Part shown: in pieces, positions 1 to 64,000 of the stretch | Position numbering within the stretch: the first letter of the stretch is position 1 | Layout of the letters: each line of letters begins with the position of its first letter | Source of the DNA: Bacilli bacterium | Lineage (GTDB): Bacteria; Bacillota_I; Bacilli_A; ML615J-28; CAG-698 | Direction of reading: 5' to 3' | Length of the DNA stretch: 64,000 nt | NCBI GenBank assembly: GCA_050174575.1 | Contig: JBFXJT010000007.1 | Coordinates: 6,648-70,647, forward strand | Translations under genes and position numbers: made by a program | The notes under the pieces: model-generated | Told to the model about the DNA's origin: nothing | Seen by the model: the letters and a program-made list of their open reading frames with translations, nothing else | Databases searched by the model: none

Positions 1-1048
1 TTTGAAAATCAAAAACATCAATACCAAGACTAATAGAAATGGTAAACGGTAATTGATTTGCTTTATTAAAATTATCAATGTTGGTTAATAGTCTATTTTG
101 AAAAATCGATATATCTTCCTTCAAAGATAAATCAAAAAAGACAGCAAACTCATCTCCCCCAATCCTTGCCAATAAATCATTTCTACGGAAACTTTGTCGT
201 AAAATATTCCCCATTTCCCGTAAAATAAAATCCCCCATTAAGTGACCATATTTATCATTTATTTGTTTAAAATTATCCAAATCAAACATCAATCCAGCAA
301 GTTTTCGATGACGGTAGTTATTTTTATTTATCGAAGATAAATAGTTCTCGAATTCACGTTTATTGTATAAACCTGTTAGATAATCAGTGATAACACTCTC
401 TGATTGAACAAACAAAAAGACCATTAAAATTGATAAAGCAATTGTTTGCCAAGTTAATAATACCCCATAAACAAGGATTTGGAGCACCCCTCCAATAATT
501 GGTGGAATACTAAATAAAAGCATGGGGATAAAATTTGATTTGCGAATTTGTTTTCGTTTTGCCAATGTGACAATCAAACTAATTATTAAATAAAAATACG
601 AAATAAAGGCATATATGATGAAAAATTTCCCTCGATGGTAAACATTATTGCTATCAATATAAAAAATCGAATTTCCAAACAAACTATAGAATGATAAAAT
701 CATATTGATAAATAAGGGTATAAAATAAATTAGATGTCTCTTTTTAAATTTAATTGGTTTCTTATTGATAAAAACATTAACAAAATGGAACCATAACAAT
801 CCGATTGTTGGAGCAACTGAAAAACTTATGATTTGAAAACTATAATTTAAAATAAAAAATAAGAGCCCCGGTTGTCCATCAAGCAAATAATTGCTTGCAT
901 CTAAAATCATTAAAAAGATGTCAATGAGAATAATTGATTTTAAGATTTTATTTACTGTTTGATAAGATTCTTTATGATGATTTAAGCTAATAAGGACGAT
1001 GATCATAATGATAATGCTATAAATGTTTGCTTGCAGTGAATAAATCAT
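1..1048 (-). CDS. Membrane-anchored diguanylate cyclase (GGDEF), 3' end outside window
   Basis: Reverse-strand ORF starts at ATG (complement of 1046-1048) with RBS AAAGGAGTGA upstream. The N-terminal ~200 aa are hydrophobic; the GGDEF-domain motifs YNKREFENYL and RIGGDEF are readable in the translation. The ORF runs off the window start. Confidence 0.8.
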   Translation of the reverse strand, partial: MIYSLQANIYSIIIMIIVLISLNHHKESYQTVNKILKSIILIDIFLMILDASNYLLDGQPGLLFFILNYSFQIISFSVAPTIGLLWFHFVNVFINKKPIKFKKRHLIYFIPLFINMILSFYSLFGNSIFYIDSNNVYHRGKFFIIYAFISYFYLIISLIVTLAKRKQIRKSNFIPMLLFSIPPIIGGVLQILVYGVLLTWQTIALSILMVFLFVQSESVITDYLTGLYNKREFENYLSSINKNNYRHRKLAGLMFDLDNFKQINDKYGHLMGDFILREMGNILRQSFRRNDLLARIGGDEFAVFFDLSLKEDISIFQNRLLTNIDNFNKANQLPFTISISLGIDVFDFQ

Positions 1049-1125
1049 TTAATCACTCCTTTCTAACTAAGTTATGTTTATTATAACACAATTTTATTAA
1101 ATGTTATAAATATTTAAAAGACAAA

Positions 1126-3408
1126 TCAAAGTAAATCCGCAATTACCCATAAAAATTTTGCTGTAGTATGGCCCCATACTTCTTTATAAACAGCATTATT
1201 TACCACTGGCCAAAATGGCATATCAAAAGATCCTTTTGTTTCAATCCCCACAGGCAATGAACCAATGAGTTGTTGTGAAAAAGCGACGTACAACGGATGA
1301 TAATTATGTCCTTCCCCATATTGAGTCGATGAAGCAAACGGATTTTTCCCTAAAATCCATTCGATTTGGTTAAAGGCGACTTGTTTTAAAATGGGGTCTT
1401 TAAAAAACGATCCAATGGAACTTGCTGCTTTTGCTTTACTTAATAGCGTTGCATGAAAACCGCGTCTTTGGATAGCAATTGGAAATCTTCTTAAAAAGAC
1501 ATTTTTATCAAGACTAATTCCTTCTTTAATCTGTTCATCTAATTGGTTTTTGTAAAAATCAAGAGGCTCACGGCTTGGGATTGTAAAACGGTCCAAATTG
1601 ATTTTATCTGTTTCATAAATATGGGCGGGTAACAGCCCATAAGGAGCTATAACATCTTTTGTTTGCATGATGTATTCTTGATACAATGTCAATGCTTGTT
1701 TCCATTTTTCATAGTTTGGATGGTTTGGAGCAACTTCCATCAGCTTGACAATTCCTGTAATTGGTGATTGTTCATGTCCACGATGTTCATAAGTTAAATA
1801 TGTCTTATGGCTTGGATCTTCATAGAAAAAACCTCTAATGGGCTTTTCCCAAGTCGGATAACTGATTTGTTGACATGCCATTACTTCATCAGCATATTGG
1901 ATGGAAGTTTCCAGATATTGTTCTTCTTTGGTAATTTCATATAATTGACTGGCAGCTAAAACAAGCGCCCCGCTAACTTGCGCAATTGGTCCCTTCCCCC
2001 ATCGCTTTGTATAAAGACCTTGTTTTAAACCTTCTAGACCAAAAGTAAAATCAGCTTTCGCAATTCTTAAACAATAATGTGCAAAAATATCATCGTTGTT
2101 TTGAAAAGCTTTGGCACAAGCAGATAATGCCATTGAAGCTAGAAAATTTTCAAATGGACCGTTTTCTGCAATATTTTTGATTGATGACGCAGAATCTAAT
2201 TTCAATAAATCACTTGATTTCATTTGATTACTTGTCCAAATGGAATACAGCACGGCTAAAGCTCGGTAACCATCACCAAAATGTGTTTTAAGTAGCCACT
2301 GTGCTCCCCATTTAGCTTCATCTAAAAGTCTCTTTGCAAGTTCATCATCATAATTCACAACCTTCTCATAACAGTCAATAAGTGAATGGCATATTTCAGC
2401 TGTACAGATGGCAAATTGAGATACATCTCCTGCATCATGCCAACCTCCGTGATCACTTACAAGTCGACCATCAATTGGATGGATTGTATGATGAACTAAG
2501 TGGCAGGGGCTATGAACGCCTAATACTTCGCAACCACAACGTAAGCTATGCAAAAAATCAACACTTTTAGAAATGACGTTTCGATAAGGAAAAGAAGAAA
2601 TCTCAAAGAGAGGTGTTTTCTGTTTGCCAATTTGTAATCGAAAAAGACCTGATTGTGTCCATTTAGAAAAATCCATTTCCCAAAATTCACCGTAATCATT
2701 GGTGATTTGGTGCAGTTTATCTTGAAAAACAAACTCATTTTGTTCGTTTAATAGTGAAAAATGGTCTTGATCGGTATTGCCTATAAGCGCCTTTTTTTCC
2801 GAATCAGTAAAATAACCACTATGGCAATAGGCGATTCTATCCTTTAAATGCCAACCAAAATCATCATCAGGTTCGACTTCTTCTAAAACAAGATTACTAA
2901 AATAAAATAAAACTTCCGGAATTGCTTCAGGTGGACATCCCATCAGCAGGGGTCCCATGCTAACTCTAATGATATCTTCGCGATTAAAGTTAGGCATCTC
3001 AAAAAAAACATGATTCCAAACATTAGGAATTAAGCTTGGCGCATGAACAATATTTTGATTAGCAGCATTTGTAATTGATGCATGAAAATAAAAATTTATA
3101 AATCCTTCGGCCCTCGGAAATACCCAAACCGACAAACGGTTAAATTCCTGCCAGTTTTCATGATTAATCGCTATCGAAAAACTACAAGAAGGGCGAGGAC
3201 GAATATCTTGAATATCTGTATTTGCTTTAATTAGCAAACTTGTTGACCCTTGATTTTCTTGGACAATTTCTTTTGAATAATTAATTTCTCCACTACCATT
3301 AAAAGAGGCATGTCGCATCGTATCACAATCATAGATGACTTTTGATTTAATGACCTTTTTTTGTTCCCAGCGCCAAGTAGCACTGTTTTTGTCTACACGA
3401 TTATTCAT
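1126..3408 (-). CDS. GH9-family glycoside hydrolase, cytoplasmic (no signal peptide), with a ~300-aa N-terminal domain
   Basis: Carries GH9 signature 1 (HGGWHDAGDVSQF; consensus GGWYDAGD) and a signature-2-like FKDPILKQVAFNQIEWILGKNP (D-x-Y/F-x3-E-x5-NP). 760 aa with no signal peptide. Has its own promoter region downstream of the amylase terminator. Confidence 0.7.
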   Translation of the reverse strand: MNNRVDKNSATWRWEQKKVIKSKVIYDCDTMRHASFNGSGEINYSKEIVQENQGSTSLLIKANTDIQDIRPRPSCSFSIAINHENWQEFNRLSVWVFPRAEGFINFYFHASITNAANQNIVHAPSLIPNVWNHVFFEMPNFNREDIIRVSMGPLLMGCPPEAIPEVLFYFSNLVLEEVEPDDDFGWHLKDRIAYCHSGYFTDSEKKALIGNTDQDHFSLLNEQNEFVFQDKLHQITNDYGEFWEMDFSKWTQSGLFRLQIGKQKTPLFEISSFPYRNVISKSVDFLHSLRCGCEVLGVHSPCHLVHHTIHPIDGRLVSDHGGWHDAGDVSQFAICTAEICHSLIDCYEKVVNYDDELAKRLLDEAKWGAQWLLKTHFGDGYRALAVLYSIWTSNQMKSSDLLKLDSASSIKNIAENGPFENFLASMALSACAKAFQNNDDIFAHYCLRIAKADFTFGLEGLKQGLYTKRWGKGPIAQVSGALVLAASQLYEITKEEQYLETSIQYADEVMACQQISYPTWEKPIRGFFYEDPSHKTYLTYEHRGHEQSPITGIVKLMEVAPNHPNYEKWKQALTLYQEYIMQTKDVIAPYGLLPAHIYETDKINLDRFTIPSREPLDFYKNQLDEQIKEGISLDKNVFLRRFPIAIQRRGFHATLLSKAKAASSIGSFFKDPILKQVAFNQIEWILGKNPFASSTQYGEGHNYHPLYVAFSQQLIGSLPVGIETKGSFDMPFWPVVNNAVYKEVWGHTTAKFLWVIADLL

Positions 3409-3588
3409 ATTTCTTCTTCTTTCCTTTGATAATCTAATTATACATAAACTTTTAATTTAAATAAATGATTTCTTTTATGTAATGATGAATCTTGCTTTGT
3501 TTGACTATATTTCGTCTATAATTTGGTCTGTAATCGCTTTTGGATAATCATCTAATAAGAATAAGTAAAATTAAATAAGTTATCTTAA

Positions 3589-3620
3589 AAGAAAAAACGA
3601 ATCAACAGCATTGATTCGTT
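3589..3620 (-). terminator. Rho-independent terminator after the GH13 gene
   Basis: Minus-strand RNA AACGAAUCAA-ugcug-UUGAUUCGUU followed by UUUUUU, starting immediately after the stop codon at 3621. Confidence 0.75.
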
Positions 3621-5477
3621 TTACTTCAATTTAATTATTTTTGCCGATTTTCTAGGAACATTGATTTTTTTTACAATCCAAATGTCATCAATCAAATCAA
3701 AACCTTCATTCAATTGATATTGAATTTCATGATTATTGTTGTTAATTATCGTTAATATTTTATCATTTCCCTTGCTTCTTGAGAAAGCAAAGATGTTGTT
3801 GGCTGTCGATTCTTCACAGTAATTACCATCAACAAAAATGGGATCTTTTCTAATAGCACCTAGTTTTTGATACCAACTTAAGATCTCTTGATTAATATTA
3901 TCCCAGTTGATTGTTTTACGGCAGAAAGGATCTCTGAACCCTTCAAGACCTGTTTCATCGCCATAAAAAATGGAAGGAACACCAGGGAGAGTAAACTGGA
4001 TGGCTGTTGCCATTTTCAATTTCATGATGGCATTGGAATAATCATTTTGATTCATATAATAATAGGCTTGCTCTTCTTTTGATAAATGGTCACCGTTTAC
4101 AAAAGCAAAATTAGTTAATAAACGAACTGTATCATGGGTTCCCAAATGGTTCATTAAACAATCCACTACTTGCTTAGGATAATTATTGATAAGATGACGT
4201 ATTTGAATAACCAACCCTGTTAAATTGTCATGGTTTAAAAAGTCGATAATTGCATTTTTTAAGGGGTAATTCATGACACTATCCATTTGTCTTCCCAATA
4301 AATATTTTCTTCTTTGGTCATAAGCCAATTTTGTGGATGCATCCTCCCAAACTTCACCGATTACAATGTTTTCAGGATTGTTTTTTTTCACTGAATTATA
4401 AATTTTCTCTAAGAAAGCATTATTTAGTTCATCAACAACATCTAGTCGAACACCTTTTGCTCCTTTCGTTAACCATTTATCTAAAACACCATATTTCCCA
4501 GTAATAAATTGTTGAAAATTGGGATCTTCTTGATTAACAGCTGGAAGTGTCTTAAAGCCCCACCAACAAATATATTGGTTTGGCCAATTAGTAAATTTAT
4601 ACCAACTGTAATATTTTGATGAACGTGACTGATAAGCACCAAGTTCTTGGTAATGGTTGTATTTGTTAAAATAAAGACTATCATCACCTGTATGATTAAA
4701 AACACCATCAAAAATAACTGAGATACCTTTTTCTTGGGCTTTTTGACACAATAATTGAAAGTCTTCTTCTGTTCCAAACATGGAATCAATCTTTCGGTAA
4801 TCACTTGTATCATACTTATGATTTGAAAAAGCTTCAAAAATCGGATTAAGATAAATAATGCCAACATTTAGTGATTCTAAATAGTCTAATTTGTCAATAA
4901 TACCTTGTAAATTACCACCAAAAAAATCATTATTTAAAACTGATCCATTAACAGGTTGATAATTGGGAACATCAAGCCAATTTTCATGCAATAGGGTACC
5001 AGTTTTGGGTGTCGTTTGTCCATGTTTATAAAAGCGGTCCACCATTATTTGGTACATTATTTTCCCTTTAAACCAGTTAAGATTACCAATTAGTTCTTGA
5101 TAAACTAACAATTGCCAAGATGTTGGATAATAATCCGTTAAAACACCATCCAAATCCCGATTTGAACCAATAAAATGTGTTCCATATGTGTCACTAAATT
5201 GAAAATAATACCAGTATAAACCAACTTGTGGCAACGAAAAAGAAACCGAATAAGCTTGATAGTTATTTTCGATTTGTTTTTTGACCAATCCTAATCGTTT
5301 TATTTCTTGATTCTTATCATCTTTGATAACCAAATCTAAATGGAACAGTTGATAGGCTTCTACGATATAAATAGTGATAATTACATTATCACTGATAATT
5401 ACATTATCACTATTTTTGATTGCCCCTTGAGGTGATTTAAAATGTTCAAAGAAAGGGTTGAATAAAATATTTTTCAT
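3621..5477 (-). CDS. GH13 neopullulanase / cyclomaltodextrinase-type alpha-amylase (intracellular)
   Basis: The four GH13 conserved regions are present: FNHTGDDS (I), GVRLDVVDE (II), IGEVWED (III), MNHLGTHDTVR (IV). N-terminal neopullulanase-type N-domain and no signal peptide. Overlaps malP by 4 nt. Confidence 0.85.
   Translation of the reverse strand: MKNILFNPFFEHFKSPQGAIKNSDNVIISDNVIITIYIVEAYQLFHLDLVIKDDKNQEIKRLGLVKKQIENNYQAYSVSFSLPQVGLYWYYFQFSDTYGTHFIGSNRDLDGVLTDYYPTSWQLLVYQELIGNLNWFKGKIMYQIMVDRFYKHGQTTPKTGTLLHENWLDVPNYQPVNGSVLNNDFFGGNLQGIIDKLDYLESLNVGIIYLNPIFEAFSNHKYDTSDYRKIDSMFGTEEDFQLLCQKAQEKGISVIFDGVFNHTGDDSLYFNKYNHYQELGAYQSRSSKYYSWYKFTNWPNQYICWWGFKTLPAVNQEDPNFQQFITGKYGVLDKWLTKGAKGVRLDVVDELNNAFLEKIYNSVKKNNPENIVIGEVWEDASTKLAYDQRRKYLLGRQMDSVMNYPLKNAIIDFLNHDNLTGLVIQIRHLINNYPKQVVDCLMNHLGTHDTVRLLTNFAFVNGDHLSKEEQAYYYMNQNDYSNAIMKLKMATAIQFTLPGVPSIFYGDETGLEGFRDPFCRKTINWDNINQEILSWYQKLGAIRKDPIFVDGNYCEESTANNIFAFSRSKGNDKILTIINNNNHEIQYQLNEGFDLIDDIWIVKKINVPRKSAKIIKLK
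5376..5411 (-). repeat. Perfect 18-bp tandem duplication inside the GH13 CDS (in frame)
   Basis: The unit gataattacattatcact occurs twice back to back, encoding SDNVII-SDNVII near the N-terminus. Confidence 0.9.
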
Positions 5478-7885
5478 TTTTTAAAAGACCTTAAATGCCA
5501 AATATTTTTTACATATTCATCAATACTTCGATCCGCAGAAAAGATACCTGCATTTGCAATATTGACCAAAGCCATTTGTTGCCATAATCGACGGTTTTTA
5601 TAGACTTGATCTAAATAATGATATTCCTTCATGTAGGAGTCAAAATCTGCTAAACACATATAAGGATCGGAAACAGGGAAATTATTTAATAAATAACGAG
5701 TAATGTTGTCAAAAGTCTTTCCATTGAAGCCACGGTTAAGTCGATTGATGACTTTTTTTATTAATGGATTGTTTTCATAATACATTGAGGGATTATATCC
5801 TTTTTTCCAAAGATTATTAACTTCTTCGGCGCTCATCCCAAATAAGAAAATATTATCTTTACCAACTGCTTCCGTAATTTCTACATTGGCTCCATCAAAA
5901 GTACCGAATGTTAAAGCACCATTAATCATGAATTTCATATTTCCCGTTCCACTAGCTTCTTTGCCAGCTAACGATATTTGTTCACTAATATCGCTAGCAG
6001 GTATAATTTTTTCAGCCATGGTAACATTGTAATTTTCAACAAAAACAACATTTAACTTCTCACGAATCAGTTGATTTTTATTAATGTCTTGAGAAATTGC
6101 ACAGATTAACTCGATAATTTCTTTCGCAACAAAATATCCCGGTGCAGCTTTTGCACCAAAAATATAAGTTTGTGGAGTAACATCTGCGTGAGGGTTTTCT
6201 TCTAATTCGATTAATAAAGCAACAATTTTAAGTGCATTTAACAATTGTCTTTTATATTCATGGAGACGTTTTATTTGCACATCAAATCTTGTTTTCGGAT
6301 TGATATTGATGCCTGTTTGTTTAAACAAATATTTCGCAAATTCAACTTTATTGTAGTTTTTTATCAATTCAAGTTGTTTTAATGTCTCATCATCTTCTTT
6401 AAAAGTTAATAACTGACGAAGTTCACTTGCATCGGTTAAATAGCCTTTTCCGATTGTTCGGTCCAACAATTCAACAAGTTTTGGGTTTGCTTGATAAAGC
6501 CAGCGGCGGTAAGCAATTCCATTGGTCACATTGGTAAATTTTTCTGGCCAAATTTGTGCAAAACCTTTAAATAAGTCATTTTTAATAATATCACTGTGTA
6601 ATTTGGAAACACCGTTAACTTTATGAGAAGCAATGACTGATAAATTAGCCATTCTTATTTGGCCTTGATGGATAATTGCTAAGTTGGCGATTTGTTGTTC
6701 GGACAATTGCCACTTTTCGCATGTCTTCACAAAAAGATTATTTATTTGCTTTAAGATAATATAAATCCTTGGCAATAATTTTTGAATTAATTCTTCGGAC
6801 CATTTTTCTAGTGCTTCTGCCATGACGGTATGATTGGTATAGCTGATGGTTGTTTGCACGATTCCCCAACTTTCTTCAAAACTTAAATCATATTCATCAA
6901 TTAAAATACGCATTAATTCCGGAATACATAAAGCTGGATGAGTATCGTTGATGTGAATAGCCACATACTTAGGAAGACTATGGATATCGCCATAATAACG
7001 AAGATGATCGGCAATAATGTTTTGCATTGAAGCACTTACTAAAAAATACTGTTGTTTTACACGGAGAGCTTTACCTTCATAATGATCATCCGAAGGATAA
7101 AGTACTTTAGATATTAAATCAGCTTCATTGTATTCTTTCATGGCTTCCATATAATCGCCTTGGGAAAACAATTTTAAATTGAAATCTTGAATATTTCGAC
7201 TACGCCATAATCGAAGGACACTGATGGCTTCACTATTAGCACCCGAAACCATCATATCGTAAGGAACAGCTTCAATCGCTTTATAGTTTAGGTAATCATA
7301 TATGATTTTATCGCCAACATGTTTTTCGATTACTTCACCATTAAACTTAACTTGGTAAACTTTGTCTCCGCGAAGCGTTAACCAAACTTCACCACCTGGT
7401 AACCAAACATCCGGTAATTCTGTTTGCCAACCATTGACTATTTTTTGTTTAAACAAACCATATTCATAACGGATGGAAAACCCCATGGCTGGATAGGCTT
7501 GTGAAGCTAAAGCGTCTAAGTAACAAGCGCCTAATCGCCCTAATCCACCATTGCCTAAACCGGCATCCGGTTCATGCTCATATAAATCTTCCAAAGTAAA
7601 CCCAATGCTCTCAAGGATGCTAGAAAACTCGTTAACTAATCCAAGATTATATAAATTATTTTTAAAAGAACGACCCATGAGAAATTCCATGCATAGATAA
7701 TAAACACGTTTCCCTTGGTTTTCTTTTACAATATTATTATAAACCTTGCGTTTTTTGCGAAGAATATCATTGATAGTTACCGCTGAAGCTTTATATAATT
7801 GTTCAATATTGGCATCAGCAAGGGCAACTCCGTACATTTTGGATAAATTGTCTTCAATGATATCTCTTAATTCCATTTTATTCAT
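5474..7885 (-). CDS. glgP: Alpha-glucan (maltodextrin/glycogen) phosphorylase
   Basis: 803 aa. The pyridoxal-phosphate lysine motif EASGTGNMKFMINGALTFGTFDGANVEI is present, with GT35-like sequence throughout. Confidence 0.92.
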   Translation of the reverse strand: MNKMELRDIIEDNLSKMYGVALADANIEQLYKASAVTINDILRKKRKVYNNIVKENQGKRVYYLCMEFLMGRSFKNNLYNLGLVNEFSSILESIGFTLEDLYEHEPDAGLGNGGLGRLGACYLDALASQAYPAMGFSIRYEYGLFKQKIVNGWQTELPDVWLPGGEVWLTLRGDKVYQVKFNGEVIEKHVGDKIIYDYLNYKAIEAVPYDMMVSGANSEAISVLRLWRSRNIQDFNLKLFSQGDYMEAMKEYNEADLISKVLYPSDDHYEGKALRVKQQYFLVSASMQNIIADHLRYYGDIHSLPKYVAIHINDTHPALCIPELMRILIDEYDLSFEESWGIVQTTISYTNHTVMAEALEKWSEELIQKLLPRIYIILKQINNLFVKTCEKWQLSEQQIANLAIIHQGQIRMANLSVIASHKVNGVSKLHSDIIKNDLFKGFAQIWPEKFTNVTNGIAYRRWLYQANPKLVELLDRTIGKGYLTDASELRQLLTFKEDDETLKQLELIKNYNKVEFAKYLFKQTGININPKTRFDVQIKRLHEYKRQLLNALKIVALLIELEENPHADVTPQTYIFGAKAAPGYFVAKEIIELICAISQDINKNQLIREKLNVVFVENYNVTMAEKIIPASDISEQISLAGKEASGTGNMKFMINGALTFGTFDGANVEITEAVGKDNIFLFGMSAEEVNNLWKKGYNPSMYYENNPLIKKVINRLNRGFNGKTFDNITRYLLNNFPVSDPYMCLADFDSYMKEYHYLDQVYKNRRLWQQMALVNIANAGIFSADRSIDEYVKNIWHLRSFKK

Positions 7886-7911
7886 ACTAAACTCCTTTGG
7901 AAAAAGTATCC

Positions 7912-9375
7912 TTATCGACGGTATACTTTAACCCAATAATTAATTTTGGTGGCTAATTTTTCTGTTGTGGCCTGTTTTTGCATTCGCCATATCCAATTAC
8001 CACCTAAAAATGAAGGACGATTGATGCGGGCTTCTTCTTTTAATCCTAAATAATCTTGCATCGGAATAATCGCAATATCACATACAGATTTCAGGCATTC
8101 CAATATTGCTGCAAATCCAGCATCTTTTCGATTCTTTATATGCATATAGTCCATTAAATACTGATAATCTTCAGGTTTTAAACTATCAATCCAAGCTTCA
8201 ATCGGTAAATTATCATGTGTTCCTGTATAAACGATTGCATTTTTAGTTAAATTGTGAGGTGAGTACTCACTATCACCATGAGCATCAAAGCCAAATTGGA
8301 AGATTTTCATTCCTGGATATCCACAGTCATGTAGGAGCTGATAAACTTCTTCGGTTAGAAAACCTAAGTCTTCCGCAATGATATGAACTTCCCCTAAAGC
8401 TTCTTTGACTTTAGAAAACAACTTCATACCCGGACCTTTTATCCATTTGCCATTTTCTGCTGTTTTGTCAACAAATGGAACAGAATAATAAGCTTCAAAC
8501 CCACGGAAATGGTCGATTCTAACAACATCAAATAGTTTTAAACTTTCTTTAATCCGTTTGATCCACCATGCAAAACCTTCTTTTTCCATTAAAGCATAAT
8601 TATATAAGGGATTGCCCCATAGTTGACCAGTTGTTGCGAAATGATCTGGTGGAACTCCCGCAACGCTTACGGGATTAAGTTCAGAATCGAGTTGCCAATA
8701 TTCGGGAGTTGCCCAAACATCACTTGAATCATATGCCACATAAATCGGCATGTCACCAATAATTTGGATTCCATTTTCATTGGCATAAATTTTTAAAACT
8801 TGCCATTGTTCAAAAAATTTAAATTGAATAAATTCCCAAAAAGCAATATCATCTTTGTGCTTTGTACAAAATTCATTTAAAGCCTTTTTTTCTCTTGTTT
8901 TCAATTCAACCGGCCAAGAGCTCCAATTACCTTCTGGCGCATTATCTTTGATTGCCATAAACAAAGCATAATCATTAAGCCAATTGGCATTTTCCAAAAT
9001 AAATTGTTGATAATTCTCGTTTTGTACAAAACGTTTAAATGCTTTTTTCAATATTGGGAAGCGATGTTGATATTGAAAGGCAAAATCGACGGCATTTGTT
9101 TGCTTGGATTTTAAAGCTTGTATTTCGCTTTTTTTAAGCAATTGTTCTTTAACCAATATTTCAAGATTAATAAAATAGGGATTTCCAGCAAAAGCGGAAA
9201 AGGTTTGGTATGGAGAATCTCCATATGAAGTTGGACCTAGTGGTAAAACTTGCCAATATTTTTGCCCAGCTTTTTTTAAGAAATCAACATATTGATAAGC
9301 TTCTCTTCCAAATGTTCCAATGCCATAAGCATTGGGTAAAGAAGAGATATGCATTAAAATGCCACTACCTCGCAT
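7912..9375 (-). CDS. malQ: 4-alpha-glucanotransferase (amylomaltase, GH77)
   Basis: N-terminus MRGSGILMHISSLPNAYGIGTFG is the classic MalQ start; 487 aa. RBS AGGAGG upstream. Confidence 0.9.
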   Translation of the reverse strand: MRGSGILMHISSLPNAYGIGTFGREAYQYVDFLKKAGQKYWQVLPLGPTSYGDSPYQTFSAFAGNPYFINLEILVKEQLLKKSEIQALKSKQTNAVDFAFQYQHRFPILKKAFKRFVQNENYQQFILENANWLNDYALFMAIKDNAPEGNWSSWPVELKTREKKALNEFCTKHKDDIAFWEFIQFKFFEQWQVLKIYANENGIQIIGDMPIYVAYDSSDVWATPEYWQLDSELNPVSVAGVPPDHFATTGQLWGNPLYNYALMEKEGFAWWIKRIKESLKLFDVVRIDHFRGFEAYYSVPFVDKTAENGKWIKGPGMKLFSKVKEALGEVHIIAEDLGFLTEEVYQLLHDCGYPGMKIFQFGFDAHGDSEYSPHNLTKNAIVYTGTHDNLPIEAWIDSLKPEDYQYLMDYMHIKNRKDAGFAAILECLKSVCDIAIIPMQDYLGLKEEARINRPSFLGGNWIWRMQKQATTEKLATKINYWVKVYRR

Positions 9376-9524
9376 AATATTTTTCCTCCTGTACTTCTAC
9401 AACGATTGCCTCATATGGTTAAAATGATATATTTTTTTGAAATGGTGAATTTTATCTTTGTTCTATTTTTTTAATTATACTAAATTTTAAAGATTAAAAA
9501 AGACGATTACTCGCCTTTTATTAA

Positions 9525-9776
9525 TTATTGTTTTTTTGTAAGACTTCGAGTGATTCGTAATGCAAATAAAATGATGATGCCAAAGAAACCAATAGCTCCT
9601 GGGATAAGAATAACTTCGAGTCCATCTAAAACAGCCTGTAATCCGAGCAATAAAGATATAAAAGCAAAAATTGCTAGAAAAATACAAAACGCTCCACCAA
9701 TTAAAGCTAGCATATCTATAATAATATTAAACTTACTTTCAAACCAATCCAAAAAACGATTAAATTTATTTTTCAT
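9525..9776 (-). CDS. Small two-TM membrane protein (hypothetical)
   Basis: ORF in the malQ-upstream gap with two hydrophobic helices. The likely start is the second ATG, preceded by AAAGGA. The overlapping ORFs on the other frames lack such features. Confidence 0.4.
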   Translation of the reverse strand: MKNKFNRFLDWFESKFNIIIDMLALIGGAFCIFLAIFAFISLLLGLQAVLDGLEVILIPGAIGFFGIIILFALRITRSLTKKQ

Positions 9777-9837
9777 CTTATGTCCTTTCATGAACTTGAT
9801 TGATTATATCTTTTTTAAAACCTTTTTACAAGTTATT

Positions 9838-10734
9838 TTATAAACTATTTTTCTTGAAAACAATGACGATATTTCCAGTCGATGTTTTAGCGGTAATATT
9901 TTTTGTTCCTTGTGGATTTAAAACTTGGCTGGCAATTTTTAATCCTTGATAAGTAATATCACCGGTGGAAACAGATACGTCAACACGATAATCATCTTCT
10001 TCTCCCAATAAGTCAATATAGACTGATCCGGTTGAAGTACTACTCGTAACGTCATCACTAGTTATATCATTTAAATCAATTGTTCCTGTTGATGATGTCC
10101 CAGATATTGTCGGAGCACTTACGACATTCATTTTGATTTTACCTGTTGAAGTGCTGGCTTTGATCTCTTGTGCTTGAATAGTGTCGAGATTAACCGATCC
10201 TGTTGCCGTTTGCGCCGTCAATTTGTTAATAATGGAACAATTGCTCACTGTTACATCACCGGTGGATGTTGTTAATTTTAAAGACGGAAGTTGCGTAAAA
10301 CCATCAATTTCTAACGAACCAGTATCTGTCTCGCCTACAATTAACCCATTATAGTTGACTGGAAGAACAACCTTAATTAGCGAAACCGCTTGACTTTTAT
10401 AACCCCAAATAAAGAATAATTGGCGACTTGTATTATCTAATGTTAATACTCCATCTACTAAAGAATAGCTAAAATAATCATATTCTGATTCATAATAGGT
10501 TAAGGTATATGTACTATCAAGTGATTCTTCAAAGATTATATTATGAGTTGATCCTTCAATATACACTTCAGTGATGGCTTCATTGCCTGTTTTTTGAACT
10601 AAAGTAAAATCGTCATCCCGTGAAAACGCTTCGTAAATGACTGTAATATCACCTTTTGTACCAATAAAACCCCAGGTTGCTAAACCAAATCCAACAACAA
10701 GGATGAGTATTAAGATTGTTTTGATTGTTTTCAT
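9838..10734 (-). CDS. DUF4097 / putative adhesin (LiaF-like beta-helix) domain protein with N-terminal TM anchor
   Basis: Repetitive STSTG...T.SGS beta-strand repeats typical of DUF4097. Start taken at the internal MKTIKTILIL (hydrophobic anchor), which abuts the DUF1700 stop. Confidence 0.6.
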   Translation of the reverse strand: MKTIKTILILILVVGFGLATWGFIGTKGDITVIYEAFSRDDDFTLVQKTGNEAITEVYIEGSTHNIIFEESLDSTYTLTYYESEYDYFSYSLVDGVLTLDNTSRQLFFIWGYKSQAVSLIKVVLPVNYNGLIVGETDTGSLEIDGFTQLPSLKLTTSTGDVTVSNCSIINKLTAQTATGSVNLDTIQAQEIKASTSTGKIKMNVVSAPTISGTSSTGTIDLNDITSDDVTSSTSTGSVYIDLLGEEDDYRVDVSVSTGDITYQGLKIASQVLNPQGTKNITAKTSTGNIVIVFKKNSL

Positions 10735-10735
10735 T

Positions 10736-11317
10736 TTATTTTTCCTCTGTTTTTCTTTTAATTCGTTTTGAAAAGTATGTATTAATGGCAGCAAGTGCTT
10801 TTTTCCCTAACTGGAATGTGACTAAAGACAAGTATCCAATCATAGCAAGAGCTATCATTGCAAGACCAATTGTTAATAATATGATTGGCAGTTGAACACC
10901 TGAAATAACCATGGATATCGCCATCGGAATTAAACTAACTAAAATAGCGACTGCCGATGCCACAAATGAAATCAGTAATGATAAAACAACTACAACTAAA
11001 GCAAAGGCAACTGCGCCAAGAGCGATGCCGATAGGAATTAAAATTGGCGAAGCACAAATACCCAAAATAATCCAAAAATTTTTGAGAGGGCTTGATGTTT
11101 GGTTGTTACTTCGGTTGATAACCAAATCAGCTGTTGTCTTACTTATAATGTTTTCGATAGTCCCGAATGATTCAATTGCTGCTTTTTCATCCAAGCCGTT
11201 TTCTTTTTTTTCTTCGATTAATTCGTCATAAAAGGCTATTATTCCGTCAACCTCTTCTTTTTTAAAAGCCTTTAACCGGCTTTTTAAAACCAATAAAAAT
11301 TCATTTTTGTTCATCAT
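10736..11317 (-). CDS. DUF1700 membrane protein
   Basis: N-terminal MNKNEFLLVLKSRLKAF...EEKKENG followed by a C-terminal TM bundle. Sits in the conserved PadR-DUF1700-DUF4097 arrangement. Confidence 0.6.
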   Translation of the reverse strand: MMNKNEFLLVLKSRLKAFKKEEVDGIIAFYDELIEEKKENGLDEKAAIESFGTIENIISKTTADLVINRSNNQTSSPLKNFWIILGICASPILIPIGIALGAVAFALVVVVLSLLISFVASAVAILVSLIPMAISMVISGVQLPIILLTIGLAMIALAMIGYLSLVTFQLGKKALAAINTYFSKRIKRKTEEK

Positions 11318-11624
11318 TAAATCTCCCTTTTATAAATTGATAAACCTTATCGATATCCTGCCATTCATCCAAAAAATCTTTAATTTGTTTTTGACCTTGA
11401 GGCGTGATTTGGTAATATTTTCGCAATCTCCCCTGATGTTCTAAAGAATAAGACCGCAAATATTCAGCTTTCTCTAATCGACGTAAAATGGGGTACAATG
11501 TTGATTCAGAAACTTGAACCAAGGCTTGTGTATCTTGTAAAAGCTTATACCCATAACTATCATCTTCGATTAAAGACGCTAAGACGCAAATGTCTAATAA
11601 TCCCTTTTTTATTTGAGTTTTCAT
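11301..11624 (-). CDS. PadR-family transcriptional regulator
   Basis: 107 aa. LLDICVLASLIEDDSYGYKLLQD...LYPILRRLEKAEYL is a PadR winged helix. Confidence 0.85.
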   Translation of the reverse strand: MKTQIKKGLLDICVLASLIEDDSYGYKLLQDTQALVQVSESTLYPILRRLEKAEYLRSYSLEHQGRLRKYYQITPQGQKQIKDFLDEWQDIDKVYQFIKGRFNDEQK

Positions 11625-11635
11625 TATATCACCTT

Positions 11636-11673
11636 ATGTATGGTATTATACATTACATAGTATTGATTGTCAA
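11636..11673 (-). promoter_or_regulatory. Sigma70 promoter of the padR operon with overlapping inverted repeat (candidate PadR operator)
   Basis: Minus strand reads TTGACA (11668-11673), a 17-nt spacer, then TATAAT (11645-11650). The inverted repeat ATGTA(11636-11640)...TACAT(11654-11658) brackets the -10 element. Confidence 0.6.
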
Positions 11674-11708
11674 GCATATATGCAAAATATTTTTGTTTTA
11701 CATATAAA

Positions 11709-11738
11709 AAACCTCCTATAAACAATAAAAGGAGGTTT
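11709..11738 (-). terminator. Hairpin after the LRR gene (weak terminator)
   Basis: AAACCUCC / GGAGGUUU stem of 8 bp with a 14-nt loop, 15 nt after the stop. The U-tract is modest. Confidence 0.35.
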
Positions 11739-11752
11739 TAATTAATAAATTG

Positions 11753-13435
11753 TCACTTTCTAATTTTTATATGGTCTACTAAATTGTCATGAAAAACATA
11801 CTTATTGTCAATTGGCATATCACCCCATCGACTTATACACTGATCATAAATTTCTTCATAAACGTAAATCGACAAATCTTCATTTAATTTTACATCAATT
11901 TTTTGTTGTTCATTCAAAATATTGGAAATATAAATAATAAAATTTCCGGAAAAAAGTCTTACTATTTCGCCTTGTCTTAAATCATAATAAACATGAACTA
12001 AGTTGTGGCACTGGATAAAAGCTCCTGTTTCAACGGATTTAATCGTTGAAGAAAGGTATATTGTCTCTAAATCAAAACAATTTGCGAAAGCGGAAGCTTT
12101 TATTGTTTCACAACCTTCACCAAAAACAATTTCCAATAGACAATCTACATTGTCAAAAGCTCCAGTACTGATCTCCTTTGATGAAATGGTTAACTTATTA
12201 ATTGATGCATAATTAAAAGTTTTTGTTAGAACGACTTTTGCAGCAATATTTGCTTGATTTATTTTTGCATTAAAAAAGGCAAATTCAGAAATAGTATCAA
12301 CATGATTCCCGATAATCAAATTATCAAACGTTCGGCCAGCACATGAATATTCGCCAATTTTGTAAAAAACTTGAAAATCAGTTATGTCTGCATTACTTAG
12401 AATTAAATGATTTTGATTGTTTTCATTTACTACCAAAGAACCTTCTATTACATTATAAATGCTTTCATTACTAACTGTCATATTTTTTAGAGGGCAGCCA
12501 ATAAAGGCTTCTGCATTAACAAGAAGATTAGTTCCAAAAAAAACATTATTTAAATTAGAACAATTGAAAAAGGCATTTCTACCAAAAACGATATTTTGGT
12601 TGGGGAAGTTAATTTCTAAAAGATTAATACAGTTACTAAAGGCATTATCACCTATTTCTTTCATATTTGAAGTAAAATCAATTTTCGTTAATCCTGAATT
12701 TTCAAAAGCTTGGCTATTGATTATTTCAAGTGTTTCAGGAAAATTGATACTCGTTAATGAAGTACATCCAAAAAAGCAATTCCTACCAATTTCAGTTAAT
12801 TGTAAGGGAAGAGTAACGTTTGTTAACTGTAAACAATCATAGAATAAGTAGTCAGGAATAGTTGTGAAATTGTTTAAAAAAGTTACAGATGATATATCCG
12901 TGCTAGCGAAAGAAGAATCGGAAACTTCTACATCTTCTAGAACAATATTGCCTGATAATTTTGTACTCTGATATGCTCCAATCCCAATAAACTTAATATT
13001 TTCTGGGAGATTAATGACCGCTTCATTGTCATAAAACGCTTCTTGGCCTATATATTCAACACTATCAGCAATATTTACATTAAGCAGACCACTTTCAAAA
13101 AAAGCTTGATCTTCAATGATTTTTAGTCCCTCTTCGATAGTAAGGGATTCAATCGGTAAATTAACATCAGCCCCCCAGATACCATGATTCATCTTAAAAG
13201 CTTCACTTTTGATGGTAGAGACTTGTTTATTATTATGATAGGCAGGGATAAGGATATCTTTTACATAAAGCCCCGAAAATCCAGTCACTGCATAAGTATC
13301 ATCATCTAGGAGTTCAAACTCTAAATAATCATGGGGATTGGTACTTTTACTATAGCGCCCACCACATGCTGTCAACATTGTCAACAAAAAAAATATACTA
13401 ATAAAAAATGTAAAAAATAAAGTGACTTTCTTCAT
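11753..13435 (-). CDS. BspA-type leucine-rich-repeat (LRR_5) surface lipoprotein
   Basis: Signal peptide with lipobox LLTMLTAC. Tandem ~22-aa repeats of the form I...AF..C..L..I.FP... Confidence 0.75.
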   Translation of the reverse strand: MKKVTLFFTFFISIFFLLTMLTACGGRYSKSTNPHDYLEFELLDDDTYAVTGFSGLYVKDILIPAYHNNKQVSTIKSEAFKMNHGIWGADVNLPIESLTIEEGLKIIEDQAFFESGLLNVNIADSVEYIGQEAFYDNEAVINLPENIKFIGIGAYQSTKLSGNIVLEDVEVSDSSFASTDISSVTFLNNFTTIPDYLFYDCLQLTNVTLPLQLTEIGRNCFFGCTSLTSINFPETLEIINSQAFENSGLTKIDFTSNMKEIGDNAFSNCINLLEINFPNQNIVFGRNAFFNCSNLNNVFFGTNLLVNAEAFIGCPLKNMTVSNESIYNVIEGSLVVNENNQNHLILSNADITDFQVFYKIGEYSCAGRTFDNLIIGNHVDTISEFAFFNAKINQANIAAKVVLTKTFNYASINKLTISSKEISTGAFDNVDCLLEIVFGEGCETIKASAFANCFDLETIYLSSTIKSVETGAFIQCHNLVHVYYDLRQGEIVRLFSGNFIIYISNILNEQQKIDVKLNEDLSIYVYEEIYDQCISRWGDMPIDNKYVFHDNLVDHIKIRK

Positions 13436-13569
13436 TAAAAATAAACTCCAATACTTTGAGAAATTTTTATACTTTCGATTTTTATATCATAATTGTTTTT
13501 AATCCATTTTATTTTTTGAAAAAAAGCTTTAATACAAATTAATTTTGCATTAAAGCGTTTGTCTCTAAA

Positions 13570-13644
13570 TGGTGGAATCAGAGGGGTTTGAACCCACGAC
13601 CCCTTGCACGTCAAGCAAGTGCTCTCCCGCTGAGCTATGATTCC
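13570..13644 (-). tRNA. tRNA-Val (anticodon GAC)
   Basis: 75 nt: GGAATCA-TA-GCTC-AGCGGGA-GAGC-A-CTTGC-TTGACGT-GCAAG-...-TTCAAAC-...-TGATTCC-ACCA. The acceptor, D and anticodon stems pair perfectly; there is one T-stem mismatch; CCA is encoded. Confidence 0.85.
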
Positions 13645-13702
13645 AAGCAAAGTAATTATACTAAAATGAAAAGCAAATTGCAATCCTAATTTAATTACTC
13701 AT

Positions 13703-13727
13703 CAAAAAATGGCACCTTTTGGTGCCA
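13703..13727 (-). terminator. Rho-independent terminator of the lysine-fermentation operon
   Basis: UGGCACC-aaaa-GGUGCCA followed by UUUUUU, located between the kamE stop (13732) and tRNA-Val. Confidence 0.8.
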
Positions 13728-13731
13728 CTTT

Positions 13732-14469
13732 CTATTCATTCAATTGCTTTCTTCTAATTAATTCTAAAACAGCAAAAGATGCTACATCTTCGGCATATTT
13801 CTTTTGACCGAATCCAGCATCATACCCCAATTCTTTTGCAAGTTCATGAGTTATTCTGGCTCCTCCGGCAATCAAAAGGACTTGATCTCTAATCCCTTCC
13901 GCTTCTAACATTTCCACAAGTTCTAATAAATTTTTCAAATGAACGTCTTTTTGTGTTACTGTTTGGCTAACAAGCAAAACATCCGCTTTAACTTCTTTAG
14001 CTTTTTTCACAAAAGCTTCATTGGAAACTTGACTACCTAAATTGTAAGTTTTGATGTTTTTATAGCGTTCTAAACCATAATGACCAGCAAAACCCTTCAT
14101 GTTCATAATGGCATCGATCCCAACAGTATGGGCATCAGTTCCTGTAGAAGCACCAATAAAAACAATTTCTCTTTTCAATTCGTTTTCAATCATTATTTCT
14201 ATTTCTTCTTTTGTATAAGTCGGAGTTGTGACATCACTAACATGAATAAGATTAGGATCAACAGAAAAAGGAATGGATCCATAAATAACATAAAAGCTAA
14301 AATTATCGCCCAAGGTCTCAGCTGCAACAACTTGAGGATCAATCAAACCCATTTGTTTTGCAAGAGACTTAGCGCATTCAATTCCTAGCGTGTTATTAAC
14401 AAGCGGTAAAGAAAAACTTATTTGGACTTTACCATCATTTGATGTATCGCCATAAGGTTTAATCAACAT
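13732..14469 (-). CDS. kamE: Lysine 5,6-aminomutase beta subunit (B12-binding)
   Basis: 245 aa. B12-binding Rossmann domain with DxHxxG motif (GTDAHTVGIDAI). Overlaps kamD. Confidence 0.85.
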   Translation of the reverse strand: MLIKPYGDTSNDGKVQISFSLPLVNNTLGIECAKSLAKQMGLIDPQVVAAETLGDNFSFYVIYGSIPFSVDPNLIHVSDVTTPTYTKEEIEIMIENELKREIVFIGASTGTDAHTVGIDAIMNMKGFAGHYGLERYKNIKTYNLGSQVSNEAFVKKAKEVKADVLLVSQTVTQKDVHLKNLLELVEMLEAEGIRDQVLLIAGGARITHELAKELGYDAGFGQKKYAEDVASFAVLELIRRKQLNE

Positions 14470-16015
14470 GTTCTTCCTCCTCTAAAGCATCCATAACAAC
14501 ATTAACATAATTGTGGTGCTTTAAAAAAACGCCTTCTAATCCTTTTCCTCCAGTAAAACTGCGTTTGATGTCCGCAAATACGCCGTTTTCTAAAGCTTTG
14601 AATAGCGACATTTGTTCGATTTCTTGCAATAATTGATGAGCTTCGTTCAAAACATTTTTAGCTCTTTTTGCCATGATTCCATTTTGTTTATATTCAATTT
14701 CATCACCGAATGACTTCATCGAATTAGCAATCAATTTTGCATTTTCAATTGCTAAGTAGCGATCAGACATAAATGGTGTATGAATGGCTTCCGTCATCAT
14801 CCCCAACAGATGAATTGATTGATTAGAGATGATTGTTGCCATATTGAACATTGTGTTTTGCATATAAGCTCGGAAAATATTCCCAGTTATATGTTTTGTT
14901 GGTGGCATATATTTTAAAGGAGCCTCAGGGAAAATTTCTCTAGCCATTTGAGCTTGGGCTAATTCATACAAAAAACTATTTTCAATTGTCGGATCAATTT
15001 CAAAAGCATGGCCTAAACCCATTAAATTTTTTGGGAGGTGAGCTTTTATGGCGAATTGTTCATTAATAAATTGTGAAGCTAAAACGGTATGAGCTTGCGA
15101 ATAGGCATCAGCTGTTGTTAAGTAATTATCTTCACCGGTATTAATGATGATTCCCGCTAAAGCATTAATCCTTCTTGAAAAATTTTGATCAATTAGCGTT
15201 CTTTGCATATTAATATCACGGAAAATTATGCCATAAAGACTATCATTGAGTAAAACGTCGAGCCTTTCCAAAGCAGCCATTGCGGCGATTTCCGGCATAC
15301 ATAAACCCGATGCATAATTGACTAATTTTATATACCTTTTTTCCTGATGAGAAACCTGATCAAGTGCTTCACGCATAATGCGAAAGTTTTCTTGGGTGGC
15401 ATAAGTTCCGCCAAATCCCTCAGTTGTCGCCCCAAAAGGAACAAAATCTAATAAAGACTGCCCTGTTGACCTAATAACGGCAATAATATCAGCACCAGCC
15501 TTGGCAGCAGCTTTAGCTTGGATGACATCTTCATAGATGTTACCCGTTGCTACAATAACATAAATTTCAGTTGCTTTAGGTGGATATAGAGTAAACAAAG
15601 CTGCTCTTTTTTGTTTGTTTTGTTTAATTTTTTCTATTTGTTTTTGAACATATGGCTGTAAACTTAATTTAATATTTTTAGGAGATGCTAACGGAAAATC
15701 CGTTAATTTCATATCACCATTTAGGACGCTAGCCACCAAATCATTTAATGTTTTTTTAGTAGCAATCAAGGCACTCCCTAGATAACTGGAAACACCCAAA
15801 GTCAAATCGCCACTTTCTTTAACTTGGTTGACTAGTACATTAGGGATTGGCACGTCGAAGTCATCGACGCCATCAATTCCTAATAATCGAACAACAGTCC
15901 GCTCAATGGCAACGGTCGTGCGTTCGTTGATAAAGTTCTGAACATCATCAGCAATATGCAAGGCACATTGGCGACATTCATTGATAATATTTTGATCTAA
16001 ATGGAATTTATTCAT
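14459..16015 (-). CDS. kamD: Lysine 5,6-aminomutase alpha subunit
   Basis: 518 aa, the size and composition of the KamD/OraE-type TIM-barrel alpha subunit. Sits between the embedded P-loop gene and kamE. Confidence 0.8.
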   Translation of the reverse strand: MNKFHLDQNIINECRQCALHIADDVQNFINERTTVAIERTVVRLLGIDGVDDFDVPIPNVLVNQVKESGDLTLGVSSYLGSALIATKKTLNDLVASVLNGDMKLTDFPLASPKNIKLSLQPYVQKQIEKIKQNKQKRAALFTLYPPKATEIYVIVATGNIYEDVIQAKAAAKAGADIIAVIRSTGQSLLDFVPFGATTEGFGGTYATQENFRIMREALDQVSHQEKRYIKLVNYASGLCMPEIAAMAALERLDVLLNDSLYGIIFRDINMQRTLIDQNFSRRINALAGIIINTGEDNYLTTADAYSQAHTVLASQFINEQFAIKAHLPKNLMGLGHAFEIDPTIENSFLYELAQAQMAREIFPEAPLKYMPPTKHITGNIFRAYMQNTMFNMATIISNQSIHLLGMMTEAIHTPFMSDRYLAIENAKLIANSMKSFGDEIEYKQNGIMAKRAKNVLNEAHQLLQEIEQMSLFKALENGVFADIKRSFTGGKGLEGVFLKHHNYVNVVMDALEEEEHVD

Positions 16016-16016
16016 A

Positions 16017-17000
16017 TTAATTACTCTTTTCTAAAACATCGTATATCGGTAAAGTTATTCTATCTTCTATTTTATTACGAAAATTTGCTAAAGAAATGAC
16101 ATTTCCAGTAGGAGAGAATGGATTAAAAGTTAAGGCAACAAGATTTATTGGTTGAAGTACAAAAATTTTTTGTTTTAAAAGCAACAAATGTTTTAACAAA
16201 ATATCATCAGCTAATAAATGTGTAGGACTATTAACGATTAAATCACAATTTAAGTTTTGACGATTGTCAATTAAGGCTTTTAAAAATGATGGACTAACCG
16301 CTTTAGGAACATATACATAACGAATATTTTGCTTAATTTGGGAAATTATGTCTGCTCCACAATCTAGTGTTGTCGTTCTTTTTAAGAATGACATTTTATT
16401 TTGATCATCAATTAAAACAATGTCATCCCATTCTTTTAAGTCAAGTGTCCCATTATATTTTGGCAAATTGAATAATTTGATGGTGTTTAAAGTATGTAGA
16501 ACAATTTTGTCAAGTTGATAGGAAAAACTAGAACCAACACAAAAAATCGTGGCATCACAAATTTGTGCAAGGGTTGTTCGGGAAAAAGCTCCATCAATCA
16601 ATATTTTTTGACATTCATATTCTTTTAATTTATCAATAATCATCCGCATTGATTGAATTGTCGATGGTCCCCCAACAAGACAGTTGCCGGCTTTGGTAAT
16701 TTTGATTAACACAATGGGACCTAATGCGGTCACAATCTTTGTTTCTTCGATAATGTCATATTGGGCTTCACATTCATCCAAACAATTTTTAGCGGTTGCA
16801 ACAATGGTGTTTGTGGAAGTAAAAATCCTTGGTTTCGGCAAGAAAGTGATTTGATCAATTTTTTCGCCATCAAGGCCAATAGAAGAAATACCCGTTGTAA
16901 TCGATTGATATTGTGTTAACAAAAAATTTAAAACTGTTGTTTTCCCTGCATTTTTTGCATTGCCAACTGTACAAATTACTTGATAATCTTCAAGTAATGA
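16017..17000 (-). CDS. CbiA/CobQ-like P-loop ATPase embedded in the kam operon (candidate aminomutase chaperone/reactivase); start codon unresolved
   Basis: The first canonical start (TTG, complement of 16920-16922) lies downstream of a Walker-A-like segment VICTVGNAKNAGKTTVLNF. That segment is in frame and stop-free back into the kamA 3' end, and the only in-frame initiator candidate there is ATT. Coordinates include the upstream extension. Confidence 0.55.
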   Translation of the reverse strand, partial: SLLEDYQVICTVGNAKNAGKTTVLNFLLTQYQSITTGISSIGLDGEKIDQITFLPKPRIFTSTNTIVATAKNCLDECEAQYDIIEETKIVTALGPIVLIKITKAGNCLVGGPSTIQSMRMIIDKLKEYECQKILIDGAFSRTTLAQICDATIFCVGSSFSYQLDKIVLHTLNTIKLFNLPKYNGTLDLKEWDDIVLIDDQNKMSFLKRTTTLDCGADIISQIKQNIRYVYVPKAVSPSFLKALIDNRQNLNCDLIVNSPTHLLADDILLKHLLLLKQKIFVLQPINLVALTFNPFSPTGNVISLANFRNKIEDRITLPIYDVLEKSN

Positions 17001-17002
17001 AG

Positions 17003-18259
17003 TTAATGCTTTAATGCTCGTTCTCGTCTTTCTAAATGTTTGGGTTCGATTGCTCTTTGTTTGCCGGCAAGTAATCCACTAACACCTTCAGCTTCTTTAC
17101 TAGTACTGCAATTTGGATTTTCATGATAATCAGTTGGTTCATTGTAAGTGGTAATAACACCTTCATAATTTCTCAAAACAACTTTTCCCGGTGCTTGTGA
17201 AATTACATAGTTAGGCATAACGGGGATTTTACCTCCACCACCAGGAGCATCAACGACAAATGTCGGAACGCATAACCCACTAATGTGACCACGTAAACCT
17301 TCGATAATTTCAATACCTTTACTAATTGGTGTTCGGAAATGCTCAATACCAAGAGAAAGATCACATTGGTATAAATAGTATGGGCGAACACGCATTTGCA
17401 CTAAGCACGTGCATAATTTTCGCATTGTATCGACACAGTCATTAACGCCTCTTAAAAGAACACTTTGATTTCCCAAAGGAATTCCGGCATCAGCCATTTT
17501 CGCAATAGCCTTGGCACTTTCTTCAGTTATTTCATCATAATGGTTAAAATGAGTATTTACCCAAATAGGATGATATTTTTTTAACATTGAAACAAGTTCG
17601 TCCGTAATTCTTTGAGGCATAACAACGGGTGTCCTTGTGCCAATGCGGATAATTTCTACATGGTCAATTGCTCTTAAACGAGAAATGATTGATTCCAATT
17701 TCGCATCACTCATTAATAAAGCATCACCACCGGATAACAAGACATCTCGAACAGCAGGTGTTTTGCGAATATACTCAATTGCTTGTTCAATGCGATCACT
17801 TGGTAAATCATGGTCTGTTTGTCCTGCAAAACGTCTTCTTGTACAATGACGGCAATACATACTACACATATCCGTAATCAAAAACAAAACACGGTCAGGA
17901 TAACGATGTGTTAATCCAGGTACAGGTGAATCCTTATCTTCATCAAGCGGATCAACAAGATCGTTCTTGCCAATGATCATTTCATTAATGCTCGGGATAG
18001 CCTGTTTTCTAATTGGGCAATCAACGTTGTCTGGATCGATTAAACACAAAAAATAAGGTGTAATGGCCATCCGAAAACGTGATAGTACTTCAGTAATCTG
18101 TTGTTCTTCTTCGCTCGTTAAATTGATATATTTTTTAAGTTGCAAGACATCGGTAATCCGGTTTCGAACCTGCCAATGCCAGTCTTGCCAATCTGTTGAA
18201 GAGACATTAGGAAAATACTTTTGTTTTCTTTCTAAATATCTTTCATTTACTATTAACAT
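17003..18259 (-). CDS. kamA: L-lysine 2,3-aminomutase (radical SAM)
   Basis: 418 aa. Radical-SAM cluster motif CSMYCRHCTRRR (CxxxCxxC) with KamA-like flanks. Confidence 0.92.
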   Translation of the reverse strand: MLIVNERYLERKQKYFPNVSSTDWQDWHWQVRNRITDVLQLKKYINLTSEEEQQITEVLSRFRMAITPYFLCLIDPDNVDCPIRKQAIPSINEMIIGKNDLVDPLDEDKDSPVPGLTHRYPDRVLFLITDMCSMYCRHCTRRRFAGQTDHDLPSDRIEQAIEYIRKTPAVRDVLLSGGDALLMSDAKLESIISRLRAIDHVEIIRIGTRTPVVMPQRITDELVSMLKKYHPIWVNTHFNHYDEITEESAKAIAKMADAGIPLGNQSVLLRGVNDCVDTMRKLCTCLVQMRVRPYYLYQCDLSLGIEHFRTPISKGIEIIEGLRGHISGLCVPTFVVDAPGGGGKIPVMPNYVISQAPGKVVLRNYEGVITTYNEPTDYHENPNCSTSKEAEGVSGLLAGKQRAIEPKHLERRERALKH

Positions 18260-18262
18260 AAT

Positions 18263-19303
18263 TTACTCCTTCGGTTGATATCTTTTTACAAATAGATCAT
18301 AAAGCGGTTTTGATTCCCTTAAAAGGCTCAAGGTTAAATCGGCGTGTCCCGGAGTATAACCGTTACCGATAATCATGGTAGCTTCACTGGCAATGCCTTC
18401 AGCACCTAAAGCAGCTTTTGTGAAAGAAGTTGCCATACTGAAGAAATAAACAATACCGCTTGGTTTGGTTGCTAAAATCGATGTCATTTCTGTATTTGGA
18501 ACATTAACGACATTAATTGTGACATCAACTTGTTGATTATTATTGACTCGCATGATTTCTTGATAGACTGCCATCGGATCTCTAGCATCTGCTACAATGA
18601 TTTCGTCACAGACTCCGAGTGATTGCAAATCTTCAAGTTTATTGGTATTACTTATTAGCGCTATGATTTTGCCATTTGGACCGGCGTTCTTGTGAGCTTG
18701 ATAGCAGCATAATACACCACTTTTACCAGCTGCCCCTAGCACCAAAACAGTATTGTTAGGTTTAACCAATTTTTCAACTTGTGCAGGTGCACCAGCAACA
18801 TCTAAAGCAGATAATACTAAATGTTCACTTAAGTCATTGGGGATTTTCGCATAAATGCCCGTAGCAAATAAGATTGCTTCTGCTTCAACATCAACTTGAT
18901 CTTTATGCAAATGAATTTGTTTGATCGCTTTTATTTTTAATGGTGTTAGTGATAAAGAAACTAAAGTCACAATTTTATCACCAATTTTTAAATCGCATTT
19001 TAAGTCTTTTCCTATTTGTTTAATAACACCTAAAAGCATTCCCCCACTACCTGTTACAGGGTTTTGCATTTTTCCGCGTTTATTGACAATATCCATAATC
19101 ATCGTTTTCATGGCTTCCACATCACTATTAGTTGCTTGTTTAATTTGGGTAAAAGATGCGGAATCGATATTTAATGTTTTTACATCAATTAAAATTTCAT
19201 TGTCTTGGCAAATCATCGTATTATCTAATTGATCTGCAGCTTGAGGGAGAACACCTACCGGACTAATGACACGGTGAGTTCCATAAGGGCATGGCTTTTT
19301 CAT
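18263..19303 (-). CDS. kdd: L-erythro-3,5-diaminohexanoate dehydrogenase
   Basis: 346 aa NAD(P)-dependent dehydrogenase in the canonical position between kamA and kce. Rossmann GAAGKSG. Confidence 0.7.
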   Translation of the reverse strand: MKKPCPYGTHRVISPVGVLPQAADQLDNTMICQDNEILIDVKTLNIDSASFTQIKQATNSDVEAMKTMIMDIVNKRGKMQNPVTGSGGMLLGVIKQIGKDLKCDLKIGDKIVTLVSLSLTPLKIKAIKQIHLHKDQVDVEAEAILFATGIYAKIPNDLSEHLVLSALDVAGAPAQVEKLVKPNNTVLVLGAAGKSGVLCCYQAHKNAGPNGKIIALISNTNKLEDLQSLGVCDEIIVADARDPMAVYQEIMRVNNNQQVDVTINVVNVPNTEMTSILATKPSGIVYFFSMATSFTKAALGAEGIASEATMIIGNGYTPGHADLTLSLLRESKPLYDLFVKRYQPKE

Positions 19304-20127
19304 ATTTTCTTCTCCATTCTTAATATTTTTCTAGTTTCTTCGGGATTGGCAATTTCCCGATTGTATTTTTTTGCAATTTGAACGACTTTCGCTACTAAAG
19401 CGGCATTCGATGGAGCTAATACTCCTTTGTCAATGTAAATATTGTCTTCTAAACCAACGCGAACATGACCACCATGCATAATGGAAAGTTCTGCAAGGGA
19501 AAATTCAAAACGACCGATTCCGGCAACACTATATGTCGCATCATTTGGAATGCTGTCCTTTAAAAACAGAAAATCCCGTTCTTCTCCAGTCATTCCACCG
19601 TTAACTCCTAAAACAAAACTAAAATGGTAGGGTGGATTAATAAAGCCTTTTTTCGCAAGTCTTTGTATCATATCAATATGACCTTTTTCAAAGCATTCAA
19701 GTTCTTTATAAATATGACGACTTTCCAAAACATTGGCAAAATACTTAATATCGTTTTCTGTATTAACAAAAATATCATCACCACCAAAGTTTAATGTTCC
19801 ACAATCAAGCGTCGCCATTTCAGGATTTAGAGTAACCGGACCTAAACGCTCATCACGGCTCATGCCAACGGCTCCTCCAGTTGATACTTGAACGATGACA
19901 TCGGGACATTTAGCTTTGATTGCTGTAATGATTTCTTTAAAACGTTTGGCATCTTGCGTCGGCGTTCCATCATCAAAACGGGCATGCAAGTGAATGATTG
20001 ATGCTTTCGCCAAATAAGCCTGATAAGCACTTTCAGCCATCTCTGAAACAGTATAGGGAACATTGGGATTATGGTCTTTAGTAACTTCCGCACCAGAAAT
20101 AGCACAAGTAATGATTAATTTTTCCAT
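19300..20127 (-). CDS. kce: 3-keto-5-aminohexanoate cleavage enzyme (BKACE/DUF849)
   Basis: ~275 aa TIM-barrel DUF849-type protein. The likely start is the internal [14 protein letters not shown]. Sits between kal and kdd. Confidence 0.7.
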
Positions 20128-20507
20128 GTTTTCCTCTGAAGAGCTTTTGGTACAACACAAGTACCCTTTGCAGAAGCAACCAAAATTGGTTCATCTAAAA
20201 AATCAGCTGCTGAAGGAACAATATTTGGTTTAGCTTCGATTACTTTGTAACATGCAAAAGTCATTTTTCTTGAAGTGTTTCCCACTTCAACAATTTCACC
20301 ATGCACTTCCAAAAAGTCACCAGCATAAACCGGAGCCAAAAAATCTACTTGCTCGTAAGCCCGAAATAATCCTTCATCTCCATCATGGCGAATGAGCAAT
20401 TCTGTCGCAACATCGCCAAATAAAGCTAAGATTCGAGCTCCATCCACAAGATTTCCTCCATAATGGGCATCGCTTAAGGACATTCGTAAACGGATTATTG
20501 TTTTCAT
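20115..20507 (-). CDS. kal: 3-aminobutyryl-CoA ammonia-lyase
   Basis: 130 aa hot-dog-fold protein of the size characteristic of Kal, between the CoA-transferase genes and kce. Confidence 0.65.
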
Positions 20508-21151
20508 ATTGAAACTCCTTTCATTGGCAATACTTGATCAATAATTAAAGTTGCTTCAGTTACAGCGACAACTTCATCAATCGAATAATTAGGATGAACT
20601 TCTAATAGATGTAACCCATCGTCACGAACCTCCATAACGGCCATTTCTGTAACGATTAAGTTAGCTTGTTTATAAGCAGTAAGTGGTAAAACACAACGTT
20701 TTAATATTTTTGATTTTCCATTATTTGTATGTTGCATCGCAATAATAACCTTTTTAGCACCAACAACCAAATCCATGGCACCACCCATTCCCGGAACTTT
20801 CTTTCCTGGAATAATCCATGAAGCAAGGCTACCTTCTTCATCAACTTCAAGAGCACCTAGGACAGTGACATCAACATGACCACCACGAATAAACATAAAG
20901 GAAGTTGCAGAATCAATAAACGATCCTCCCGGCATAATCGTTGCTTTCATTCCTCCGGCATTAACGATATCACTTTGTTCTTCTGTTAATGGGCCAATAC
21001 CAATTATTCCATTTTCTGATTGTAAAATGACATGTTTGGTCGGAGGAATAAAATTTGCCACTAAAGTAGGAGTACCAATACCCAAATTGACAATATCGCC
21101 ATCTTTAAGTTCTAAAGCTATTCGACTAGCAATAATAAACTTTTCGTCCAT
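20504..21151 (-). CDS. atoA: CoA-transferase subunit B (acetoacetate:butyrate/acetate CoA-transferase)
   Basis: 215 aa 3-oxoacid CoA-transferase beta-subunit-like protein. Overlaps both neighbouring genes. Confidence 0.8.
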
Positions 21152-21798
21152 TATTCCACCTCCATAACGATGTAATCAACTAACGGAAAAGGTGTAATGA
21201 CTGCTTCAGGATCTATTTCTTCAAGTTTTTGCTGGCATACAGCAATCACTAATGATGCAGCTGTAGCCATGATTGGATTAAAATTACGCATTGTTTTGCG
21301 ATATGCAAGATTTCCATATCGATCGCAAATCGCTCCACCAATTAAAGCTAAGTCAGCAAATAACGGTTCTTCTAGCAAATAATCAATCCCTTGAACCTGG
21401 ATTACTCTTTTCCCTTCTTGAACAATTGTTTTTAGTCCAGTTGGGGTCAAAACACCACCTAGTCCCGCACCTGCAGCACGGATTTGTTCGACCAATGTCC
21501 CTTGAGGAACTAAAACAACTTCTAGTTTACCTTCTTGCATCAACTTCCCGACAGTTGGATTTGTTCCAATATGGGATGCAATCAATTTTTTAACCCGATT
21601 AGCAACAATCAATTTTCCAACTCCTCGGTCTTCAAATCCTCCGTCATTACAAATGATTGTAAAATCGGTAAAACTTGTTTCTAAAATTAAATCAATTAAG
21701 TAATCAGGACTTCCGTTTGCTAAAAAACCACCAACCATAATCGTCATGCCGGATTTAAGGTGACTTTTAAAATTTTCCTTACAAATAAAACCTCGCAT
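21151..21798 (-). CDS. atoD: CoA-transferase subunit A
   Basis: 215 aa 3-oxoacid CoA-transferase alpha-subunit-like protein (GGF..NGSP...). Confidence 0.8.
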
Positions 21799-21807
21799 AT
21801 TTCCTCC

Positions 21808-22224
21808 TTACTTAGGGGGCATAATAGTCGCTTCACCGACTATCACCACTTCGTTTTTGTCGTTTTTTGCAACGCAATCAAAAACAACACGATTTTTTTC
21901 CATAATGATTTCTTTTACAGTCACAAAAGCCGTTATTGTATCATTCAAATAAACTGGCTTAATAAACTTTAAACTTTGGAAAGTATAGATACTTCCTAAA
22001 CCAGGTAATTCAGTACCTAAGATGGCACTAAAAAGAGAGCCAACAAGCATACCATGAACTATCCTCGTTTTAAAAATCGTTGTTTTTGCATAATCTTCAT
22101 TTACATGAGCGGGGTTAAAGTCACCAGAAACTGAGGCAAAATTGTTAACATCAGTTTCTGTAAAACTCTTTGTTATTGAACTTGTTTGTCCAATAAACAA
22201 TTCGTTAATTGTCAATTTTTTCAA
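21808..22224 (-). CDS. MaoC-like (R)-specific enoyl-CoA hydratase / hot-dog protein, first gene of the lysine operon
   Basis: The MaoC dehydratase domain begins at KKLTINELFIGQ. The probable start is TTG (complement of 22222-22224), 8 nt after RBS AAAGGAG. The longer ATG-extended ORF would run through the terminator hairpin and riboswitch. Confidence 0.6.
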   Translation of the reverse strand: MKKLTINELFIGQTSSITKSFTETDVNNFASVSGDFNPAHVNEDYAKTTIFKTRIVHGMLVGSLFSAILGTELPGLGSIYTFQSLKFIKPVYLNDTITAFVTVKEIIMEKNRVVFDCVAKNDKNEVVIVGEATIMPPK

Positions 22225-22241
22225 GAAATAACTCCTTTCAT

Positions 22242-22273
22242 AAAAAAAGCTGTTGTCTTTTAAAGACAACAGC
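22242..22273 (-). terminator. Riboswitch expression-platform terminator
   Basis: GCUGUUGUCUU-uua-AAGACAACAGC followed by UUUUUUU, immediately upstream of the RBS of the first operon gene. Confidence 0.8.
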
Positions 22274-22435
22274 GCTCCATTTCCCAAATGGCAGTGGATA
22301 AGGCATTCCTTGTCCACCAAGACTTTAATGAATGAACTCATTAAATCTTTCGGCGATATTTCCCTTTATTTGTCACATTGGGAGTTCATTCCCTTAGCAT
22401 TGACAAATTACCCTAAATAACGCACCTCTGTGTAT
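22262..22435 (-). promoter_or_regulatory. Lysine riboswitch (L-box) aptamer in the 5' leader of the lysine-fermentation operon
   Basis: Leader begins ACAGAGGUGCG (L-box AGAGGUGCG) and contains AAAGGGAAAUAUCGCCGAAAG (L-box GGGGAGCGUCGCCGAAG), the UUUGUCA...UGACAAA helix, CCAUUUGGGAAAUGG and the 3' GGAGCGCUGU (L-box GGAG(G/C)GCUAUC). About 170 nt, matching the length and order of the B. subtilis lysC element. Confidence 0.75.
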
Positions 22436-22446
22436 TAACTAATACT

Positions 22447-22475
22447 ATTATACCGAAACAAAAATGGCTTGTCAA
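22447..22475 (-). promoter_or_regulatory. Consensus sigma70 promoter of the lysine-fermentation operon
   Basis: Minus strand TTGACA (22470-22475), a 17-nt spacer, then TATAAT (22447-22452). The transcript start is predicted ~10 nt upstream of the aptamer. Confidence 0.8.
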
Positions 22476-22492
22476 GAGCCACAAAGTTAAAC

Positions 22493-22516
22493 AAAAAAAC
22501 ACTCCAATTGGAGTGC
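22493..22516 (-). terminator. Rho-independent terminator of the speD-speE-GGDEF operon
   Basis: CACUCC-aauu-GGAGUG followed by UUUUUUU, directly after the stop at 22517. Confidence 0.75.
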
Positions 22517-24157
22517 TTAATCGTTTTGTTTGGTAAGATAGAAATATTTAGTATCCGCTTCAGCCATATGACCAACAATAAAATTATCTACTAAAAACGA
22601 TGCTAAAACGATACTTTTTATTTCACCATTTTGATATTTCTTTTTCATATCATTTGCTTTTAAAATAATGTCGCGATGCAGAGCACAATGTTCATCATAA
22701 TTAGGATAATCTAAATTATACATTACTTTTTCTTCAAAATAAAAATGTTGAGAAATGTGTTTGATGATTTTTTCAATTTGATTGATAATTTTTTCATAGG
22801 GAACATTTGTTTGAAACATAAAAATTAAGTTGTTTCCCAATTCAATAATCTCTCGATGTTGATTATCTATATCAACATTGCCACTACTCCATTCATTATG
22901 CCATTCAAAATACGGTGAAGTTGATAAAGATTCCATGGAGAGGCTCTCTGAAGAGCTTGCCACACGGTTACGTCCCTGTTCTTTTGCACAGTACATTGCA
23001 TCATCCGTACGTTTATACCAACTTCTTAATGACTCGTTAGGAATCATTTGGGCAACACCAAAACTTGCCGTTAATTTGGAAATAATGGGAAACCTGAAAC
23101 CTGCAACAGCAATTCGAATTTTATCAGCAACTTTTACAGCATCTTCCACTTTTGTATCTGGCAATACGATAACAAATTCTTCGCCTCCAAGACGAGACAA
23201 ATAGTCTGTTTTTCTAATTGATGATTTTAACAGTTGGGAAAAACTTACTAAAATATCATCACCAACAGGATGGCCCCAAGTATCATTTACAAATTTAAAA
23301 TGATCAATATCAGCAATAATCATTGATAAAGGCAAAGCTGTATTGTTGGCTTTTTCCATTGTTTCATTAGTAATTTTATGAAAGAAGTGACGATTGTAAA
23401 GTCCGGTAAGGTTATCAATTGTCATTTCAAATTCAAGACGGTTAGCTAATTCTACTGTTTTAGTGATATCGCGTGCAGACGCATAAATAAATCTTCCAAA
23501 TTGTTTTGCCCGCCACTCTAAAAAATGATATTGTCCATTTTTATCTTTATAACGATTAACAAAATTATTAATTTCTTCACCCTTAAGTAAATTTTTCATC
23601 ACTTCTCTTGTAGAAGAAATATCTTCCTCATGCATAAATTCAAAAAAAGTACGGGTTGTTAAATCAGCAAAGTTGGCTCCAACTAGGTTTTCAAAATAAT
23701 CATTTGTTTTAATAAAATGACCATCCATATCTGAGACCACTAAAAGGTCAAGGTTAACATCGATTAATCCTTTTAATAATTCCTCTTCTTTCATGGTTTT
23801 AGTGATATCTTCATAAAAGCAACCAAAGTGATGACAATCAATGGGAAAGATGGTTGCTTTAACCCATGAATGATTAATAGGTAAAAAGCAATTGCATGTT
23901 TTAACCTCTTTTTGATTTACTGCTTTCCTAAAGTTTTGATACCATTCATTGTTAAAATGATTATTAACATTTGCTGTTGATAAATAACTTTTTCCTATTA
24001 ATGCTTCTTTTGGAAGTGGAATAAACCGTTCAAACGCTTCGTTTACTCCGGAAAAATAGTAGTCAACAGGTTCTTGTTTTTCGTTAAAGATAATTTCATG
24101 AAAAGAACAAGGAATAGGAGATTCTTTAAAAAAGTCTAAAAAATTACAGTTATTCAT
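22517..24157 (-). CDS. Sensory diguanylate cyclase: PAS - GGDEF - C-terminal hemerythrin-like domain
   Basis: GGDEF core (RLGGEEF, active-site type) and an N-terminal PAS-like region. The C-terminal ~130 aa carry hemerythrin-type H/E/D ligands (HREIIELGN..., HCALHRDI..., GHMAEAD). It lies 11 nt downstream of speE. Confidence 0.75.
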   Translation of the reverse strand: MNNCNFLDFFKESPIPCSFHEIIFNEKQEPVDYYFSGVNEAFERFIPLPKEALIGKSYLSTANVNNHFNNEWYQNFRKAVNQKEVKTCNCFLPINHSWVKATIFPIDCHHFGCFYEDITKTMKEEELLKGLIDVNLDLLVVSDMDGHFIKTNDYFENLVGANFADLTTRTFFEFMHEEDISSTREVMKNLLKGEEINNFVNRYKDKNGQYHFLEWRAKQFGRFIYASARDITKTVELANRLEFEMTIDNLTGLYNRHFFHKITNETMEKANNTALPLSMIIADIDHFKFVNDTWGHPVGDDILVSFSQLLKSSIRKTDYLSRLGGEEFVIVLPDTKVEDAVKVADKIRIAVAGFRFPIISKLTASFGVAQMIPNESLRSWYKRTDDAMYCAKEQGRNRVASSSESLSMESLSTSPYFEWHNEWSSGNVDIDNQHREIIELGNNLIFMFQTNVPYEKIINQIEKIIKHISQHFYFEEKVMYNLDYPNYDEHCALHRDIILKANDMKKKYQNGEIKSIVLASFLVDNFIVGHMAEADTKYFYLTKQND

Positions 24158-24168
24158 ACTTTGCCCCT

Positions 24169-25011
24169 CTATTTACTTAGTATTTGTTTGACATAATTAG
24201 GCAATACCAAGGAAGCTTGGTGAATAGAAAAATTATAATACTTTAAATTTAATGAGTCAATAAAGGATTGACTTCCCTTAATAATCTGAGGATTTTCTGT
24301 ATTAGAAGCAAATCCAAACAACCAATGGCCGCTTGGATAAGTGGGGATGAATGCTTGGTATACTGTTGCTGTGTGAAAAATCTCTCTAAGTTTTTCATGT
24401 GCTCGTAACATTTCTTGGCGCGTTTTTTCAAAGTAGGGACTTTCGTGCTGATTAACAAGAATTCCATTCGGCTTTAAAATGTTAGCACAATTTTTGTAAA
24501 ATTCACGGCTGAACAATCCTTCGCCTGGTCCTATGGGATCAGTCGAATCGATTACAATTAAATCATAAGTCTCGTGTGTTTGCTTAACAAATGCACTTCC
24601 ATCTGTAAATATTAATTTTACTCGAGGATCCGTTAATTTTGCTGCTGTTTGTGGCAGCAGCTCTTGGCATTTACGAACAACTATTTCATCAATTTCCACC
24701 ATAGTAATGGACTTGATAGTTGGGTATTTGCATAATTCTCGGACTGAACCACCATCACCACCACCAATCACCAATACATTGGAAATGGATGGGTTAACTG
24801 ACAAAGGAAAATGAATCATCATTTCATGATAAATAAATTCGTCTTTTTCGTTGGCCATCATGATGTCATCAAGAGTAAAAAAACGCCCCAATTCATAAGA
24901 ATCATAAAAATCTATTTTTTGGAAGGGGGTCTTTTGAGAAAATAAATGCTCTTTTATTTTTATCGAAAACTGAATATTATCCGTCCAGTATTCACTAAAC
25001 CATTTATCCAT
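24169..25011 (-). CDS. speE: Spermidine synthase (polyamine aminopropyltransferase)
   Basis: 280 aa with VLVIGGGDGGSVRELCKYP, the SpeE signature region. Confidence 0.9.
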   Translation of the reverse strand: MDKWFSEYWTDNIQFSIKIKEHLFSQKTPFQKIDFYDSYELGRFFTLDDIMMANEKDEFIYHEMMIHFPLSVNPSISNVLVIGGGDGGSVRELCKYPTIKSITMVEIDEIVVRKCQELLPQTAAKLTDPRVKLIFTDGSAFVKQTHETYDLIVIDSTDPIGPGEGLFSREFYKNCANILKPNGILVNQHESPYFEKTRQEMLRAHEKLREIFHTATVYQAFIPTYPSGHWLFGFASNTENPQIIKGSQSFIDSLNLKYYNFSIHQASLVLPNYVKQILSK

Positions 25012-25814
25012 TATTTCTCCAACTTCATTCGCGGAATATTCATTCCATAAAATATTTCTGCCATTTCAGCGTTAATTTCTTGTCTGATTTTCGCAACTTC
25101 TTCTTCTGTCAAATCCGTACTTTTGATATTGAATAAATAATTATCTAATATAAGGGTATTTAGCATCATTTTTGTGTGAAAAATATTGGTATAAGCCAAA
25201 TTCACATCGTAAGTTGTATACTTTGATAAAACCTCATCGGGGATAAAGTCTTGAATAGAATCAATGTCATGATCAAGGAAATGCTTTTCACCGTTTAAAT
25301 CTCTAGTAAACCCACGAATGCGATAATCAATTGTAATTATATCCGAGTCAAATTGATTAATTAAGTAATTTAATGTTTTTAATGGAGAAATTTCTCCACA
25401 TGTGGAAACATCAATATCAACTCGAAAAGTACTGATGGGACTGCCGGGATAACTTTCAGGATATGTATGAACAGTCAAATGACTTTTATCTAAATGGCCA
25501 ACAACGGATTCTTTTGCGGGAATTTCGACTTGTTCGTTTTTCCCATGATACTCGGAAATTAAAACAGTAACGCTTGCCCCTTGGGGTTCATAATCTTGGG
25601 TCGCTACGTTTAAAATCTTCGCATCAATCATTTTAGTAACTTCGGTTAAAATCTTTTTTAAGCGGGTACTATTGTACTGCTCATTGATATATTCAATATA
25701 AGCTTTTCTTTCAAGGTCATCTCTAGTATAGCAAATATCATATATATTAAAACTCAATGTTTTTGTAAGATTGTTAAAACCATAAAGTTTTATTGGATGA
25801 CGTTTTCTTACCAT
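25011..25814 (-). CDS. speD: S-adenosylmethionine decarboxylase proenzyme (E. coli SpeD type)
   Basis: 267 aa with HLDKSHLTVHTYPE, the self-processing/pyruvoyl region of class 1B AdoMetDC. Confidence 0.85.
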   Translation of the reverse strand: MVRKRHPIKLYGFNNLTKTLSFNIYDICYTRDDLERKAYIEYINEQYNSTRLKKILTEVTKMIDAKILNVATQDYEPQGASVTVLISEYHGKNEQVEIPAKESVVGHLDKSHLTVHTYPESYPGSPISTFRVDIDVSTCGEISPLKTLNYLINQFDSDIITIDYRIRGFTRDLNGEKHFLDHDIDSIQDFIPDEVLSKYTTYDVNLAYTNIFHTKMMLNTLILDNYLFNIKSTDLTEEEVAKIRQEINAEMAEIFYGMNIPRMKLEK

Positions 25815-25864
25815 TTTTGGGCCTCCTAAAAAAGAAAAGTAATTTTCTACAATTTACTTATCAT

Positions 25865-25893
25865 ATTATAATATAGTTGTCTCCTTTTTTCAA
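25865..25893 (-). promoter_or_regulatory. Sigma70 promoter of speD
   Basis: Minus strand TTGAAA (25888-25893), a 17-nt spacer, then TATAAT (25865-25870). RBS UUAGGAGG lies before the ATG. Confidence 0.6.
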
Positions 25894-25998
25894 CATTAAT
25901 AATCAGGAATCTATTTATTAATTTTTATGATCAAAATTTAATTTCTCAAATCATTTATAAAAGAACGTTTTTTCTTTCTTTAATTTTATATGTTTTTT

Positions 25999-26007
25999 TG
26001 CTATAAT
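25999..26007 (+). promoter_or_regulatory. Extended -10 promoter element (TGcTATAAT) for the S8 protease gene
   Basis: TGCTATAAT lies ~65 nt upstream of the ATG; RBS AAGGAGAAG; no good -35. Confidence 0.45.
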
Positions 26008-26072
26008 AAATTAAGAAAAACTGGCAAAAGCTATTTTAAAATTGTTATATAAATATAGAAAGGAGAAGAAAC

Positions 26073-28757
26073 ATGAGGCAATCAATAAAACTTATTTTTA
26101 TCCTTAATTTGTTTTTTATCCTTGCTTTGGGAGCAATCTATCCAAACCCTTCTTCGAAAAATTACGAAATCAATTCATCTAATAATCTCCACCTTTTAAT
26201 GGAAATTGATGAAAATGAGGCAAATGAAATTGCAAAAACATATAATCTAGATTTTCTTGATTATTCAAATTATGGTTATGCTACTTTCGTTGCCCAAGAT
26301 GATGAACAATATAAATCATTACTAAATGATACCGATCTATCCTTTATTCCTAATAACCTGTCTATTACTGATGCTAGACCACCAATAAATCAGGAAGACT
26401 TAACAAAATTATATGCTTTATCCTTAATTGATACCTATGATGCTTGGCAATTGACAATGGGAAGCAGTAGTGTTTTAGTGGCTATCATCGATACTGGAAT
26501 AGATATTTATCATAGTGAATTTACAGGGAAGATTTCTTCACTATCTTACAATTCGAAAACAAAGACAGTCGGTTTAACACAAGTCATTGATGATCAAGGT
26601 CATGGAACAATGGTAGCTGGTGTAATCGCCGCAACAAAAGGCAATAACATTGGGATTGCTGGTGTTGCACCTTCCTCTTCATTATTGGTTATCAAAGCAA
26701 ATGAGCCAAACGAAGGATCTTTTCTTGATAGTTCCGTCATTGAAGGTATTTATTATGCTGCTGACCATGGTGCTGATGTCATTAACATGAGTTTAGGAAG
26801 TCCTTATGCCAACCCATTAACAAAGACAGCATTAGAATATGCACGAAGTAAAGGCGCACTCATTGTTGCTGCTGCTGGTAATGATAGTGTTAGTACCCCT
26901 TACTATCCTGCAAGTTTTGACACAACAATTTCTGTATCTGCTGTTGATCAAACACAATTATTAGCCACGTATTCAAATTTCGGTTCAAATATTAGTGTTG
27001 CCGCTCCTGGAACAAACATTTATACAACAGTTAAAGGAAATACCTACGGCTATGGGTCCGGTACTTCTTTGGCTGCCCCACAAGTATCGGGTGTTTTAGC
27101 TTTAATGCTTGCATATTTAAATATGTCCGATGAGGAAATTTTGTCAAGAATTTTACTAACAGCAACTGATTTGGGAAATTTAGGCAAAGATGATTCATAT
27201 GGTTATGGACTTGTTAATAGTTATGATGCCTTAGTTCATCCTTTAGTTACCGTTTCGTTTGAAACTTTCGGTGGAACAGTTCTAGAGCCAATTCAAGTAG
27301 CGGCTAATCGTCCATTTATATGCACTCAAATTCCTGAAAAAGAATTATCCATTTTCGAAGGATGGTACAAGGATAGTTTATTGATGACACCTTGGGTTAT
27401 GGGAACAAGTGTAACCAGCACAAATATTACTTTGTATGCGAAATATACTAAAAGTTCATATTTAGTGTCTTTTGTAACATCTGGTTCTTATGTAGAAGAT
27501 ATGATTGTCGCAGCAAATGGTTCTTTTACCCTTCCAACTACATCCCTTGATCAATATCAATTTATTGGATGGTTTTTAGACAGTCAATATTTAGAACCAT
27601 ATGTTTCTGGACCAGTTACCGCAGATTTGACGCTGTATGCAAAATTTGAAAAACTTGATACTTATTATAATATTTTCTTTGTAACACAGGGATCGGCGAT
27701 TGATCCGATTCAAGTAAAAGAAGGCGAATCTGTTTCACCACCACCTTCCTTGTTAACTGGTTATACTTTTCATGGATGGTATTTAGACAGTAATTATTCC
27801 ATTCCCTATCAAAATGAACCTGTTACTTCATCGATGACACTGTATGCTTTGTTTGATATCAATGATTATGATATTTCCTATTTTATTGATAACGAACTTT
27901 ATGATACCATCACTTTGCCGTATAATAGTGAAATTCCTAATCTTGAACCTGCCAAAGAAGGATATACTTTTAGTGGTTGGTATTTAGATGATAGTTTCAC
28001 AACCCCACTTGATGATGGTGGTTTAGAAAACAATCTGTCCTTATTTGGTTTTTTCACAATCCAAACATTTGAAGTAATTTACTTAGTAGATGATACAATC
28101 ATCAGTCAACAAACCGTCAATTATGGGGAAAATGCTACTCCGCCTTCATCTTATACAAAACCAGATTCAATAAGCTTTTTCTATGAATTTATCGGTTGGA
28201 GTGAAGAAGCATTAAACGTTACCTCTAATTTAACAATAATAGCAATATTTAATAAAACATTCAAACCAACAAGCATTGCTTTACAACCGGGAATTGATAC
28301 AATCTATCAAAATGAAGAATGGATTGATGCCGGGTTAATCATTTCTAATTCAAATATTACTTATACAACTCAAAGTCAAGTCGATACTCATTTTATTGGT
28401 CGTTACCTTGTTTTATACTTTATATATGAAGAAGCAAATTTGGTGTACGAAAAAACAAGAGTGGTATCTGTTATAGAAAAACCACCTGTTGTCCAAATAA
28501 CTCTTAATGATGATGTAACAACAATTTTTGAAGGAAATGAATACCTAGATGCCGGAGCAAATACAAATGTTGGAACAATTACAACAAAAGGAACCGTAGA
28601 TTACAATCAGGAAGGCACTTATGTAATTGTTTATGAAGTTGTTGTCCAAAATATTACCTATCAAAAACATAAATATGTCTATGTTGTGAAAGAAGTTGAA
28701 CCAACTTCAACCGTAGCTTTTATTGTAAACGATAAAAAAAGGTGGTATGAAGTATGA
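26073..28757 (+). CDS. Secreted subtilisin-like serine protease (S8) with Listeria-Bacteroides repeat (Flg_new) and DUF5011 Ig-like C-terminal domains
   Basis: Signal peptide present. Catalytic triad contexts VAIIDTGID / HGTMVAG / GTSLAAPQVSG. Four G-W-Y/F-x-D repeats (FEGWYKDS, FIGWFLDS, FHGWYLDS, FSGWYLDD). Two C-terminal DUF5011-like modules. Confidence 0.85.
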   Translation: MRQSIKLIFILNLFFILALGAIYPNPSSKNYEINSSNNLHLLMEIDENEANEIAKTYNLDFLDYSNYGYATFVAQDDEQYKSLLNDTDLSFIPNNLSITDARPPINQEDLTKLYALSLIDTYDAWQLTMGSSSVLVAIIDTGIDIYHSEFTGKISSLSYNSKTKTVGLTQVIDDQGHGTMVAGVIAATKGNNIGIAGVAPSSSLLVIKANEPNEGSFLDSSVIEGIYYAADHGADVINMSLGSPYANPLTKTALEYARSKGALIVAAAGNDSVSTPYYPASFDTTISVSAVDQTQLLATYSNFGSNISVAAPGTNIYTTVKGNTYGYGSGTSLAAPQVSGVLALMLAYLNMSDEEILSRILLTATDLGNLGKDDSYGYGLVNSYDALVHPLVTVSFETFGGTVLEPIQVAANRPFICTQIPEKELSIFEGWYKDSLLMTPWVMGTSVTSTNITLYAKYTKSSYLVSFVTSGSYVEDMIVAANGSFTLPTTSLDQYQFIGWFLDSQYLEPYVSGPVTADLTLYAKFEKLDTYYNIFFVTQGSAIDPIQVKEGESVSPPPSLLTGYTFHGWYLDSNYSIPYQNEPVTSSMTLYALFDINDYDISYFIDNELYDTITLPYNSEIPNLEPAKEGYTFSGWYLDDSFTTPLDDGGLENNLSLFGFFTIQTFEVIYLVDDTIISQQTVNYGENATPPSSYTKPDSISFFYEFIGWSEEALNVTSNLTIIAIFNKTFKPTSIALQPGIDTIYQNEEWIDAGLIISNSNITYTTQSQVDTHFIGRYLVLYFIYEEANLVYEKTRVVSVIEKPPVVQITLNDDVTTIFEGNEYLDAGANTNVGTITTKGTVDYNQEGTYVIVYEVVVQNITYQKHKYVYVVKEVEPTSTVAFIVNDKKRWYEV

Positions 28758-29284
28758 AAAAAATAATATTATTCCTCCTTTTTGTTAGTTTACTTGCTAT
28801 CGTTGGTTGTACAATTGGTGAAAACACAACTGTTAAAATGTCTTTAAAGTCTGGTATCGATACAGTTGAAATTAATAGCGAATATGTTGATCCAGGTGTC
28901 AAAGCAACTTTTGGTTTATTGAGCCTTGATGTCAAGGTCGTTTCTTCAACCGTCAACACCCAAATGCTCGGGGCTTATGAAATTGTTTATGAAGCTAGTT
29001 ATAACGGTATTTTTAAAACAATTACACGAATAGTGACTGTAATTGATGATACTGCCCCTATTATTTACTTAAATCCTGGTGTTGACACTATTTTAATCGG
29101 TGAAAATTGGGTTGACGCTGGTGTTACGATAACCGACAATAGCAATGTTGTGATTGACCCCATCATAACTGGAGAAATTAACAATCAAGTTGTTGGTGAT
29201 TATGAAATTGTTTATCAAGCAAAAGACTCAAGCAACAATATTAATCAAATTATCCGTATAGTTCATGTTATTGATAACGAATAA
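28754..29284 (+). CDS. Lipoprotein with two DUF5011 (Ig-like) domains
   Basis: Lipobox LLAIVGC. Two ~65-aa modules of the pattern VD.G..A.......G.YEIVY.A.D..G......R.V.VID. Start overlaps the protease stop (ATGA). Confidence 0.7.
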   Translation: MKKIILFLLFVSLLAIVGCTIGENTTVKMSLKSGIDTVEINSEYVDPGVKATFGLLSLDVKVVSSTVNTQMLGAYEIVYEASYNGIFKTITRIVTVIDDTAPIIYLNPGVDTILIGENWVDAGVTITDNSNVVIDPIITGEINNQVVGDYEIVYQAKDSSNNINQIIRIVHVIDNE

Positions 29285-29310
29285 AAAAAGGTCCGATTTT
29301 CGGACCTTCT
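29283..29310 (-). terminator. Terminator of the fructan operon (after the fructokinase gene)
   Basis: GGUCCGA-aaa-UCGGACC followed by UUUUUUU on the minus strand. The same hairpin follows the convergent plus-strand gene, but with a poor U-tract. Confidence 0.75.
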
Positions 29311-30254
29311 CACATTAAATTATTTATTTCATCTAAGGTAGGAAGGGCATCAATTGCCCCTTTTTTTGTTGTCACTAACGCGCCTGAAATATTACCAAAC
29401 CGTAAAATTTGTACAATTTGCTCATCAGTTAAATCATCAATATCTAATTTGTCTAAATTGACTAAAACACCAGCATAGAAAGCGTCTCCTGCACCCGTTG
29501 TATCAATTGGTTTTACAATAATTGATGGTACTTTGAGCAAGCGCCCATGGTGAAAAAAAACAGAGCCATCTTTTCCCAAAGTCAAAAAGACTATTTGGTT
29601 TTTTGTTGTGAGTTTCATCAATCCTTTTTCTAAATCTGTTTCACCAGTAAATAAAATTAATTCGTCTTGAGATATTTTTAAATAATCTGCCTTTTTTGCG
29701 TAATATGTATAAATGTTAATTGCTGTTTGCGCATCAACGAATAAATCATCGCGATAGTTAACATCAAAACTTAATGATTTATGGCTTTTTTTCACAAGTT
29801 TAATAATGTGATTTGCAAGTTCTCTTCCTTTTGGTTCGCTTAACAGTAATGAACCAAGATGAACAATATCAGCTTGTTTGATGGCTTCTAAGCTGGTTTT
29901 GGGGATATGAAAATCCGCTTGGTTTTTGTGATAAAAACTAAAGTGGCGTTCGCCATCATCGTCATTCGCAACAAATGCTAAAGTAGTATTGTGAAATGGA
30001 TCTTCCGTAATTAATGTTTTAGAAAAAGGAATTTTAGATGCAAAATCAATTAAAAATTGACCCATCAAATCAACTCCGACATTTCCAACGAACTGAACAT
30101 TTCCTCCATACTTAGCAATGCCACAAGCAACATTAAAAGGAGCTCCACCCGCAAATGTTTGATAAGACATCGTGTTATTAACTTTTTGACCTATTAAATC
30201 AACAAGGATTTCGCCAATACAGACTATCATTTGTTTCTCCTTAAGTTGTTTCAC
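29310..30254 (-). CDS. scrK: Fructokinase (PfkB/ribokinase family)
   Basis: 314 aa with the PfkB signature DTTGAGDAFYAG. Position at the end of the fructan locus, overlapping the lacI-family gene, supports the fructokinase call. Confidence 0.75.
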   Translation of the reverse strand: MKQLKEKQMIVCIGEILVDLIGQKVNNTMSYQTFAGGAPFNVACGIAKYGGNVQFVGNVGVDLMGQFLIDFASKIPFSKTLITEDPFHNTTLAFVANDDDGERHFSFYHKNQADFHIPKTSLEAIKQADIVHLGSLLLSEPKGRELANHIIKLVKKSHKSLSFDVNYRDDLFVDAQTAINIYTYYAKKADYLKISQDELILFTGETDLEKGLMKLTTKNQIVFLTLGKDGSVFFHHGRLLKVPSIIVKPIDTTGAGDAFYAGVLVNLDKLDIDDLTDEQIVQILRFGNISGALVTTKKGAIDALPTLDEINNLM

Positions 30255-31203
30255 CTAAAATTAAATTAGTTGGAACAAAAATGAATTCTTCCGATGTTTC
30301 ATGATTAATTCGTAATATCAGTTGATTAACAATGGCAACGGCAAGAGCTTCAATATCTTGTTTGACAACAGTAAATTTAGGATGTTGTAAAATCTCATCC
30401 ATGACTCCATCAAATGCAATGATTTTGATTTCTTCAGGAACTTTTTTTCCAAGTTGAGTAGCTATCTGAAAGCAAGTATTGGCAAAGGTATCACTTTGGG
30501 CAAAAATTCCGTCCAATGTTGGGTTCTCTTGCATAAATTGTTTTGCAACAACAAATTCTTCACCATGATATACATTCTTATAACAAGAAGTCGGAACCAT
30601 ATTATATTTTTGCATTACATCCAAATAAGCAAAGTAACGTTTTTGTGTTTCTGAAGGAGCAGTGGACATACCACCAATATAGCCAATGTGATGACACCCT
30701 TTTTGGACAAGATGCTCAATGGCTTTAAAAGTACTTTCATAATTATCACTTGTAACACAAGGAACGTTGTCGAGATGACGATCCAAAGTCACTATGTTTA
30801 GCCCTTTGAAATCAACATCCTGATATAAGTGATTGGTGATGAAAATAATCCCGTCGACTTGTCCTGTCTTAATCATATTCAATAAATGAACTTCTTTATC
30901 TCTTTTTCCTTGAGAACTGACAATAATCATTTTGAAACCTTTTTTATACAAGTAATCCTCAATGTAAAAAGCAATTTTACTAAAGAAAACGTGACTAATG
31001 GTTGGAACAAATAGGGCAACTAATCCAGATCTTTGTGCCTGTAGATTTCGCCCTAATTGATTAGGAATGTAATTGAGTGCTTTAATTGCATCTTCTATTT
31101 TTTTTCGCGATTCTTCAGATACATAACCGTTTTTATTAATGTATCGCGAAACAGTTCCCATGCCAACCCCAGCTCGTTTTGCAACTTCTTTCATTTGGGC
31201 CAA
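30241..31203 (-). CDS. LacI-family transcriptional regulator (probable repressor of the fructan operon)
   Basis: N-terminal HTH MAQMKEVAKRAGVGMGTVSRYIN and a C-terminal periplasmic-binding-protein-like sugar-binding domain. Confidence 0.85.
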   Translation of the reverse strand: MAQMKEVAKRAGVGMGTVSRYINKNGYVSEESRKKIEDAIKALNYIPNQLGRNLQAQRSGLVALFVPTISHVFFSKIAFYIEDYLYKKGFKMIIVSSQGKRDKEVHLLNMIKTGQVDGIIFITNHLYQDVDFKGLNIVTLDRHLDNVPCVTSDNYESTFKAIEHLVQKGCHHIGYIGGMSTAPSETQKRYFAYLDVMQKYNMVPTSCYKNVYHGEEFVVAKQFMQENPTLDGIFAQSDTFANTCFQIATQLGKKVPEEIKIIAFDGVMDEILQHPKFTVVKQDIEALAVAIVNQLILRINHETSEEFIFVPTNLILGETT

Positions 31204-31283
31204 GGTAGTCGCCTCCTAACATGTTTTCATAAACTATATTATATCACTACGTACTACTATTTTTTAACCGTTTTTCGAAATAT

Positions 31284-31344
31284 TGTAATGAAAGTAGTTC
31301 TTTCATGGATGATTAACATCATTTTGAAAGAACTACTTTATTAT
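31284..31344 (-). repeat. Long inverted repeat / RNA hairpin between the 914-aa gene and lacI
   Basis: Arms TAATGAAAGTAGTTCTTTCA (31284-31303) and TGAAAGAACTACTTTATTA (31326-31344) are about 19 of 20 complementary, with a ~20-nt loop. Each arm is itself a GAAAG...CTTTC mini-palindrome. Confidence 0.7.
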
Positions 31345-31353
31345 TAAACAACC

Positions 31354-34098
31354 TTATCCCATTTGATTAGTAATTGTTTGCCATGGAATATTGTGTGTTC
31401 GTTCGACAGTCCATTGATCGCTCGTATCTTTACTGTAAAGAGTTACGGTATCAAAGCCATTAGCAATATCTGGAGTAACTGCATAGTATGTTACAACTTC
31501 ATCAAAGAAGGCAACAGCCCAACCAGCTACTTCAATATCACAAAGTTCCAAATACAATTCCTGGCCTAAGTAAGCACTTAAATCAATAAAATATGTCCCC
31601 ATATCTGCCCATGATCCACCTAAATCTACACTTGGGAAATTGGTATCGCTAAAACGATTTTGTTTATATAAACCAATTTGTGTCCCGTCAGCTAAATAAA
31701 CTTTTACAGCTGCAGCATTAGCACCCATTTTTAAAGAAATAAAGCCTGTTCCGTGAAGAGTAAAATTGGTTGAGCGTAATGAATATTGCTCGCTTTCCGC
31801 AACACCTGAAGTCCATCCGTCAAAGTGATAATCACCGCTTTGGTTATATGGTAATTTTTCATTCCAATAATGTGTTTGACTTATAACAGCATTAACTGTA
31901 ACTTTTTCAGAAGTCCAACCAGTCATATCACCAGTTTCAAAACCTCCATTGATAATTAAACCATTATTGCCCATTTCCCATTCGATATTAACATCTGGTT
32001 CTTGGACACTGTCTTTTGTAGAACCAGCAACAGTATCAAAGCCATTTGCAACATCAGGAACAGTTGTATGATAGAAATTAATATCATCAAAGAAAGAAAC
32101 TGCCCAACCAGCTGTAGCTGGATCATCAATCAATTCAACATAAACTTTTTCGCCTAAATAAGCCGATAAGTCCGCAAAGTAACGTGTCATGGTCGCTAAA
32201 CGTCCACCATTAGCAAGGTATGGGAAATCAAAATCTTTGAAACGATAATTTGTGAAATAACCGATGACTGTTCCATCTTCTTTTACAACACGAACAGCGG
32301 CAGCTTTTCCACCCATCATGAAGGAAACCCAACCAGTACCAGATAATGTAAATAATCCAGAGCGTAAAGTATAACCAGCTGATTCCACGCTTGTTGCTGT
32401 CCAACCATCAAAATGGTAATTTCCTTGTTGGTTATAAGCAATCATTTCGCCCCAGAAAGTTTCTGCGCTTAAGGCACCATTAATTATATCGCCAAAAACA
32501 ACACTCCAACCAGTCATATCACCTGTTTCAAATCCACCGTTTGCGACATTGGTATCGGCAGAAACGACAACATTGAATGTGCTCGTAACTGTTTCGCTTT
32601 CATAAGTTGTCCCATAATGAACAACATATGTTCCTTCTTGATCAAAATCAAAAGCATCAAATCCTGTTGTAAACTCTGTTTCGCCTAAAACAACTTTTGT
32701 AATGACAGCTGGTACAGCCGTTTCGCCATAAGTTATCACGACATCAGCCATTAATGCTGTCAAGTTGTAATCATTTACCATCGCCGTTACAAAACCTTCT
32801 GCTTCAGTTTCAATCATTAAGGCAGGTAATTCAAATGGATAATCATAATTTGTATAGTATTCTTGTAAATGAGCTAGCGAATTATATGAATCGGTGTATG
32901 TTTCTGCCATAATTGCTTGGAAAGTAGATTTCATTAAAGCTTTTACTTCAACTTCCGTCATACTAACACGGAAATCATCAGCATTGATGAAAGCAAATCC
33001 GCTACTTGGATTGTTGTCCACAATCGAGATGTACAACACATCGCCAAGGTATTCGGATGCATCAACATAAACGCGACGTAATGTCAATGGTAATCCTGGA
33101 TCGTTAAATGTTGTATTAGTGACTTGGATTAATTCTGCATCTGTTGTTCCGTCATTAATAGAAATATAACAATTTGTTGGCCCAGAACCAATCATAAAGG
33201 AAATCCAACCATCACCGGCTAATGTGAATTTTGTAGAACGGATTGCTCCAACTGCTGATTCGGCAGTAGCTGCATTGTTATTTCCGTCTAAATAATAATC
33301 ACCTTCACCATAAACCATACGATCAGTCCAATAAAATTGTGATGTTGGAACGACAACTGTTCCACCAAATGCTGTACCGCTTAATTGTTTCCAACCAGTT
33401 AAATCACCTGTTTCAAACCCACCATTTGTAATCGTTGTTGATGTTGGGTCTTCTTCAAATTCTGGTTCTCCATAAGCTTCAATTTGGGCATCACGTTCTG
33501 CTTGCATAGCTGTAACTTCTGCTTCAGTCAAACAAACTACAAAATCATCTAAATTGACATAGCCATAATCATCGGTGTTATCACTGTCAGTTACTCTGAT
33601 ATAAATGATTTTATTCAAATGTGCTGATAAATCAACAACTCTTCTGATCATTTGATCAGTAATAAATGGTTCATCATAATCAGTATTCGTTATTTTTAAC
33701 AAAGCCGTGGCATTGTCTTTTTCAAAGAACTCAACAAAAATCTTATCTTGATTTTTTGCAGCTCCCATTTTAAAAGCAATTTTACCAGTTCCAGTTAATT
33801 TAAAGAAAGAAGATGTTAGTGTACCAACCATTTGTTGAGTACCACCATCCGTTCCACTGAACCAAAATTCTCCTGTTTTATCTACAGTAATTCCATTTAC
33901 TTTTAGATCATTAACGATACCGCGAGGACTAAAAGCCGTTTCTGTTTTTGTCCATCCCGTCCAAACTTCTGCTGTTCCAACTTCAAATCCACCGTTTGTA
34001 ATTTGGGTTGGATACTCTTCTTCTTTACCACATGCTGCTAACAATAATAAAGAGAGTGCTAGCATAAATACAAAGGTAAAACGCCATGTTTTTTTCAT
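31354..34098 (-). CDS. Surface lipoprotein made of four tandem CBM-like (ConA-like/CBM66-like) beta-sandwich modules; putative fructan-binding protein
   Basis: Lipobox LLLAAC. Four ~190-230-aa repeats each open with NGGFE.G...GW (ITNGGFEVGTAEVW, ITNGGFETGDLTGW, VANGGFETGDMTGW, IINGGFETGDMTGW) and end with ...Y..(V/I)(N/D)DF. The N-terminal module of the adjacent GH32 enzyme is homologous. Confidence 0.6.
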   Translation of the reverse strand: MKKTWRFTFVFMLALSLLLLAACGKEEEYPTQITNGGFEVGTAEVWTGWTKTETAFSPRGIVNDLKVNGITVDKTGEFWFSGTDGGTQQMVGTLTSSFFKLTGTGKIAFKMGAAKNQDKIFVEFFEKDNATALLKITNTDYDEPFITDQMIRRVVDLSAHLNKIIYIRVTDSDNTDDYGYVNLDDFVVCLTEAEVTAMQAERDAQIEAYGEPEFEEDPTSTTITNGGFETGDLTGWKQLSGTAFGGTVVVPTSQFYWTDRMVYGEGDYYLDGNNNAATAESAVGAIRSTKFTLAGDGWISFMIGSGPTNCYISINDGTTDAELIQVTNTTFNDPGLPLTLRRVYVDASEYLGDVLYISIVDNNPSSGFAFINADDFRVSMTEVEVKALMKSTFQAIMAETYTDSYNSLAHLQEYYTNYDYPFELPALMIETEAEGFVTAMVNDYNLTALMADVVITYGETAVPAVITKVVLGETEFTTGFDAFDFDQEGTYVVHYGTTYESETVTSTFNVVVSADTNVANGGFETGDMTGWSVVFGDIINGALSAETFWGEMIAYNQQGNYHFDGWTATSVESAGYTLRSGLFTLSGTGWVSFMMGGKAAAVRVVKEDGTVIGYFTNYRFKDFDFPYLANGGRLATMTRYFADLSAYLGEKVYVELIDDPATAGWAVSFFDDINFYHTTVPDVANGFDTVAGSTKDSVQEPDVNIEWEMGNNGLIINGGFETGDMTGWTSEKVTVNAVISQTHYWNEKLPYNQSGDYHFDGWTSGVAESEQYSLRSTNFTLHGTGFISLKMGANAAAVKVYLADGTQIGLYKQNRFSDTNFPSVDLGGSWADMGTYFIDLSAYLGQELYLELCDIEVAGWAVAFFDEVVTYYAVTPDIANGFDTVTLYSKDTSDQWTVERTHNIPWQTITNQMG

Positions 34099-34115
34099 TT
34101 TTTTCTCCTTTTCCT

Positions 34116-36164
34116 CTATTTTACAATAATGTCATATTTGCTTATTTGCTTTAATATAGAACTTCCCCCAACAGTGAAAAATTCAATACCAGTGTCATTT
34201 AAGCCTGGGTAAACATTTCCAGTCATCGTAATATAACCATCATTAATAAAGACTTCAACACTGGAAACGTCTAAAAAGATTCGTAATTTTAAAATCCCAT
34301 TATTTAAGGAAACGTCAGCACTCCTAGTTTGACGGTTGATTTCCGCACCACTGATTGTTTCACCTGAATTTCCTCGATCAAAGATAACTGTTTGTGAAAG
34401 AGCATCATAATAAACTAATGTTTCGTTTTCTGTTCCTTTAAACAGTTTCACCCCAACTTTAGATGCAGATCCAACTTCAATTTCAAGTTCCAGTTCAACC
34501 GTCTTACCAGAAATTTGTGGGAGGACTAAGTTTCCATTAATCGTTTTATTTTGATAACTGACTTCATTTTGACGATAATTTTCGATTTCTCTAACTGGGG
34601 CTTGATAAATATGGCCATCTTTATAGGTCAATTCTCTTGGCAAGGTATAAGCACCAACCCAGTTATGCGCTTGTGTGACTAAAGTACGATCCCACATTTG
34701 CATCCATGCTAGCATAATTGTTCGTCCATCAGGCGTTATCATCGTTTGAGCAGCATAGAAATCAAATCCACCGTCAAATTCTTGAAATTCATCATAATTG
34801 AATTTCCCCGTTTGATAATCAATTCCACCAACCATATAAACTACCGAGTGAATATTTTCAAATTTCGTCTTGTCTCTTGGTAAATTTTGTGGACTAACAA
34901 TTAAAATCTCTTGATTATTTAACTCAATAAAATCTGGGCATTCATAAACACCATTTAACTGTAAGAAATTTGGTGCTTGAGGATTGTTATTGTTCATGAC
35001 TTTGCCAACATAATCCCAACTAGTTAAATTGCTCGAACGATAAAGGACAACCATGCCATAGCCATTTGCTTTCGTACCGATCAAACAATAATAATATCCA
35101 TCATGATAAAACACTTTTGGATCACGAAAATCAGCTGTTGATACACCGATTGGTACCTCAATTGTAGAAATAACTGGATTACGGGTTAATTTTTCAAAAT
35201 TAATCCCATCTTCGGACACTGCTAGATTTTGTGTTTGTTGATTATTGGCTACGCCAGTATACATGAGGTATAATTTCCCATCTTTTTCAATAGCCGTCCC
35301 ACTAAAGCACCCAAAATCTTGATCATATTTTTGATCGGGAGCTAAAGCTACAGGCTGTAATTCCCACTTAACAAAATCCTTCGTTGTTTGATGCCCCCAA
35401 TGCATTGGGCCCCAACTGCTGGCATAAGGGTTAAATTGGTGAAACAAATGACCTTCACCATTAAACCAAATTAATCCGTTGGGATCATTACTCCATCCTA
35501 TTGGAGATGCAGCATGATAAGTATGACGGTAAGTTGGGTTTACAGTATTAAGATTTTCAAGAACATATTGATATGCATCGTGTACTTTTCCCACTTGATC
35601 TTCAACTCCTTGATAATTAACGATAAAATCGTCAACATTGATGTAATTATAGTTATCGGTATTATTATCATTATCAATAATTTTTATTTGAACTGTTTTT
35701 CCAATATGACTACTTCCATCCAATATGACCCGATGGAGAGTATTTGGACTGCTTTCATCAAAATTTAAATTAGCGCGTGTTGCTAATTCATTCCCTCTTG
35801 AGTCAATTAAAGAAACATAACATAAGTCGACATTTGCTCCACCGCTAATCAAAAATCCGATTTTTCCATTCCCTTTTAATTGAAATTTTTCACTTAACAT
35901 AAAACCGGTTTTACTTAAGCCTGCTTTTTTACCATAAAAGAGAAATTCTCCCGTTTGGTTAAAGCGATTGCCATTTTCATCTTTGTCATTAAGAACAACA
36001 CCAGCATCAGTAAAAGCATCACCGTCTTCTTCCCAGTTTTTTAAGGTACCACTTTCAAAACTAGCGTTTAAAAAGGAATATTCGCCATCCACAGTTTGAT
36101 TACATCCTCCTAATATCATGATGAAAGAAAGAAGGATAGCAATCAAAAGCCATTTATTCTTCAT
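34116..36164 (-). CDS. GH32 beta-fructofuranosidase/levanase lipoprotein with N-terminal CBM-like module (canonical active site)
   Basis: Lipobox ILGGC. GH32 motifs WSNDPNGL (nucleophile), FSGTAI, RDPKVF and YECPDF are all present. Confidence 0.85.
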   Translation of the reverse strand: MKNKWLLIAILLSFIMILGGCNQTVDGEYSFLNASFESGTLKNWEEDGDAFTDAGVVLNDKDENGNRFNQTGEFLFYGKKAGLSKTGFMLSEKFQLKGNGKIGFLISGGANVDLCYVSLIDSRGNELATRANLNFDESSPNTLHRVILDGSSHIGKTVQIKIIDNDNNTDNYNYINVDDFIVNYQGVEDQVGKVHDAYQYVLENLNTVNPTYRHTYHAASPIGWSNDPNGLIWFNGEGHLFHQFNPYASSWGPMHWGHQTTKDFVKWELQPVALAPDQKYDQDFGCFSGTAIEKDGKLYLMYTGVANNQQTQNLAVSEDGINFEKLTRNPVISTIEVPIGVSTADFRDPKVFYHDGYYYCLIGTKANGYGMVVLYRSSNLTSWDYVGKVMNNNNPQAPNFLQLNGVYECPDFIELNNQEILIVSPQNLPRDKTKFENIHSVVYMVGGIDYQTGKFNYDEFQEFDGGFDFYAAQTMITPDGRTIMLAWMQMWDRTLVTQAHNWVGAYTLPRELTYKDGHIYQAPVREIENYRQNEVSYQNKTINGNLVLPQISGKTVELELEIEVGSASKVGVKLFKGTENETLVYYDALSQTVIFDRGNSGETISGAEINRQTRSADVSLNNGILKLRIFLDVSSVEVFINDGYITMTGNVYPGLNDTGIEFFTVGGSSILKQISKYDIIVK

Positions 36165-38544
36165 CCAGTGTTACCTCTTCATAAATTGATTTCATTGTTT
36201 TGACAGTCATTTGGTTTATGTTGACTTCACCATTTTCTGAAAACAAGAGTAACCCTAAAGATGAAGGATCGGGATAAATACGGGCAGAAATAGCTTTTTC
36301 ATTGTTGAAAAAAGCTTCAATTAAAGAACGGTCGAGGTAAATATCCATGACTAAAATATTATTATCTAAAACAAATGAGCCATAGAAATTTCCTGAAATG
36401 TTTTGGTTATCGCTTAATGCACCACTTAAACCTGTTTTTACTCCTAAGGTTTTTAATGTCTCATTAAAATAAAGCGTTGTTTCTTCTAACGTAGTGGCGT
36501 TCTTGCGAACTTTTATTCCAAACAAAGTAGCATTAATGTTTTCAAATTCTACGTGAATATAAAGCATGTCACCCTTTACATCAGTTAATAGGGTGTTGGC
36601 TTCACTGATGGACTTATTGCTCATTGTGACTAATGTCTCTTGGTAATAGTCTTCTAGTGCGGATACTGGGCGAATCATTAAATCCGTTCCGTCACTGTTT
36701 AAATAAACTTCTCTAGCCAGTCCAACACAGTTTGCCCACCCAGATAAATAGACATCCGATGGTTTCCTTTGATCCTGCATGATACTGAAAAGATAAGTTT
36801 TTTGGGAAACTGGATCAATAAAACCTGAAGGGCCAGTAAAAACATTATTACCATAATCAAGTAGTCTTGGAGTCGTCCCAAAAGCAGGATCGGGAATAAA
36901 ACGACCAGCAGTTTTATCGAAAGTACCAAGCCAATAATAAATATCATTATCGGCACTGTCAGCAGGAGCAGGACTAATAATCAACATATATTTTGTAATT
37001 GTTTTACTTTCGTTTGTTACGGGAAGCATAATCGGAAGTTCCCAAACAGGCCCTAAATCGGCAGGTTGATTGACTTGTTCGTACAATTGCCCTTTGTAGG
37101 TCCAATTATTAAACGAGTCATCCTTTGTTGTATAAAGTAAAGCTGTCCCACCAGTATTGATTTTGGTACTTGATGATCCAATTAGTAAAAACCAAGTATC
37201 TTCTTCTTGCCAAACATGGGCATCACGAAATTGTCCCGATGCTCCTTGACCAGCTACTTGTTTAATAGCTAATTCATCATCGATTACCCATTCTGTTAAG
37301 TAGGGATCGGTTGGATCTTTGGGCCTAGCAATACCAATGTTTTGATTGCTTATCAAACCATCTTTTTGATAAGAGTCATTTCCAGCAGTAAATAGTAAGA
37401 CGGGAATGCCTTCATTATCATAAGTTACACCACCGCTCCATACACCATCCGGACAAACGGAATCAGCTGTTGGGGTGATAACTTCTTTTAATGGACGCCA
37501 ATTAACCATATCATCACTGATTAAATGCCCCCATCCAATATTGCGAAAATAAGGGCCAAACATATTGAATTGGAAAAATAAGTGATAATACCCATTGTAA
37601 TACATTGGAGCATGAGGTTCATTCATCCAGTGTTGATAAGGACCACCATGATATTGTGTTTTATAAAAATCATCTGTCAGAATATTTTGTAACCAAATAT
37701 CCTCAAAAGCAATTTCCGGAACTGTCTTACTTTCGTAAACTTGCTTTACATCATTTGCTTGTAAACTGGCTTCATAGACTTTTAACTCATCAATCAATCC
37801 ACTTACCATATTTAAAGTTGCCGTAGCATTCGAACCTGGATAACTATTACGAGCAATGAGGAAGGGTTCGCCCGACGCTCCCATAATGGTTGCCCCTTCG
37901 AAAAAATAATCAATGTTGACTAATTCGCCATTTAAATATATGGCCATTTCGCCTTGATCACCATCGAAGGTTGCCACAATATGATTCCATTCATATTTTT
38001 TAAGGGGATTACCTTCATCCCATAAAGTTAACCATCGGTCACCAAGACCTACTTGAAAGCTCCAAGAACCATGGCGTTGATAGCCAAGAATAAATCCTTG
38101 GTTTTCACTTTTATTGTGTTGAGAAACAATCGCTGTTAATTTATCAGTTCCATTGTCTTTGGCATTGGGATCGTCCCACTCAAAGGCCCTTGGAGCAATC
38201 CAAACACTAATTGATAATTTTGAACCGCGAATTTTTAAATCTTCTTCTTGATAACGGATAAAATTAGAATATCCATCAAACAATAAGGAGCCATTATTGA
38301 TCCCTGTTGCGCGCCACTGTGGATCCTCAGGATTTTCCATAAAGCTAGGGTTTGTGAAAACATAAGCAACAGTCGCTGGAGCTTCGTTTTTCGAAGCATC
38401 ATTCACTTTGTTGCCCTGACCTTCATCAAAAGTTAAATGTAACAATAAATCTTTTGTATAAGGGTCGCTCTTTCCACATGCATATAAACTTGAAACAATG
38501 AATAATAGGAAAAAAATAGTCAATAGTTTTTTTGTTATCATCAT
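36154..38544 (-). CDS. GH32-like lipoprotein with N-terminal LamG-like domain; variant active-site motifs
   Basis: Lipobox LYAC; N-terminal ConA/LamG-like domain. The GH32 block reads WMNEPHAPMYYNGYYHLFFQFN...WGHLISDDMVNW, but the canonical NDPNG is NEPHA, RDP is RDA (FRDAHVW), and EC is EL (WELPIM). Confidence 0.75.
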   Translation of the reverse strand: MMITKKLLTIFFLLFIVSSLYACGKSDPYTKDLLLHLTFDEGQGNKVNDASKNEAPATVAYVFTNPSFMENPEDPQWRATGINNGSLLFDGYSNFIRYQEEDLKIRGSKLSISVWIAPRAFEWDDPNAKDNGTDKLTAIVSQHNKSENQGFILGYQRHGSWSFQVGLGDRWLTLWDEGNPLKKYEWNHIVATFDGDQGEMAIYLNGELVNIDYFFEGATIMGASGEPFLIARNSYPGSNATATLNMVSGLIDELKVYEASLQANDVKQVYESKTVPEIAFEDIWLQNILTDDFYKTQYHGGPYQHWMNEPHAPMYYNGYYHLFFQFNMFGPYFRNIGWGHLISDDMVNWRPLKEVITPTADSVCPDGVWSGGVTYDNEGIPVLLFTAGNDSYQKDGLISNQNIGIARPKDPTDPYLTEWVIDDELAIKQVAGQGASGQFRDAHVWQEEDTWFLLIGSSSTKINTGGTALLYTTKDDSFNNWTYKGQLYEQVNQPADLGPVWELPIMLPVTNESKTITKYMLIISPAPADSADNDIYYWLGTFDKTAGRFIPDPAFGTTPRLLDYGNNVFTGPSGFIDPVSQKTYLFSIMQDQRKPSDVYLSGWANCVGLAREVYLNSDGTDLMIRPVSALEDYYQETLVTMSNKSISEANTLLTDVKGDMLYIHVEFENINATLFGIKVRKNATTLEETTLYFNETLKTLGVKTGLSGALSDNQNISGNFYGSFVLDNNILVMDIYLDRSLIEAFFNNEKAISARIYPDPSSLGLLLFSENGEVNINQMTVKTMKSIYEEVTLDEE

Positions 38545-38555
38545 CTTTTTCCCTC

Positions 38556-40904
38556 CTAGATTGTTTTCATTTTAATTACTTGCAAAACATCAACCATAAT
38601 TTGACCATCAGCAAATAACGACATTTCCGATGCATTGTTATAAACCATCGCCGTCAATGTTTGATACCCATTGATGTATATTTCAATCATTGCTCCATCA
38701 ATAAATATTTCTAAATCTAATACTTCCCCAGGAAGAAGAGAAATTCCTCCCCCAAAGATTCCTTTCACAACACTATTTCCAGAATTAGTTGTATCAATTG
38801 AAATAAATTGATCGATTGCGTTATAATTTAGGACTGTCTTTCTCCCTAGTTGATCTTCTTTTAAAGTAAGTCCAAAATTTTGAGAATTTTCATTAGTTAA
38901 TTGAACATGCAAGTATAACTGATTGCCGACCACTGATGCTAAAGCTTGGTTTGCAAATTCAATATTAGTATCTTTTTTATCAACAATGACATCAGTTTTT
39001 AAATTATTTAATTCGTTTAAAGGGGTAATTTTTAAACTGCCGGCATCATCAAGTGACAATTGACGAGGAATACCAGCAGTATGGGCCCATCCTGCATCAT
39101 AATCTTGATGACCATTTCGTTGGCCTTGAATAATGCTACAAATTAAAACACGTCCTGTTAGGGGATCCGTCGAAACCGTTGGCCCCGTAAACACATTGTT
39201 CCCAAAATCCATTAATTTTGGATCTTCATGTTCAGGAATAAAAGTCATCGTTGTTTTATCGAAGTCCCCCAAATAATAGTAAATATCATTATCCGCACCA
39301 GAACCCGCGGGAGAAAACGCAAATATATACTTAGAAACTGTTTTATTAGCGTTCGTTATTTTCGCAAGATTTACTAATTCCCATGTCGTACCCATATAAT
39401 TATGATAAACAGAAGGCATGAACAGTTCGCCTTGATAATCCCAATTCAAAAAAGAATCGTCTTGAGTTGTAAATACTTGGGCAGTTCCTTTATTATCATA
39501 ACGAGCAGATCCGACAAACATGTAGTAAGTTCCATCTTCAAAATAAATATTTGGATCACGAAATTCGTTTGTTTTGGCCATTGATGGTGTTGAGACGGCT
39601 ACTAATTGATCGCTTACATCCCACTCCGTTAAATCAGGATCGCTTAAATCTTTCGGTATTGCAATGGCGATATTTTGATTGCTCCATTGCCCAAAGCTTT
39701 TGGCATCATCACCGGCTGTAAAAAATAATACGGGTGTTCCATCAGCTTTGTATGACGCTCCTCCCGACCAAATACCATCAGGACAAACAGAATTTTTCAT
39801 AAGAATAATGGCTTCTTTCACATTGCGCCAATTGACCATATCAGGACTTACCCAATGACCCCATGCAATTTGCCGCCAGTATGGCCCAGTAAGATTAAAT
39901 TGATAAAACAAATGGTAATTTCCATTGAAATAAAACAAAGCATGTGGTTCATTCATCCAATGTTGAGGTGGTGAAGCATGATATTGAGGTTTGTATATAT
40001 CATCATCTAGCAATTCGTCATTAAGCCAAGCATCTTTAAAATCAATGGCTTTCATGCGGTTTTTTTGTACAAAACTGTTGTGATAGGCTATTATATCCTC
40101 TTCTTTAATTGATGCTTGGTAAATTTTAAGTTCGTCCATTAAACCATTGAACATATTAATTTCATAAAGGCCTGTTTTTTGGGGAACCTGGCTTTTTCCG
40201 ATATACAAAGATGTATTCGCAGCAATAATCTCGCCAAATACATCATTGTGAAAATTAATTATTTCCCCGTTTTTGTATATCCCCATAAATCCGTTTGTTC
40301 CATCAAAAACAAAGGTAAGATGATTCCAAGTATAACGGTCAAGATCATTCCACTCATTCCAAAGTTTAACCCAGCGATCGCCAAGTCCTATTTGAAAGGA
40401 ATATTCACCATATTTATGCATGCCGATAACAAAACCTTGATTTTCTGACATGATGTATTGCCCTAAAACAACTTGCAAATGCTCCGTTCCGTTAACAACT
40501 GCTCCTGGAACATCCCATTCAAACATCCTTGGGCTAATGAATAAATCAATAGTTAAGTTAGGACCGCTAATTTGAATATCCTGATAATCATATTTTATAT
40601 AATTCGAATAACCATCAAAGGCTAAACATGCACCACTAATTGCTGAATTTGTAATCCAAGTTGGATCAATCGATTGCTTGTATTCAGCATCCGTGAAGAC
40701 ATATTCAATCGTGGCTTTTGTCATTGTTGTTTGTTCAGTAAGTTCGTTACCTTCATTTTCATCAAAAGAAGTTGCAAATATTAATTTATCTTGATAAGGG
40801 TCATGATAATCGTGATAATAAATTGCATCCTCCTCTGTTTTTGCACAACCAATAAAGGCCATCATTAAACAAAAAACTGTGATAATTAATAAACCTTTTT
40901 TCAA
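38556..40904 (-). CDS. GH32-like lipoprotein with N-terminal LamG-like domain; paralog with NEPHA motif
   Basis: Lipobox FIGC. WMNEPHALFYFNGNYHLFYQFN...WGHWVSPDMVNW; RDP retained (EFRDPNIYF); EC replaced by EL (WELVNL). Confidence 0.75.
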   Translation of the reverse strand: MKKGLLIITVFCLMMAFIGCAKTEEDAIYYHDYHDPYQDKLIFATSFDENEGNELTEQTTMTKATIEYVFTDAEYKQSIDPTWITNSAISGACLAFDGYSNYIKYDYQDIQISGPNLTIDLFISPRMFEWDVPGAVVNGTEHLQVVLGQYIMSENQGFVIGMHKYGEYSFQIGLGDRWVKLWNEWNDLDRYTWNHLTFVFDGTNGFMGIYKNGEIINFHNDVFGEIIAANTSLYIGKSQVPQKTGLYEINMFNGLMDELKIYQASIKEEDIIAYHNSFVQKNRMKAIDFKDAWLNDELLDDDIYKPQYHASPPQHWMNEPHALFYFNGNYHLFYQFNLTGPYWRQIAWGHWVSPDMVNWRNVKEAIILMKNSVCPDGIWSGGASYKADGTPVLFFTAGDDAKSFGQWSNQNIAIAIPKDLSDPDLTEWDVSDQLVAVSTPSMAKTNEFRDPNIYFEDGTYYMFVGSARYDNKGTAQVFTTQDDSFLNWDYQGELFMPSVYHNYMGTTWELVNLAKITNANKTVSKYIFAFSPAGSGADNDIYYYLGDFDKTTMTFIPEHEDPKLMDFGNNVFTGPTVSTDPLTGRVLICSIIQGQRNGHQDYDAGWAHTAGIPRQLSLDDAGSLKITPLNELNNLKTDVIVDKKDTNIEFANQALASVVGNQLYLHVQLTNENSQNFGLTLKEDQLGRKTVLNYNAIDQFISIDTTNSGNSVVKGIFGGGISLLPGEVLDLEIFIDGAMIEIYINGYQTLTAMVYNNASEMSLFADGQIMVDVLQVIKMKTI

Positions 40905-40916
40905 ATTACCACTTCC

Positions 40917-41843
40917 TTACTTCAATCCAGTAAAAGCGACACCTTCAATAATATATCTTTGAGCAAAAATATAAACTAAGGCGATCGGAATCGTACTAAA
41001 TGTTAAGGATGCCATAACTAAAGAAATATCTTTCGGATTAAAATTATTAATCAACTGTAAAAATACTTGCAAAGGTTGTTGCACTGGATTAGAGAACATT
41101 AATTGTGCAAACACATATTCGTTCCAACTTCCCATAAATGTAAAAATAGCGACTGTTGCAAATACTGGCAATGATAGAGGAACAATAACCTTAAAGAAGG
41201 TTGTTAATTTACTAGCACCATCAACATAAGCTGCTTCTTCTAATTCTTTAGGAATTCCCAAGAAAAAAGCCCGAAACATGAAGATATAAAAGGGACTAAC
41301 AATACCTGGTAATAAATAACCAATGACTCTCAATTCTGCTGTCAATAATCCCAAATTTTTTAAAATAACATACAAAGGAACAATAGAAGTCTCAACAGGA
41401 ACAATTAATATTAAAATAATGATACTAACGATGGTTTTATGACCAGGAAAAACAAAACGAGACAACGCATAACCGGCAAGTGAGTTAACTAATAAAACAC
41501 CTGTAATCGAAATTGTTGCATAAATGACACTGTTAAGAATGGATCTTCCAAAATTATCAAAAGTTGCAAATAAATTTTGATAAGATAAAAACCATTTGCT
41601 GATATTCCAAGTAGCTGGTAAAAAGGTTTTTATGGAATTGATGGAGGCATACACTTCTGCTTGAGTTTTAAAACTATTCGAAAGCATCCATACTACAGGA
41701 AATAAAAAGATAATGCATAGCACGATTAAAAAAATTCTAAATAATGTTTTCGCAATTATTTCACGAACTGAGTAATGTCTTTTTTGTTTTTTAGGCAATT
41801 GTAGTATTGATAATGGAATGTTTTTTCGCTTCTTTTTCATCAT
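40917..41843 (-). CDS. Carbohydrate ABC transporter permease (MalG-like)
   Basis: EAA loop EAAYVDGASKLTTFFKVIVPLSLP and six TM segments. Start placed at the internal MMKKKRK, since the long-ORF start overlaps the upstream permease by 23 nt. Confidence 0.8.
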   Translation of the reverse strand: MMKKKRKNIPLSILQLPKKQKRHYSVREIIAKTLFRIFLIVLCIIFLFPVVWMLSNSFKTQAEVYASINSIKTFLPATWNISKWFLSYQNLFATFDNFGRSILNSVIYATISITGVLLVNSLAGYALSRFVFPGHKTIVSIIILILIVPVETSIVPLYVILKNLGLLTAELRVIGYLLPGIVSPFYIFMFRAFFLGIPKELEEAAYVDGASKLTTFFKVIVPLSLPVFATVAIFTFMGSWNEYVFAQLMFSNPVQQPLQVFLQLINNFNPKDISLVMASLTFSTIPIALVYIFAQRYIIEGVAFTGLK

Positions 41844-41850
41844 TATCACC

Positions 41851-42783
41851 TCAAATTGTGTTATCTTTCTCAAAGACTTTTCTTAAGGTTAAAGCAATCG
41901 TAGCCATAAAGATGGTATAAATTAAAGCGATGGCACTTGAATAACCAACATCCCGGAAATTAATACCTTGCAAATAAATATAATAAGACATCGTTAAGGT
42001 CCGGTCAATCGGACCTCCTCTTGTCATAATCATTGGTTGGGTAATCAACCTAAATGCCCCAATCATCATTGTAATCAGCACAAATGAGAATGTAGGCTTG
42101 ATGCTAGGAAGGGTAATCCGCCAGAATTGTTGGAATTTATTCGCTCCATCGATGCTTGATGCTTCATACAGCTCTTTTGGAATATTTTTTAGTGCTGACA
42201 AGAAAATTAACATTTGGTAACCTGCTCCCTGCCAAGCAGAAATCATGACAATTAAATCCATGGCTTGTTCGGGATCGCTTAAGAAAAGTTGTCTCGATAA
42301 ACCAATAGTTTCAAGGAGGGCATTTATCAATCCATCTTGCTCATTCAATAAGTTAATCCATAACATCGATGTGACCGCCAATGACAACATTGTTGGCACA
42401 AAGAATGCCCATCTAAAAAAGGTATTTCCCTTCATTGGCTTATTTAAAATCAAGGCTAACAAAAGAGCTGCACCAAGTTGTAACGGAATAACTTTTAAAA
42501 CAAATTCCATTGTGTTTTTAAATGCTTGAAGAAGAATTTTATCTTGAAAGGCATTTTTAAAGTTTGCAAAACCAATAAAAGTTGTATTATTTAACTCTAA
42601 TAAATTGGCATCTGTAAACGAATAGGCTAGAGAAATAACAATGGGCATAATGACAAATATAATTCCTAAAATAACAGCAGGAAGCAAAAAACTCCAACCT
42701 ATAATCGTATCAGAAGTTCGGTATGTTTTCCCAAATAATTTAAAATACATTCGGGTATTTGGTTTTTTTACAGATCCTACCAT
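41851..42783 (-). CDS. Carbohydrate ABC transporter permease (MalF-like)
   Basis: EAA loop EASSIDGANKFQQFWRITLP and six TM segments. Confidence 0.8.
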   Translation of the reverse strand: MVGSVKKPNTRMYFKLFGKTYRTSDTIIGWSFLLPAVILGIIFVIMPIVISLAYSFTDANLLELNNTTFIGFANFKNAFQDKILLQAFKNTMEFVLKVIPLQLGAALLLALILNKPMKGNTFFRWAFFVPTMLSLAVTSMLWINLLNEQDGLINALLETIGLSRQLFLSDPEQAMDLIVMISAWQGAGYQMLIFLSALKNIPKELYEASSIDGANKFQQFWRITLPSIKPTFSFVLITMMIGAFRLITQPMIMTRGGPIDRTLTMSYYIYLQGINFRDVGYSSAIALIYTIFMATIALTLRKVFEKDNTI

Positions 42784-42793
42784 TTTTCACCTC

Positions 42794-44134
42794 TTAATTG
42801 TCAATTTGAACGACTTGAGTGTCAATGTAATCTTCTAAATTGTATTCTGTTGTTCCATTCATTGTTTCGATGTATTCAATAATTTTACTGTAGCTACTAC
42901 TTACTTTAGGATAGTTGATCATTTTTGGTCGGGGAGTAGCAATTTCTTGTAAAATAGTTGCTAATGAACCTAAAGCTCCCGTTTGGAATCCTGTTAAATC
43001 ATTCAAAAGTGATTTATGGGTTGGAAATGTTCCAATTGATTCATACATTAATTGGCTTCCAGTAACTCCTGTTATATAAGCAACAGCAATCGCTGCTGAA
43101 GCAGGATCGGATGAATTAACCGTTACTCCAAATCCCCATGAACCACAACCAGCAACCGGCGTTCCTTTTGTAGTTTCGTCTTCATAAACAGGCATCGGCA
43201 TAATTCCATAACTTGGAATAAAAGTATTATAATTTTTCTTAATCGTCGAAATATTCCATGGTCCGTGAATTTCAAAAGCGCATTCTCCACCTGCTAAAGC
43301 ATCTGTATTGCTGCCATTGTAAACCCAAGGTTCGCCATCATCATCGGGGTTGAAGAACATTTCTAACATTTTAATTCCTTTAATAGAATTAGAAGAGTTA
43401 AGGGCACCATCAACGACTTCATTGGCGCCAAAGAAACTCCCACCTGAAGAATATATTAATGATGAATATAAATACATGACACCTTCATCGCCACCAAATC
43501 CTAAGTTCAATTTAATTCGATATTCAAGGTTGGCAGCTTTTAGGGCAACCATTGCTTCCATAACATCAAGCCAAGACCAAGGATTAGTAACTGTCCCAAA
43601 ATCTTCTTCATCATAACCAACTTGCTTTAATAAATCCTTATTAAAATACATTCCAGTTGGCGCATCCATACCGGATAAAGCATATAATTTTCCATCAATC
43701 GTACTTTGTTCGATGACGCTGTCAACATAACTCGAAGTAATATCAGTTGTTAAATATTGATCAATCGGTGCTAAAATGCCCGCATCAGCATAAGCAGCTA
43801 TATTAGGGGCATCAACAGCAACAATGTCAGGAAGTCCTCCTGATAGAATTTCCGCGTTGATTGCTGTTTGTAAAGTATCAGAACTGTTTTTAAATTCTAA
43901 TTTCATTTTTAAAATTCTTGTTCCATCAGCAGTTTTTAATTGTTGTTCATTAAACAATTCAGCAATTGTGGAATAAACAATCCCTTCATCTTCTGCTTCG
44001 GATTTATGAACCCAAACCTTAATTACTTTTACCTCGTCCGTATCTTCATCTTCTGCTGGACCACAACCAACAAACACCAAGAAACTAAGCAAAAGTACCA
44101 TAACACTTAAAAAAAGTTTTCCAAAATTTTTCAT
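42794..44134 (-). CDS. Extracellular solute-binding lipoprotein (family 1, CUT1 sugar ABC)
   Basis: Lipobox FVGCGP; 446 aa SBP_bac_1-like. It is the first gene of the fructan operon. Confidence 0.8.
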   Translation of the reverse strand: MKNFGKLFLSVMVLLLSFLVFVGCGPAEDEDTDEVKVIKVWVHKSEAEDEGIVYSTIAELFNEQQLKTADGTRILKMKLEFKNSSDTLQTAINAEILSGGLPDIVAVDAPNIAAYADAGILAPIDQYLTTDITSSYVDSVIEQSTIDGKLYALSGMDAPTGMYFNKDLLKQVGYDEEDFGTVTNPWSWLDVMEAMVALKAANLEYRIKLNLGFGGDEGVMYLYSSLIYSSGGSFFGANEVVDGALNSSNSIKGIKMLEMFFNPDDDGEPWVYNGSNTDALAGGECAFEIHGPWNISTIKKNYNTFIPSYGIMPMPVYEDETTKGTPVAGCGSWGFGVTVNSSDPASAAIAVAYITGVTGSQLMYESIGTFPTHKSLLNDLTGFQTGALGSLATILQEIATPRPKMINYPKVSSSYSKIIEYIETMNGTTEYNLEDYIDTQVVQIDN

Positions 44135-44223
44135 TTTCGTTCATCCTTTCTTATTATTGTTGAAAATGTGAAAATAGTTTGTTTTATAAAGTGAAAAAGA
44201 GATCTAGAAAATACAAATTTAAG

Positions 44224-44237
44224 TGGAATCGTTTCCA
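44224..44237 (-). promoter_or_regulatory. LacI-type operator O2 (TGGAAtCGtTTCCA)
   Basis: 14-bp near-palindrome matching the LacI-family/cre consensus TGnAAnCGnTTnCA, ~50 nt downstream of the predicted TSS of the SBP gene. Confidence 0.65.
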
Positions 44238-44279
44238 TGTTTTGCTAAAAAAAAGAAAAAATCTTATTTTTTTAAAATG

Positions 44280-44293
44280 TGGAAACGATTCCT
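44280..44293 (-). promoter_or_regulatory. LacI-type operator O1 (AGGAATCGTTTCCA on the minus strand)
   Basis: Second copy, 13 of 14 identical to O2, immediately downstream of the -10 element and overlapping the TSS. The two operators are 56 bp centre to centre. Confidence 0.65.
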
Positions 44294-44305
44294 CTAGTTG
44301 CTTTT

Positions 44306-44334
44306 ATTTTAAACCACCCCGTTTTTTTTGTCAA
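44306..44334 (-). promoter_or_regulatory. Sigma70 promoter of the fructan operon
   Basis: Minus strand TTGACA (44329-44334), a 17-nt spacer, then TAAAAT (44306-44311). Confidence 0.6.
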
Positions 44335-44361
44335 GCGTTTTCTTTTATTATTTTTTAAAAA

Positions 44362-44391
44362 TAAAAAATACTATGGCGTTTCCCATAGTAT
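44362..44391 (-). terminator. Terminator after tRNA-Ser(CGA)
   Basis: AUACUAUGG-gaaacg-CCAUAGUAU followed by UUUUU on the minus strand. Confidence 0.7.
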
Positions 44392-44436
44392 CTAAAAACT
44401 GATTGTTATTCTCTTCTTATTTTCTTAATAATTTAA

Positions 44437-44527
44437 TGGCGGAGGAGAAGGGATTTGAACCCTTGCACCGTTTTACCGATCTGCTCGCTTTCGAGACGAG
44501 TCCCTTCAGCCGCTTGGGTACTCCTCC
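44437..44527 (-). tRNA. tRNA-Ser (anticodon CGA)
   Basis: 91 nt: GGAGGAG-TA-CCCAAGCGGCTGAAGGG-A-CTCGT-CTCGAAA-GCGAG-(19-nt variable arm)-AAGGG-TTCAAAT-CCCTT-CTCCTCC-GCCA. The long variable arm is characteristic of Ser. Confidence 0.85.
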
Positions 44528-44533
44528 AAATTT

Positions 44534-45331
44534 CTAGTCATTTTTTGTTTTTAAAAATTCATAAAAGTCGTTAACAACCTGTACTAATTCCCAATCTAAA
44601 TACTCTAAAGCCTGAATTTTTAAATCGTCTGGAATACCATAGTATGCTTCCGCAAGATTACCTGTAATTGCTCCTAGTGTATCACTATCACCACCAATGG
44701 AAATGGCATTTCGAATGGCATCTTCAAAAGAATATGATTCAAAAAAAGCAACAATTGCTTGAGGAACAGTTCCTTGGCAAGTCTCATCAAAAGTGTAATT
44801 GTCCCTTATTTGATCCAAAGTAAAATTAAGAGCATAATAATGAGCTTTAATGAATGCTCGCATTACTTCAATGGATGTTTTCTTTTTCGCAAGCACCATC
44901 AACCTTGCGATTGCTTCTGCACCCTTCATTCCTTCAGGATGGTTATGAGTGATAGCAGTTACTTTCTCGGATAAACTGATGGCCTCTTCTTCCGTTCTCG
45001 CAATCAATCCTACCGGACCAATGCGCATTGCTGCACCATTACCATAACTACCGTATGGTTCAGGTTTCGAAGTAAAAAGCCAACGAAAAAAATTACCCCC
45101 ATAACCCACATCAGGGTATAAGTTTCCAAAATAACGCATTTGTTCAATAGCCCTTGCTGATAATTTTTGATAATCACCTTGACAATCCATCAAGGCTTTT
45201 CCGATAGCTATTGACATTACTGAGTCATCAGTAAAAAAACAATTGGGTGTGAATAATGAAAATTCTTTACTTTTATTATTATCCCACTCAAATCTAGAAC
45301 CAACAATATCACCAATTATGGCTCCTAGCAT
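44534..45331 (-). CDS. ADP-ribosylglycohydrolase family protein (DraG-like)
   Basis: 265 aa with MLGAIIGDIVGSRFEW at the N-terminus and GGDSDTLGAITG at the C-terminus, the ADP-ribosylglycohydrolase metal-binding regions. Its stop lies 6 nt from the tRNA-Ser 5' end. Confidence 0.8.
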   Translation of the reverse strand: MLGAIIGDIVGSRFEWDNNKSKEFSLFTPNCFFTDDSVMSIAIGKALMDCQGDYQKLSARAIEQMRYFGNLYPDVGYGGNFFRWLFTSKPEPYGSYGNGAAMRIGPVGLIARTEEEAISLSEKVTAITHNHPEGMKGAEAIARLMVLAKKKTSIEVMRAFIKAHYYALNFTLDQIRDNYTFDETCQGTVPQAIVAFFESYSFEDAIRNAISIGGDSDTLGAITGNLAEAYYGIPDDLKIQALEYLDWELVQVVNDFYEFLKTKND

Positions 45332-45357
45332 GTTTTTTCTCCTTACTAATTATTTTA

Positions 45358-46074
45358 TCATATTTCCGAGCTTTTTTCAAGATTTTGTCCGTTTTTCCCT
45401 AGTTTTCCATCGGCCCAACTAAGGACCCAAACAATGCCCAAAAGAATAATTAAAAGTCCGATGGCATTGATAATTACCGAATTCCATCCCAATACATCAA
45501 CATCTAAGAATGGATAAGGATAATAAGTTGTCACTTCTTGGCCCATGTTTTGCAAAGGTTCTCCGACCTTTGCCCGAATCATTATAAAGATAAAGTAGGC
45601 AAACGGATAAGAAAGCCACAAAATGGCTTTCTTAAAAGAAACCTTTCCTTTTGCACAAAACAACATATAATCAGCAACAGTCAGTAACGGAACGATATAA
45701 TGAAGTAAAATATTACCAAAAGCAAATTTAATTCCTTCCCATTCATACCCTTCGGAAAAAGTATAATCATTTAATAAAGTTGCATAAACTAAAAAAGTAA
45801 CTAAAATGATAAAAACATTTCCTAGTTGAATGATAGGGGAAATTGTCGCGGGTTTACCTTTTTCACCATGGAAAGTAAATAATCTTATGTCTTTCAAAAG
45901 TAAAACGAAACTAATTAAAATCGTAATAATATTACTTTGAATAGTATAAAAAACAAACATTTCCATCGGAAAAGAAACCTTTTCGCTCATAATAACTAAA
46001 TTGATACCTAACAATCCAAAAGCAATAATTGCTAAACGCATAAATAATGAATACATTCTGTTTTCGATAAGCAT
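45358..46074 (-). CDS. Integral membrane protein of unknown function (6 TM)
   Basis: 238 aa, hydrophobic throughout, no recognised motifs. Confidence 0.45.
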   Translation of the reverse strand: MLIENRMYSLFMRLAIIAFGLLGINLVIMSEKVSFPMEMFVFYTIQSNIITILISFVLLLKDIRLFTFHGEKGKPATISPIIQLGNVFIILVTFLVYATLLNDYTFSEGYEWEGIKFAFGNILLHYIVPLLTVADYMLFCAKGKVSFKKAILWLSYPFAYFIFIMIRAKVGEPLQNMGQEVTTYYPYPFLDVDVLGWNSVIINAIGLLIILLGIVWVLSWADGKLGKNGQNLEKSSEI

Positions 46075-46126
46075 ATAGGGTTCCTCTTAACCATTATTAT
46101 ATCAAAAGCCCCAACATAACTCAACA

Positions 46127-46149
46127 ATGAAAAAAGCCCCCAAACGGGG
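46127..46149 (-). terminator. Rho-independent terminator after the leucine dehydrogenase gene
   Basis: GCCCCC-guuu-GGGGGC followed by UUUUUU on the minus strand. Confidence 0.8.
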
Positions 46150-46188
46150 GCAATATTAATTGTTATTTCCTTAATGACAAACCATTAA

Positions 46189-47268
46189 TTATAAATGTTT
46201 TTCTTTAGGGATAAAATTGCTTCGAATCTTACCAATCAAGGCGATTCTTTCTTCAGCAAATTTATTAGCAGCCAGTTGCGTATTAATCTTATGCTTCTTC
46301 GAATAATCAAAAATGATTAATAAGCGATCATATATTTGTTTAATTACTTTCAAAGTACGTTCACGATTATAAGGAGGTGTAAATTCTTGGTAAACATTGA
46401 CTACGCCACCAGCATTGATCACGTAATCAGGAGCATACAAAATACCTCGATCCATTAACATATCACCGTGTTTCTTTTCATCTAGTAAAACATTATTAGC
46501 AGCACCAGCAATTATTTCACAATTCAATGTTGGGATTGTATCATCATTTAAAATTGCTCCAACAGAATTTGGTGAGAAAATATCACATTTTACGGCATAA
46601 ATATCTTCACATTTTACAGCTGTAGCCCCAAAATCTTTAACTGCTCGTTCAACACGGTCTTTCTTGATATCGGTAACAATCAGTTTTGCACCTTCTTGGT
46701 ACAAGTATTCACAAAGAGTATAGCCAACGGCTCCTAATCCTTGGACTGCTACAACTTTTTCTAGTAAACTATCATTTCCCCATTTTTCTTTTGCACAAGC
46801 TTTAATTCCCCAATAAACTCCATAGGCTGTTACAGGTGATGGATTACCCGACATGTCAGCACGTCCGTTGACATAGTTTGTTTCCATCATTAGATAATCA
46901 ACATCATATTCGTTAATATTCATATCTTCGCCGGTGAAAAAGCGTCCGCCTAAAGATTGAACATAACGACCGTAAGCTCGCAAATAAGCCTCCGTCTTTA
47001 CTTTTTGTGGATCACCAATCAAGACTGTTTTTCCACCACCGCAATTTACACCGGATGCAGAGCACTTATAAGTCATTCCTCTTGAAAGACGAACAACATC
47101 AAATAATGCATCATCTTCGCTCTCGTATTTAAAAAGACGAGTTCCCCCAATGGCTGGGCCTAAAACGGTGTCGTGGATAGCAGTGATTCCTTTTAATCCT
47201 GTTGCTTTGTCATAAAAATAGATAATTTGTTCGTGTCCATACTTTTCCATGTAATCAAAAACTTTCAT
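46189..47268 (-). CDS. Leucine dehydrogenase (Glu/Leu/Phe/Val dehydrogenase family)
   Basis: 359 aa. Near-collinear with B. subtilis Bcd (MKVFDYMEKYGHEQ...GGTRLF...GGGKTVLIGDP); family signature GGGK present. Confidence 0.85.
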   Translation of the reverse strand: MKVFDYMEKYGHEQIIYFYDKATGLKGITAIHDTVLGPAIGGTRLFKYESEDDALFDVVRLSRGMTYKCSASGVNCGGGKTVLIGDPQKVKTEAYLRAYGRYVQSLGGRFFTGEDMNINEYDVDYLMMETNYVNGRADMSGNPSPVTAYGVYWGIKACAKEKWGNDSLLEKVVAVQGLGAVGYTLCEYLYQEGAKLIVTDIKKDRVERAVKDFGATAVKCEDIYAVKCDIFSPNSVGAILNDDTIPTLNCEIIAGAANNVLLDEKKHGDMLMDRGILYAPDYVINAGGVVNVYQEFTPPYNRERTLKVIKQIYDRLLIIFDYSKKHKINTQLAANKFAEERIALIGKIRSNFIPKEKHL

Positions 47269-47284
47269 GCAAATCCTCCTTTTG

Positions 47285-48358
47285 TTAATAAGTTTTCGGT
47301 TGTTCTTCTTTGTTTAAGACTCGTAAGGCTCCTAATGCAAGTGATAACATTTCGTTTTCACCGGGATATACGAGTACTTCTCCAAGAAACTTAATTCTTT
47401 CGATTAAGTGCGTGACTAGATATGGTTCATATGCTAGTCCTCCAGTTAATACAATAAAGTCAAAATTGCCTTTGAAAACAGTCGCACATGCTCCTATTTC
47501 TTTCGCAATTTGATAAATCATGGCATCATAAATAAGCTTTGCATACTCATCATGCTGCTCAATCCGTTTTACAACCTCTTTTGCATCATTCGTTCCTAAA
47601 TAAGCTACTAACCCTCCTTTTCCATAATTCATTCGTTTGATGTCTTCAAGAGAATATTTACCAGAAAAACATAAATTATATAAAGGGCCTAAAGGAACAG
47701 TTCCGCTTCGCTCAGGAGACATTGGACCATCCCCATCTAAGGCGTCATTCACATCAATGACTCGACCTTTTTGGTGAGCAGCAACACTAATTCCTCCACC
47801 CAAATGGACAATAATCATATTCAAGTCTTCATATGATCTTCCCTTATCTTTAGCTACTTGCCGACCAATTGCTTTATGATTTAAAGCGTGAAAAATGCAT
47901 TGGCGTTCAATTATTGGCATCCCAGATATCCGAGCAATGGGAGCCATTTCATCGACAGCAACAGGATCAACGATAAAAGCCGGGATCTTGTACTGTTCGC
48001 CAATTTCAAAAGCAATTAAAGCTCCTAAGTTGGAGGCGTGTTCACCACGTCTTGCTTCTTTTAAAAAAGTTATCATTGCTTCGTTGACCAAATATGTTCC
48101 GCTTTCAAGCGGTGCAAGCATCCCTCCACGGCCACAAACGGCCGTTAATGTTTTTAAATCAAATCCATGAACTTCTAAGTTATCAAGAATTACTTTTTTC
48201 CGAAATTGGAATTGGGAAGCAACATTTGGAAAAGACTGGATGACATCGGTCGGATGACTTATCTTTACTTCAAGAATACTTTGGTCGTTTTTAAATACAG
48301 CGATTTTTGTTGATGTTGAACCAGGATTAATTATGAGAATAAAATTCTCCAAGGACAT
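47285..48358 (-). CDS. buk: Butyrate (branched-chain acyl) kinase
   Basis: 357 aa. N-terminus ILIINPGSTSTKIAVF in the acetate/butyrate kinase family. Confidence 0.85.
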   Translation of the reverse strand: MSLENFILIINPGSTSTKIAVFKNDQSILEVKISHPTDVIQSFPNVASQFQFRKKVILDNLEVHGFDLKTLTAVCGRGGMLAPLESGTYLVNEAMITFLKEARRGEHASNLGALIAFEIGEQYKIPAFIVDPVAVDEMAPIARISGMPIIERQCIFHALNHKAIGRQVAKDKGRSYEDLNMIIVHLGGGISVAAHQKGRVIDVNDALDGDGPMSPERSGTVPLGPLYNLCFSGKYSLEDIKRMNYGKGGLVAYLGTNDAKEVVKRIEQHDEYAKLIYDAMIYQIAKEIGACATVFKGNFDFIVLTGGLAYEPYLVTHLIERIKFLGEVLVYPGENEMLSLALGALRVLNKEEQPKTY

Positions 48359-48392
48359 CCCTCCTTTTTAGATTATAATAAAAGAAACCGCT

Positions 48393-48421
48393 TCCATAGA
48401 TATTATACTTGAAGAATGCGA
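48393..48421 (-). promoter_or_regulatory. Sigma70 promoter of buk
   Basis: Minus strand TTGAGA (48416-48421), a 17-nt spacer, then TATAAT (48393-48398). RBS AAAGGAGGG. Confidence 0.6.
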
Positions 48422-48448
48422 AATTCTCAATGAATATTTGCAGATAAT

Positions 48449-48481
48449 TAAAAAAGGATTTGTTTCCTAAATCCTTTTTTT
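48449..48481. terminator. Bidirectional rho-independent terminator
   Basis: AGGAUUU-guuuccu-AAAUCCU flanked by A-run and T-run, so it is followed by a U-tract on both strands. It terminates the amidohydrolase gene. Confidence 0.75.
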
Positions 48482-48491
48482 AATTAATCTA

Positions 48492-49664
48492 TTAAGCTTG
48501 AAAAACAATCGCACCATTGACAAAAACATGGGTTGGTGTTGATAGATAATGAAGCGGGTGGCCCGACCAAACAACGATATCGGCATCTTTTCCAACCTCA
48601 ATACTGCCAACGCGATTGGAGATGCCAATAATCTTGGCAGCATCAATTGTGACAGCTTTGAAAGCATCTAACTCACTTAATCCATTTCGGACAAACAACC
48701 CAACCTGAGTCAAAGTGTTGGAACAATGGATAACGGGATGATCCGTCATAATCGCAAATTCGATTCCATGTTCTTTTAAAACTTGCGCCGATTTAAACGA
48801 TTTATTACGCAATTCATATTTAGACTTGGAACCTAAAGTTGGGCCAATAATAACTCTTTGATGATGTTTTTTTAAATAATCAACAATAAGATAACCTTCA
48901 GTGGCATGTTCAATGGTTGCGTTTAAACCAAATTCTTCAATAATGCGAATGGCAGTTACGATATCATCTTGTTGGTGAGCGTGGATTTTAACCATGAAGC
49001 CATCAAAAACGCGGGATAAACTTTCCCATTTTAGATTGATTTCCGGTTTTGGAACATCTTTTCCTTCCGAAATATCTTTTAAATATTTGTCTTTTTTAGC
49101 TTTATATTCTTTGGCTTTCATTAAAGCTTCACGCATAATGGCTGCTGAAGCCATTCTTGTAGTCGGACTTTGATTTTTGGAATTAAAAGCTCTTTTCGGA
49201 TTTTCTCCTAAAGCCATTTTAATAGCCGATTCAGGAACAACTACCATATCGTCAATTGTTTTCCCAAATGTTTTGATAATGCAAAAAACACCGCCAATAA
49301 CATCGGCACTACCCGGCCCCGTCGCAACAGTTGTGACGCCTGCTTCTAGAGCATCTTTAAAAGCAACATCTTGCGGCTTAATTGAATCGATTGCTCGAAG
49401 TTCGGGAAAAACAGGAGCTGTCGCTTCATTAAAATCTGCACCTTCAAATCCAATCGCTTCTTCATACAAACCTATATGGCAATGGGGATCAACAAGACCC
49501 GGAGTGACATAAGCACCCTTCACATCAATGACTTCCGCATTCGGATAATCCTTTTTTGCAATTTTCCCAACAGCTCTAATCGTGCCATTGTCTAATAATA
49601 AATCGCAAACTTCATAATTGATGTCTGCCATACTGATTAAATTAGCATTTTTTAATAAATACAT
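48492..49664 (-). CDS. Metal-dependent amidohydrolase-family protein
   Basis: 390 aa. VDPHCHIGL metal-ligand motif and TIM-barrel amidohydrolase layout; substrate not inferable. Confidence 0.6.
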   Translation of the reverse strand: MYLLKNANLISMADINYEVCDLLLDNGTIRAVGKIAKKDYPNAEVIDVKGAYVTPGLVDPHCHIGLYEEAIGFEGADFNEATAPVFPELRAIDSIKPQDVAFKDALEAGVTTVATGPGSADVIGGVFCIIKTFGKTIDDMVVVPESAIKMALGENPKRAFNSKNQSPTTRMASAAIMREALMKAKEYKAKKDKYLKDISEGKDVPKPEINLKWESLSRVFDGFMVKIHAHQQDDIVTAIRIIEEFGLNATIEHATEGYLIVDYLKKHHQRVIIGPTLGSKSKYELRNKSFKSAQVLKEHGIEFAIMTDHPVIHCSNTLTQVGLFVRNGLSELDAFKAVTIDAAKIIGISNRVGSIEVGKDADIVVWSGHPLHYLSTPTHVFVNGAIVFQA

Positions 49665-49756
49665 AAATCCTCCTCTAAATTAAGTTAATTAAGTATACTA
49701 AAGATTGATTATAATTGCAAACTTATAAGAAAAAATGCCTATTTAAAGGCATTTAA

Positions 49757-50452
49757 TTAAATCGGACGATTTGTTAGGTCTAAGTTAATTCGTCCATCTT
49801 TTATTTCAATAATACGGTCGGCTTTTTCAGCAATCTTTCGGTCATGAGTAATAATGATAAAAGTAGTTCGGTATTTTTGGTTGATTTGGCGAAGTAGATC
49901 ATACACCTGCTCCGTCGTATCACTGTCAAGATTCCCTGTAGGCTCATCCGCTAAAATAATTTTGGGATTGTTAATTAAGCTTCTAGCAATGGCAACACGT
50001 TGTTGTTGACCACCACTAATGTTGGTTGCTAAGCTGTTTTTAACTTTATTTAACCCAACAAAATCAAGAAGTTCATTTGCACGATCAATAATTTCATCAC
50101 TAATCGGTTTTTTGGAAATGCGGAAAGGCATTAAAACATTTTCTAGCACAGTAAATTCCGGAAGCAAATAATGAAACTGAAAAATAAAACCAATGTCTTC
50201 ATTCCGTAATGTTGATAATTCCGGATTTTTCATTGTTTTTGTATTCTTCCCATTAATAATAATATCGCCATCGGTCGGACGGTCTAAAGTCCCTAAAATA
50301 TTTAATAAGGTCGACTTACCACTACCTGACTGCCCGATGATGGAATTAAATGACCCTTCTTCAAAAGCTAAATCAATTCCAAAAAGCACTTGTGTTTTTA
50401 TCTTTGAGCCATAAAATTTAGTTATGTTTTTTAGTTCCATAATCTTAGCCAT
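49757..50452 (-). CDS. ABC transporter ATP-binding protein (MacB/LolD-type)
   Basis: Walker A GQSGSGKST, ABC signature LSGGQQQRVAIARSL, Walker B ILADEPTGNLD. Confidence 0.9.
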   Translation of the reverse strand: MAKIMELKNITKFYGSKIKTQVLFGIDLAFEEGSFNSIIGQSGSGKSTLLNILGTLDRPTDGDIIINGKNTKTMKNPELSTLRNEDIGFIFQFHYLLPEFTVLENVLMPFRISKKPISDEIIDRANELLDFVGLNKVKNSLATNISGGQQQRVAIARSLINNPKIILADEPTGNLDSDTTEQVYDLLRQINQKYRTTFIIITHDRKIAEKADRIIEIKDGRINLDLTNRPI

Positions 50453-51614
50453 TGCGAATCACCTCAATAACACTTAATTTTGACGATTTTCGAGCAGGAA
50501 TGATGGATGCTCCAAGAGCTGCTAAAACAGCGATTGCGGCGGAAACAGCGATAAACTGTCCATCAATATATAGCGGAACAACTGGCGTACCATCTGGTTT
50601 TAAAGCAAAAGTTACAAAAGAATACGATAAACCAAGTCCTAGCATAACCCCAAATATCGCTCCAAGAAGTCCTAAAATTAGCCCTTCAAACAAGAAAATG
50701 AAACTAGCATCACCATTTTGGATACCCATAGCTTTTAAAATGCCAATTTGTTTCGACTTTTGTAAAACGATGATTGCTAAAACACTGGCAATTCCTAGGA
50801 CGACGGAAATCATAACAAATACTTGAATCATCGTGCTAGAAATACTTTGTCCTTGCAATCCGCTCAATAACTCCTGATTGTTATCAATCCAATTAGTTAA
50901 TTTTAAATTGTCGGGAACACTTGGGGCAATTGCTTCTGCAATACTAACGGCATCAAAAATTCTGTCATCATCTATTTGCATTTCAATGGCATTGACTTGA
51001 TTGGGAACATTAAGCAATGTTTGCACCATGGTTAATGAAGTCATTCCCCAACCGGCATTAACTGCCGCAACTCCAAAATCAAAGAAGCCCACTACTTTAA
51101 CGTTTTGGCTGTCCACCTGAGGAATATCAACCATAATTTGCTCTTCTAAAGAGATGTTTAATAACCCTTTAAGGTCTTTCCCTAAAATAATTTCATCATC
51201 GCTTGATGGCATTCTTCCTTCAATCAGCTTTTCATTAAAACGATATATCGTATTAGGAAGAAGATAATTATTACTACTGTCAAAACCTCTTAATAATAAA
51301 GGAGCTGTATTTGTTCCGTTGATGGCAAATCCATTAATGCTAAGAGCTGGAGACACGGCTTTAATGCCATCAGCATTTTCAATATCAGCAATAATTTGAT
51401 CATATTGAGTAATATATTCCGTTACTGGTGCCGAAATGGTGATTTGGGATGAATTACCAATGGTCTTATCAACTAAACTTTTTTGTAATCCTGAAATCAA
51501 AGATCCAATAAAGACTTGAACGGAAACACCAACGGCAATACCCAGAATAATAAACAAGGTTTGTAGCTTACCGGATTTCAAAAAGCGAACTGCGATACTA
51601 AATGCTAACTTCAT
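50445..51614 (-). CDS. ABC transporter permease, FtsX/MacB-like (4 TM + large extracytoplasmic domain)
   Basis: 389 aa: N-terminal TM, ~230-aa extracytoplasmic domain, then three C-terminal TM segments. Translationally coupled to the ATPase gene. Confidence 0.8.
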   Translation of the reverse strand: MKLAFSIAVRFLKSGKLQTLFIILGIAVGVSVQVFIGSLISGLQKSLVDKTIGNSSQITISAPVTEYITQYDQIIADIENADGIKAVSPALSINGFAINGTNTAPLLLRGFDSSNNYLLPNTIYRFNEKLIEGRMPSSDDEIILGKDLKGLLNISLEEQIMVDIPQVDSQNVKVVGFFDFGVAAVNAGWGMTSLTMVQTLLNVPNQVNAIEMQIDDDRIFDAVSIAEAIAPSVPDNLKLTNWIDNNQELLSGLQGQSISSTMIQVFVMISVVLGIASVLAIIVLQKSKQIGILKAMGIQNGDASFIFLFEGLILGLLGAIFGVMLGLGLSYSFVTFALKPDGTPVVPLYIDGQFIAVSAAIAVLAALGASIIPARKSSKLSVIEVIRNG

Positions 51615-52255
51615 TTGACATCTCCTTTCGCAAGTTCAAAAACACTGCTCGGAGATGATAAATAAAAATCGTGATCAACTTGCTCTAAAGCATCCTTTTG
51701 GGAAAAAGCTTGGCCCCCAACAATGATTTTCACATTAGGAAATTGTTCCCTTATGGTCTTGGTGATTTGTTTTGTGACAACTAAATTGTAATAATTGGTA
51801 ACACTTATAGCTACATAATCAGGTTGAAAAACACTTACCGCCGAAATAACGTCATGTTTTGGGGTGTTCGCACCAATATATTGGCTTTGATAACCCGCTA
51901 ATGCAAAGTAATTGGCTGCCATAATGGCTCCGATTTCATGAAATTCTTCCGATGGTGTGAAAACAACAATTTTCTTGTTGATTGCTGGTCGCTCTTGTTT
52001 TCTTTGAATAATTTGAGAATAAGTGGCTTCTAAAATAGTGCGAATAATCGATGTTCTTGTGTGCTCTTTCCAAATACACACTTTTTGGTCCGGTTCTTGG
52101 CAATGGAAGTTCCATAGCGTTGGTCCTAGAATGTTTTCATAAAGTTGCTCAATAGTAACTTTTTGATCATTCAGTAAACTAAGAACAAACATTAATGCTT
52201 GATCTTTGTCTTCTTTGTCTAAGAATGCGAGTAGTTGTTCGTAATACTGATTCAT
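51611..52255 (-). CDS. Stand-alone cobalamin (B12)-binding domain protein (B12-binding_2 cap + Rossmann B12-binding)
   Basis: 214 aa: an N-terminal ~90-aa helical domain, then KIVVFTPSEEFHEIGA...IIVGGQA, a DxHxxG-type corrinoid-binding Rossmann fold. No HTH or catalytic domain. Confidence 0.65.
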   Translation of the reverse strand: MNQYYEQLLAFLDKEDKDQALMFVLSLLNDQKVTIEQLYENILGPTLWNFHCQEPDQKVCIWKEHTRTSIIRTILEATYSQIIQRKQERPAINKKIVVFTPSEEFHEIGAIMAANYFALAGYQSQYIGANTPKHDVISAVSVFQPDYVAISVTNYYNLVVTKQITKTIREQFPNVKIIVGGQAFSQKDALEQVDHDFYLSSPSSVFELAKGDVK

Positions 52256-52270
52256 TTTTCCTCCTCTAAA

Positions 52271-53521
52271 TTAAAATGCGAAAAAGTATGATTGTAATAA
52301 ATAGTCAATATTTTCTTCAAGTGCCAAATTAAATAAATAGTTTTTGAAGGCATTTAATGATAAAGAGCCTTCTCTAAACCTTTCTAGACGCTTTTGAAAA
52401 ACAATTTTTTCATGTTCTCGGTGTTTGAAGTATCCCCAAATATGCATAATGGCATTTTCTTCATGACCTCTTTTTGGTTCTTGATTGATTGCAAAATCAA
52501 CTAAGCGATAAAAATTAAGAGGCAGGGGGTTTTGTTTATCTTTTAATAATTGACGAATTTGCAGGTAAAGTTTAGGAGACATTTCAAGCACTTTATATTT
52601 GTATTTTTCCCAAGATTTTTCTAAATCTCTCATTTTGAGATGATCGTTTAAACAATGAGTAATTTTTATTGCGGAAATATTTTTGTCTTTCACTTCTAAC
52701 ATTACATCTAAATCGTCCCGTTTGAGTTCTTTAAACCAAGCTATAAAAGTATCTGGGTTGATAATAAATGAGTGCGACCCTGCTTTTTTAATAGGATCTT
52801 GTTCAGAATAATGGATTTTTTGATTGCCATCTTGTGATTTCCATGTATATTTGCATAAGTTAATCCATTCTTGATCAGTTAAGTATTTTTTGGGTGGATT
52901 TAAAAAGTGATGAAGATTATCAAAAACAACGGGGATATTAATTTGTTCACTTATTTCTAAAACATCTTCGATATTATAACTTTTGTCATCATTTTCAATA
53001 ATCAGTCTTTGTTTTACAGACTGTGGAAGTAATAGAAAATTTTGTACAAATCGTTTTTTTGCTTCTTCTTTATTTCCGTATATTCCTCCAATGTGCAAAA
53101 CAATTTTTGAAGAACTGGCGGTTCCCAAACTGCTCAAAATTCTTTCATGATAGATTAAATCATCAAAAGCGCGATTAACCACTTCTTGACTTGGCGAATT
53201 TATCACCGTATATTGCCCTGGATGACAGGAAACGCGGATGTTGTGATTACGGATCTTTTCGCCGATTCGATTAAAATCATCTTTAAAAAGATCCCACCAT
53301 AAGAGAGAGTTGACACTGTTCGACCCAAAAGGGATTAAATCTGAACTAATCCGAAACAAATGAAGGTCATTTTTAATGTTATAGTCAATGATATTTTCGA
53401 ATGATGTCAAATTGTATTTAATTAATGTTATTAAGTTTTCTTTATTGGCATTGTTGATTCTACAAGTATGATAATCTGTATGTAAAACACCCAATGCTAA
53501 GCAAGCATATCCAATATTCAT
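52271..53521 (-). CDS. uvsE: UV-damage endonuclease (UvsE/UVDE) with ~100-aa C-terminal extension
   Basis: MNIGYACLALG... start and UVDE TIM-barrel sequence through HIGGIYG...IENDD. The start is placed at the internal Met that begins the conserved domain. Confidence 0.75.
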   Translation of the reverse strand: MNIGYACLALGVLHTDYHTCRINNANKENLITLIKYNLTSFENIIDYNIKNDLHLFRISSDLIPFGSNSVNSLLWWDLFKDDFNRIGEKIRNHNIRVSCHPGQYTVINSPSQEVVNRAFDDLIYHERILSSLGTASSSKIVLHIGGIYGNKEEAKKRFVQNFLLLPQSVKQRLIIENDDKSYNIEDVLEISEQINIPVVFDNLHHFLNPPKKYLTDQEWINLCKYTWKSQDGNQKIHYSEQDPIKKAGSHSFIINPDTFIAWFKELKRDDLDVMLEVKDKNISAIKITHCLNDHLKMRDLEKSWEKYKYKVLEMSPKLYLQIRQLLKDKQNPLPLNFYRLVDFAINQEPKRGHEENAIMHIWGYFKHREHEKIVFQKRLERFREGSLSLNAFKNYLFNLALEENIDYLLQSYFFAF

Positions 53522-53625
53522 ATTTTTAAAAATAAAACACCCATTTTTCAATAGATGTTTATTCCTTCCATTATTCAATTATAACATTTTTATAAAAAAG
53601 CACAAGTTTAATGCAAAATGTTCTT

Positions 53626-55254
53626 TTAAATCGTCAATTGTCGGCGGAACATTGGGATCGTGATAGTTAGATTGATTCCTAAAATGACAAGGAGTGCCAA
53701 TAATCCACCAACAGTTAAAGCTAAAAATAAGGAATAGAGAATCGGTACTAATAATAGCACATTCCAGATGATGTTCTGACTTAAAATCAGGCACCTAATA
53801 ATTTTATTTTTCATAAAGGTTTCACTTAACAAAGAAATTGTTCCCCAAAAAGCTGGAATAAAAAAGAGAAATGATGCTCCACTTAAAACAAAACCAGTCA
53901 AAAGTGCTAATAATAAATTTAAGAAAACACCTGCTAGCCCAAATGACCACTTTGTTTCTTCTTTTTTTATGGTTGAATAATAAATAAAGCCAAGACCAAC
54001 AACGATAACTAAGATGATAATTAACGTCGGTAACTCTGTATTATCCATTCGAACATAGGTTAATGACCAAGGAACTTTCCCGAAAAACGCCATTATTTTG
54101 CTGATTACAAAACCAATGAAGCCTAATACAGCAAGCAAACCAACATCAATCCCTAAATATTTGATAAAGGACAAAATCGTTATTTTCTTTTTTAAGATAA
54201 GGTATATAAATAATCCAATAAAGATAACTAATAAAATGATGTGTAGAACAACAGCAAAATTCTCTTTATATGTTACTAAAACATTAGGAAGTAATGTGAA
54301 AAAGATTTGATCTTGCTCACCAACAAAGTAATTGAGATCTTGATATTTATCATTACTTGTAAATTCATCAATCAATGGGACAATTTGTGATCCATAGTGT
54401 TGAATACTACTCAAATTAATGTTTGTATAGTTATCAAGTGGTGTGTGGTAATAGTATAAATTATCTAAGACAGCAAAATTGATACCTGTTTTGCCAATTT
54501 TCAAAAATTCCGTAAAATCCGTATAATTGGGCATGACGGAATAAACGGCAGTTGCTAAACTATATGATACGGGCAAATCGGCATGCTTATAAAAATCGAT
54601 AACTTTTTCGTTATTAGGACTAGTCTCAAACATATAGCTTGGGCCTTTGATTCCCCTTGCTTCCACATTAATCACAAAACTTATTTTATCCATGAGATTT
54701 GCATCTAATACAGCTTGTTTTGCGCCAAGTAAACCAACTTCTTCCGCATCAGTAAGCAAAAAATATAAACTTGTTTTTAAATTTTTGCCAGCATAAAGTC
54801 TTGCTATTTCTAACATTGTTCCAATGGCATAGCCATCATCTGCTGCTCCATATGAACGACCTAATTCTCCATAACGGCCAATATGGCCACGTGAATCATA
54901 ATGACCAACCAATAATAACCCTGTTTCACTTTCTCCAGGAATGGATCCAATAAGATTTTTAACAGGGTAATCTTCATTAACCGCTTCAGCAGTATAATTC
55001 ATTTCATAGACATTTGCTAATCCTAAGAGAGCTTCTAGTTCTTGTTTAAGGTATTTTCTGACTTCTTCATGTGCTTCTTCGTCAAAGACGGAATGGGGTT
55101 CCCGAGAAATCACTTCAATTGTTTGTGCAACATTGACGGCACTGAATTCTTGAACATCTCCACCGGCAATTGGTTGGGGAGTATACAAAACAAAGAAACT
55201 CAAGATTAAGCTAAATAGTAAAACTAATAAAACAACAATAAAACGATGACGCAT
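53626..55254 (-). CDS. M28-family metallopeptidase with C-terminal polytopic membrane domain
   Basis: Signal/TM N-terminus. M28 zinc-ligand regions GHYDSRGHIG and TDAEEVGLLGAK. The C-terminal ~230 aa are multi-TM. Confidence 0.75.
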   Translation of the reverse strand: MRHRFIVVLLVLLFSLILSFFVLYTPQPIAGGDVQEFSAVNVAQTIEVISREPHSVFDEEAHEEVRKYLKQELEALLGLANVYEMNYTAEAVNEDYPVKNLIGSIPGESETGLLLVGHYDSRGHIGRYGELGRSYGAADDGYAIGTMLEIARLYAGKNLKTSLYFLLTDAEEVGLLGAKQAVLDANLMDKISFVINVEARGIKGPSYMFETSPNNEKVIDFYKHADLPVSYSLATAVYSVMPNYTDFTEFLKIGKTGINFAVLDNLYYYHTPLDNYTNINLSSIQHYGSQIVPLIDEFTSNDKYQDLNYFVGEQDQIFFTLLPNVLVTYKENFAVVLHIILLVIFIGLFIYLILKKKITILSFIKYLGIDVGLLAVLGFIGFVISKIMAFFGKVPWSLTYVRMDNTELPTLIIILVIVVGLGFIYYSTIKKEETKWSFGLAGVFLNLLLALLTGFVLSGASFLFFIPAFWGTISLLSETFMKNKIIRCLILSQNIIWNVLLLVPILYSLFLALTVGGLLALLVILGINLTITIPMFRRQLTI

Positions 55255-55355
55255 TTAATAACTCCTTAATTTACTTTGATAATCAAAGTATTCTGCTCAT
55301 AATAATAACATAATTAAAAATCAAAAGCAACAAAAAAGTAGGGAAGCTAGTTTCC

Positions 55356-55730
55356 CTACTTATTGTAATGGTTATTTTCTTCATCAACCCGGTACTTAAC
55401 AATGGATTTGATTAATTCATGAGGAAGAGGTTCATTTAAAGGAAATTGAATGGAACCTTTCCCAAAATGGTATCTTTTTAACTCTTCTTTAAAATGCTCA
55501 ATCCCACTACTTCCAGGATAAAACCCAATATGATGAGGAAAAGCTGCAAAATGAACGAGGTTGTGATGCAAAAATAGTGTTGGCATCTGATAGCTGATTT
55601 TTTCATAAGCTTCTTGAGCATTTTCATGGATGATTCTTCTTAATTCTTGTAACTTTGTTTGAACTTCTTGAGGAAATTTTTCAATGTATTGATCGACTAA
55701 AAAACTATATTTTGGATGATTGGAAATCAT
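55356..55730 (-). CDS. DUF1801 (YdhG-like) domain protein
   Basis: 124 aa with the DUF1801 layout. A terminator hairpin (AAGUAGGGAAacuagcUUCCCUACUU + U-tract) overlaps its stop at 55335-55360. Confidence 0.6.
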   Translation of the reverse strand: MISNHPKYSFLVDQYIEKFPQEVQTKLQELRRIIHENAQEAYEKISYQMPTLFLHHNLVHFAAFPHHIGFYPGSSGIEHFKEELKRYHFGKGSIQFPLNEPLPHELIKSIVKYRVDEENNHYNK

Positions 55731-56200
55731 AATAATTTTATTATATGGCTTTCCATTTTTTCAGGAGTATCTGTCGGTGCAAATCTTTTCACAACTTCAC
55801 CTTGGCGGTTAATAAGGAATTTTGTGAAATTCCATTTGATGCTTTCGCCAAAAAAGCCTTTTTTCTCTTTCTTTAAGAAACTATATAGCGGTGCTTCATT
55901 GGGACCGTTGACCTCAATTTTCGCAAACAATGGAAAAGTTGTGTGATATTTCAAAGTACAAAACTCATGGATTTCTTCGATTGTCCCTGGTGCTTGATTT
56001 CCAAATTGGTTACAAGGAAAATCTAAAATTTCCAACCCTTGAATTTGATATTTCTGATATAATTTTTCCAATCCTTCATATTGTGGAGTAAATCCACATC
56101 CAGTTGCTGTATTAACGATTAATAATACGTGATTTTGATACTTCGATAAACTAATTTCATTTCCCGAAGAATCTTTAACTTTTAAATCATATATTGTCAT
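55727..56200 (-). CDS. Glutathione peroxidase
   Basis: 157 aa with LIVNTATGCGFTPQYEGLEKLY, the GPx active-site region. Confidence 0.9.
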   Translation of the reverse strand: MTIYDLKVKDSSGNEISLSKYQNHVLLIVNTATGCGFTPQYEGLEKLYQKYQIQGLEILDFPCNQFGNQAPGTIEEIHEFCTLKYHTTFPLFAKIEVNGPNEAPLYSFLKKEKKGFFGESIKWNFTKFLINRQGEVVKRFAPTDTPEKMESHIIKLL

Positions 56201-56322
56201 AATGTTCTCCTATCTTTTTTATTATATCTTATTTTAAAAATTTAAATAACAATTTGATAAATTATTTTTTTGCCATTGCTTTCTTTGTTTTAATTAGTAT
56301 AATTAACTTTGAGGAAATTGCT

Positions 56323-57015
56323 ATGATAATAAATTTTATGACTTTTAATATCCAACATTGTAAAAACTACATGACGAAAGAAATCGATATTGACATCATG
56401 GTGAAAACCATTAAAGACTGCCATGGTGACATAATTGGACTAAACGAAGTTTTTGGAGCATCAGAAACAGAACCATCACAAGCCGAAATGATTGCAAAAG
56501 CCCTTGGTTATCATTATTATTTTGGGCAAGCTATCTTATACCATGGCAGGCCGTATGGCAACGCCATTATTTCAAAATATCCCATCACCAAAGTCGAAAC
56601 AATCATGATTCCCGATCCAATTAAAAATGATATTGAATTTTTTGAATCACGTTGTTTTATAAAAGCTCTTTTCCATAGTTTAAATTTTACTCTATTTACA
56701 AGTCATTTCGGACTTGCAAAGGGTGAAAAAATTAATGCCGTGAATACATTATTATTACTAATGAAAAATGAAACTAATCCTCTTGTTTTTATGGGAGATT
56801 TAAATATGGAACCAAATGATGCCATATTACAACCTCTATTTTCACATTTAGTAAATACTTTACCGAGCAATGAACCAACTTTTCCTTCTATAAATCCAAA
56901 TAAAAAGATTGATTATATTTTTGTTTCCAAAGAAATAGATGTATTAAAGGCCACGATCCCCAACATTGTTGCTTCCGATCATTTTCCTCTTTTAGCAATG
57001 TTAAAGATAAAATAA
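56323..57015 (+). CDS. Endonuclease/exonuclease/phosphatase (EEP) family protein
   Basis: EEP motifs FMTFNIQHC...GDLN...SDHFPL. Start placed at the ATG with RBS GAGGAA 6 nt upstream. Confidence 0.75.
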   Translation: MIINFMTFNIQHCKNYMTKEIDIDIMVKTIKDCHGDIIGLNEVFGASETEPSQAEMIAKALGYHYYFGQAILYHGRPYGNAIISKYPITKVETIMIPDPIKNDIEFFESRCFIKALFHSLNFTLFTSHFGLAKGEKINAVNTLLLLMKNETNPLVFMGDLNMEPNDAILQPLFSHLVNTLPSNEPTFPSINPNKKIDYIFVSKEIDVLKATIPNIVASDHFPLLAMLKIK

Positions 57016-57028
57016 TCCCTATAAGGGA

Positions 57029-58156
57029 TTATTTATTTTCTAGGGTGCTTGCTAAATCGAAAGTTGCCTTCTGTAAATAAACTTGAGCATTAGTGATTGC
57101 ATCTTCAATCGACTGGCTATAATCTGTTAATGCAATAATTTTTGTTAATCCTTTAGGAATGAGGGCTTTTTGTAGGTTTTCTGTTTGGCCAACAATAGCA
57201 TATAAAGGAATTTGAGCCGATTGAGCGTATTGTGAAATGCCATCAATGACTTTCCCCGTCATACTTTGGGAATCGAATCTTCCTTCCCCAGTTATAATCA
57301 TATCAGCATTTTGAATGATATTTTGAAATTTGATTAATTCTAAAAAAGTATTGATGCCTGATTTGATTTCTGAATTAAGGAATAATTTTGCACTAACAGT
57401 CATTCCTCCAGCTGCTCCAGCTCCAACAAAATTGGCATTAAACTGGAATTTTTTATATAACAAATCAGCCAGTTTCTTCATGCTTTCATCAAGTTTTATG
57501 ATATCTATTTCACTAGCACCTTTTTGTTTGGCATAGACAAAAGCTGCTCCGTTTGGTCCGTAAAGAGGATTCCTTACATCACATAATGTAGTGAATTTTG
57601 TTTTTAAAATTTGGGGATCAACTTTATCAATAAAAATATCGGTAATATCACCCAATGTTTCTCCGACAGGAAGAAAGGTGGTGTTATTTTGATCAACAAA
57701 CAAAACACCCAGACTATTGGCCATTCCCACGCCCATATCATTTGTAGCACTTCCGCCTAAACCCAGGATTATTTTTTTTGCTCCCCTTGCCACTGCATCT
57801 TTGATAATTTCCCCAACCCCATAAGTCGTTGTTAGGCAGGGGTTCTTTTTGTTCTTGACAAGCAACAACCCAGCACTAGCTGCCATTTCTACAATGGCTG
57901 TTTGCTCATCAATCATTCCATAAAAACCATCGATTTCTTCCATGTAAGGGCCTTTTGTTTTTAGAGTGATCTTTTCACCACCAACAGCAGCCAAATAACT
58001 GTCCACAAAACCATCTCCACCATCGGAAACAGGTATTTGAACAATCTTGGCATCAGGAAAAATTTCGTTTAGCGTTTTTCCAATAATAGTGGCGACCTCT
58101 TTACTTGTTAAGCATCCTTTATAAGAATCAGGTATTACAACAATTTTTTTAACCAT
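57029..58156 (-). CDS. Glycerate kinase (GarK/GlxK family)
   Basis: 375 aa. N-terminus MVKKIVVIPDSYKGCLTSKEV is typical of glycerate kinases. Confidence 0.85.
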   Translation of the reverse strand: MVKKIVVIPDSYKGCLTSKEVATIIGKTLNEIFPDAKIVQIPVSDGGDGFVDSYLAAVGGEKITLKTKGPYMEEIDGFYGMIDEQTAIVEMAASAGLLLVKNKKNPCLTTTYGVGEIIKDAVARGAKKIILGLGGSATNDMGVGMANSLGVLFVDQNNTTFLPVGETLGDITDIFIDKVDPQILKTKFTTLCDVRNPLYGPNGAAFVYAKQKGASEIDIIKLDESMKKLADLLYKKFQFNANFVGAGAAGGMTVSAKLFLNSEIKSGINTFLELIKFQNIIQNADMIITGEGRFDSQSMTGKVIDGISQYAQSAQIPLYAIVGQTENLQKALIPKGLTKIIALTDYSQSIEDAITNAQVYLQKATFDLASTLENK

Positions 58157-59411
58157 TGTTCCGTTCCTTAAAATCGGTCATAAAAACATTGTTACCAAGG
58201 CTTGGCATCTTTTTTTGCCATAATTTAGGTAAATAACGATAGTCTTGTTTAATAATATCGATTTCCTTTTTAAAACTATCAACAAAAGCTTGCTCGATAT
58301 TTGAGCACTTGCTTGCAAAGGCCACCAATTGATCTTTTGTCGGCTCTTTCGCAAATAAAGCTTCTTCTTCTTTAATAAATTGTTCTTGAATGTCATGCGC
58401 TTTTTGGAGGTATTGATCCTTTGCAATCAGTCTTCCAAAAATAGCTCTTGCTAATAATTCTCTTTCTAACCAATATTGATAACTGCTTTCTTTATCAACA
58501 AAAACAGGTGGAACATTGATTCCTAAAAAACAAGGTTTATAAATTGATAGGCAAGGAGAACTAGCTCCCGTTAGCCAAATGGTTGGAAGATGCTTGTGAA
58601 AATGAACAATCATGCTTGATGTTGTATGATCACCTAATAAACTTTGGTGCATGCAGACACTTCGAATGCTTCCTTTAGTAAATAAACGTTTTTCATCTTT
58701 TGGATGATGCGATGTTAAAATACCCATAATGTCTCTCAGGTCATTCGCTTGTTTCAGGCTTTCATAAACCGTTTTTTGACGGGTTTTTGCTTGAGAAAAA
58801 TAAGTTACAACTGGTTCCGTGTTTTGCTTTCTAAAATTTGAATATGTTTTGGACCCTTTTATATAATCCTTTTCAATTGTTAAGCGGTTACTAATATTCC
58901 CACTATCGGTTATTTCTTTTAAAACCCAATTTTTTACTACTGTTTCTAAAATATAGGAGTTTTCTCCATCTGTAATTAAATAAGAATTATCGTAATAAAA
59001 ATGTTTATCAAAACCACAGTTTCCGCCTTGACCATACTCATCAAGATAGTGAATAATAGTATCGACGGCCTCTTTCGCATTACTACTTTGCTCTAACCCT
59101 AGCCGTAGCAAATCCATTCCAAGCAGATGTTCGTCCTTTTTATTAGATGATTTTGTGAAGGTGGCTTCGTTCCCGATAACAACACCACAATCATTGATTC
59201 CCATTTCCCCGCCCCATATCCAACTCGGTTGGATTAAAAGTAGACTATGGATGCTGTTGGCATTCCCAATGGAAATGTATGTGCCTTTTTCGTTTATTTT
59301 CCTTTCATATTGTGGATAATATAAACACAAATTTGGTTCATTGGCACTTCGATCGCTATTTTTCCCAAAAAAAGCAGTTGTTTTAGTTTTTTTAAATAAT
59401 GTATCACACAT
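58149..59411 (-). CDS. C69-family (secernin-like) Ntn-hydrolase dipeptidase
   Basis: MCDTLF...FFGKNSDRSANEP matches the secernin/C69 N-terminus, with Cys as the N-terminal nucleophile. Start therefore placed at the Met immediately before Cys rather than the longer ORF start. Confidence 0.7.
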   Translation of the reverse strand: MCDTLFKKTKTTAFFGKNSDRSANEPNLCLYYPQYERKINEKGTYISIGNANSIHSLLLIQPSWIWGGEMGINDCGVVIGNEATFTKSSNKKDEHLLGMDLLRLGLEQSSNAKEAVDTIIHYLDEYGQGGNCGFDKHFYYDNSYLITDGENSYILETVVKNWVLKEITDSGNISNRLTIEKDYIKGSKTYSNFRKQNTEPVVTYFSQAKTRQKTVYESLKQANDLRDIMGILTSHHPKDEKRLFTKGSIRSVCMHQSLLGDHTTSSMIVHFHKHLPTIWLTGASSPCLSIYKPCFLGINVPPVFVDKESSYQYWLERELLARAIFGRLIAKDQYLQKAHDIQEQFIKEEEALFAKEPTKDQLVAFASKCSNIEQAFVDSFKKEIDIIKQDYRYLPKLWQKKMPSLGNNVFMTDFKERNNG

Positions 59412-59467
59412 GTTTTTCTCCTTACTTAATAATAAAATTAAGTGAAAACACAATCGATATAATTTTA

Positions 59468-59938
59468 TTAGTTATTAATATATAATTTTAAAATCTCTTC
59501 ATCATCGTCTTTTTCGTTTGTATCAATAAATCCATATTTTATGTAAAATTGATAAGGTTGTTCTCCGATCATCTCACAAGATGCATAAAGTGTTTTGATG
59601 TGTTCTTCTTTACATTTTTGGACAATTAAATCTAGGACTTGCTTGCCATAGCCTTTTTGCTGATATTGGCCCCCAATCATAAAACGCCAAAGATAATAGG
59701 CTGGCTGATCCTGTTTAATGGCATCTGGTTCATCAAGGGAAATCATGACAAATCCAATGGGTTGATCATCTAAATAAATGGCTCTAGGCCACGCTTTTAA
59801 AGGATTAACATATGCTTCCGCAATCGAAAAAACATTGGGAGCAACACAGCGCTTTTGGTAATCACTTAGTGTATTTGATAGGGATACTACTTCTCTTAAG
59901 TTGTCTTCGTTAATTATTTCTAAGGATATTTTGCCCAT
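59468..59938 (-). CDS. GNAT-family N-acetyltransferase
   Basis: 156 aa with the acetyl-CoA binding motif QQKGYGKQVL. Confidence 0.8.
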   Translation of the reverse strand: MGKISLEIINEDNLREVVSLSNTLSDYQKRCVAPNVFSIAEAYVNPLKAWPRAIYLDDQPIGFVMISLDEPDAIKQDQPAYYLWRFMIGGQYQQKGYGKQVLDLIVQKCKEEHIKTLYASCEMIGEQPYQFYIKYGFIDTNEKDDDEEILKLYINN

Positions 59939-60096
59939 ATTATTCTCCGTTTTAAAATCATTACACGGATTTCATCCGATGTTATTTTAGCAAAATTACA
60001 AGAATTTGTAAATTGATATTTTATAACTGGTTAATAATGCTAATAATTTTTATGGAACAAAAAAACCAATCAAAATCTATTGATTGGTAGTAAATA

Positions 60097-60987
60097 CTAT
60101 TTTTTTCTTACGGGAATCCAAATACCGCTTTCGTAATTGGCTTCTTGGGTTTTGTCACTGCTATACCATTCGATATTAGCACCTAAAGCTATTTCATAAT
60201 CGGGATTATTCGGTAACCATTCTTGGAATATTTTTGCATTAACCGCTTGAATTGCCCCTGGCATTGGTCCAACTACTTTAAACTTAGCCCACTCAACATC
60301 TTCAAAAGTGAATACCGTAAGTTCTTTCGGAGTTTCTTTGCCACGATAGAGGCCTGCAATGAGATATCGAAATGATGTAGGATCATCCTTAATCTCAATA
60401 CAAACACCAAATTCACCAATACAATTATCAATTACCACTTTTTGAAGAGTCGCAAACGAAGCTTCTTTTTTAAAAGGTTTTGCACAATACATTTGACGAA
60501 AGGTATCCCAAAACTTGGGAATTTCCTGATGGGCAGTATCAAATTTAAATATTTTTTCAAACCCAACAACAGTAAAACTTTCCATTTTTTCAACAATAAA
60601 ATCCATTTCTTCTCCTCCTTGAATTTCAATTCTTATTTTTAAAGGTAAGAAAACTTTTATTTTGTTAGCATCCGTCTTTACTTGATGCGGAGTGTAATTA
60701 TGGAACCTAGAAAAAGCTTTTGTGAAACTCTCCGGTGTTTCATAACCATACTTATAAGCAATATCAATTATCTTATCATTTCCATTGCAAATATCAAGTG
60801 CTGCTAAATAAAGTCGTCGATTTCTAATGTAATCTGATATTGAATACCCTGTCATTATCCTAAATCCTTTTTGTAAATAAAAAGAAGATACACAAACATT
60901 GTTTGCTACATCCTCGGCGCCAATAAAGTTGTGCAAGTTTGTTTCAATGTATTCTAAACTCTTCTTAATACAAGTCATCCACTCCAA
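60097..60987 (-). CDS. AraC-family transcriptional regulator with C-terminal GyrI-like effector-binding domain
   Basis: N-terminal AraC HTH (two helix-turn-helix units) and a C-terminal ~150-aa GyrI-like domain. Confidence 0.75.
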   Translation of the reverse strand: MEWMTCIKKSLEYIETNLHNFIGAEDVANNVCVSSFYLQKGFRIMTGYSISDYIRNRRLYLAALDICNGNDKIIDIAYKYGYETPESFTKAFSRFHNYTPHQVKTDANKIKVFLPLKIRIEIQGGEEMDFIVEKMESFTVVGFEKIFKFDTAHQEIPKFWDTFRQMYCAKPFKKEASFATLQKVVIDNCIGEFGVCIEIKDDPTSFRYLIAGLYRGKETPKELTVFTFEDVEWAKFKVVGPMPGAIQAVNAKIFQEWLPNNPDYEIALGANIEWYSSDKTQEANYESGIWIPVRKK

Positions 60988-61201
60988 GTCATTGTCCTCC
61001 TTACCTTTGTATTCATTATATTCTTCTTTGGCAATTTTATCTTGTCATAATTTGCTTTGTTTTGTCCGACATAATGTTATTTATAACTAATACTATAGAT
61101 TAAATAAAACATTAAAAAAGTGTAACATAATTTTAAAAAAAGTAGTCGCTATCAAAAACAATATTGTCTACTTTTTCTATCAATTTTTACATTTTAAAAT
61201 A

Positions 61202-61292
61202 TGGCGGAGGAAAGGGGATTTGAACCCCTGCGCCAGGTTAATGGCCTACTAGCTTTCCAAGCCAGCCCCTTCAGCCACTTGGGTACTCCTCC
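61202..61292 (-). tRNA. tRNA-Ser (anticodon GGA)
   Basis: 91 nt: GGAGGAG-TA-CCCAAGTGGCTGAAGGGG-CTGGC-TTGGAAA-GCTAG-(long variable arm)-GGGG-TTCAAAT-CCCC-T-TTCCTCC-GCCA. Confidence 0.85.
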
Positions 61293-61318
61293 AAATAAAG
61301 TATCACAAAGTGATACTT

Positions 61319-62113
61319 TTATAAAGCTCCATCAATAATCATCATTAATAAAAAACCAGCAATAAAGGACAAAGTTCCCAAATGCGAATGAGCATCAAGT
61401 TGTGCTTCAGGAATTAATTCTTCCACAACTACATAAATCATTGCACCAGCAGCAAATCCCAAAAACCATGGCATTATGGAAACCATTTGACTTGCCATCA
61501 ATAACCCCAGCGCTGCAAAAACTGGTTCTACAAAACCACTTAATGAACCAAAAAAGAATGATTTCTTTTTAGAAAGTTTATAATCCCTTAATGGAAGCGA
61601 TATTGCTGCTCCTTCAGGGAAGTTTTGAATACCAATACCAATAGCTATACCCAAGGCAGAACCTAATAAAACAGGATCATTTAGTTTTAAAGCATAACCA
61701 AAAGCTAAACCAACTGCCAAGCCTTCAGGAGCGTTGTGTAAAGCAACTGCTAAGATGAGCATTGTTGTTCGTTTGAATTTTGATCTTAAGCCTTCAGGTT
61801 GATCTTCATGAAGATGTAAATGCGGTAACAAATGGTCAACTAACAATAAGAAAATAACTCCAGCTAAAAACCCTATTGTTGGTGGAATCCAACTGGCTAG
61901 TCCACCATTAGATGAATCTTCCATTGCAGGAATCAATAATGACCAAACGGCTGCTGCAATCATAACTCCAGCTGCAAAACCTAAAAAAATTTGATTGAAG
62001 GAAACAGATAATTGTTTTTTTACAAAAAATACTAATCCTGCTCCTAAAGTTGTCATTATAAAAATAAAGGCAATACCAAAAATTGCGATTACTTCAGGTG
62101 AAAATCCGAACAT
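61319..62113 (-). CDS. zupT: ZIP-family metal transporter
   Basis: 264 aa, 8 TM, with HNAPEGLAVG and HNFPEGAAI metal-binding motifs. Confidence 0.85.
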   Translation of the reverse strand: MFGFSPEVIAIFGIAFIFIMTTLGAGLVFFVKKQLSVSFNQIFLGFAAGVMIAAAVWSLLIPAMEDSSNGGLASWIPPTIGFLAGVIFLLLVDHLLPHLHLHEDQPEGLRSKFKRTTMLILAVALHNAPEGLAVGLAFGYALKLNDPVLLGSALGIAIGIGIQNFPEGAAISLPLRDYKLSKKKSFFFGSLSGFVEPVFAALGLLMASQMVSIMPWFLGFAAGAMIYVVVEELIPEAQLDAHSHLGTLSFIAGFLLMMIIDGAL

Positions 62114-62114
62114 A

Positions 62115-62651
62115 TTATCTTCCTTTCAGAAATTTCTTCTTATAAACAGTCATTGATTTTTTAATTATATCAGTGGCCTTTTCTTTTCCATATACTTCAA
62201 ATCCCGTTGTCTCACGATGCTCCAGGTTTTTATAAACCATGAAGAAATGTTTAATTTCATCGGTAATATGTGGTGGTAATTCCTCTAAATTATGATAGTA
62301 ATTCCAAGTAGGGTCTTTAAAAGGAATTGCAATTATTTTATCATCAGTTTCTTCGTTATCAAGCATTCTAACAACACCGATTGGATAACACCTTACCATA
62401 CTCATTGGTTCTAATTCTTCACTGCAAAGAACTAAAACATCAAGTGGATCGTGGTCTTCCGCATATGTTCTTGGAATAAATCCATAATTGGCTGGATAGT
62501 GGGTTGAAGTGTAAAGAATACGATCAAGAATAATCAAACCGGTTTCTTTATCCATTTCATATTTCTTTTTGCTTCCTTTTGATATTTCAATCACCGCAAT
62601 AAAGTCTTCGATTTGAATTCGATCTGCACTAATATCATGCCAAATATTCAT
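62115..62651 (-). CDS. ppa: Inorganic pyrophosphatase (family I)
   Basis: 178 aa with the DHDPLDVLVL signature. Confidence 0.9.
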   Translation of the reverse strand: MNIWHDISADRIQIEDFIAVIEISKGSKKKYEMDKETGLIILDRILYTSTHYPANYGFIPRTYAEDHDPLDVLVLCSEELEPMSMVRCYPIGVVRMLDNEETDDKIIAIPFKDPTWNYYHNLEELPPHITDEIKHFFMVYKNLEHRETTGFEVYGKEKATDIIKKSMTVYKKKFLKGR

Positions 62652-62806
62652 TTTATTCCCCCTTATAATGATTAATTTCCATATAATATTCTACTATAAA
62701 ATGATTCATTTTCCAAGTAATTTCGGTAAAAAGAAAAAGATACTTTTACAAGTATTAAAAGTATCTTCTGAAGATTATAATTTATTATTAAAAGCATTCA
62801 TTAAAT

Positions 62807-64000
62807 TTAGATGGTATTGTTAATTAATGGTTCTTTAAAACGGTAAGTCATAACTATAAAGGCTAACAAAGCTGCAGTGAAGCCCATAATACCACCAAAA
62901 ATAAATGGTGCTGAACCACCGAACCAACTCCACAAACCGCCCGCCAACAACGAAGCAAATAATAAACCAATGCCCTGACATGTTCCATATAACCCAATAA
63001 TGGTTCCTTTTGCTTCTTTTGGTGCATACTCCGTAATAAAGGCTTTCTCAGCTCCCGTTATGATGGCTTGATACAGCCCATAAATCCCAAACAAAATCAT
63101 CAATGATGTTTTTGATGTGAAAAAAGCAAAACCTAAGTAAACTATGCCATATAATAAATATCCTGGAACGACAAGTTTCCGACGTCCAATTTTATCGGAC
63201 AGTTTACCCATTGGTAAAGAAAAGATTGTTGAAACTAAATGATATACCAAATAAAGAAGTAAAACTGAACTAGCACTGTAACCAGCATCAGTTGCTTTAA
63301 GTAATAAAAAAGCATTGCTCGAATTGCCTAGACTAAATAACAACACGACAACCAAATACCAAGTGATCCTTGGGTTTAATTTAAGACCTTTTAAAGAAAG
63401 CCGATTTCCCCATTTCTTGTGGTCCTTCTTCTCTTTTACAAGTAATAAAAAGATTAACCCAATGACTGCAGGAATGATTGACAAAAGAAAGATTGTTTTA
63501 AAAGCGTCTATATCAATAATCGAATTGTCGTTGACTAATTGTTGATATAATAAATAAGCAACCAAAAGACCCAAACCAGCTCCGAACATGTCGAGCATCT
63601 TGTGGAGCCCAAAAGATTTACCTAATGTTGTTGTATCGCCTGATTCAGCAACCAAAGCATCACGCGGTGCCGTCCTAATACCTTTACCAATGCGATCGAT
63701 TAATCGTGCAATCATAATGCCAATCCAACTTCCGGAGAAAAAGAGAATTATTTTATAAAAAATGGCACTTGAATAACCTAAAAAAGCTAATCGTTTTTTG
63801 TTTTGATATTTATCACCAATATAGCCCGAATAAACCTTAAGTAAAGCTGCTGTGCTTTCAGCAAACCCTTCAATAACCCCAACGATGGGAACGGATGCAA
63901 AGGTCTGCAAATAAATTGTTACAAGGGGATAAACCATTTCTGTCGATAAATCAATAAAAAAACTGACAAACCCCAAAAAAAGAATATTGATAACTCCTCG
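62807..64000 (-). CDS. MFS transporter (5' end beyond window)
   Basis: 12-TM-type hydrophobic profile. The reading frame stays open upstream to the window end (…GVINILFLGFVSFF), so the N-terminus is truncated by the window. Confidence 0.75.
   Translation of the reverse strand, partial: RGVINILFLGFVSFFIDLSTEMVYPLVTIYLQTFASVPIVGVIEGFAESTAALLKVYSGYIGDKYQNKKRLAFLGYSSAIFYKIILFFSGSWIGIMIARLIDRIGKGIRTAPRDALVAESGDTTTLGKSFGLHKMLDMFGAGLGLLVAYLLYQQLVNDNSIIDIDAFKTIFLLSIIPAVIGLIFLLLVKEKKDHKKWGNRLSLKGLKLNPRITWYLVVVLLFSLGNSSNAFLLLKATDAGYSASSVLLLYLVYHLVSTIFSLPMGKLSDKIGRRKLVVPGYLLYGIVYLGFAFFTSKTSLMILFGIYGLYQAIITGAEKAFITEYAPKEAKGTIIGLYGTCQGIGLLFASLLAGGLWSWFGGSAPFIFGGIMGFTAALLAFIVMTYRFKEPLINNTI

Follow-up and report, generated by a model that had tools for sequence, protein, structure and literature searches.

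Does the 64,000-nucleotide stretch of DNA analysed here (the window) carry a complete lysine-to-butyrate/acetate fermentation in one operon ending at a tRNA, as a sequence-only reading had claimed, and how far would the encoded chemistry reach? All elements named in that reading are present on the minus strand where it had placed them. The locus consists of ten tightly packed minus-strand genes in the order PhaJ/MaoC hydratase-atoD-atoA-kal-kce-kdd-kamA-kamB-kamD-kamE, which very probably form an operon, inducible by lysine, that covers the upper part of the classical 3-keto-5-aminohexanoate pathway of lysine fermentation. Seven of the genes pass the curated NCBIfam equivalog thresholds for this pathway (score > cut-off in brackets):

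20115..20507, minus strand: kal, 3-aminobutyryl-CoA ammonia lyase (NF052388, 194 > 160)
19300..20127, minus strand: kce, cleavage enzyme (NF052387, 412 > 382; PDB 2Y7D, E=1.2e-78)
18263..19303, minus strand: kdd, L-erythro-3,5-diaminohexanoate dehydrogenase (NF052381, 259 > 200)
17003..18259, minus strand: kamA, lysine 2,3-aminomutase of the radical SAM type (TIGR03820, 611 > 525; PDB 2A5H, E=6.5e-191)
16017..17015, minus strand: kamB, lysine 5,6-aminomutase reactivase subunit, proposed start ATT 17015 (NF052386, 257 > 210)
14459..16015, minus strand: kamD, alpha subunit of the lysine 5,6-aminomutase (NF052384, 838 > 600; PDB 1XRS_A, E=4e-206)
13732..14469, minus strand: kamE, beta subunit of the lysine 5,6-aminomutase (NF052385, 369 > 280; PF02310; PDB 1XRS_B, E=5e-92)

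The matches to the crystallised lysine enzymes (2A5H, 1XRS and 2Y7D) are near-full-length, and the KamA translation carries the CxxxCxxC motif. The glutamate and arginine aminomutase models were also considered for KamA, and both score under their cut-offs. KamA additionally matches the 'AblA' lysine 2,3-aminomutase equivalog of N-epsilon-acetyl-beta-lysine synthesis, and KamD and KamE have folds in common with OraE, so that the cluster might be thought to serve ornithine fermentation or the synthesis of a beta-lysine osmolyte by AblA/AblB rather than lysine fermentation. However, the OraE model yields only 131 bits for KamD and 134 bits for KamE against a cut-off of 800, compared with 838 and 369 for the respective lysine models; the match to 1XRS (E=4e-206) far exceeds that to ornithine aminomutase 3KOW (approx. 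1e-27); ablB, oraS, ortAB and ord are all absent, and the lysine route is the only one to which Kdd, Kce and Kal belong. With the best hits falling on lysine enzymes, as the initial assignment had it, the ornithine or osmolyte alternative retains hardly any probability and, judged from these sequence comparisons, is effectively refuted already.

The limits of the transcription unit are defined by the following elements:

22518-22497: terminator of the upstream GGDEF gene
22447..22475, minus strand: sigma-70-type promoter, TTGACA-17 nt-TATAAT, with 12/12 consensus positions
13704..13727, minus strand: operon terminator, UGGCACC-AAAA-GGUGCCA followed by U6 (hairpin 13727-13710, −18.8 kcal/mol), between kamE and tRNA-Val
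13570..13644, minus strand: tRNA-Val(GAC), a separate transcription unit outside the operon

The terminator of the GGDEF gene isolates the lysine unit on the upstream side, and the hairpin with its U6 run is the dedicated terminator that had been placed between kamE and the tRNA; both flanks are thus closed by strong terminators, while none of comparable quality is found inside. The tRNA is indeed adjacent but lies outside the operon, with a promoter-like site (13683-13655) and a terminator (13556-13526) of its own, and the adjacency is absent from the related loci compared. The nine gene junctions, in operon order, measure +9, −1, −4, −13, −4, +3, −13, +1 and −11 nt, and Shine-Dalgarno sites precede most genes. 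Overlaps are therefore real, but they span 1-13 nt and not the 4-46 nt initially given, the 46-nt value being an artefact of the longest open reading frame of kce, which opens at TTG 20160; the NF052387 model begins at residue 3 of the product that starts at ATG 20127, which is taken as the start. The same ten-gene order is found in eight relatives (L001, L002, L004, L006, L008, L032, L059 and L072), and synteny is shared with more than 70 lysine operons. Family models, solved structures and synteny together support the view that kamA, kamDE, kdd, kce, kal and atoDA lie in a single operon under a lysine riboswitch, whose components are:

22262..22438, minus strand: lysine riboswitch aptamer RF00168 (81.1 bits against a gathering threshold of 30; model positions 1-182 of 182)
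22242..22273, minus strand: expression platform, an intrinsic terminator (GCUGUUGUCUUU/AAAGACAACAGC followed by U7) whose 5' arm includes the 3' strand of aptamer helix P1

The −10 element of the promoter ends approximately 8 nt upstream of the aptamer, so that transcription from it would run into the riboswitch. P1 is formed by the 5' strand ACAG and the 3' strand CUGU, with four canonical pairs only, and the leader terminator overlaps the 3' strand directly, with no separate antiterminator between them, an arrangement that is kept in relatives. Since the P1 3' strand lies inside the 5' arm of the terminator, the two structures exclude each other in the sense expected of an ON switch. Folding predictions are consistent with this competition: the minimum free energy of the whole leader is −58.9 kcal/mol with the terminator and −50.6 kcal/mol with P1 enforced, the terminator state being the more stable by 8.3 kcal/mol; with P1 enforced, the terminator is reduced to a 6-bp stub 6 nt from the U-run, and the predicted fold of the aptamer-only nascent transcript includes P1. 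Across relatives, three stem pairs of the terminator show compensatory changes, and alignment columns 178-181 have two possible partners, P1 (ACAG) and the 3' arm of the terminator, both pairings being canonical in 6/6 sequences compared. Thus, from the competition between secondary structures only, we infer that the riboswitch acts as an ON switch. In the absence of lysine the terminator hairpin would fold and transcription would halt ahead of the first gene; with lysine bound, P1 would sequester the CUGU that otherwise makes up the foot of that hairpin, which could then not form beside the U-run, and the ten genes would be transcribed.

OFF switches make up the majority of lysine riboswitches (PMC2258182), and a conventional element of this type would shut the operon down at high lysine. 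For the present locus this is highly improbable by taking into account the direct and conserved overlap of terminator and P1, the counter-productive nature of a catabolic operon repressed by its own substrate, and the positive regulation by lysine riboswitches reported for lysine catabolic genes, namely kal and kce (PMC5584792). ON logic itself is not new: lysine riboswitches of this kind that bury pieces of the terminator have been described (PMC2258182), and the ON logic is already known for lysine catabolic operons. The proposed ON switch resembles the ON-type elements ahead of lysine catabolic genes, those of Rodionov et al. (2003; cited by PMC2258182) and those of C. sticklandii, F. nucleatum and Thermoanaerobacter (PMC5584792), in its RF00168 aptamer, in the nucleotides shared by terminator and P1, and in its target, a lysine fermentation operon. 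It differs from known ON-type elements in its very short P1 and in its first regulated gene, which is phaJ/maoC instead of kal or a regulator; its platform is a single hairpin, whereas two are found in loci L017 and L037. In seven relatives RF00168 likewise precedes this operon, and it is also found ahead of kal-first operons in loci of Clostridia and Fusobacteria.

The P-loop gene noted in the sequence-only reading, kamB, is present, but its P-loop is encoded only if a non-canonical start codon is used. The first canonical start (TTG 16922) comes only after the codons of the P-loop peptide GNAKNAGKTT (16964-16935), and the stretch from the upstream stop to the P-loop contains no ATG, GTG or TTG. 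The public NCBI annotation accordingly lists a 301-aa 'hypothetical protein' (P0001) from TTG 16922 without the P-loop. From the proposed ATT 17015 the gene overlaps kamA by 13 nt, and the Shine-Dalgarno site ahead of it is weak. The lack of a canonical start, the annotated product and the poor Shine-Dalgarno site would all fit a gene that is decaying or truncated, giving the P-loop-less 301-aa protein or nothing functional. This is very unlikely, however, because amino-acid conservation of the P-loop peptide, GN[AT]KNAGKTT, and of the beta-strand before it extends to relatives of only 35% identity, codon −17 is ATT, ATC or ATA in 10/10 clade members where outgroups have ATG, and the AF2 model (pLDDT 92) places the N-terminal strand and the P-loop with high confidence within the NTPase core. 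Most likely, kamB translation is coupled to kamA and begins at a conserved AUU, weak as a start codon, although this is a more speculative part of the scheme.

No Pfam family and no sequence relative with a solved structure are found for KamB; the best fold matches of the AF2 model are NTPases of the SRP54/MinD/MeaB type, and by this prediction the protein is a SIMIBI-like P-loop NTPase. Like KamB, the MeaB/MMAA G-protein chaperones of methylmalonyl-CoA mutase are P-loop NTPases found beside a B12-dependent mutase; they are among the structural matches, in which similarity is weak (TM of 0.25-0.30 and E of 5e-3, approximately). The partner of KamB in the KamB/KamC reactivase, the MutS-like ATPase KamC, is missing here and in the clade: a tblastn search with the KamC of locus L009 (NF052383, 589 bits) gave no match in the 64-kb window nor in 14 Mycoplasmatota-type loci, KamC being found in 46/80 related loci.

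The remaining three genes, at the front of the operon, bear on the fate of the products:

21808..22224, minus strand: PhaJ/MaoC-type (R)-specific enoyl-CoA hydratase, 138 aa (PF01575, 85 bits)
21151..21798, minus strand: atoD-like CoA-transferase subunit A (TIGR02429, 197 > 128.5; PF01144)
20504..21151, minus strand: atoA-like CoA-transferase subunit B (TIGR02428, 286 > 243.6)

Both atoDA products are above the cut-offs of the 3-oxoacid CoA-transferase subfamily, while the acetate CoA-transferase alpha equivalog is below its own (267 < 315), so that the substrates proposed for AtoDA are taken from the context; atoDA sits with the lysine genes in many loci, which supports orthology. The MaoC-like hydratase, whose presence had been correctly noted, starts at a TTG preceded by an AGGAG Shine-Dalgarno site; a longer reading frame from ATG 22341 was discarded as it would traverse the aptamer. 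It matches two (R)-specific enoyl-CoA hydratases, those of Pseudomonas aeruginosa (5CPG, E=2.6e-28) and Aeromonas caviae (1IQ6, E=1.2e-25), over nearly the full length of the same single hot-dog domain of approximately 135 aa, with the hydratase-2 motif GDxNPxH and its catalytic Asp/His intact (SGDFNPAH in the translation). The known context of PhaJ is polyhydroxyalkanoate synthesis or fatty-acid metabolism; here it is amino-acid fermentation.

By assigning the steps from family membership and following the pathway layout of PMC3149608, KamA would convert L-lysine to beta-lysine, and the AdoCbl- and PLP-dependent KamDE, whose activity the P-loop protein KamB presumably maintains as a chaperone, would convert the latter to 3,5-diaminohexanoate. 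Kdd would oxidize this to 3-keto-5-aminohexanoate, from which Kce, with acetyl-CoA, would yield acetoacetate and 3-aminobutyryl-CoA; AtoDA would activate acetoacetate to acetoacetyl-CoA with butyryl-CoA or acetyl-CoA as the CoA donor. The family models, structural matches and synteny bear out that all dedicated steps leading from lysine to acetoacetate and crotonyl-CoA are encoded. The claim of a complete pathway to butyrate and acetate holds as far as acetoacetate/acetoacetyl-CoA and crotonyl-CoA but not beyond: butyryl-CoA dehydrogenase/Etf (Bcd/Etf), thiolase and Pta/Ack, which correspond to steps 6 and 8-10 (PMC3149608), are not found among the 49 open reading frames of at least 150 aa in the window, and reduction to butyryl-CoA, thiolysis and ATP formation would need genes elsewhere.

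The PhaJ-type hydratase probably acts on crotonyl-CoA, which is among the more speculative assignments. One consequence might be that crotonyl-CoA is not reduced to butyryl-CoA but hydrated by PhaJ and then, as (R)-3-hydroxybutyryl-CoA, oxidized to acetoacetyl-CoA, with acetyl-CoA as the AtoDA donor and mainly acetate and reducing equivalents as products, an outcome comparable to the Kat variant of Cloacimonas. The hydratase gene, with its motif intact, leads the operon in every complete clade relative (the eight loci listed above), bcd/etf are absent from the window, an SDR oxidoreductase gene adjoins the operon in L008 with a reading frame of like size and position in L002, and a butyrate-independent branch has precedent (PMC3149608). 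Nevertheless, such a diversion is on balance unlikely: Bcd/Etf may well be encoded elsewhere in the genome, as the search covered the 64-kb window, which has no SDR gene beside the operon and does contain a butyrate kinase gene (47285-48358).

The known clusters of F. nucleatum, Acetoanaerobium (Clostridium) sticklandii, Intestinimonas AF211 and 'Ca. Cloacimonas' (PMC3149608, PMC4697335) have KamA, KamDE, Kdd, Kce, Kal and AtoDA in common with the present one, except that the Kat variant of Cloacimonas is without Kal, and they are alike in their clustering, in the accessory 'HP' gene, which is KamB, and in the chemistry to acetoacetate and crotonyl-CoA. They differ from the present locus, which is one compact ten-gene operon in which atoDA comes close to the front and kamDE closes the series, with a PhaJ-type hydratase gene added in first place and without their MutS-family gene (KamC). 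The quirks of phaJ in first place, no KamC and a kamB P-loop that is reached only via a non-canonical start are common to the Izemoplasmatales-like relatives; outside the clade phaJ is not in the operon, and only L016 has a copy, upstream and on the opposite strand. A still broader proposal, that a clade of Bacilli/Izemoplasmatales-like bacteria uses KamB alone to service its B12 mutase, starts kamB at a conserved AUU/AUC/AUA codon and carries out a PhaJ-diverted, acetate-forming and Bcd/Etf-independent lysine fermentation, is quite unlikely to hold as a whole.

The operon is thus an ordinary example of a known pathway under known regulation with a few lineage-specific quirks, and the understanding of the lysine fermentation pathway itself is unchanged by it. 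The quirks are nonetheless of use: KamB homologues appear to be systematically annotated without their P-loop as a consequence of the non-canonical start codon, the missing KamC provides a natural test of the minimal needs of the reactivase, and the compact ON-type riboswitch is directly testable or may be reused as a lysine-inducible part. As far as titles and abstract openings tell, the papers found here on lysine in Izemoplasma, or on amino-acid fermentation and butyrate in Izemoplasmatales, do not mention such a pathway; the present analysis assigns a substrate-induced lysine fermentation to a lineage of uncultured, low-GC Bacilli that is related to Izemoplasmatales.

The genes for lysine fermentation through the 3-keto-5-aminohexanoate route are arranged in a compact ten-gene transcription unit that extends from 22475 to 13704 on the minus strand of the window; the elements in its leader and at its borders are as follows.

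22518-22497: terminator of the upstream GGDEF gene, directly ahead of the operon promoter
22475-22447, minus strand: promoter, perfect TTGACA-17-TATAAT
22438-22262, minus strand: full-length lysine riboswitch aptamer (RF00168, 81.1 bits against a gathering score of 30)
22273-22242, minus strand: leader terminator hairpin with a U7 run
13727-13704, minus strand: end-of-operon hairpin with U6, -18.8 kcal/mol
13644-13570, minus strand: tRNA-Val(GAC), served by a promoter-like site and a terminator of its own

Counted from the best-supported starts, the gene junctions measure +9, -1, -4, -13, -4, +3, -13, +1 and -11 nt, an AGGAG-like site precedes most gene starts, and no terminator of similar quality was detected inside the operon. 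From the tight junctions and the lack of such a terminator, one transcript for all ten genes may be inferred on good grounds. The sequence-only reading correctly placed a dedicated terminator between kamE and tRNA-Val, and also let the operon end at the tRNA, which is instead a neighbour outside the operon; its adjacency was not found in the related loci. The 46-nt overlap it reported was the product of taking TTG 20160 as the start of kce, while ATG 20127 is where the alignments of the family model and of the homologues begin. The stop codon of both atoA and kce is TGA and, therefore, the standard bacterial code applies.

The claim of a lysine fermentation operon was confirmed by scoring seven of the genes against NCBIfam equivalog models with curated cut-offs, namely kal (194, cut-off 160), kce (412, cut-off 382), kdd (259, cut-off 200), kamA (611, cut-off 525), kamB (257, cut-off 210), kamD (838, cut-off 600) and kamE (369, cut-off 280), and by the best PDB matches, which are solved lysine enzymes aligned over nearly their full length (KamA with 2A5H, E=6.5e-191; KamD with 1XRS_A, E=4e-206; KamE with 1XRS_B, E=5e-92; Kce with 2Y7D, E=1.2e-78). 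Both CoA-transferase subunits pass 3-oxoacid CoA-transferase subfamily models. An assignment to ornithine fermentation is not sustained, the OraE model yielding only 131 and 134 bits against its 800-bit cut-off, and ornithine aminomutase (3KOW) reaching only about 1e-27 in the PDB comparison. Every dedicated step to acetoacetate and crotonyl-CoA is encoded, as had been stated. The description of a complete lysine-to-butyrate/acetate pathway holds up to these intermediates and is overstated beyond them, since completion of the route requires butyryl-CoA dehydrogenase, thiolase, phosphotransacetylase and acetate kinase (scheme in PMC3149608), none of which was found anywhere in the 64-kb window, the operon included.

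TTG 22224 is the start codon of the first gene; a longer ORF from ATG 22341 (177 aa) was discarded, as it crosses the aptamer and the terminator. Its product is predicted by homology to be a single-domain PhaJ/MaoC (R)-specific enoyl-CoA hydratase (PF01575), with PDB matches to 5CPG (2.6e-28) and 1IQ6 (1.2e-25), and its translation contains the hydratase motif SGDFNPAH. A literature search combining MaoC with 3-aminobutyryl-CoA gave no match. With a PhaJ gene that is specific to the window's clade, crotonyl-CoA might be hydrated instead of reduced, a reading regarded as rather unlikely because the search for the later enzymes was confined to the window. At 46189-48358, 25 kb from the operon, a butyrate kinase gene (TIGR02707, 532 bits) adjoins that of a Leu/Phe/Trp-type amino-acid dehydrogenase; the pair is possibly a module for ATP formation from branched-chain or short-chain acyl-phosphates, and is unlinked to the lysine operon.

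Folding of the leader indicates the architecture of an ON switch. The four canonical pairs of the aptamer helix P1 (ACAG with CUGU) share nucleotides with the base of the terminator stem (GCUGUUGUC...GACAACAGC). The terminator state of the whole folded leader was calculated at -58.9 kcal/mol; a fold with P1 enforced is less favourable by 8.3 kcal/mol and reduces the terminator to a 6-bp stub lying six nucleotides from the U-run, and the leader transcript folds with P1 before the 3' arm of the terminator is synthesized. Lysine binding would lock P1, so that the terminator would be unable to form and read-through into the ten genes would follow. The P1/terminator arrangement is kept in all six relatives with full leaders that were folded (loci L001, L002, L004, L006, L008 and L032 of related genomes), a matching terminator hairpin is present in L059 and L072, and compensatory changes occur at three terminator-stem pairs among six aligned leaders (window, L001, L002, L004, L006 and L008). 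The same principle is found in clostridial loci, e.g. L009 and L049. The L059 leader (3546-3715) keeps the P1/terminator layout and resembles the aptamer in nhmmer (66 bits); as it does not attain the Rfam gathering score, it may contain a degenerate or variant lysine aptamer. In the clostridial lysine operons of L017 (about 2530-2650) and L037 (about 2090-2250), the 3' strand of P1 is part of a first hairpin that has no U-run, and a separate terminator follows; this expression platform is more elaborate than the single-hairpin design of the window. Lysine-ON control is already known: Barrick and Breaker described that some lysine riboswitches with ON logic bury pieces of the terminator stem (PMC2258182), and Mukherjee et al. 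reported positively regulated lysine riboswitches ahead of kal/kce in C. sticklandii, F. nucleatum and Thermoanaerobacter (PMC5584792).

The related loci were obtained by a KamD scan of species-representative genomes, which returned 80 loci. The nearest is L001 (CAZYFI010000027.1; KamD 82% identity), whose three upstream ORFs have the sizes and the order of speD, speE and the GGDEF gene, in a comparison of sizes and not of sequences. L001 is labelled 'uncultured Bacteroidales' though apparently syntenic with the low-GC Bacilli window, which is probably a binning or label problem. The next nearest loci (60-69% identity) belong to Izemoplasmatales, Tenericutes, Acholeplasmatales and 'Bacilli' MAGs and to the complete genome CP076020 (L008). 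The order maoC-atoD-atoA-kal-kce-kdd-kamA-kamB-kamD-kamE is identical in all complete members of the window's clade, whereas other lineages have a different order, typically with kal first; their operons are without maoC, and kamB and kamD are separated by an additional gene of about 1.5 kb. Directly 3' of kamE in L008 (12281-21258) are a gene for a cobalamin adenosyltransferase of the PduO type and a set of glutamate fermentation genes, coding for glutamate mutase S/L/E, methylaspartate ammonia-lyase and citrate-lyase-like proteins; with the lysine operon they form a B12-dependent amino-acid fermentation island. ORFs that match in size and order only are found in L002 at about 12285-16183. 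In the window, by contrast, kamE is followed by tRNA-Val and an LRR lipoprotein gene.

The additional gene of the other lineages encodes KamC, a MutS-like reactivase ATPase (NF052383, 589 bits; MutS_V); KamB and KamC correspond to the 'HP' and 'mutS' genes of published cluster drawings (PMC3149608). KamC lies beside kamB in 46 of the 80 loci, and was found neither in the window nor in any of the 14 Mycoplasmatota-type loci (L001-L008, L010, L025, L032, L059, L072 and L076) in a search that covered the loci only. A literature search on KamB/KamC gave no match.

A Walker-A-like loop, GN[AT]KNAGKTT, is conserved in KamB; at 16964-16935 in the window, it precedes the first ATG, GTG or TTG of the kamB frame. 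The loop likewise precedes the first canonical start in L001, L002, L003, L005, L007 and L059, and its recurrence in these independent assemblies excludes an assembly error; on the same grounds, a frameshift introduced by sequencing error where kamA meets kamB is rejected. A KamA-KamB fusion by programmed -1 frameshifting was also considered, but the slippery A_AAA_AAA heptamer is present only in L002 and L003, and not in the window or the others. When the sequences are aligned on the P-loop, 10 of 10 clade members (L001, L002, L003, L004-L008, L010 and L059) have ATT, ATC or ATA as the codon at -17 from its glycine, the outgroups having ATG; in the window this codon is ATT 17015, 13 nt inside kamA. 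The alignment suggests a conserved non-AUG kamB start overlapping kamA across the clade, and we infer that kamB would initiate at this weak AUH codon by coupling to kamA translation. The NCBI entry for the window's own KamB (P0001, from a 'Bacilli bacterium' MAG) is a 301-aa 'hypothetical protein' (16017-16922) that begins after the P-loop, and about a quarter of 120 listed public homologues are without it, many beginning 'MGNAKNAGKTT'. Gene callers thus appear to miss the AUH start, in what looks like a family-wide mis-call of the kamB start codon in public annotation. The AlphaFold model of the 332-aa KamB, predicted with confidence (pLDDT 92), weakly resembled, in Foldseek, SIMIBI-class NTPases (SRP54/FtsY, MinD/ParA, MMAA/MeaB; TM about 0.25-0.3) and no other fold; a Pfam scan returned no family and a PDB sequence search no relative.

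The other genes of the window serve glycogen and fructan utilization, polyamine synthesis, transport and similar functions, and include one for a GGDEF protein. Upstream of the operon are genes for a PAS-GGDEF-hemerythrin diguanylate cyclase (22517-24157) and speE/speD (24169-25814); the presence of a c-di-GMP signalling gene argues against a classical reduced Mollicute lifestyle of the source organism. At 34116-40904, three large proteins of GH32, the sucrose-6-phosphate hydrolase/beta-fructosidase family, are encoded in tandem, accompanied by an ABC sugar transporter, a LacI regulator and a fructokinase, in what looks like a fructan utilization locus.

Overall, the earlier interpretation is supported, with corrections needed. 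The pathway and its lysine-ON control are established knowledge, here occurring in a little-studied lineage; the lineage-specific details, namely the extra PhaJ gene, the absence of KamC and the apparently conserved non-AUG kamB start truncated in public annotation, are modestly interesting and testable without rendering the operon surprising.

What the first reader, a model, noticed from the sequence alone, without database searches (positions are those of the whole stretch)
16017..17010. P-loop ATPase embedded between kamA and kamD has no canonical start codon upstream of its Walker A motif
The ORF between kamA and kamD carries the Walker-A-like segment VICTVGNAKNAGKTTV (CbiA/CobQ/MinD-like). 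That segment lies upstream of the first ATG/GTG/TTG of the frame. The frame stays open back into the last ~60 nt of kamA in a different frame, and the only initiator-like codon before the P-loop is ATT. The options are a non-canonical ATT start, a programmed or sequencing frameshift, or an N-terminally decayed gene. By position it is a candidate ATP-dependent chaperone/reactivase for the B12-dependent lysine 5,6-aminomutase, analogous to the MutL/GlmL-type proteins in glutamate-mutase and ornithine-aminomutase operons.
Basis: partly seen in the sequence, partly recalled or inferred. Interest (0 to 1): 0.7.

Follow-up and report, generated by a model that had tools for sequence, protein, structure and literature searches.

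The report
kamB gene starts at conserved ATT
The gene between kamA and kamD is kamB, named by NCBIfam as a repair (reactivase) subunit for the B12-dependent lysine 5,6-aminomutase. It most likely starts at a rare ATT codon inside the end of kamA, a layout kept in dozens of distant bacteria and routinely missed by gene callers.

Summary
On the minus strand, the frame carrying VICTVGNAKNAGKTTV is open from 17078. It has no ATG, GTG or TTG before the TTG at 16922, which lies after the Walker A motif (16964-16935).

The ORF is KamB (NCBIfam NF052386, 289 bits, cutoff 210). Its predicted fold is a SIMIBI-class P-loop NTPase.

This is not an assembly error or a decayed gene.
- In 103 dereplicated kamA-kamB junctions (locus GC 29-66%, KamB median identity 37%), 58 have no canonical start before the P-loop.
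- 83 of the 103 carry ATT or ATC exactly 17 codons before the P-loop glycine. In the window this is 17015-17013, overlapping the kamA end.
- That codon's A sits at a kamA wobble site, yet it is nearly invariant.
- A Shine-Dalgarno-like AGAAGG sits about 8 nt upstream. It is built from kamA Arg codons, with AGG in 40 of 56 cases against 8% background.
- When the start moves, the SD moves with it. When a real ATG appears, both ATH and the SD decay.

Best model: SD-directed, kamA-coupled initiation at AUU/AUC, giving a 332-aa KamB at a low level. Programmed frameshifting is disfavoured. No direct protein or ribosome data exist. The window's own SD is weak.

The parts
16017..17015 (-). kamB coding sequence as re-defined here: ATT start at 17015-17013, 332 codons, stop TAA at 16019-16017
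   Evidence: NCBIfam NF052386 scores 289.5 bits (cutoff 210) over residues 14-327. The start is inferred from conservation.
17013..17015 (-). Proposed initiation codon ATT (codon -17 relative to the P-loop glycine). It overlaps the kamA codons GCA TTA.
   Evidence: ATT or ATC is at this codon in 58/60 and 83/103 dereplicated junctions. Its first base is a kamA wobble position, yet it is A in 58/60, entropy 0.21 bit against 1.5-1.9 elsewhere.
17022..17029 (-). Degenerate Shine-Dalgarno-like element AGACGAGA inside kamA (codons AGA CGA). Relatives have AGAAGG or AGGAGG here.
   Evidence: The best anti-SD duplex is -3.0 kcal/mol in the window, against a mean of -6.1 in 60 relatives. The 8-mer ends 5-9 nt before codon -17 in 56/60. 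AGG is used at the second Arg in 40/56 against 8.2% background.
17003..17005 (-). kamA stop codon TAA, 13 nt into the proposed kamB reading frame
   Evidence: The stop lies 41 nt before the P-loop Gly codon in 81/103 junctions.
16935..16964 (-). Walker A / P-loop GNAKNAGKTT
   Evidence: G, N, K, N, A, G, K, T are invariant in 23 aligned homologues. The motif lies upstream of the annotated TTG start.
16974..16976 (-). Second in-frame ATT (codon -4). The NCBIfam profile begins here. This is the rival start site.
   Evidence: One search gives the profile start at position 1 = residue 14. No SD lies upstream. Codons -13 to -5 show coding-type conservation.
16920..16922 (-). TTG used as the start in the public annotation (301-aa product lacking the P-loop)
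   Evidence: P0001 is identical and is named as a hypothetical protein of a Bacilli bacterium MAG.
17079..17081 (-). In-frame TAG that closes the kamB frame upstream
   Evidence: first open codon is -38.
17003..18259 (-). kamA, lysine 2,3-aminomutase
   Evidence: TIGR03820, 611 bits.
14459..16015 (-). [quoted passage not shown] It starts 1 nt after the kamB stop.
   Evidence: NF052384, 838 bits.
13732..14469 (-). kamE, lysine 5,6-aminomutase beta (B12-binding) subunit
   Evidence: NF052385, 369 bits.

Best explanation
The ORF is kamB, a SIMIBI-class P-loop NTPase that NCBIfam names as a subunit of the lysine 5,6-aminomutase reactivase.

I propose that its translation starts at the near-cognate codon AUU at 17015-17013, 13 nt before the kamA stop. 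The product would be a 332-residue protein, (M)KALTSLLEDYQVICTVGNAKNAGKTT....

In the wider clade, a Shine-Dalgarno element written into two conserved Arg codons of kamA (AGA AGG) places the 30S subunit on an AUU or AUC about 8 nt downstream. Ribosomes finishing kamA terminate just past this site, so initiation is probably coupled to kamA translation.

Near-cognate codons initiate at roughly 1-3% of AUG in E. coli. The arrangement would therefore keep KamB far below KamA and KamDE, as expected for a repair factor.

**Shown here:**
- family membership
- the missing canonical start
- deep conservation of ATT/ATC and of the SD
- co-variation of the SD and the start codon

**Inferred, not shown:**
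- that initiation really occurs at this codon with Met
- the coupling to kamA
- the low-expression rationale
- the reactivase activity itself
For: **Identity**
- NF052386 KamB scores 289.5 bits against a cutoff of 210. The gene sits between kamA and kamD/E inside a full lysine-fermentation cluster.

**The start must lie upstream of the TTG**
- The P-loop residues are invariant.

**The start lies upstream of codon -13**
- Codons after the kamA stop vary at third positions while the amino acids stay the same, SLL[ED][DEN][YF]QVICTVGN.
- They also show a period-3 entropy pattern in the kamB frame.
- Distant homologues with real ATG starts begin 15-20 residues before the Gly.

**Codon -17 is special**
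- It is ATT or ATC in 58/60 and 83/103 junctions.
- These junctions span 54 KamB clusters at 60% identity and locus GC of 29-66%.
- The T/C change is synonymous for kamB but swaps Leu and Ser in KamA.
- Its A is a kamA wobble base, yet it is A in 58/60.

**The frame is closed just upstream in several loci**
- In-frame stops occur at -19 (L014, L072) and -18 (L102).

**A Shine-Dalgarno element is present**
- The 8-mer ends 5-9 nt before codon -17 in 56/60.
- AGG is used in 40/56 cases against 8.2% background.

**Co-variation**
- L018 and L029 lack ATH at -17. They have ATA at -14, and their GGAG has moved 9 nt downstream.
- L135, L159, L164, L166 and L168 have ATG or GTG at -14. They have lost both the ATH and the AGG.

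**Known efficiencies**
- AUU/AUC/AUA initiate at about 1-3% of AUG with an N-terminal Met (bioRxiv 10.1101/063800).
- An infC-type AUU junction works by a mix of de novo initiation and reinitiation (PMC3592434).
Against: - There is no direct evidence from proteomics, ribosome profiling or reporters for any member.
- The window's own SD is degenerate (AGA CGA, -3.0 kcal/mol). The SD argument therefore rests on relatives.
- Codon -14 overlaps the kamA stop as NTA or NTG. It is TTG, GTG or CTG in TGA-stop genomes and ATG in a few lineages, so the start position is evolutionarily labile. It could be -14 in some genomes.
- Conservation at -17 cannot by itself separate 'start codon' from 'conserved Ile that is translated'.
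- The sequences are phylogenetically related, so the counts overstate independence.
- The reactivase role rests only on the NCBIfam name. I found no paper in the searchable library.
Confidence: 0.75

Rival explanations
1. Programmed -1 ribosomal frameshifting, or transcriptional slippage, near the end of kamA carries ribosomes from the kamA frame into the kamB frame. KamB would then exist only as a KamA-KamB fusion of about 745 aa.
For: - The kamB frame is open back into kamA.
- An SD-like element lies about 11 nt upstream of an 'A AAR' motif in the kamA frame, present in 59/81 junctions. From my own knowledge, this resembles the dnaX stimulator spacing.
- Many AT-rich members have A-runs at this position.
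Against: - ATH is conserved in 19 junctions that lack 'A AAR'.
- A canonical X XXY YYZ heptamer is present in only 12/81.
- No conserved downstream RNA structure exists. RNAalifold gives an empty consensus for -95 to +25.
- In L087 and L088 a 1-nt shorter spacer changes the frame relation, so a +1 shift would be needed. The ATT and AGAAGG are still kept.
- In-frame stops at -18 or -19 leave only 2-3 codons for a shift.
- The window itself has no A-run.
- Distant homologues are stand-alone proteins with ATG starts.
Confidence: 0.04
2. Translation starts at the second ATT (16976-16974, codon -4), or at another codion within 5 residues of the P-loop. This would give a protein that begins where the NCBIfam profile begins.
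For: - NF052386 profile position 1 aligns to this Ile.
- Codon -4 is ATT, ATC or ATA in 49/60 junctions.
- Some relatives are annotated from GTG at -5 or -1.
Against: - No SD-like element lies upstream of it in the window or in relatives.
- Codons -13 to -5 are conserved as protein with synonymous variation.
- Homologues with true ATG starts begin at -15 to -20.
- The GTG codons at -5 and -1 are ordinary Val codons, present in only a minority.
- The AF2 model places residues 4-7 in a helix. Mean pLDDT is 84 for residues 1-10.
Confidence: 0.08
3. SD-independent termination-reinitiation. Ribosomes that release KamA at 17005-17003 slide back a few nucleotides and restart at the nearest usable codon. 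The SD-like sequence would then be only a KamA coding constraint.
For: - The window's SD is weak.
- In the 'GTAKNAGK' subclade a conserved ATT lies 1-2 nt after the kamA stop with no SD.
- Reinitiation at close junctions is documented (PMC3592434).
Against: - The bias toward AGG and the fixed spacing argue for selection on an SD in most lineages.
- The SD moves together with the start in L018 and L029.
- This is a variant of the best explanation rather than a true alternative. Both place the start at the ATT.
Confidence: 0.1
4. An assembly or sequencing indel, a decaying pseudogene, or a genuine P-loop-less protein made from TTG at 16922.
For: - The public annotation uses the TTG.
- The window comes from a MAG.
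- The window's SD is degenerate.
Against: - The same no-canonical-start layout occurs in independent JGI, ENA, Logan and NCBI assemblies, including three complete genomes.
- The frame is intact with every invariant residue.
- The P-loop codons are perfectly conserved upstream of the TTG.
Confidence: 0.03

Closest known systems
infC (IF3) and pcnB of E. coli; ebpA of Enterococcus faecalis: genes that initiate at AUU/ATT
   Same: - All use a near-cognate AUU start where a canonical codon would be possible.
- All have an SD upstream.
- infC lies close to the upstream gene's stop, and a mix of de novo initiation and reinitiation is reported there.
- The weak codon limits expression.

Sources: bioRxiv 10.1101/063800, PMC3592434 and PMC4447247.
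   Different: - Here the start lies inside the upstream gene, with a 13-nt overlap.
- AUU and AUC alternate freely.
- The SD is built from upstream Arg codons.
- The gene encodes an accessory protein of a metabolic enzyme, not a translation or RNA factor.
- No IF3 feedback logic is evident.
- Nothing has been tested experimentally.
KamB, NCBIfam NF052386 (lysine 5,6-aminomutase reactivase subunit)
   Same: - The score is above the equivalog cutoff.
- The gene sits in the same kamA-kamB-kamD-kamE context.
- The P-loop is invariant.
   Different: - The profile starts 4 residues before the P-loop Gly. This clade has 13 more N-terminal residues.
- No kamC-like gene lies between kamB and kamD here, or in L001, L032 and L058.
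G-protein and ATPase chaperones of B12 enzymes (MeaB for methylmalonyl-CoA mutase; DdrAB/GlmL-type reactivases); comparison from my own knowledge
   Same: It is a nucleotide-binding accessory protein encoded next to an adenosylcobalamin enzyme that undergoes suicide inactivation (PMC3958899).
   Different: - No sequence match to any PDB chain was found.
- No actin/Hsp70-type ATPase, the fold I recall for GlmL/DdrA, appeared among the 60 listed hits.
dnaX-type -1 programmed frameshift
   Same: There is an SD-like element upstream of an A-rich stretch, and an overlapping downstream frame.
   Different: - No slippery heptamer is conserved.
- No conserved stimulatory structure exists.
- The frame relation varies between lineages.

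Membership tests
KamB (NCBIfam NF052386) | Whole-protein HMM score above the curated equivalog cutoff | tested here: met
   289.5 bits against a cutoff of 210. Profile positions 1-326 align to residues 14-327.
KamB (NCBIfam NF052386) | Encoded in a lysine-fermentation cluster next to kamD/kamE | tested here: met
   kal, kce, kdd, kamA, kamD and kamE all score above their equivalog cutoffs in one co-directional cluster.
KamB (NCBIfam NF052386) | Reactivates inactivated lysine 5,6-aminomutase | not testable with these tools
   Only the family name supports this. No paper was found in the library.
SIMIBI-class P-loop NTPases (MinD/CbiA/MobB/SRP/G3E) | Walker A GxxxxGK[ST] and the class fold | tested here: met
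Genes with a conserved near-cognate (AUU-type) initiation codon | No canonical start available upstream of essential residues in the open frame | tested here: met
   Shown for the window. It holds for 58/103 junctions.
Genes with a conserved near-cognate (AUU-type) initiation codon | The near-cognate codon is conserved at one position across orthologues | tested here: met
   ATT or ATC at codon -17 in 83/103 junctions. The base is constrained against kamA wobble freedom.
Genes with a conserved near-cognate (AUU-type) initiation codon | Ribosome-binding site at functional spacing | tested here: inconclusive
   Met in 56/60 relatives. The window itself has only AGACGAGA at -3.0 kcal/mol.
Genes with a conserved near-cognate (AUU-type) initiation codon | Protein N-terminus or initiating ribosomes mapped to that codon | not testable with these tools
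   No proteomic or ribosome-profiling data are available.
Programmed -1 ribosomal frameshift sites | Conserved slippery heptamer X XXY YYZ in the upstream frame | tested here: not met
   Present in 12/81 junctions and absent from the window.
Programmed -1 ribosomal frameshift sites | Conserved downstream stimulatory RNA structure | tested here: not met
   The RNAalifold consensus is unstructured for -95 to +25. The mean single-sequence z-score is -0.76.
GlmL/MutL-type (actin/Hsp70-fold) mutase reactivases | Actin/Hsp70-type ATPase fold (that this is the GlmL/MutL fold is my recollection) | tested here: not met

The most novel reading that the evidence does not exclude
The weak AUU/AUC start is itself the selected feature, not a tolerated defect.

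In most sampled lineages of this KamB clade (43 of 54 clusters at 60% identity), kamB is held on a near-cognate codon. ATG, GTG or TTG is never seen at codon -17. This is so even though shortening KamA by three codons is tolerated, as in L102 and L087/88.

KamB output would then be a fixed small fraction of kamA translation. It could respond to initiation fidelity (IF3 level, growth state), which would make this an infC-like translational control applied to a B12-enzyme repair factor.
Probability: 0.3. Interest if true: 0.7.

Novelty: new member of a known kind. Interest (0 to 1): 0.55.

Why it matters
**Annotation.** 38 of 143 database cluster representatives of this KamB clade are called without their P-loop. 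Most of the others are called from arbitrary internal Val or Leu codons. The NCBIfam profile also starts late. Anyone expressing 'KamB' from these annotations to stabilise lysine 5,6-aminomutase would clone a dead, truncated protein. The enzyme is of biocatalytic interest and inactivates itself (PMC3958899).

**Biology.** This adds a deeply conserved family, across locus GC of 29-66%, to the very short list of bacterial genes that start at AUU or AUC. It also provides natural 'mutants'. These are lineages where the start moved, where the start became ATG, or where the SD was relocated. Together they make start-codon selection and operon stoichiometry directly testable.

Tried and rejected
- **Pfam scan of KamB:** no family.
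- **PDB sequence search with the KamB profile:** nothing meaningful.
- **Literature searches** for KamB or KamC with aminomutase, and for reactivase: no papers. Chang & Frey 2000 is not held.
- **Metagenome scan with the single window protein:** no close relatives. It was repeated with the alignment.
- **AFDB Foldseek library:** unavailable.
- **Search for a KamC-like gene in the window:** I scanned 21 window ORFs with NCBIfam, including every ORF of 380-550 aa. No further Kam-type hit beyond the known cluster genes appeared. I did not confirm that a KamC model exists in the library.
- **Conserved RNA structure around the junction:** none.
- **My first 'A AAR' count used a wrong offset**. It was corrected.
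- **My first upstream-stop classifier was overwritten by the third frame.** It was replaced by a longest-ORF version.
- **TTG at codon -23 in L087 and L088** (the 'MKEG...' proteins) was considered as a start and rejected. It arises from the kamA codons CTT GAA and lies upstream of the SD.
Full report
**What is in the window**

All features lie on the minus strand in one tight cluster.
- CoA-transferase subunits A and B
- kal (20115-20507)
- kce (19300-20160)
- kdd (18263-19303)
- kamA (17003-18259)
- the ORF in question
- kamD (14459-16015)
- kamE (13732-14469)

Each scores above its NCBIfam cutoff. The window is 32-37% GC. The public protein identical to the TTG-initiated ORF comes from a 'Bacilli bacterium' MAG, where it is annotated as a 301-aa hypothetical protein.

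**Checking the observation**

kamA ends with TAA at 17005-17003. The frame that encodes VICTVGNAKNAGKTTV opens at 17078, after a TAG at 17081-17079. It contains no ATG, GTG or TTG until the TTG at 16922-16920, which lies after the Walker A motif at 16964-16935.

Three in-frame ATT codons precede the P-loop: 17075-17073, 17015-17013 and 16976-16974.

In one AT-rich sequence, 38 codons without a canonical start would not be remarkable on its own. What matters is what lies in that stretch and whether the layout recurs.

**What the ORF is**

Extended to 17015, the ORF matches the NCBIfam equivalog NF052386, 'lysine 5,6-aminomutase reactivase subunit KamB'. It scores 289.5 bits against a cutoff of 210. 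It has no Pfam hit and no PDB sequence relative.

'MinD/CbiA-like' is therefore right at class level. No actin/Hsp70-type ATPase, the fold I recall for GlmL/MutL, is among the 60 listed hits. G, N, K, N, A, G, K and T of the P-loop are invariant in the alignment. A protein that starts at the TTG would lack them.

The reactivase function rests only on the NCBIfam name. I found no paper on KamB in the searchable library. Suicide inactivation of recombinant KamDE is documented (PMC3958899).

**Relatives show the same gap**

Protein hits have wildly inconsistent called N-termini. Of 143 cluster representatives:
- 38 lack the P-loop
- 19 start within 2 residues of the glycine
- the rest start anywhere from 3 to more than 18 residues upstream

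I fetched DNA for the closest relatives. I then fetched 80 genome loci and 80 metagenome loci.

After 90% dereplication, 103 junctions remain. Their locus GC is 29-66%. KamB pairwise identity is 25-88%, with a median of 37%. They form 54 clusters at 60% identity.

58 of the 103 have no ATG, GTG or TTG anywhere in the open frame before the P-loop glycine. 73 have none at or upstream of codon -8. Where canonical codons do occur, they are scattered: Leu TTG at -10 or -11, and Val GTG at -5 or -1.

This excludes a sequencing error or a decaying gene in the window.

**Where translation must begin**

In the four closest lineages, the codons after the kamA stop differ at third positions. The peptide SLL[E/D][D/E/N][Y/F]QVICTVGN is nevertheless kept. 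Across 60 junctions, the kamB-frame third positions from -38 nt onward have entropies of 1.6-1.9 bits, with lower first and second positions. This stretch is therefore translated.

More distant homologues with real ATG starts begin 15-20 residues before the glycine.

In-frame stops close the frame at codon -19 in L014 and L072, and at -18 in L102. The start must therefore lie in a window of a few codons around -17.

**Codon -17**

Codon -17 is ATT or ATC in 58/60 junctions of the main geometric class, and in 83/103 overall. In the window it is ATT at 17015-17013.

Its first base is the wobble base of a variable KamA codon (Thr, Ser, Ala, Lys and others). That base is still A in 58/60, even in GC-rich genomes. 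Its entropy is 0.21 bit, against 1.5-1.9 at ordinary kamA wobble sites.

The T/C alternation is silent in kamB but changes Leu to Ser in KamA. NTG or ATA at this position would create a stop in the kamA frame. L102 shows exactly that: ATA, with kamA ending 9 nt earlier. KamA therefore tolerates the truncation, yet ATG is never seen at -17.

**A Shine-Dalgarno element written in kamA codons**

The best anti-SD match (AGAAGG, AGGAGG or GGAGA) ends 5-9 nt before codon -17 in 56/60 junctions. The mean is -6.1 kcal/mol. The second Arg codon of the KamA 'RR' motif is AGG in 40/56 cases, against 8.2% of Arg codons in the rest of kamA.

The window is an outlier. It has AGA CGA (17029-17022) at -3.0 kcal/mol.

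**Natural co-variation**

- L018 and L029 have TTC and TAT at -17. They carry ATA at -14, overlapping the stop as ATAA. Their GGAG has moved 9 nt downstream, and L029 has even replaced AGAAGG by CGTCGT.
- L135 (ATGA overlap), L159, L164, L166 and L168 have ATG or GTG at -14. They have lost both the ATH at -17 and the AGG (AGAAAG, -1 to -4 kcal/mol).
- L087 and L088 have a 1-nt shorter spacer, so kamA now ends inside ATTAA in the other relative frame. The ATT and AGAAGG are kept.
- A 'GTAKNAGK' subclade has a conserved ATT at -15, 1-2 nt after the kamA stop, with no SD. L144 has TTG at that same codon.

**Mechanism**

The best-supported model is SD-directed initiation at AUU or AUC, and rarely AUA, inside the end of kamA. 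It is probably assisted by ribosomes terminating 13 nt downstream.

In E. coli these codons initiate at about 1-3% of AUG and still insert Met (bioRxiv 10.1101/063800). An infC-type AUU junction uses both de novo initiation and reinitiation (PMC3592434).

A weak start fits an accessory factor needed in small amounts. AAA as the second codon (60/81) is, from my own knowledge, favourable for initiation.

All of this is inference from sequence. No protein-level data exist.

**Rival explanations**

Programmed -1 frameshifting is disfavoured for four reasons.
- A canonical slippery heptamer occurs in only 12/81 junctions.
- 'A AAR' is absent from 19 junctions that keep ATH.
- No conserved structure is found.
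- The relative frame differs in L087 and L088.

A start at the second ATT (16976-16974) matches the first position of the NCBIfam profile. It has no SD, however, and it ignores the conserved upstream peptide.

SD-independent reinitiation may apply to the window and to the GTAK subclade. It still places the start at an ATT.

**Verdict**

This is a new, deeply conserved member of the small class of AUU/AUC-initiated bacterial genes. It also exposes a systematic annotation error. It is not a new kind of mechanism.

Noticed in passing
window 19300-20160 (-): The kce ORF is listed from a TTG, but the NCBIfam KCE profile begins at residue 14. The real start is probably the ATG of MEKLIITC, residue 12, at about 20127-20125.
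   Followed up: partly
window 13732-21798 (-); L001, L032, L058: The lysine-fermentation cluster runs CoA-transferase A/B, kal, kce, kdd, kamA, kamB, kamD, kamE. No gene lies between kamB and kamD. The kce-kdd-kamA-kamB-kamD-kamE part of this order recurs in Bacilli, Clostridia and Christensenellales MAGs. A KamC-type partner is absent from the tested window ORFs.
   Followed up: partly
database proteins P0001-P0143: 38 of 143 cluster representatives of this KamB clade are called without the P-loop. Called N-termini range from 1 to 48 residues before the glycine. The NCBIfam NF052386 profile itself starts only 4 residues before it.
   Followed up: yes
L068, L074, L075, L077, L078, L083, L084, L144, L146, L169: A KamB subclade with the P-loop GTAKNAGK has a different junction. 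A conserved ATT sits at codon -15, 1-2 nt after the kamA stop, with no SD-like element. L144 has TTG at that codon. Some members also have an ATG at -26.
   Followed up: partly
L102 (around locus nt 1450-1500): Codon -17 is ATA, preceded directly by an in-frame TAA. kamA ends 9 nt earlier than usual, at TAG. This is a natural variant showing that the last three KamA codons are dispensable.
   Followed up: yes
window 11753-13435 (-): A 560-aa lipoprotein-like leucine-rich-repeat protein lies just downstream of kamE. It gives only a weak HupY/LrrG adhesin hit.
   Followed up: no
window 22517-25814 (-): A PAS-GGDEF-hemerythrin diguanylate cyclase (22517-24157) lies next to speE (24169-25011) and an E. 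coli-type speD (25011-25814).
   Followed up: no
window 53626-55254 and 58149-59453 (-): Two large ORFs of 542 and 434 aa have no NCBIfam hit at E <= 1e-5.
   Followed up: no

Follow-up and report, generated by a model that had tools for sequence, protein, structure and literature searches.

The leader RNA analysed in this study is, by its sequence, a genuine lysine riboswitch, and it very probably acts as a transcriptional ON switch for the ten-gene lysine-fermentation operon that follows it. The feature lies on the minus strand, at positions 22239-22476 of the window (the whole 64-kb stretch of DNA that was analysed). That lysine switches this operon on had been proposed in a preliminary description of the DNA, which gave no strand for the feature, and the proposal was supported computationally, both by the structure of the leader and by comparison with other lysine riboswitches.

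The elements of the leader were arranged on the minus strand in the order of upstream-gene terminator, promoter, aptamer, terminator hairpin, U7 tract, AAAGGAG and TTG start codon (Table 1). The perfect TTGACA-17-TATAAT promoter described earlier was present (22475-22447, minus strand, 12/12 consensus positions) and represented the sole perfect match among 20 promoter-like sites in the 7 kb scanned. A -10-like box was found at a similar distance 5' of AGAGG in most homologous leaders. From the position of the promoter, transcription would start at approximately 22440, giving a distance of ca. 216 nt to the TTG codon (22224); the aptamer itself measured ca. 177 nt, and the earlier figure of a ~170-nt leader was therefore too short. 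The upstream neighbor (22517-24157, minus strand), a gene for a PAS-GGDEF protein of 546 aa whose C-terminal domain is hemerythrin-like, had its own terminator and stood outside the riboswitch unit. A six-codon uORF (AUG AAA GGA GUU AUU UCU UGA, 22221-22241, minus strand) covered the Shine-Dalgarno sequence, and its stop codon overlapped the TTG start. As a regulatory element this uORF was dropped, being found in the window and in locus L001 only and absent from more distant relatives; judging by that distribution, its position over the Shine-Dalgarno sequence is probably incidental.

Table 1. Positions in the window of the leader elements and of the genes of the lysine-fermentation operon.
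Feature	Position	Strand	Basis or remark
Terminator of the upstream PAS-GGDEF-hemerythrin gene	22497..22518	-	divides that gene from the riboswitch transcription unit
-35 hexamer TTGACA	22470..22475	-	12/12 consensus match, 17-nt spacer
-10 hexamer TATAAT	22447..22452	-	promoter scan, 12/12 consensus with -35
Lysine riboswitch aptamer RF00168, full length	22262..22438	-	model 1-182/182, 81.1 bits, E 1.3e-19
P1 5' strand ACAG	22428..22431	-	Rfam alignment; extendable to 22435 if C22432 bulged
P1 3' strand CUGU	22269..22272	-	extendable to 22266; common to terminator 5' arm
Intrinsic terminator hairpin GCUGUUGUCUU-UAA-AAGACAACAGC, 11 bp, 25 nt	22249..22273	-	terminator scan; folding
Upper terminator hairpin UGUCUU-UAA-AAGACA	22254..22268	-	can form in both states (folding)
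U7 tract of terminator	22242..22248	-	sequence, terminator scan
Shine-Dalgarno AAAGGAG of first gene	22232..22238	-	read from sequence
Gene 1: MaoC-like enoyl-CoA hydratase, 138 aa, TTG start	21808..22224	-	profile match; start by comparison
Genes 2-3: CoA-transferase subunits A and B (AtoD/AtoA type)	20504..21798	-	profile match
Gene 4: Kal, 3-aminobutyryl-CoA ammonia lyase	20115..20507	-	NF052388, 194 bits, over cut-off
Gene 5: Kce, 3-keto-5-aminohexanoate cleavage enzyme	19300..20160	-	NF052387, 412 bits
Gene 6: Kdd, 3,5-diaminohexanoate dehydrogenase	18263..19303	-	profile match
Gene 7: KamA, lysine 2,3-aminomutase	17003..18259	-	TIGR03820, 611 bits
Genes 8-10: KamB (reactivase subunit), KamD, KamE (lysine 5,6-aminomutase alpha, beta)	13732..16922	-	profile match

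The identity of the aptamer was clear. Its match to the Rfam lysine model RF00168 was strong (81.1 bits, against a gathering score of 30 bits), and the Rfam scan returned no riboswitch in the 64-kb window other than this lysine aptamer. The motifs AGAGGUGCG, UCGCCGAAAG and GGAGCGCUGU, which had been read as L-box hallmarks, were each confirmed in the leader, and in the model alignment the conserved junction motifs AGAGGNGC, GCCGAA, CUGNCA and GGAGNGCU corresponded to AGAGGUGC, CGCCGAA, CUGCCA and GGAGCGCU. The P1 helix consisted of four contiguous canonical pairs, or seven with C22432 bulged, and the two outer model pairs in the Rfam alignment were non-canonical. The preliminary description had given the P1 3' strand as GCGCUGU and had placed it over the 5' arm of the terminator; the overlap was upheld, while the GCG was found to belong to J5/1, leaving CUGU(UG) as the strand.

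The terminator 5' arm began at G22273, 1 nt before the first P1 3' nucleotide (an offset of -1 nt), and the entire P1 3' strand lay inside that arm. P1 and the terminator are therefore mutually exclusive. Inspection of the leader found no sequence between P1 and the terminator able to hold an antiterminator, in agreement with the earlier statement that a separate antiterminator is missing. The hairpin and U7 tract described earlier were also present, although the stem was 11 bp with a UAA loop and not the 12-uua-12 arrangement first given, in which some bases had been counted twice. The terminator platform folded by itself at -15.7 kcal/mol.

The leader was folded with ViennaRNA from the inferred start at 22440 to the end of the U-tract. 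The unconstrained minimum free energy structure (-58.9 kcal/mol) contained the full terminator and no P1. When P1 was forced (-50.6 kcal/mol), the remaining hairpin was the 6-bp, A/U-rich UGUCUU-UAA-AAGACA at -4.3 kcal/mol, which is not a functional intrinsic terminator because five unpaired nucleotides separate it from the U7 tract. Folding with and without P1 thus bore out the idea that P1 destroys the terminator, as forcing the helix removed the functional form. In a series of growing transcripts, the upper hairpin arose when the 3' end reached 22254 and was present alongside P1 at 3' ends 22254-22253; once the 3' end had moved beyond 22252, P1 was supplanted by the terminator. By nearest-neighbor energies, the terminator state was more stable than the P1 state by 8.3 kcal/mol. 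A gap of ca. 8 kcal/mol is larger than what lysine binding could supply at equilibrium, so the switch would need kinetic control.

Downstream of the riboswitch, ten co-directional, tightly packed genes formed a run that ended at a tRNA gene. By its predicted products, the operon encodes the complete pathway of lysine fermentation to acetate and butyrate via 3,5-diaminohexanoate, with Kal, Kce, Kdd, KamA, KamB, KamD and KamE (7/7) scoring over the curated NCBIfam equivalog cut-offs. The catabolic content of the seven pathway proteins supported the earlier view of an operon that degrades lysine. The true start of Kce may be an internal ATG at residue 12. The public annotation gives gene 1 as a 177-aa protein (21808-22341, minus strand) with an ATG at 22341, inside the aptamer. 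The gene 1 TTG start and N-terminus were kept in L001, L011 and L007, and we assigned a length of 138 aa because the Shine-Dalgarno sequence, the TTG start (22224) and the N-terminus are conserved in relatives. The longer version probably arose as an artefact because the riboswitch had gone unannotated, and the annotation of gene 1 was corrected, given that the public version extends into the aptamer.

Several further features of the locus were recorded. KamB (16015-16922, minus strand) was the only reactivase subunit gene in the operon and directly adjoined kamD; the Clostridium locus L077 carried a 1.5-kb gap at the position of the KamB/KamD junction of the window, into which a second reactivase subunit could fit. 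The window contained three tRNA genes, all on the minus strand (13573-13644, 44440-44527 and 61205-61292), two of them with a long variable arm and 88 nt each; the one at 13573-13644 lay directly 3' of kamE and marked the end of the operon. The Kal protein was identical to one from an NCBI entry labeled 'MAG: Bacilli bacterium', and its nearest relatives came from Izemoplasmatales and 'Tenericutes' MAGs.

To place the leader among its relatives, a Kal protein alignment was used to obtain 80 genome loci, which were passed through a motif pre-screen and then two Rfam scans. Lysine riboswitches were confirmed in 17 of the 80 kal loci, 18 in total with scores of 59-95 bits, all of them on the coding strand and upstream of kal or of MaoC-(atoDA)-kal. 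The position of the terminator was expressed as the offset between the 5'-arm start of the first terminator and the first P1 3' nucleotide. With the window counted, the offset was 0 to -6 nt in 17/19 kal/kamA-operon leaders, and the comparison with the leaders of kamA operons therefore extended the P1/terminator overlap to diverged genomes. Aptamer identity among the kal/kamA-linked leaders had a median of only 54%, and the nested stems varied in both sequence and length (GCUGUUAUAUU/AAUAUAAUGGC, GAGCUGUCC/GGGCAGCUC and CGCUAUUGAUACC/GGUGUCAAUAGCG). A 4-bp ACAG/CUGU P1 embedded in the terminator was present in about a dozen diverged leaders. Among the ten closest platforms, the terminator helix was 92.7% paired, compared with 33-64% in slid registers, and three terminator pairs were altered on both sides, a compensatory change. 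The ten-gene order with the riboswitch in front recurred in seven complete loci and two truncated loci.

The exceptions to the nested layout were two fermentation-linked Clostridium leaders, L046 (9843-9960) and L077 (9862-9990). In both, a long hairpin contained the P1 3' strand, and 63-82 nt further downstream stood a strong terminator separate from it, which formed in silico with or without the P1 strand available. A four-helix ON platform composed of P1, hairpin A, hairpin B and the terminator was considered for this pair and was not supported, as blocking the P1 strand left the downstream terminator intact. In L046, a TATAAT-like box was also observed between the downstream terminator and kal.

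Other loci of this set differed in arrangement. L053, a MAG contig labeled Eubacterium, carried two lysine riboswitches in series (2855-3029 and 3711-3888), one before kal and the other between kal and kce, each with its own P1-overlapping terminator. In L072 (ca. 9765-9870), the P1-overlapping terminator was followed by a second one, which was preceded by a near-copy of the aptamer 3' end (AUGAAGCGCUAUUG vs AUGGAGCGCUAUUG); this second terminator may be left over from a switch duplication, or may serve as a second checkpoint. In the Acholeplasmataceae MAG locus L045, a cobalamin riboswitch (6435-6605, 83.5 bits) was found ca. 2.7 kb upstream of the lysine riboswitch. Lysine 5,6-aminomutase is a B12-dependent enzyme. 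The closest relative of the whole operon was L001 (CAZYFI010000027.1), with proteins 65-90% identical (most 81-90%) and an aptamer 84% identical. This locus was binned as 'uncultured Bacteroidales', whereas the other close relatives were all Bacilli, Izemoplasmatales or Acholeplasmataceae MAGs, and the Bacteroidales label likely reflects mis-binning or a recent transfer.

The layout of generic lysine riboswitches was established with a control set of 120 metagenomic examples, a random sample chosen by conserved aptamer motifs alone (24 fixed bases), in which the terminator was called as the first hairpin followed by at least 4 U. The terminator began +15 to +73 nt after P1 in 75 of the 120 controls, with a median of +51, and none of these 75 leaders was followed by fermentation genes. 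The remaining controls were either called as overlapping (15/120) or had no called terminator (30/120). Four of the overlapping terminators were compact (L103, L129, L132 and L196), and all four preceded kal. Two further fermentation-linked leaders, L123 and L169, contained the same P1-embedding hairpin and had been missed by the caller, the U-tract being interrupted in L169 and L123 having no good U-tract; the hairpin was thus found in 6/6 fermentation-linked control leaders (four automatically, two by eye). A control set from viral contigs, searched with a pattern of 21 fixed bases, yielded 22 stretches, and among the 19 checked with Rfam only L092 was a true lysine riboswitch.

Eleven overlap calls in the random sample stood outside fermentation operons. 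They included leaders of a LysA-type decarboxylase, Asd, aspartokinase, an NhaC-type antiporter and an amino-acid-binding protein, and two more NhaC-like genes were recognized by eye. In 7/11, a canonical terminator was located further downstream, which identifies the first hairpin as an antiterminator. The downstream terminators of L164 and L135 took their 5' arm from the 3' arm of the first hairpin, by sequence the classical antiterminator arrangement with a predicted OFF logic. The other four (L149, L186, L195 and L197) were not assigned to a class, their hairpins being long or irregular or situated at contig ends. The association between overlap and fermentation operons gave a Fisher p of 5e-4 for the automatic calls and 2e-13 for all sets pooled, values that overstate the number of independent events, as the sequences counted are related. 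The contrast with biosynthetic lysine leaders drawn in the preliminary description was therefore well founded, with 75 generic leaders offset by +15 to +73 nt and 7/11 apparent exceptions being antiterminators. Taken across these leaders, the sequences strongly indicate that direct P1/terminator overlap goes together with lysine-fermentation operons; in the random sample, the leaders of biosynthesis and transport genes do not have it.

A mechanism consistent with these findings can be proposed. RNA polymerase would start at the consensus promoter and transcribe the aptamer, the last segment of which, the P1 3' strand CUGU(UGU), would double as the base of the terminator 5' arm. When lysine is absent, the upper hairpin UGUCUU/AAGACA would form as soon as it is transcribed, and the terminator 3' arm (ACAGC) would then oust the weak 4-bp P1, completing the 11-bp terminator beside the U7 tract and halting transcription ca. 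17 nt before the start codon. By analogy with the adenine switch pbuE, the upper hairpin is likely the nucleator for strand invasion of P1. When lysine is abundant, the ligand would lock the five-way junction and the junction-proximal P1 pairs, blocking strand invasion until the polymerase clears the U-tract, and the operon would be transcribed. For this leader we infer lysine binding, kinetic control and the strand-displacement pathway, the last of which would be ligand-gated as in pbuE. With P1 weak and the decision window short, the lysine threshold would be high, which is sensible because the operon is catabolic.

The main remaining doubt about the ON logic was whether a 4-bp P1 suffices unaided. 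If it is too weak, the terminator could be mainly a constitutive attenuator, with the riboswitch modulating expression slightly at most and induction depending on something else: a protein antiterminator, for instance, a pause that requires NusA/NusG, or regulation at the level of RNA stability or translation. The four canonical pairs of P1 and the 8.3 kcal/mol advantage of the terminator state agree with such an attenuator, as does the lysC leader of B. subtilis, in which deleting 2 bp of P1 abolished the lysine response. L046 and L077 also show that some fermentation operons carry additional elements. However, the conservation of the embedded ACAG/CUGU helix across about a dozen diverged leaders argues for a functional arrangement, and pbuE is likewise biased thermodynamically toward its terminator and tolerates variation in P1 length. 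Furthermore, nearest-neighbor energies leave out the tertiary and ligand contacts that lock P1. We therefore regard a mainly constitutive attenuator as unlikely.

It was also considered whether the aptamer is a decaying relic, or a sensor of another ligand such as beta-lysine or another pathway intermediate; the intermediates of this pathway are lysine isomers. Against this stand the full-length match to the model at 81 bits, in which the conserved junction motifs are intact, the comparable scores of the 18 homologous leaders (59-95 bits), which are unlike those of a decaying element, and the lack of any systematic change in the junction motifs relative to the Rfam consensus. Both versions of this explanation appear very improbable. 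A conventional OFF switch, in which lysine promotes termination through an unrecognized antiterminator, is scarcely credible even though the experimentally characterized natural lysine riboswitches found in the literature are all OFF switches, since lysine binding needs a P1 whose 3' strand is the terminator base and cannot coexist with it, the terminator arm starts only 1 nt from the first P1 3' nucleotide and leaves no space for an antiterminator, the true OFF controls are offset by +15 to +73 nt with a recognizable antiterminator, and repression of a lysine-degrading operon by lysine would be physiologically senseless.

With lysine-dependent activation as the preferred reading, the fermentation-linked lysine riboswitches may together form a coherent class of lysine-inducible, kinetically controlled switches, an interpretation toward which we lean with some reservation. 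The class would be defined by a 4-bp P1 nested in an 11-bp terminator together with a nucleator hairpin, and would include as variants the L053 pair in series and the multi-hairpin form of L046 and L077. If such a class exists, the element in the window represents a ready-made natural lysine-ON part, and it would provide a second model beside pbuE for ligand-gated strand displacement, in this case with a large five-way-junction aptamer. Metabolic engineers have had to evolve their lysine-ON switches artificially from OFF switches, and a natural one could serve them directly.

An ON lysine switch in front of catabolic genes will not surprise a specialist, and the concept is not new, having been put forward by comparative prediction since 2003 and repeated in 2007 and 2017. 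Barrick and Breaker 2007 (PMC2258182), citing Rodionov et al. 2003, described ON-type lysine riboswitches that bury pieces of the terminator stem. Mukherjee et al. 2017 (PMC5584792) reported lysine riboswitches 5' of kal/kce in C. sticklandii, F. nucleatum and Thermoanaerobacter, and called them positively regulated, citing Serganov and Patel 2009. The carriers of a predicted ON LYS element or L-box upstream of lysine catabolic genes were Thermoanaerobacter tengcongensis, Fusobacterium nucleatum and Clostridium sticklandii (Rodionov et al. 2003, as cited in PMC2258182 and PMC5584792). Within the partial body of literature searched, no report of a bench experiment on a natural lysine ON switch turned up. 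What our study adds is another example of the predicted ON kind, from a lineage new to it and with an operon head that differs slightly; its value lies in being a very clean and compact example and in the quantification of the link between layout and pathway.

Compared through secondary citations, the switches predicted by Rodionov et al. 2003 resemble the one in the window in the aptamer family, in the kal/kce/kamA pathway and in the burial of part of the terminator by lysine. They differ from it, to the extent that those citations describe them, in that the host here is an uncultured 'Bacilli bacterium' MAG close to Izemoplasmatales, that MaoC-atoDA precedes kal in the window whereas kal or pspF comes first there, and that the platform of the window is very compact, with a 4-bp P1. 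The lysC OFF switch of B. subtilis shares with the window the aptamer family and control through an intrinsic terminator. In lysC, however, P1 has the role of an anti-antiterminator, and the stretch from P1 to the terminator holds a separate antiterminator, an element that the leader in the window does not have; the predicted logic here is inverted. The lysC-type control leaders are offset by +15 to +73 nt, as opposed to -1 in the window. The glycine riboswitch 5' of gcvT offers a physiological parallel as an amino-acid sensor that, at high ligand levels, activates breakdown of the amino acid it senses, although it belongs to another aptamer class and is often tandem.

A close mechanistic parallel is provided by the pbuE (ydhL) adenine ON switch of B. 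subtilis. In pbuE, strand exchange through P1 is nucleated by a hairpin present in both states (P4/L4) and blocked by junction contacts that depend on the ligand; whatever the ligand concentration, the ground state is the terminator. The window shares with pbuE the placement of the P1 3' strand within the terminator 5' arm, an architecture that is experimentally established for pbuE, as well as a small hairpin that can form in both states and is able to nucleate exchange, and a terminator that is the thermodynamic ground state. The two differ in the aptamer, which is a purine-binding three-way junction in pbuE and a lysine-binding five-way junction in the window, and in the depth of invasion, as the pbuE terminator invades past P1 into P3, whereas that of the window reaches 1 nt past P1 into J5/1 and those of its relatives at most 6 nt.

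Follow-up and report, generated by a model that had tools for sequence, protein, structure and literature searches.

Inulin is a major dietary prebiotic. Fructan utilisation in Bacteroides thetaiotaomicron is encoded by BT1754-BT1765, a PUL with a levan-type endo-enzyme, SusC/SusD and a hybrid two-component sensor. Firmicute loci for FOS or fructan include L. acidophilus msm, S. pneumoniae fus/sus, L. paracasei fosABCDXE and B. subtilis levDEFG-sacC. These combine a GH32 enzyme with a transporter and a regulator, some of them with a shared MsmK/MsmX ATPase. They have one GH32, which is cytoplasmic (msm, fus) or wall-anchored/secreted (FosE, SacC), often use a PTS, and to our knowledge none of them has a dedicated non-catalytic binding protein. 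The closest described class is the gpPUL, defined in 2016, which includes the fructan gpPULs Eub-3 and Eub-4 (Sheridan et al., PMC5320581).

The locus described here consists of nine minus-strand ORFs (29310-44134) in a window of 64 kb, the window being the whole stretch of DNA that was analysed. With a probability of roughly 0.75, judged from sequence, we read it as a gpPUL for inulin-type fructan: a cluster of ~15 kb with which an uncultured member of the Bacilli, a relative of Acholeplasmataceae, would bind and cut inulin, a plant fructan, then import and phosphorylate it. The locus is a fairly ordinary member of the published class and not a new kind of system, having degrading enzymes (three GH32), a transporter (SBP and two permeases) and a LacI regulator. 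All features are given in Table 1. The initial annotation had proposed a fructan utilisation cluster with a LacI regulator and a fructokinase in a Gram-positive. Pfam and the ORFs bear this out, giving the SBP, two permeases, three GH32 proteins, the 914-aa protein, a LacI regulator (LacI and Peripla_BP) and a fructokinase-like PfkB protein; 'Gram-positive' is phylogenetically right, and among named relatives 'Bacilli bacterium' MAGs and one Acholeplasmataceae MAG come closest. The gene set was found again in the related loci examined (L001 and L005-L011), and syntenic loci are common in metagenomes of Clostridia and Bacilli.

Table 1. Features of the fructan locus (positions in the window)
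Feature	Position	Strand	Evidence
CUT1-type ABC solute-binding lipoprotein (predicted), 446 aa	42794..44134	-	SBP_bac_1, SBP_bac_8; lipobox FVGC
ABC permease 1, 310 aa	41851..42783	-	BPD_transp_1; UgpA/MalF-like (NCBIfam)
ABC permease 2, 318 aa	40917..41873	-	BPD_transp_1; MalG/UgpE-like; overlaps preceding gene
Predicted lipoprotein, LamG-like + GH32, endo-inulinase type by motif, 782 aa	38556..40904	-	Laminin_G_3 + GH32N + GH32C; lipobox FIGC
Paralogous predicted lipoprotein, LamG-like + GH32, endo-inulinase type by motif, 796 aa	36154..38544	-	Laminin_G_3 + GH32N + GH32C; lipobox LYAC
Predicted lipoprotein, CBM38-like module + exo-type ScrB-family GH32, 682 aa	34116..36164	-	GH32N + GH32C; lipobox LGGC
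N-terminal module of the 682-aa GH32, fifth copy of the 914-aa repeat	35595..36086	-	blastp
Non-catalytic surface lipoprotein (predicted), 914 aa	31354..34098	-	lipobox; module HMM; AlphaFold2
LacI-family regulator, 320 aa	30241..31203	-	Pfam LacI HTH + Peripla_BP
PfkB-family sugar kinase	29310..30254	-	Pfam PfkB; top NCBIfam match fructokinase, below equivalog cutoff
Predicted operon promoter, TTGACA, 17-nt spacer, TAAAAT	44306..44334	-	top promoter match of the region, 11/12; just past the tRNA-Ser terminator
Putative operator O1, TGGAAACGATTCCT, LacI-family palindrome, central CG	44280..44293	.	12 nt past the -10
Putative operator O2, TGGAAACGATTCCA, perfect 14-mer	44224..44237	.	56 bp from O1
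Intergenic hairpin, 15-bp outer stem, gap between 914-aa gene and lacI	31291..31339	-	dG -22.9 kcal/mol, z = -7.7
Predicted internal promoter of lacI-pfkB, TTAAAA, 18-nt spacer, TG-n-TATAAT (extended -10)	31238..31267	-	promoter match
Intrinsic terminator, 3' end of the cluster	29285..29311	-	12-bp stem then U-run; dG -16.4 kcal/mol, z = -4.9

Like Eub-3 and Eub-4 (Eubacterium rectale, Roseburia inulinivorans), the locus carries GH32 enzymes, an ATPase-less ABC transporter, LacI, fructokinase and 'hypothetical' genes, and has predicted extracellular GH32 with a lectin-like CBM. It differs from them in its two endo-type paralogues, in an exo-type GH32 predicted on the surface instead of in the cytoplasm, and in four modules in the binding protein, not three. 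The Lachnospiraceae loci L005-L008 contain homologues of both the 914-aa protein and the LamG-GH32s. Compared with Lachnospiraceae gpPULs, all exported parts here are predicted lipoproteins, an N-terminal membrane anchor being seen instead on the LamG-GH32s in L005, L007 and L011; furthermore, the SBP is of a different type and lacI is co-oriented, not divergent. With BT1754-BT1765 the locus shares its logic, in which a glycan-binding lipoprotein and an endo GH32 at the surface are combined with exo GH32, import, fructokinase and a sensor or regulator of its own. It differs by having no SusC/SusD, outer membrane or periplasm and LacI and an ABC importer instead, by a predicted inulin-type and not a levan-type endo-enzyme, and by unrelated folds of the binding proteins. 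Neither the nine proteins nor the flanks contain SusC/SusD Pfam families, and the likeness to a Bacteroidetes PUL is functional only. The suggestion that the logic of a Bacteroides PUL was rebuilt with Gram-positive parts stands as a functional likeness; it is not novel, being the published gpPUL concept (PMC5320581).

At its 5' border the cluster is preceded by tRNA-Ser with its own terminator, followed by the operon promoter, and the order of promoter then operator is common to the relatives L009, L010 and L011. The first seven genes are tightly packed, with gaps of at most 17 nt or overlaps, and the sole large gap is the 150 nt before lacI. A single transcription unit had been predicted initially, with an internal terminator or promoter named as the finding that would speak against it, and such elements are present. 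An extended -10 promoter lies in this gap with a strong hairpin ahead of it, both conserved in L001 (a 79%-identical relative), and from the sequence there are probably two transcription units, one of seven genes and one of lacI-pfkB. The stems of the hairpin, which looks like a terminator or a processing element, are unchanged in L001, in contrast to its diverged loop and flanks. The extended -10 box of the promoter upstream of lacI, written TGATATAAT or TAGTGATATAATA, is likewise exactly kept amid diverged surrounding sequence. A terminator scan of the region gave 10 terminator-like matches against 10.1 expected from shuffling, and the remaining matches within the seven-gene unit are weak.

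It is somewhat unlikely that all nine genes instead form one unit in which the hairpin merely stabilises or processes the mRNA. This would agree with the common strand of the nine genes, with the place of lacI-pfkB at the end of the gene order also in L001, L009 and L011, and with the sole canonical stem and U-run terminator on the minus strand being the one 3' of pfkB. In the window the hairpin lacks a following U-run, and it may therefore terminate weakly, with partial co-transcription of all nine genes. In L001, however, a T-run does come after the hairpin, and the exact conservation of the extended -10 between hairpin and lacI also argues against one unit, as does the separate or divergent transcription of lacI in L005, L007 and L010. 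A further argument is that repressors normally need expression that is not tied to their own target promoter.

The LacI-family regulator has an HTH and a sensor domain, its orthologues adjoin the operon in every related locus, and the central-CG palindromes lie near the promoter, the combination found in LacI-type repressor/operator systems. O1 and O2 are the only two matches with at most one mismatch in 64 kb. In L010 and L011 the O1 box likewise follows the -10, with two copies 61 bp apart in L011, and a variant box is found in L009. This near-identical 14-16-mer persists although the proteins of L009-L011 are only ~33-62% identical to those of the window. No copy of the operator turned up in L005-L008, the Lachnospiraceae loci, where the regulators are <30% identical. 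The local LacI probably binds the two TGGAAACGATTCCA operators, whose conserved sequence could serve to search related genomes for the regulon.

The cre consensus is TGNAANCGNTNNCA, with which TGGAAACGATTCCA agrees, and in NCBIfam the local regulator matches CcpA best, though far under the cutoff. Both palindromes might therefore be cre sites for CcpA catabolite repression and not operators of the local LacI, which we consider unlikely. Nearly the same box has been kept after the -10 across loci with such divergent proteins, no further close copy is found within 64 kb, and L009, with a regulator 47% identical, carries a variant box. Conservation of the operator together with the variant in L009 fits co-evolution with the linked regulator.

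All three GH32 proteins match GH32N, the five-bladed propeller domain, and GH32C, the beta-sandwich domain, with E 1e-54 to 1e-91, and contain the nucleophile motif W(M/S)N(E/D)P, RD(P/A) and the acid/base Glu motif (W/Y)E(L/C). The two LamG-GH32s are 40% identical to each other, with catalytic motifs WMNE319P, RD450P and WE509L in the 782-aa protein and WMNE309P, RD441A and WE502L in the 796-aa protein. WMNEPHA with a Glu nucleophile is present in both and in every LamG-GH32 relative. Glu in place of the Asp nucleophile is the motif of the endo-inulinase subgroup (EC 3.2.1.7), by which both proteins are predicted to be endo-inulinases. Enzymes of this subgroup cut beta-2,1 fructan internally, giving inulotriose through inulopentaose. 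A literature search on the WMNEP motif found no paper, and the link to endo-inulinases was made via two enzymes: EnIA of Arthrobacter sp. S37, encoded by a 2439-bp gene and having Glu323/Asp460/Glu519 (PMC5984348), and INU2 of Aspergillus ficuum, whose Glu nucleophile is E43 (PMC3829992). Common to these and the proteins of the window is Glu, not Asp, as nucleophile in WMNEP, and EnIA is similar in size, with catalytic residues at 323/460/519 compared to 319/450/509 in the 782-aa protein. In this comparison by motif and numbering, EnIA and INU2 differ by having WMNEPNG and ECP where WMNEPHA and WEL(P/V) are found here; in addition, the LamG-GH32s of the window are predicted lipoproteins, unlike EnIA and INU2.

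Because of the Glu-nucleophile WMNEP motif in two GH32s and the probable CBM38 modules, inulin is the more likely substrate of the 'levan/inulin' named initially. A locus targeting levan (beta-2,6 fructan) is in our view quite improbable. The LamG_3 domains on two GH32s are akin in kind to the levan-binding CBM66 reported for GH32s from the fructan gpPULs of E. rectale (PMC5320581) and could be CBM66-like levan-binding modules, CBM38 is said to bind levan as well as inulin (PMC10076258), and linkage specificity is poorly predictable from GH32 sequence alone. Pfam assigns only the generic Laminin_G_3, and the best solved-structure match of the LamG-like domain is the S-layer LamG protein 4qvs. 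Against levan, no solved CBM66 is matched by the LamG region in sequence at E <= 1. Solved endo-levanases are very weak matches or absent (9h8i with E 2e-10; BT1760 not among the matches listed), whereas the endo-inulinase-type motif is found in both LamG-GH32s.

That the LamG-GH32s are not hydrolases but CFTase-type fructanotransferases with cyclic or other transfer products is very unlikely: the WxNE(P/A/S)H clade and the LamG+GH32 core are shared by Paenibacillus-type proteins of 1300-2100 aa that have the CFTase module layout, and the CBM38 family was defined on a CFTase (PMC10076258), but the LamG-GH32s of the window have no fused CBM38 modules, match the hydrolase EnIA in size and catalytic-residue numbering, and would as hydrolases better suit a catabolic locus with exo-GH32, importer and fructokinase.

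The 914-aa protein is composed of module 1, module 2, a helical linker, an Ig-like domain, module 3 and module 4, the modules being ~175 aa each (residues 30-203, 220-392, 515-697 and 712-895). A module HMM matches each of the four with E 1e-68 to 1e-74. The AlphaFold2 model has a pLDDT of 91, and in it the module fold is nearest to CBMs (jelly-roll), with a resemblance to MAM domains and gingipain adhesin domains as well. Four homologous modules, a CBM-like fold and a lipobox agree with the description 'tetra-CBM lipoprotein' given earlier. The protein belongs to no Pfam family and has no relative by sequence in the PDB; in searches of the protein and the module profile against solved structures, only the NGxFETGxLxGW start motif was matched. 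A word-indexed search with the module profile gave just short or fragmentary proteins without informative names, and the cluster names for relatives were only 'hypothetical protein' or 'GH32 C-terminal domain-containing protein'. The family comprises 2,543 representative clusters in the library at E <= 1e-3.

The modules probably belong to CAZy family CBM38, an assignment based on matching architecture, with the founder compared by description only. This founder comprises residues 32-389 of the cycloinulo-oligosaccharide fructanotransferase of Paenibacillus macerans, with two beta-sandwiches (PMC10076258). Additionally, the module layout of P0244 coincides with that of a protein annotated as CBM38x3-GH32-CBM38 by dbCAN (PMC7355431). 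The likeness lies in ~175-aa beta-sandwich modules placed in tandem N-terminal and again C-terminal of GH32 cores, and in GH32 as the sole catalytic partner; the difference is that here they form a stand-alone non-catalytic lipoprotein, with one module fused to an exo-type GH32.

From its sequence and modelled fold we infer that the 914-aa protein captures fructan. Were it instead a general adhesin or a structural protein of the surface, linked only incidentally, this would suit the MAM and gingipain likeness and the majority of family members without a catalytic domain, yet it is highly improbable: a 914-aa homologue lies next to a LamG-GH32 in every locus examined, GH32 is the only catalytic domain fused to the module in the library, and in this locus the exo-GH32 bears a copy of the module. 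The putative fructan capture family is widespread and uncharacterised, a source of candidates for fructan capture among Firmicutes and Mollicute-like organisms, and we regard it as the most useful lead from this locus.

The 682-aa GH32 has the motifs WSNDPNG, RDP and ECP, scores 427.7 bits with scrB_fam (cutoff 356.4), and has exo-type beta-fructofuranosidases as nearest solved structures. Residues 191-682 are 53% identical to an entire signal-less GH32 of 493 aa at the same position in L011. The ~190-aa N-terminal stretch has no Pfam assignment and aligns by blastp with all four modules of the 914-aa protein (E 2e-23, 8e-18, 3e-6 and 8e-4). An enzyme that is cytoplasmic in relatives thus carries a lipobox and a binding module in this locus. 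The same exo-GH32 orthologue being, by prediction, cytoplasmic in some lineages and surface-tethered with a binding module in others offers a natural contrast on how localisation shapes the release of fructose as a public good.

Lipoproteins were recognised by a positive n-region, a hydrophobic h-region and a lipobox of the form [LVIF][ASTVIGY][GAS]C. All three elements were found in all five exported proteins (FVGC, FIGC, LYAC, LGGC and LAAC), as the initial annotation had claimed for every secreted component, and the lipobox Cys is conserved across the 914-aa protein family. These signals predict lipid anchoring of the exported proteins, which would be the expected default for everything exported if the organism is wall-less.

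The importer has the composition of the CUT1 type, a family-1 SBP with two MalF/MalG-like permeases. The best PDB relatives of the SBP bind di- or oligosaccharides, and its counterparts in L009, L010 and L011 share 49-62% identity with it. The true start of permease 2 may be an internal ATG ~10 codons in, and that of pfkB is probably the ATG at 30230, the L001 orthologue beginning with MIVCIGEIL. An MsmK/MalK-type ATPase is absent from the locus, the 64-kb window and all related loci, and the sole ABC_tran gene in the window pairs with a MacB/FtsX permease. With no sugar-type ABC ATPase in 64 kb, the importer is ATPase-less as described before, and presumably uses a shared MsmK-type ATPase encoded elsewhere.

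The PfkB kinase is a probable fructokinase by sequence. Import of oligofructan followed by fructokinase had been proposed; genes for importer and kinase are present, while the cytoplasmic hydrolase step is missing. No cytoplasmic GH32 is found in the locus, because the ScrB-type GH32 has a lipobox here, or elsewhere in the 64-kb window. The SBP is orthologous to that of L011, a locus having a cytoplasmic GH32, and this orthology suggests an oligosaccharide as the imported substrate.

The following course of events would be consistent with these features. Transcription would start at the sigma-70 promoter (44334-44306, a sequence match) when the LacI repressor leaves its operators in the presence of a fructan breakdown product. 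The seven-gene unit would give five lipoproteins on the outer face of the membrane, their lipoboxes being seen and their lipidation predicted. Inulin may then be captured at the cell surface by the four probable CBM38 jelly-roll modules of the 914-aa protein, like a Bacteroides glycan-binding protein, and the two LamG-GH32s would, by their motif, cut the polymer to short inulo-oligosaccharides. The exo-type ScrB-family GH32, with its gained lipobox and binding module, would trim these products to extracellular fructose. The SBP and two permeases would import fructose and/or short oligosaccharides with energy from the MsmK-type ATPase, and the PfkB kinase would convert fructose to fructose-6-phosphate. 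As a second unit behind the conserved hairpin, lacI and pfkB would be expressed from their own promoter, with some upstream read-through possible.

More tentatively, and at rather less than even odds, the 914-aa family may be the Gram-positive/Mollicute counterpart of the Bacteroides surface glycan-binding proteins, dedicated to fructan, with all depolymerisation in this Acholeplasma-related lineage moved to the surface, including the normally cytoplasmic ScrB-type step. If so, the ABC transporter would import mainly fructose, and a cytoplasmic GH32 would not be needed. The conceptual gain is little, fructan gpPULs having been described already; loci of this sort nevertheless decide which gut and environmental bacteria use inulin.

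A mobile-element origin of the cluster was rejected because its GC content equals that of the flanks and no integrase is found nearby. As separate observations that could hint at mobility, the cluster adjoins tRNA-Ser, and its 3' context differs in L001.

The nine ORFs of the locus, all on the minus strand, span 29310-44134 of the window, and the gene set and coordinates of the initial annotation were recovered by ORF, Pfam and lipobox analysis (see table). A lipobox is carried by all five exported proteins (FVGC, FIGC, LYAC, LGGC and LAAC), together with a short basic n-region and a hydrophobic core. An importer lacking its own ATPase had also been proposed, and no sugar-type ABC ATPase was found within the 64-kb window, the sole ABC_tran gene being part of a MacB/FtsX pair. 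The earlier reading of the cluster is largely correct, and the locus belongs to a class that has been described already. Fructan loci comprising GH32, ABC, LacI, fructokinase and hypothetical genes are known as Gram-positive polysaccharide utilisation loci (gpPULs) in E. rectale and Roseburia (PMC5320581); the present locus falls under the published gpPUL definition (PMC5320581) and in this same class.

Features of the fructan locus and of other genes, with positions in the window
Feature	Position	Strand	Basis or remark
Family-1 solute-binding protein		minus	Pfam
Binding-protein-dependent permeases (two)	40917-41873 (permease 2)	minus	Pfam
782-aa and 796-aa proteins, each Laminin_G_3 + GH32N + GH32C		minus	Pfam
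682-aa GH32		minus	Pfam; N-terminal ~190 aa without Pfam family
LacI-family regulator		minus	Pfam
PfkB kinase	29310-30254	minus	Pfam
tRNA-Ser(CGA)	44437-44527		5' of the locus
tRNA-Ser terminator	44366-44393		
Operon promoter (TTGACA, 17 nt, TAAAAT)	44334-44306		best promoter match in the region
Intrinsic terminator at cluster end	29285-29311		
Alpha-glucan cluster	1126-9375	minus	GH9-like with CelD_N, GH13 alpha-amylase, glycogen phosphorylase, 4-alpha-glucanotransferase MalQ
560-aa BspA-type leucine-rich-repeat lipoprotein	11753-13435	minus	lipobox LTAC
Lysine-fermentation genes	13732-22438		
Lysine riboswitch	22262-22438	minus	Rfam RF00168, 81 bits
PAS-GGDEF protein	22517-24157	minus	hemerythrin domain at C-terminus
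894-aa subtilase and overlapping 176-aa lipoprotein	26073-29284	plus	four Listeria-Bacteroides repeats in the subtilase

For two of the ORFs, the start called mechanically probably lies too far upstream. In L001, a locus collinear with the present one (78.7% nucleotide identity over 14.8 kb), the PfkB orthologue begins MIVCIGEIL, which corresponds to an ATG at 30230 here; for permease 2, an internal start, MMKKKRK, follows some 10 codons after the called one.

The 782-aa and 796-aa proteins are paralogues (40% identity). Both have the nucleophile motif WMNEPHA, as opposed to the canonical WMNDPNG; RD(P/A) is retained, as is the acid/base Glu. The same nucleophile Glu is present in all LamG-GH32 relatives examined, from Lachnospiraceae, Bacilli MAGs and multi-module proteins of the Paenibacillus type. 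A Glu nucleophile in WMNEP is the signature published for endo-inulinases, as in E43 of Aspergillus ficuum INU2 (PMC3829992). For a second example, EnIA of Arthrobacter sp. S37, Glu323, Asp460 and Glu519 and a gene of 2439 bp have been reported (PMC5984348); compared by published numbers, its size and residue numbering are near those of the 782-aa protein (E319, D450 and E509). Of the levan or inulin substrate assigned initially, fructan holds, and the Glu nucleophile in these two GH32s would allow it to be narrowed to inulin.

The third GH32, of 682 aa, has the canonical motifs WSNDPNG, RDP and ECP, exceeds the NCBIfam scrB_fam cutoff (427.7 vs 356.4 bits) and has exo-type beta-fructofuranosidases as its nearest solved relatives. 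Its residues 191-682 share 53% identity with the full length of a 493-aa GH32 that lacks a signal and occupies the equivalent syntenic position in the related locus L011. The orthologue is cytoplasmic in L011 and in the Lachnospiraceae loci L005 and L007, and carries a lipobox and an additional N-terminal module in the window, in L001 and in the related loci L009 and L010. Because it bears a lipobox here, a cytoplasmic GH32 is absent from the locus. The orthologue of the solute-binding protein in L011 (49% identity) belongs to a locus in which a cytoplasmic GH32 is present, which suggests that the importer takes up oligosaccharides and that a cytoplasmic hydrolase would be encoded elsewhere in the genome. 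Alternatively, externalisation of the exo-enzyme moved uptake to fructose, in which case the fructokinase alone would suffice.

In the mechanism proposed as the best supported, inulin would be captured at the surface and cleaved internally by the two endo-inulinase-type lipoproteins, and the products would be trimmed by the externalised exo-GH32. Import would proceed via the CUT1-type ABC system, with energy from a shared ATPase whose gene lies elsewhere, followed by phosphorylation of fructose by the PfkB kinase, and the operon would be repressed by LacI at two operators.

For the 914-aa protein and its module, a repeat of ~175 aa, neither a Pfam family nor a solved structure matching in sequence was found. 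A repeat HMM matches four modules (residues 30-203, 220-392, 515-697 and 712-895), and a fifth copy forms the N-terminus of the 682-aa GH32. The AlphaFold2 model of the protein (51 homologues, pLDDT 91) shows four beta-sandwiches with helical linkers and, in the middle, an Ig-like domain. For the module modelled separately (pLDDT 91), the nearest Foldseek matches are carbohydrate-binding modules, among them a porphyran CBM, CBM61, CBM6, CBM35, CBM4 and CBM16, with MAM and gingipain adhesin domains also among the matches, all at TM-scores of 0.4-0.64 and identities of <=17%. The four modules of the "tetra-CBM" lipoprotein first described are borne out by the HMM; they resemble CBMs in fold and are probably CBM38.

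A profile search with the module among 1.84 billion representatives gave 2,543 proteins at E <= 1e-3. In the 31 long matches, no catalytic domain other than GH32 (10/31) occurs, and the others have anchoring domains (SLH, CWB2, Big_2, FIVAR or Por tail). GH32 is also present in 20 of the best 145 new representatives. Several of the GH32-containing multi-module matches with a named origin come from Paenibacillus. In the library protein P0244, modules at 38-215, 222-399 and 405-562 precede the GH32 core and another follows at 1330-1494; a Defluviitalea protein has been annotated as CBM38(44-189)+CBM38(221-367)+CBM38(409-527)+GH32+CBM38(1313-1448) (PMC7355431). The founder of CBM38 has been described as the stretch 32-389 in the CFTase from Paenibacillus macerans, with two beta-sandwiches that bind inulin and levan (PMC10076258). 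Because of the P0244 layout, the description of the founder and the Paenibacillus origin of several matches, the module is probably CBM38. The 914-aa protein is a member of a large uncharacterised family, which is the most useful lead from this locus. Its homologues are all lipoproteins, including those of Lachnospiraceae, and in all loci inspected they adjoin a LamG-GH32, an ATPase-less ABC importer and a LacI gene, usually also PfkB. The metagenomic library proteins P0150-P0176 are secreted, of ~235 aa, with a single module copy behind an ordinary signal peptide, and some of their clusters have ~100 member sequences; they may bind fructan in a free or differently anchored form.

Among the first seven genes, neighbours overlap or lie <=17 nt apart, and the sole large gap (150 nt) separates the 914-aa gene from lacI. 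Within this gap lie a hairpin (-22.9 kcal/mol, z = -7.7 vs shuffles) and, 3' of it, an extended -10 promoter (TTAAAA, 18 nt, TG-n-TATAAT). L001 and the window agree exactly in both hairpin arms and in the TAGTGATATAATA box and have diverged in the loop and neighbouring bases; a T-run follows the hairpin in L001. Such a conserved footprint amid diverged bases argues that hairpin and box are both functional. With this footprint, the cluster probably comprises a seven-gene unit and a lacI-pfkB unit, with possible read-through, and the single operon claimed initially is probably wrong. The remaining terminator-like matches inside the unit are weak, and the number of all such matches over the scanned region is that expected from shuffles.

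The palindrome TGGAAACGATTCC(A/T) occurs 12 nt and 68 nt past the -10 of the operon promoter, the copies being 56 bp apart, and no further match with <=1 mismatch is present in 64 kb. In L011 this box, TGGAAACGGTTCCA, stands twice, at a distance of 61 bp and directly 3' of the promoter; L010 has one copy, GTGGAAACGATTCCAC, and L009 the variant GTGGTATCGATACCAC at the equivalent position. The box is conserved in loci whose regulators are 33-47% and solute-binding proteins 49-62% identical to those of the window, in keeping with an operator dedicated to the linked LacI protein. The boxes may also serve CcpA control, since their sequence matches the cre consensus too.

The similarity to L001 extends to the 3' end of the cluster and stops precisely there, with different genes downstream; the cluster acts like a discrete block found in differing genomic contexts, in the window directly downstream of tRNA-Ser(CGA). 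No integrase was found near the locus, and the flanks have the same GC content. The 91%-identical locus L001 (contig CAZYFI010000002.1) comes from a MAG that bears the title 'uncultured Bacteroidales bacterium'; because this locus is all-lipoprotein, SusC/D-free and of Firmicute type, mis-binning of the contig or mislabelling of the MAG is probable. Among named relatives, those nearest to the glycogen phosphorylase of the window come from other MAGs labelled 'Bacilli bacterium' and from an Acholeplasmataceae MAG (65% identity), and an Acholeplasmatales MAG is among the nearest for the 914-aa protein. Given these relatives, the host is a member of the Bacillota and plausibly wall-less; if so, lipoprotein anchoring of every exoprotein is expected and implies no special design.

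Elsewhere in the window, the subtilase gene, encoding an ordinary signal peptide without lipobox, overlaps that of a 176-aa lipoprotein with bacterial surface Ig-like domains, and the pair is convergent on the fructan locus terminator. The PAS-GGDEF-hemerythrin protein may couple oxygen or iron sensing to c-di-GMP. The lysine-fermentation set, on the minus strand like its riboswitch, is complete: MaoC dehydratase, two CoA-transferase subunits, Kce (beta-keto acid cleavage enzyme), dehydrogenase, KamA (lysine 2,3-aminomutase) and KamDE (lysine 5,6-aminomutase). As this pathway is catabolic, and not one of biosynthesis or transport, the lysine riboswitch upstream of it would have to be an ON switch.
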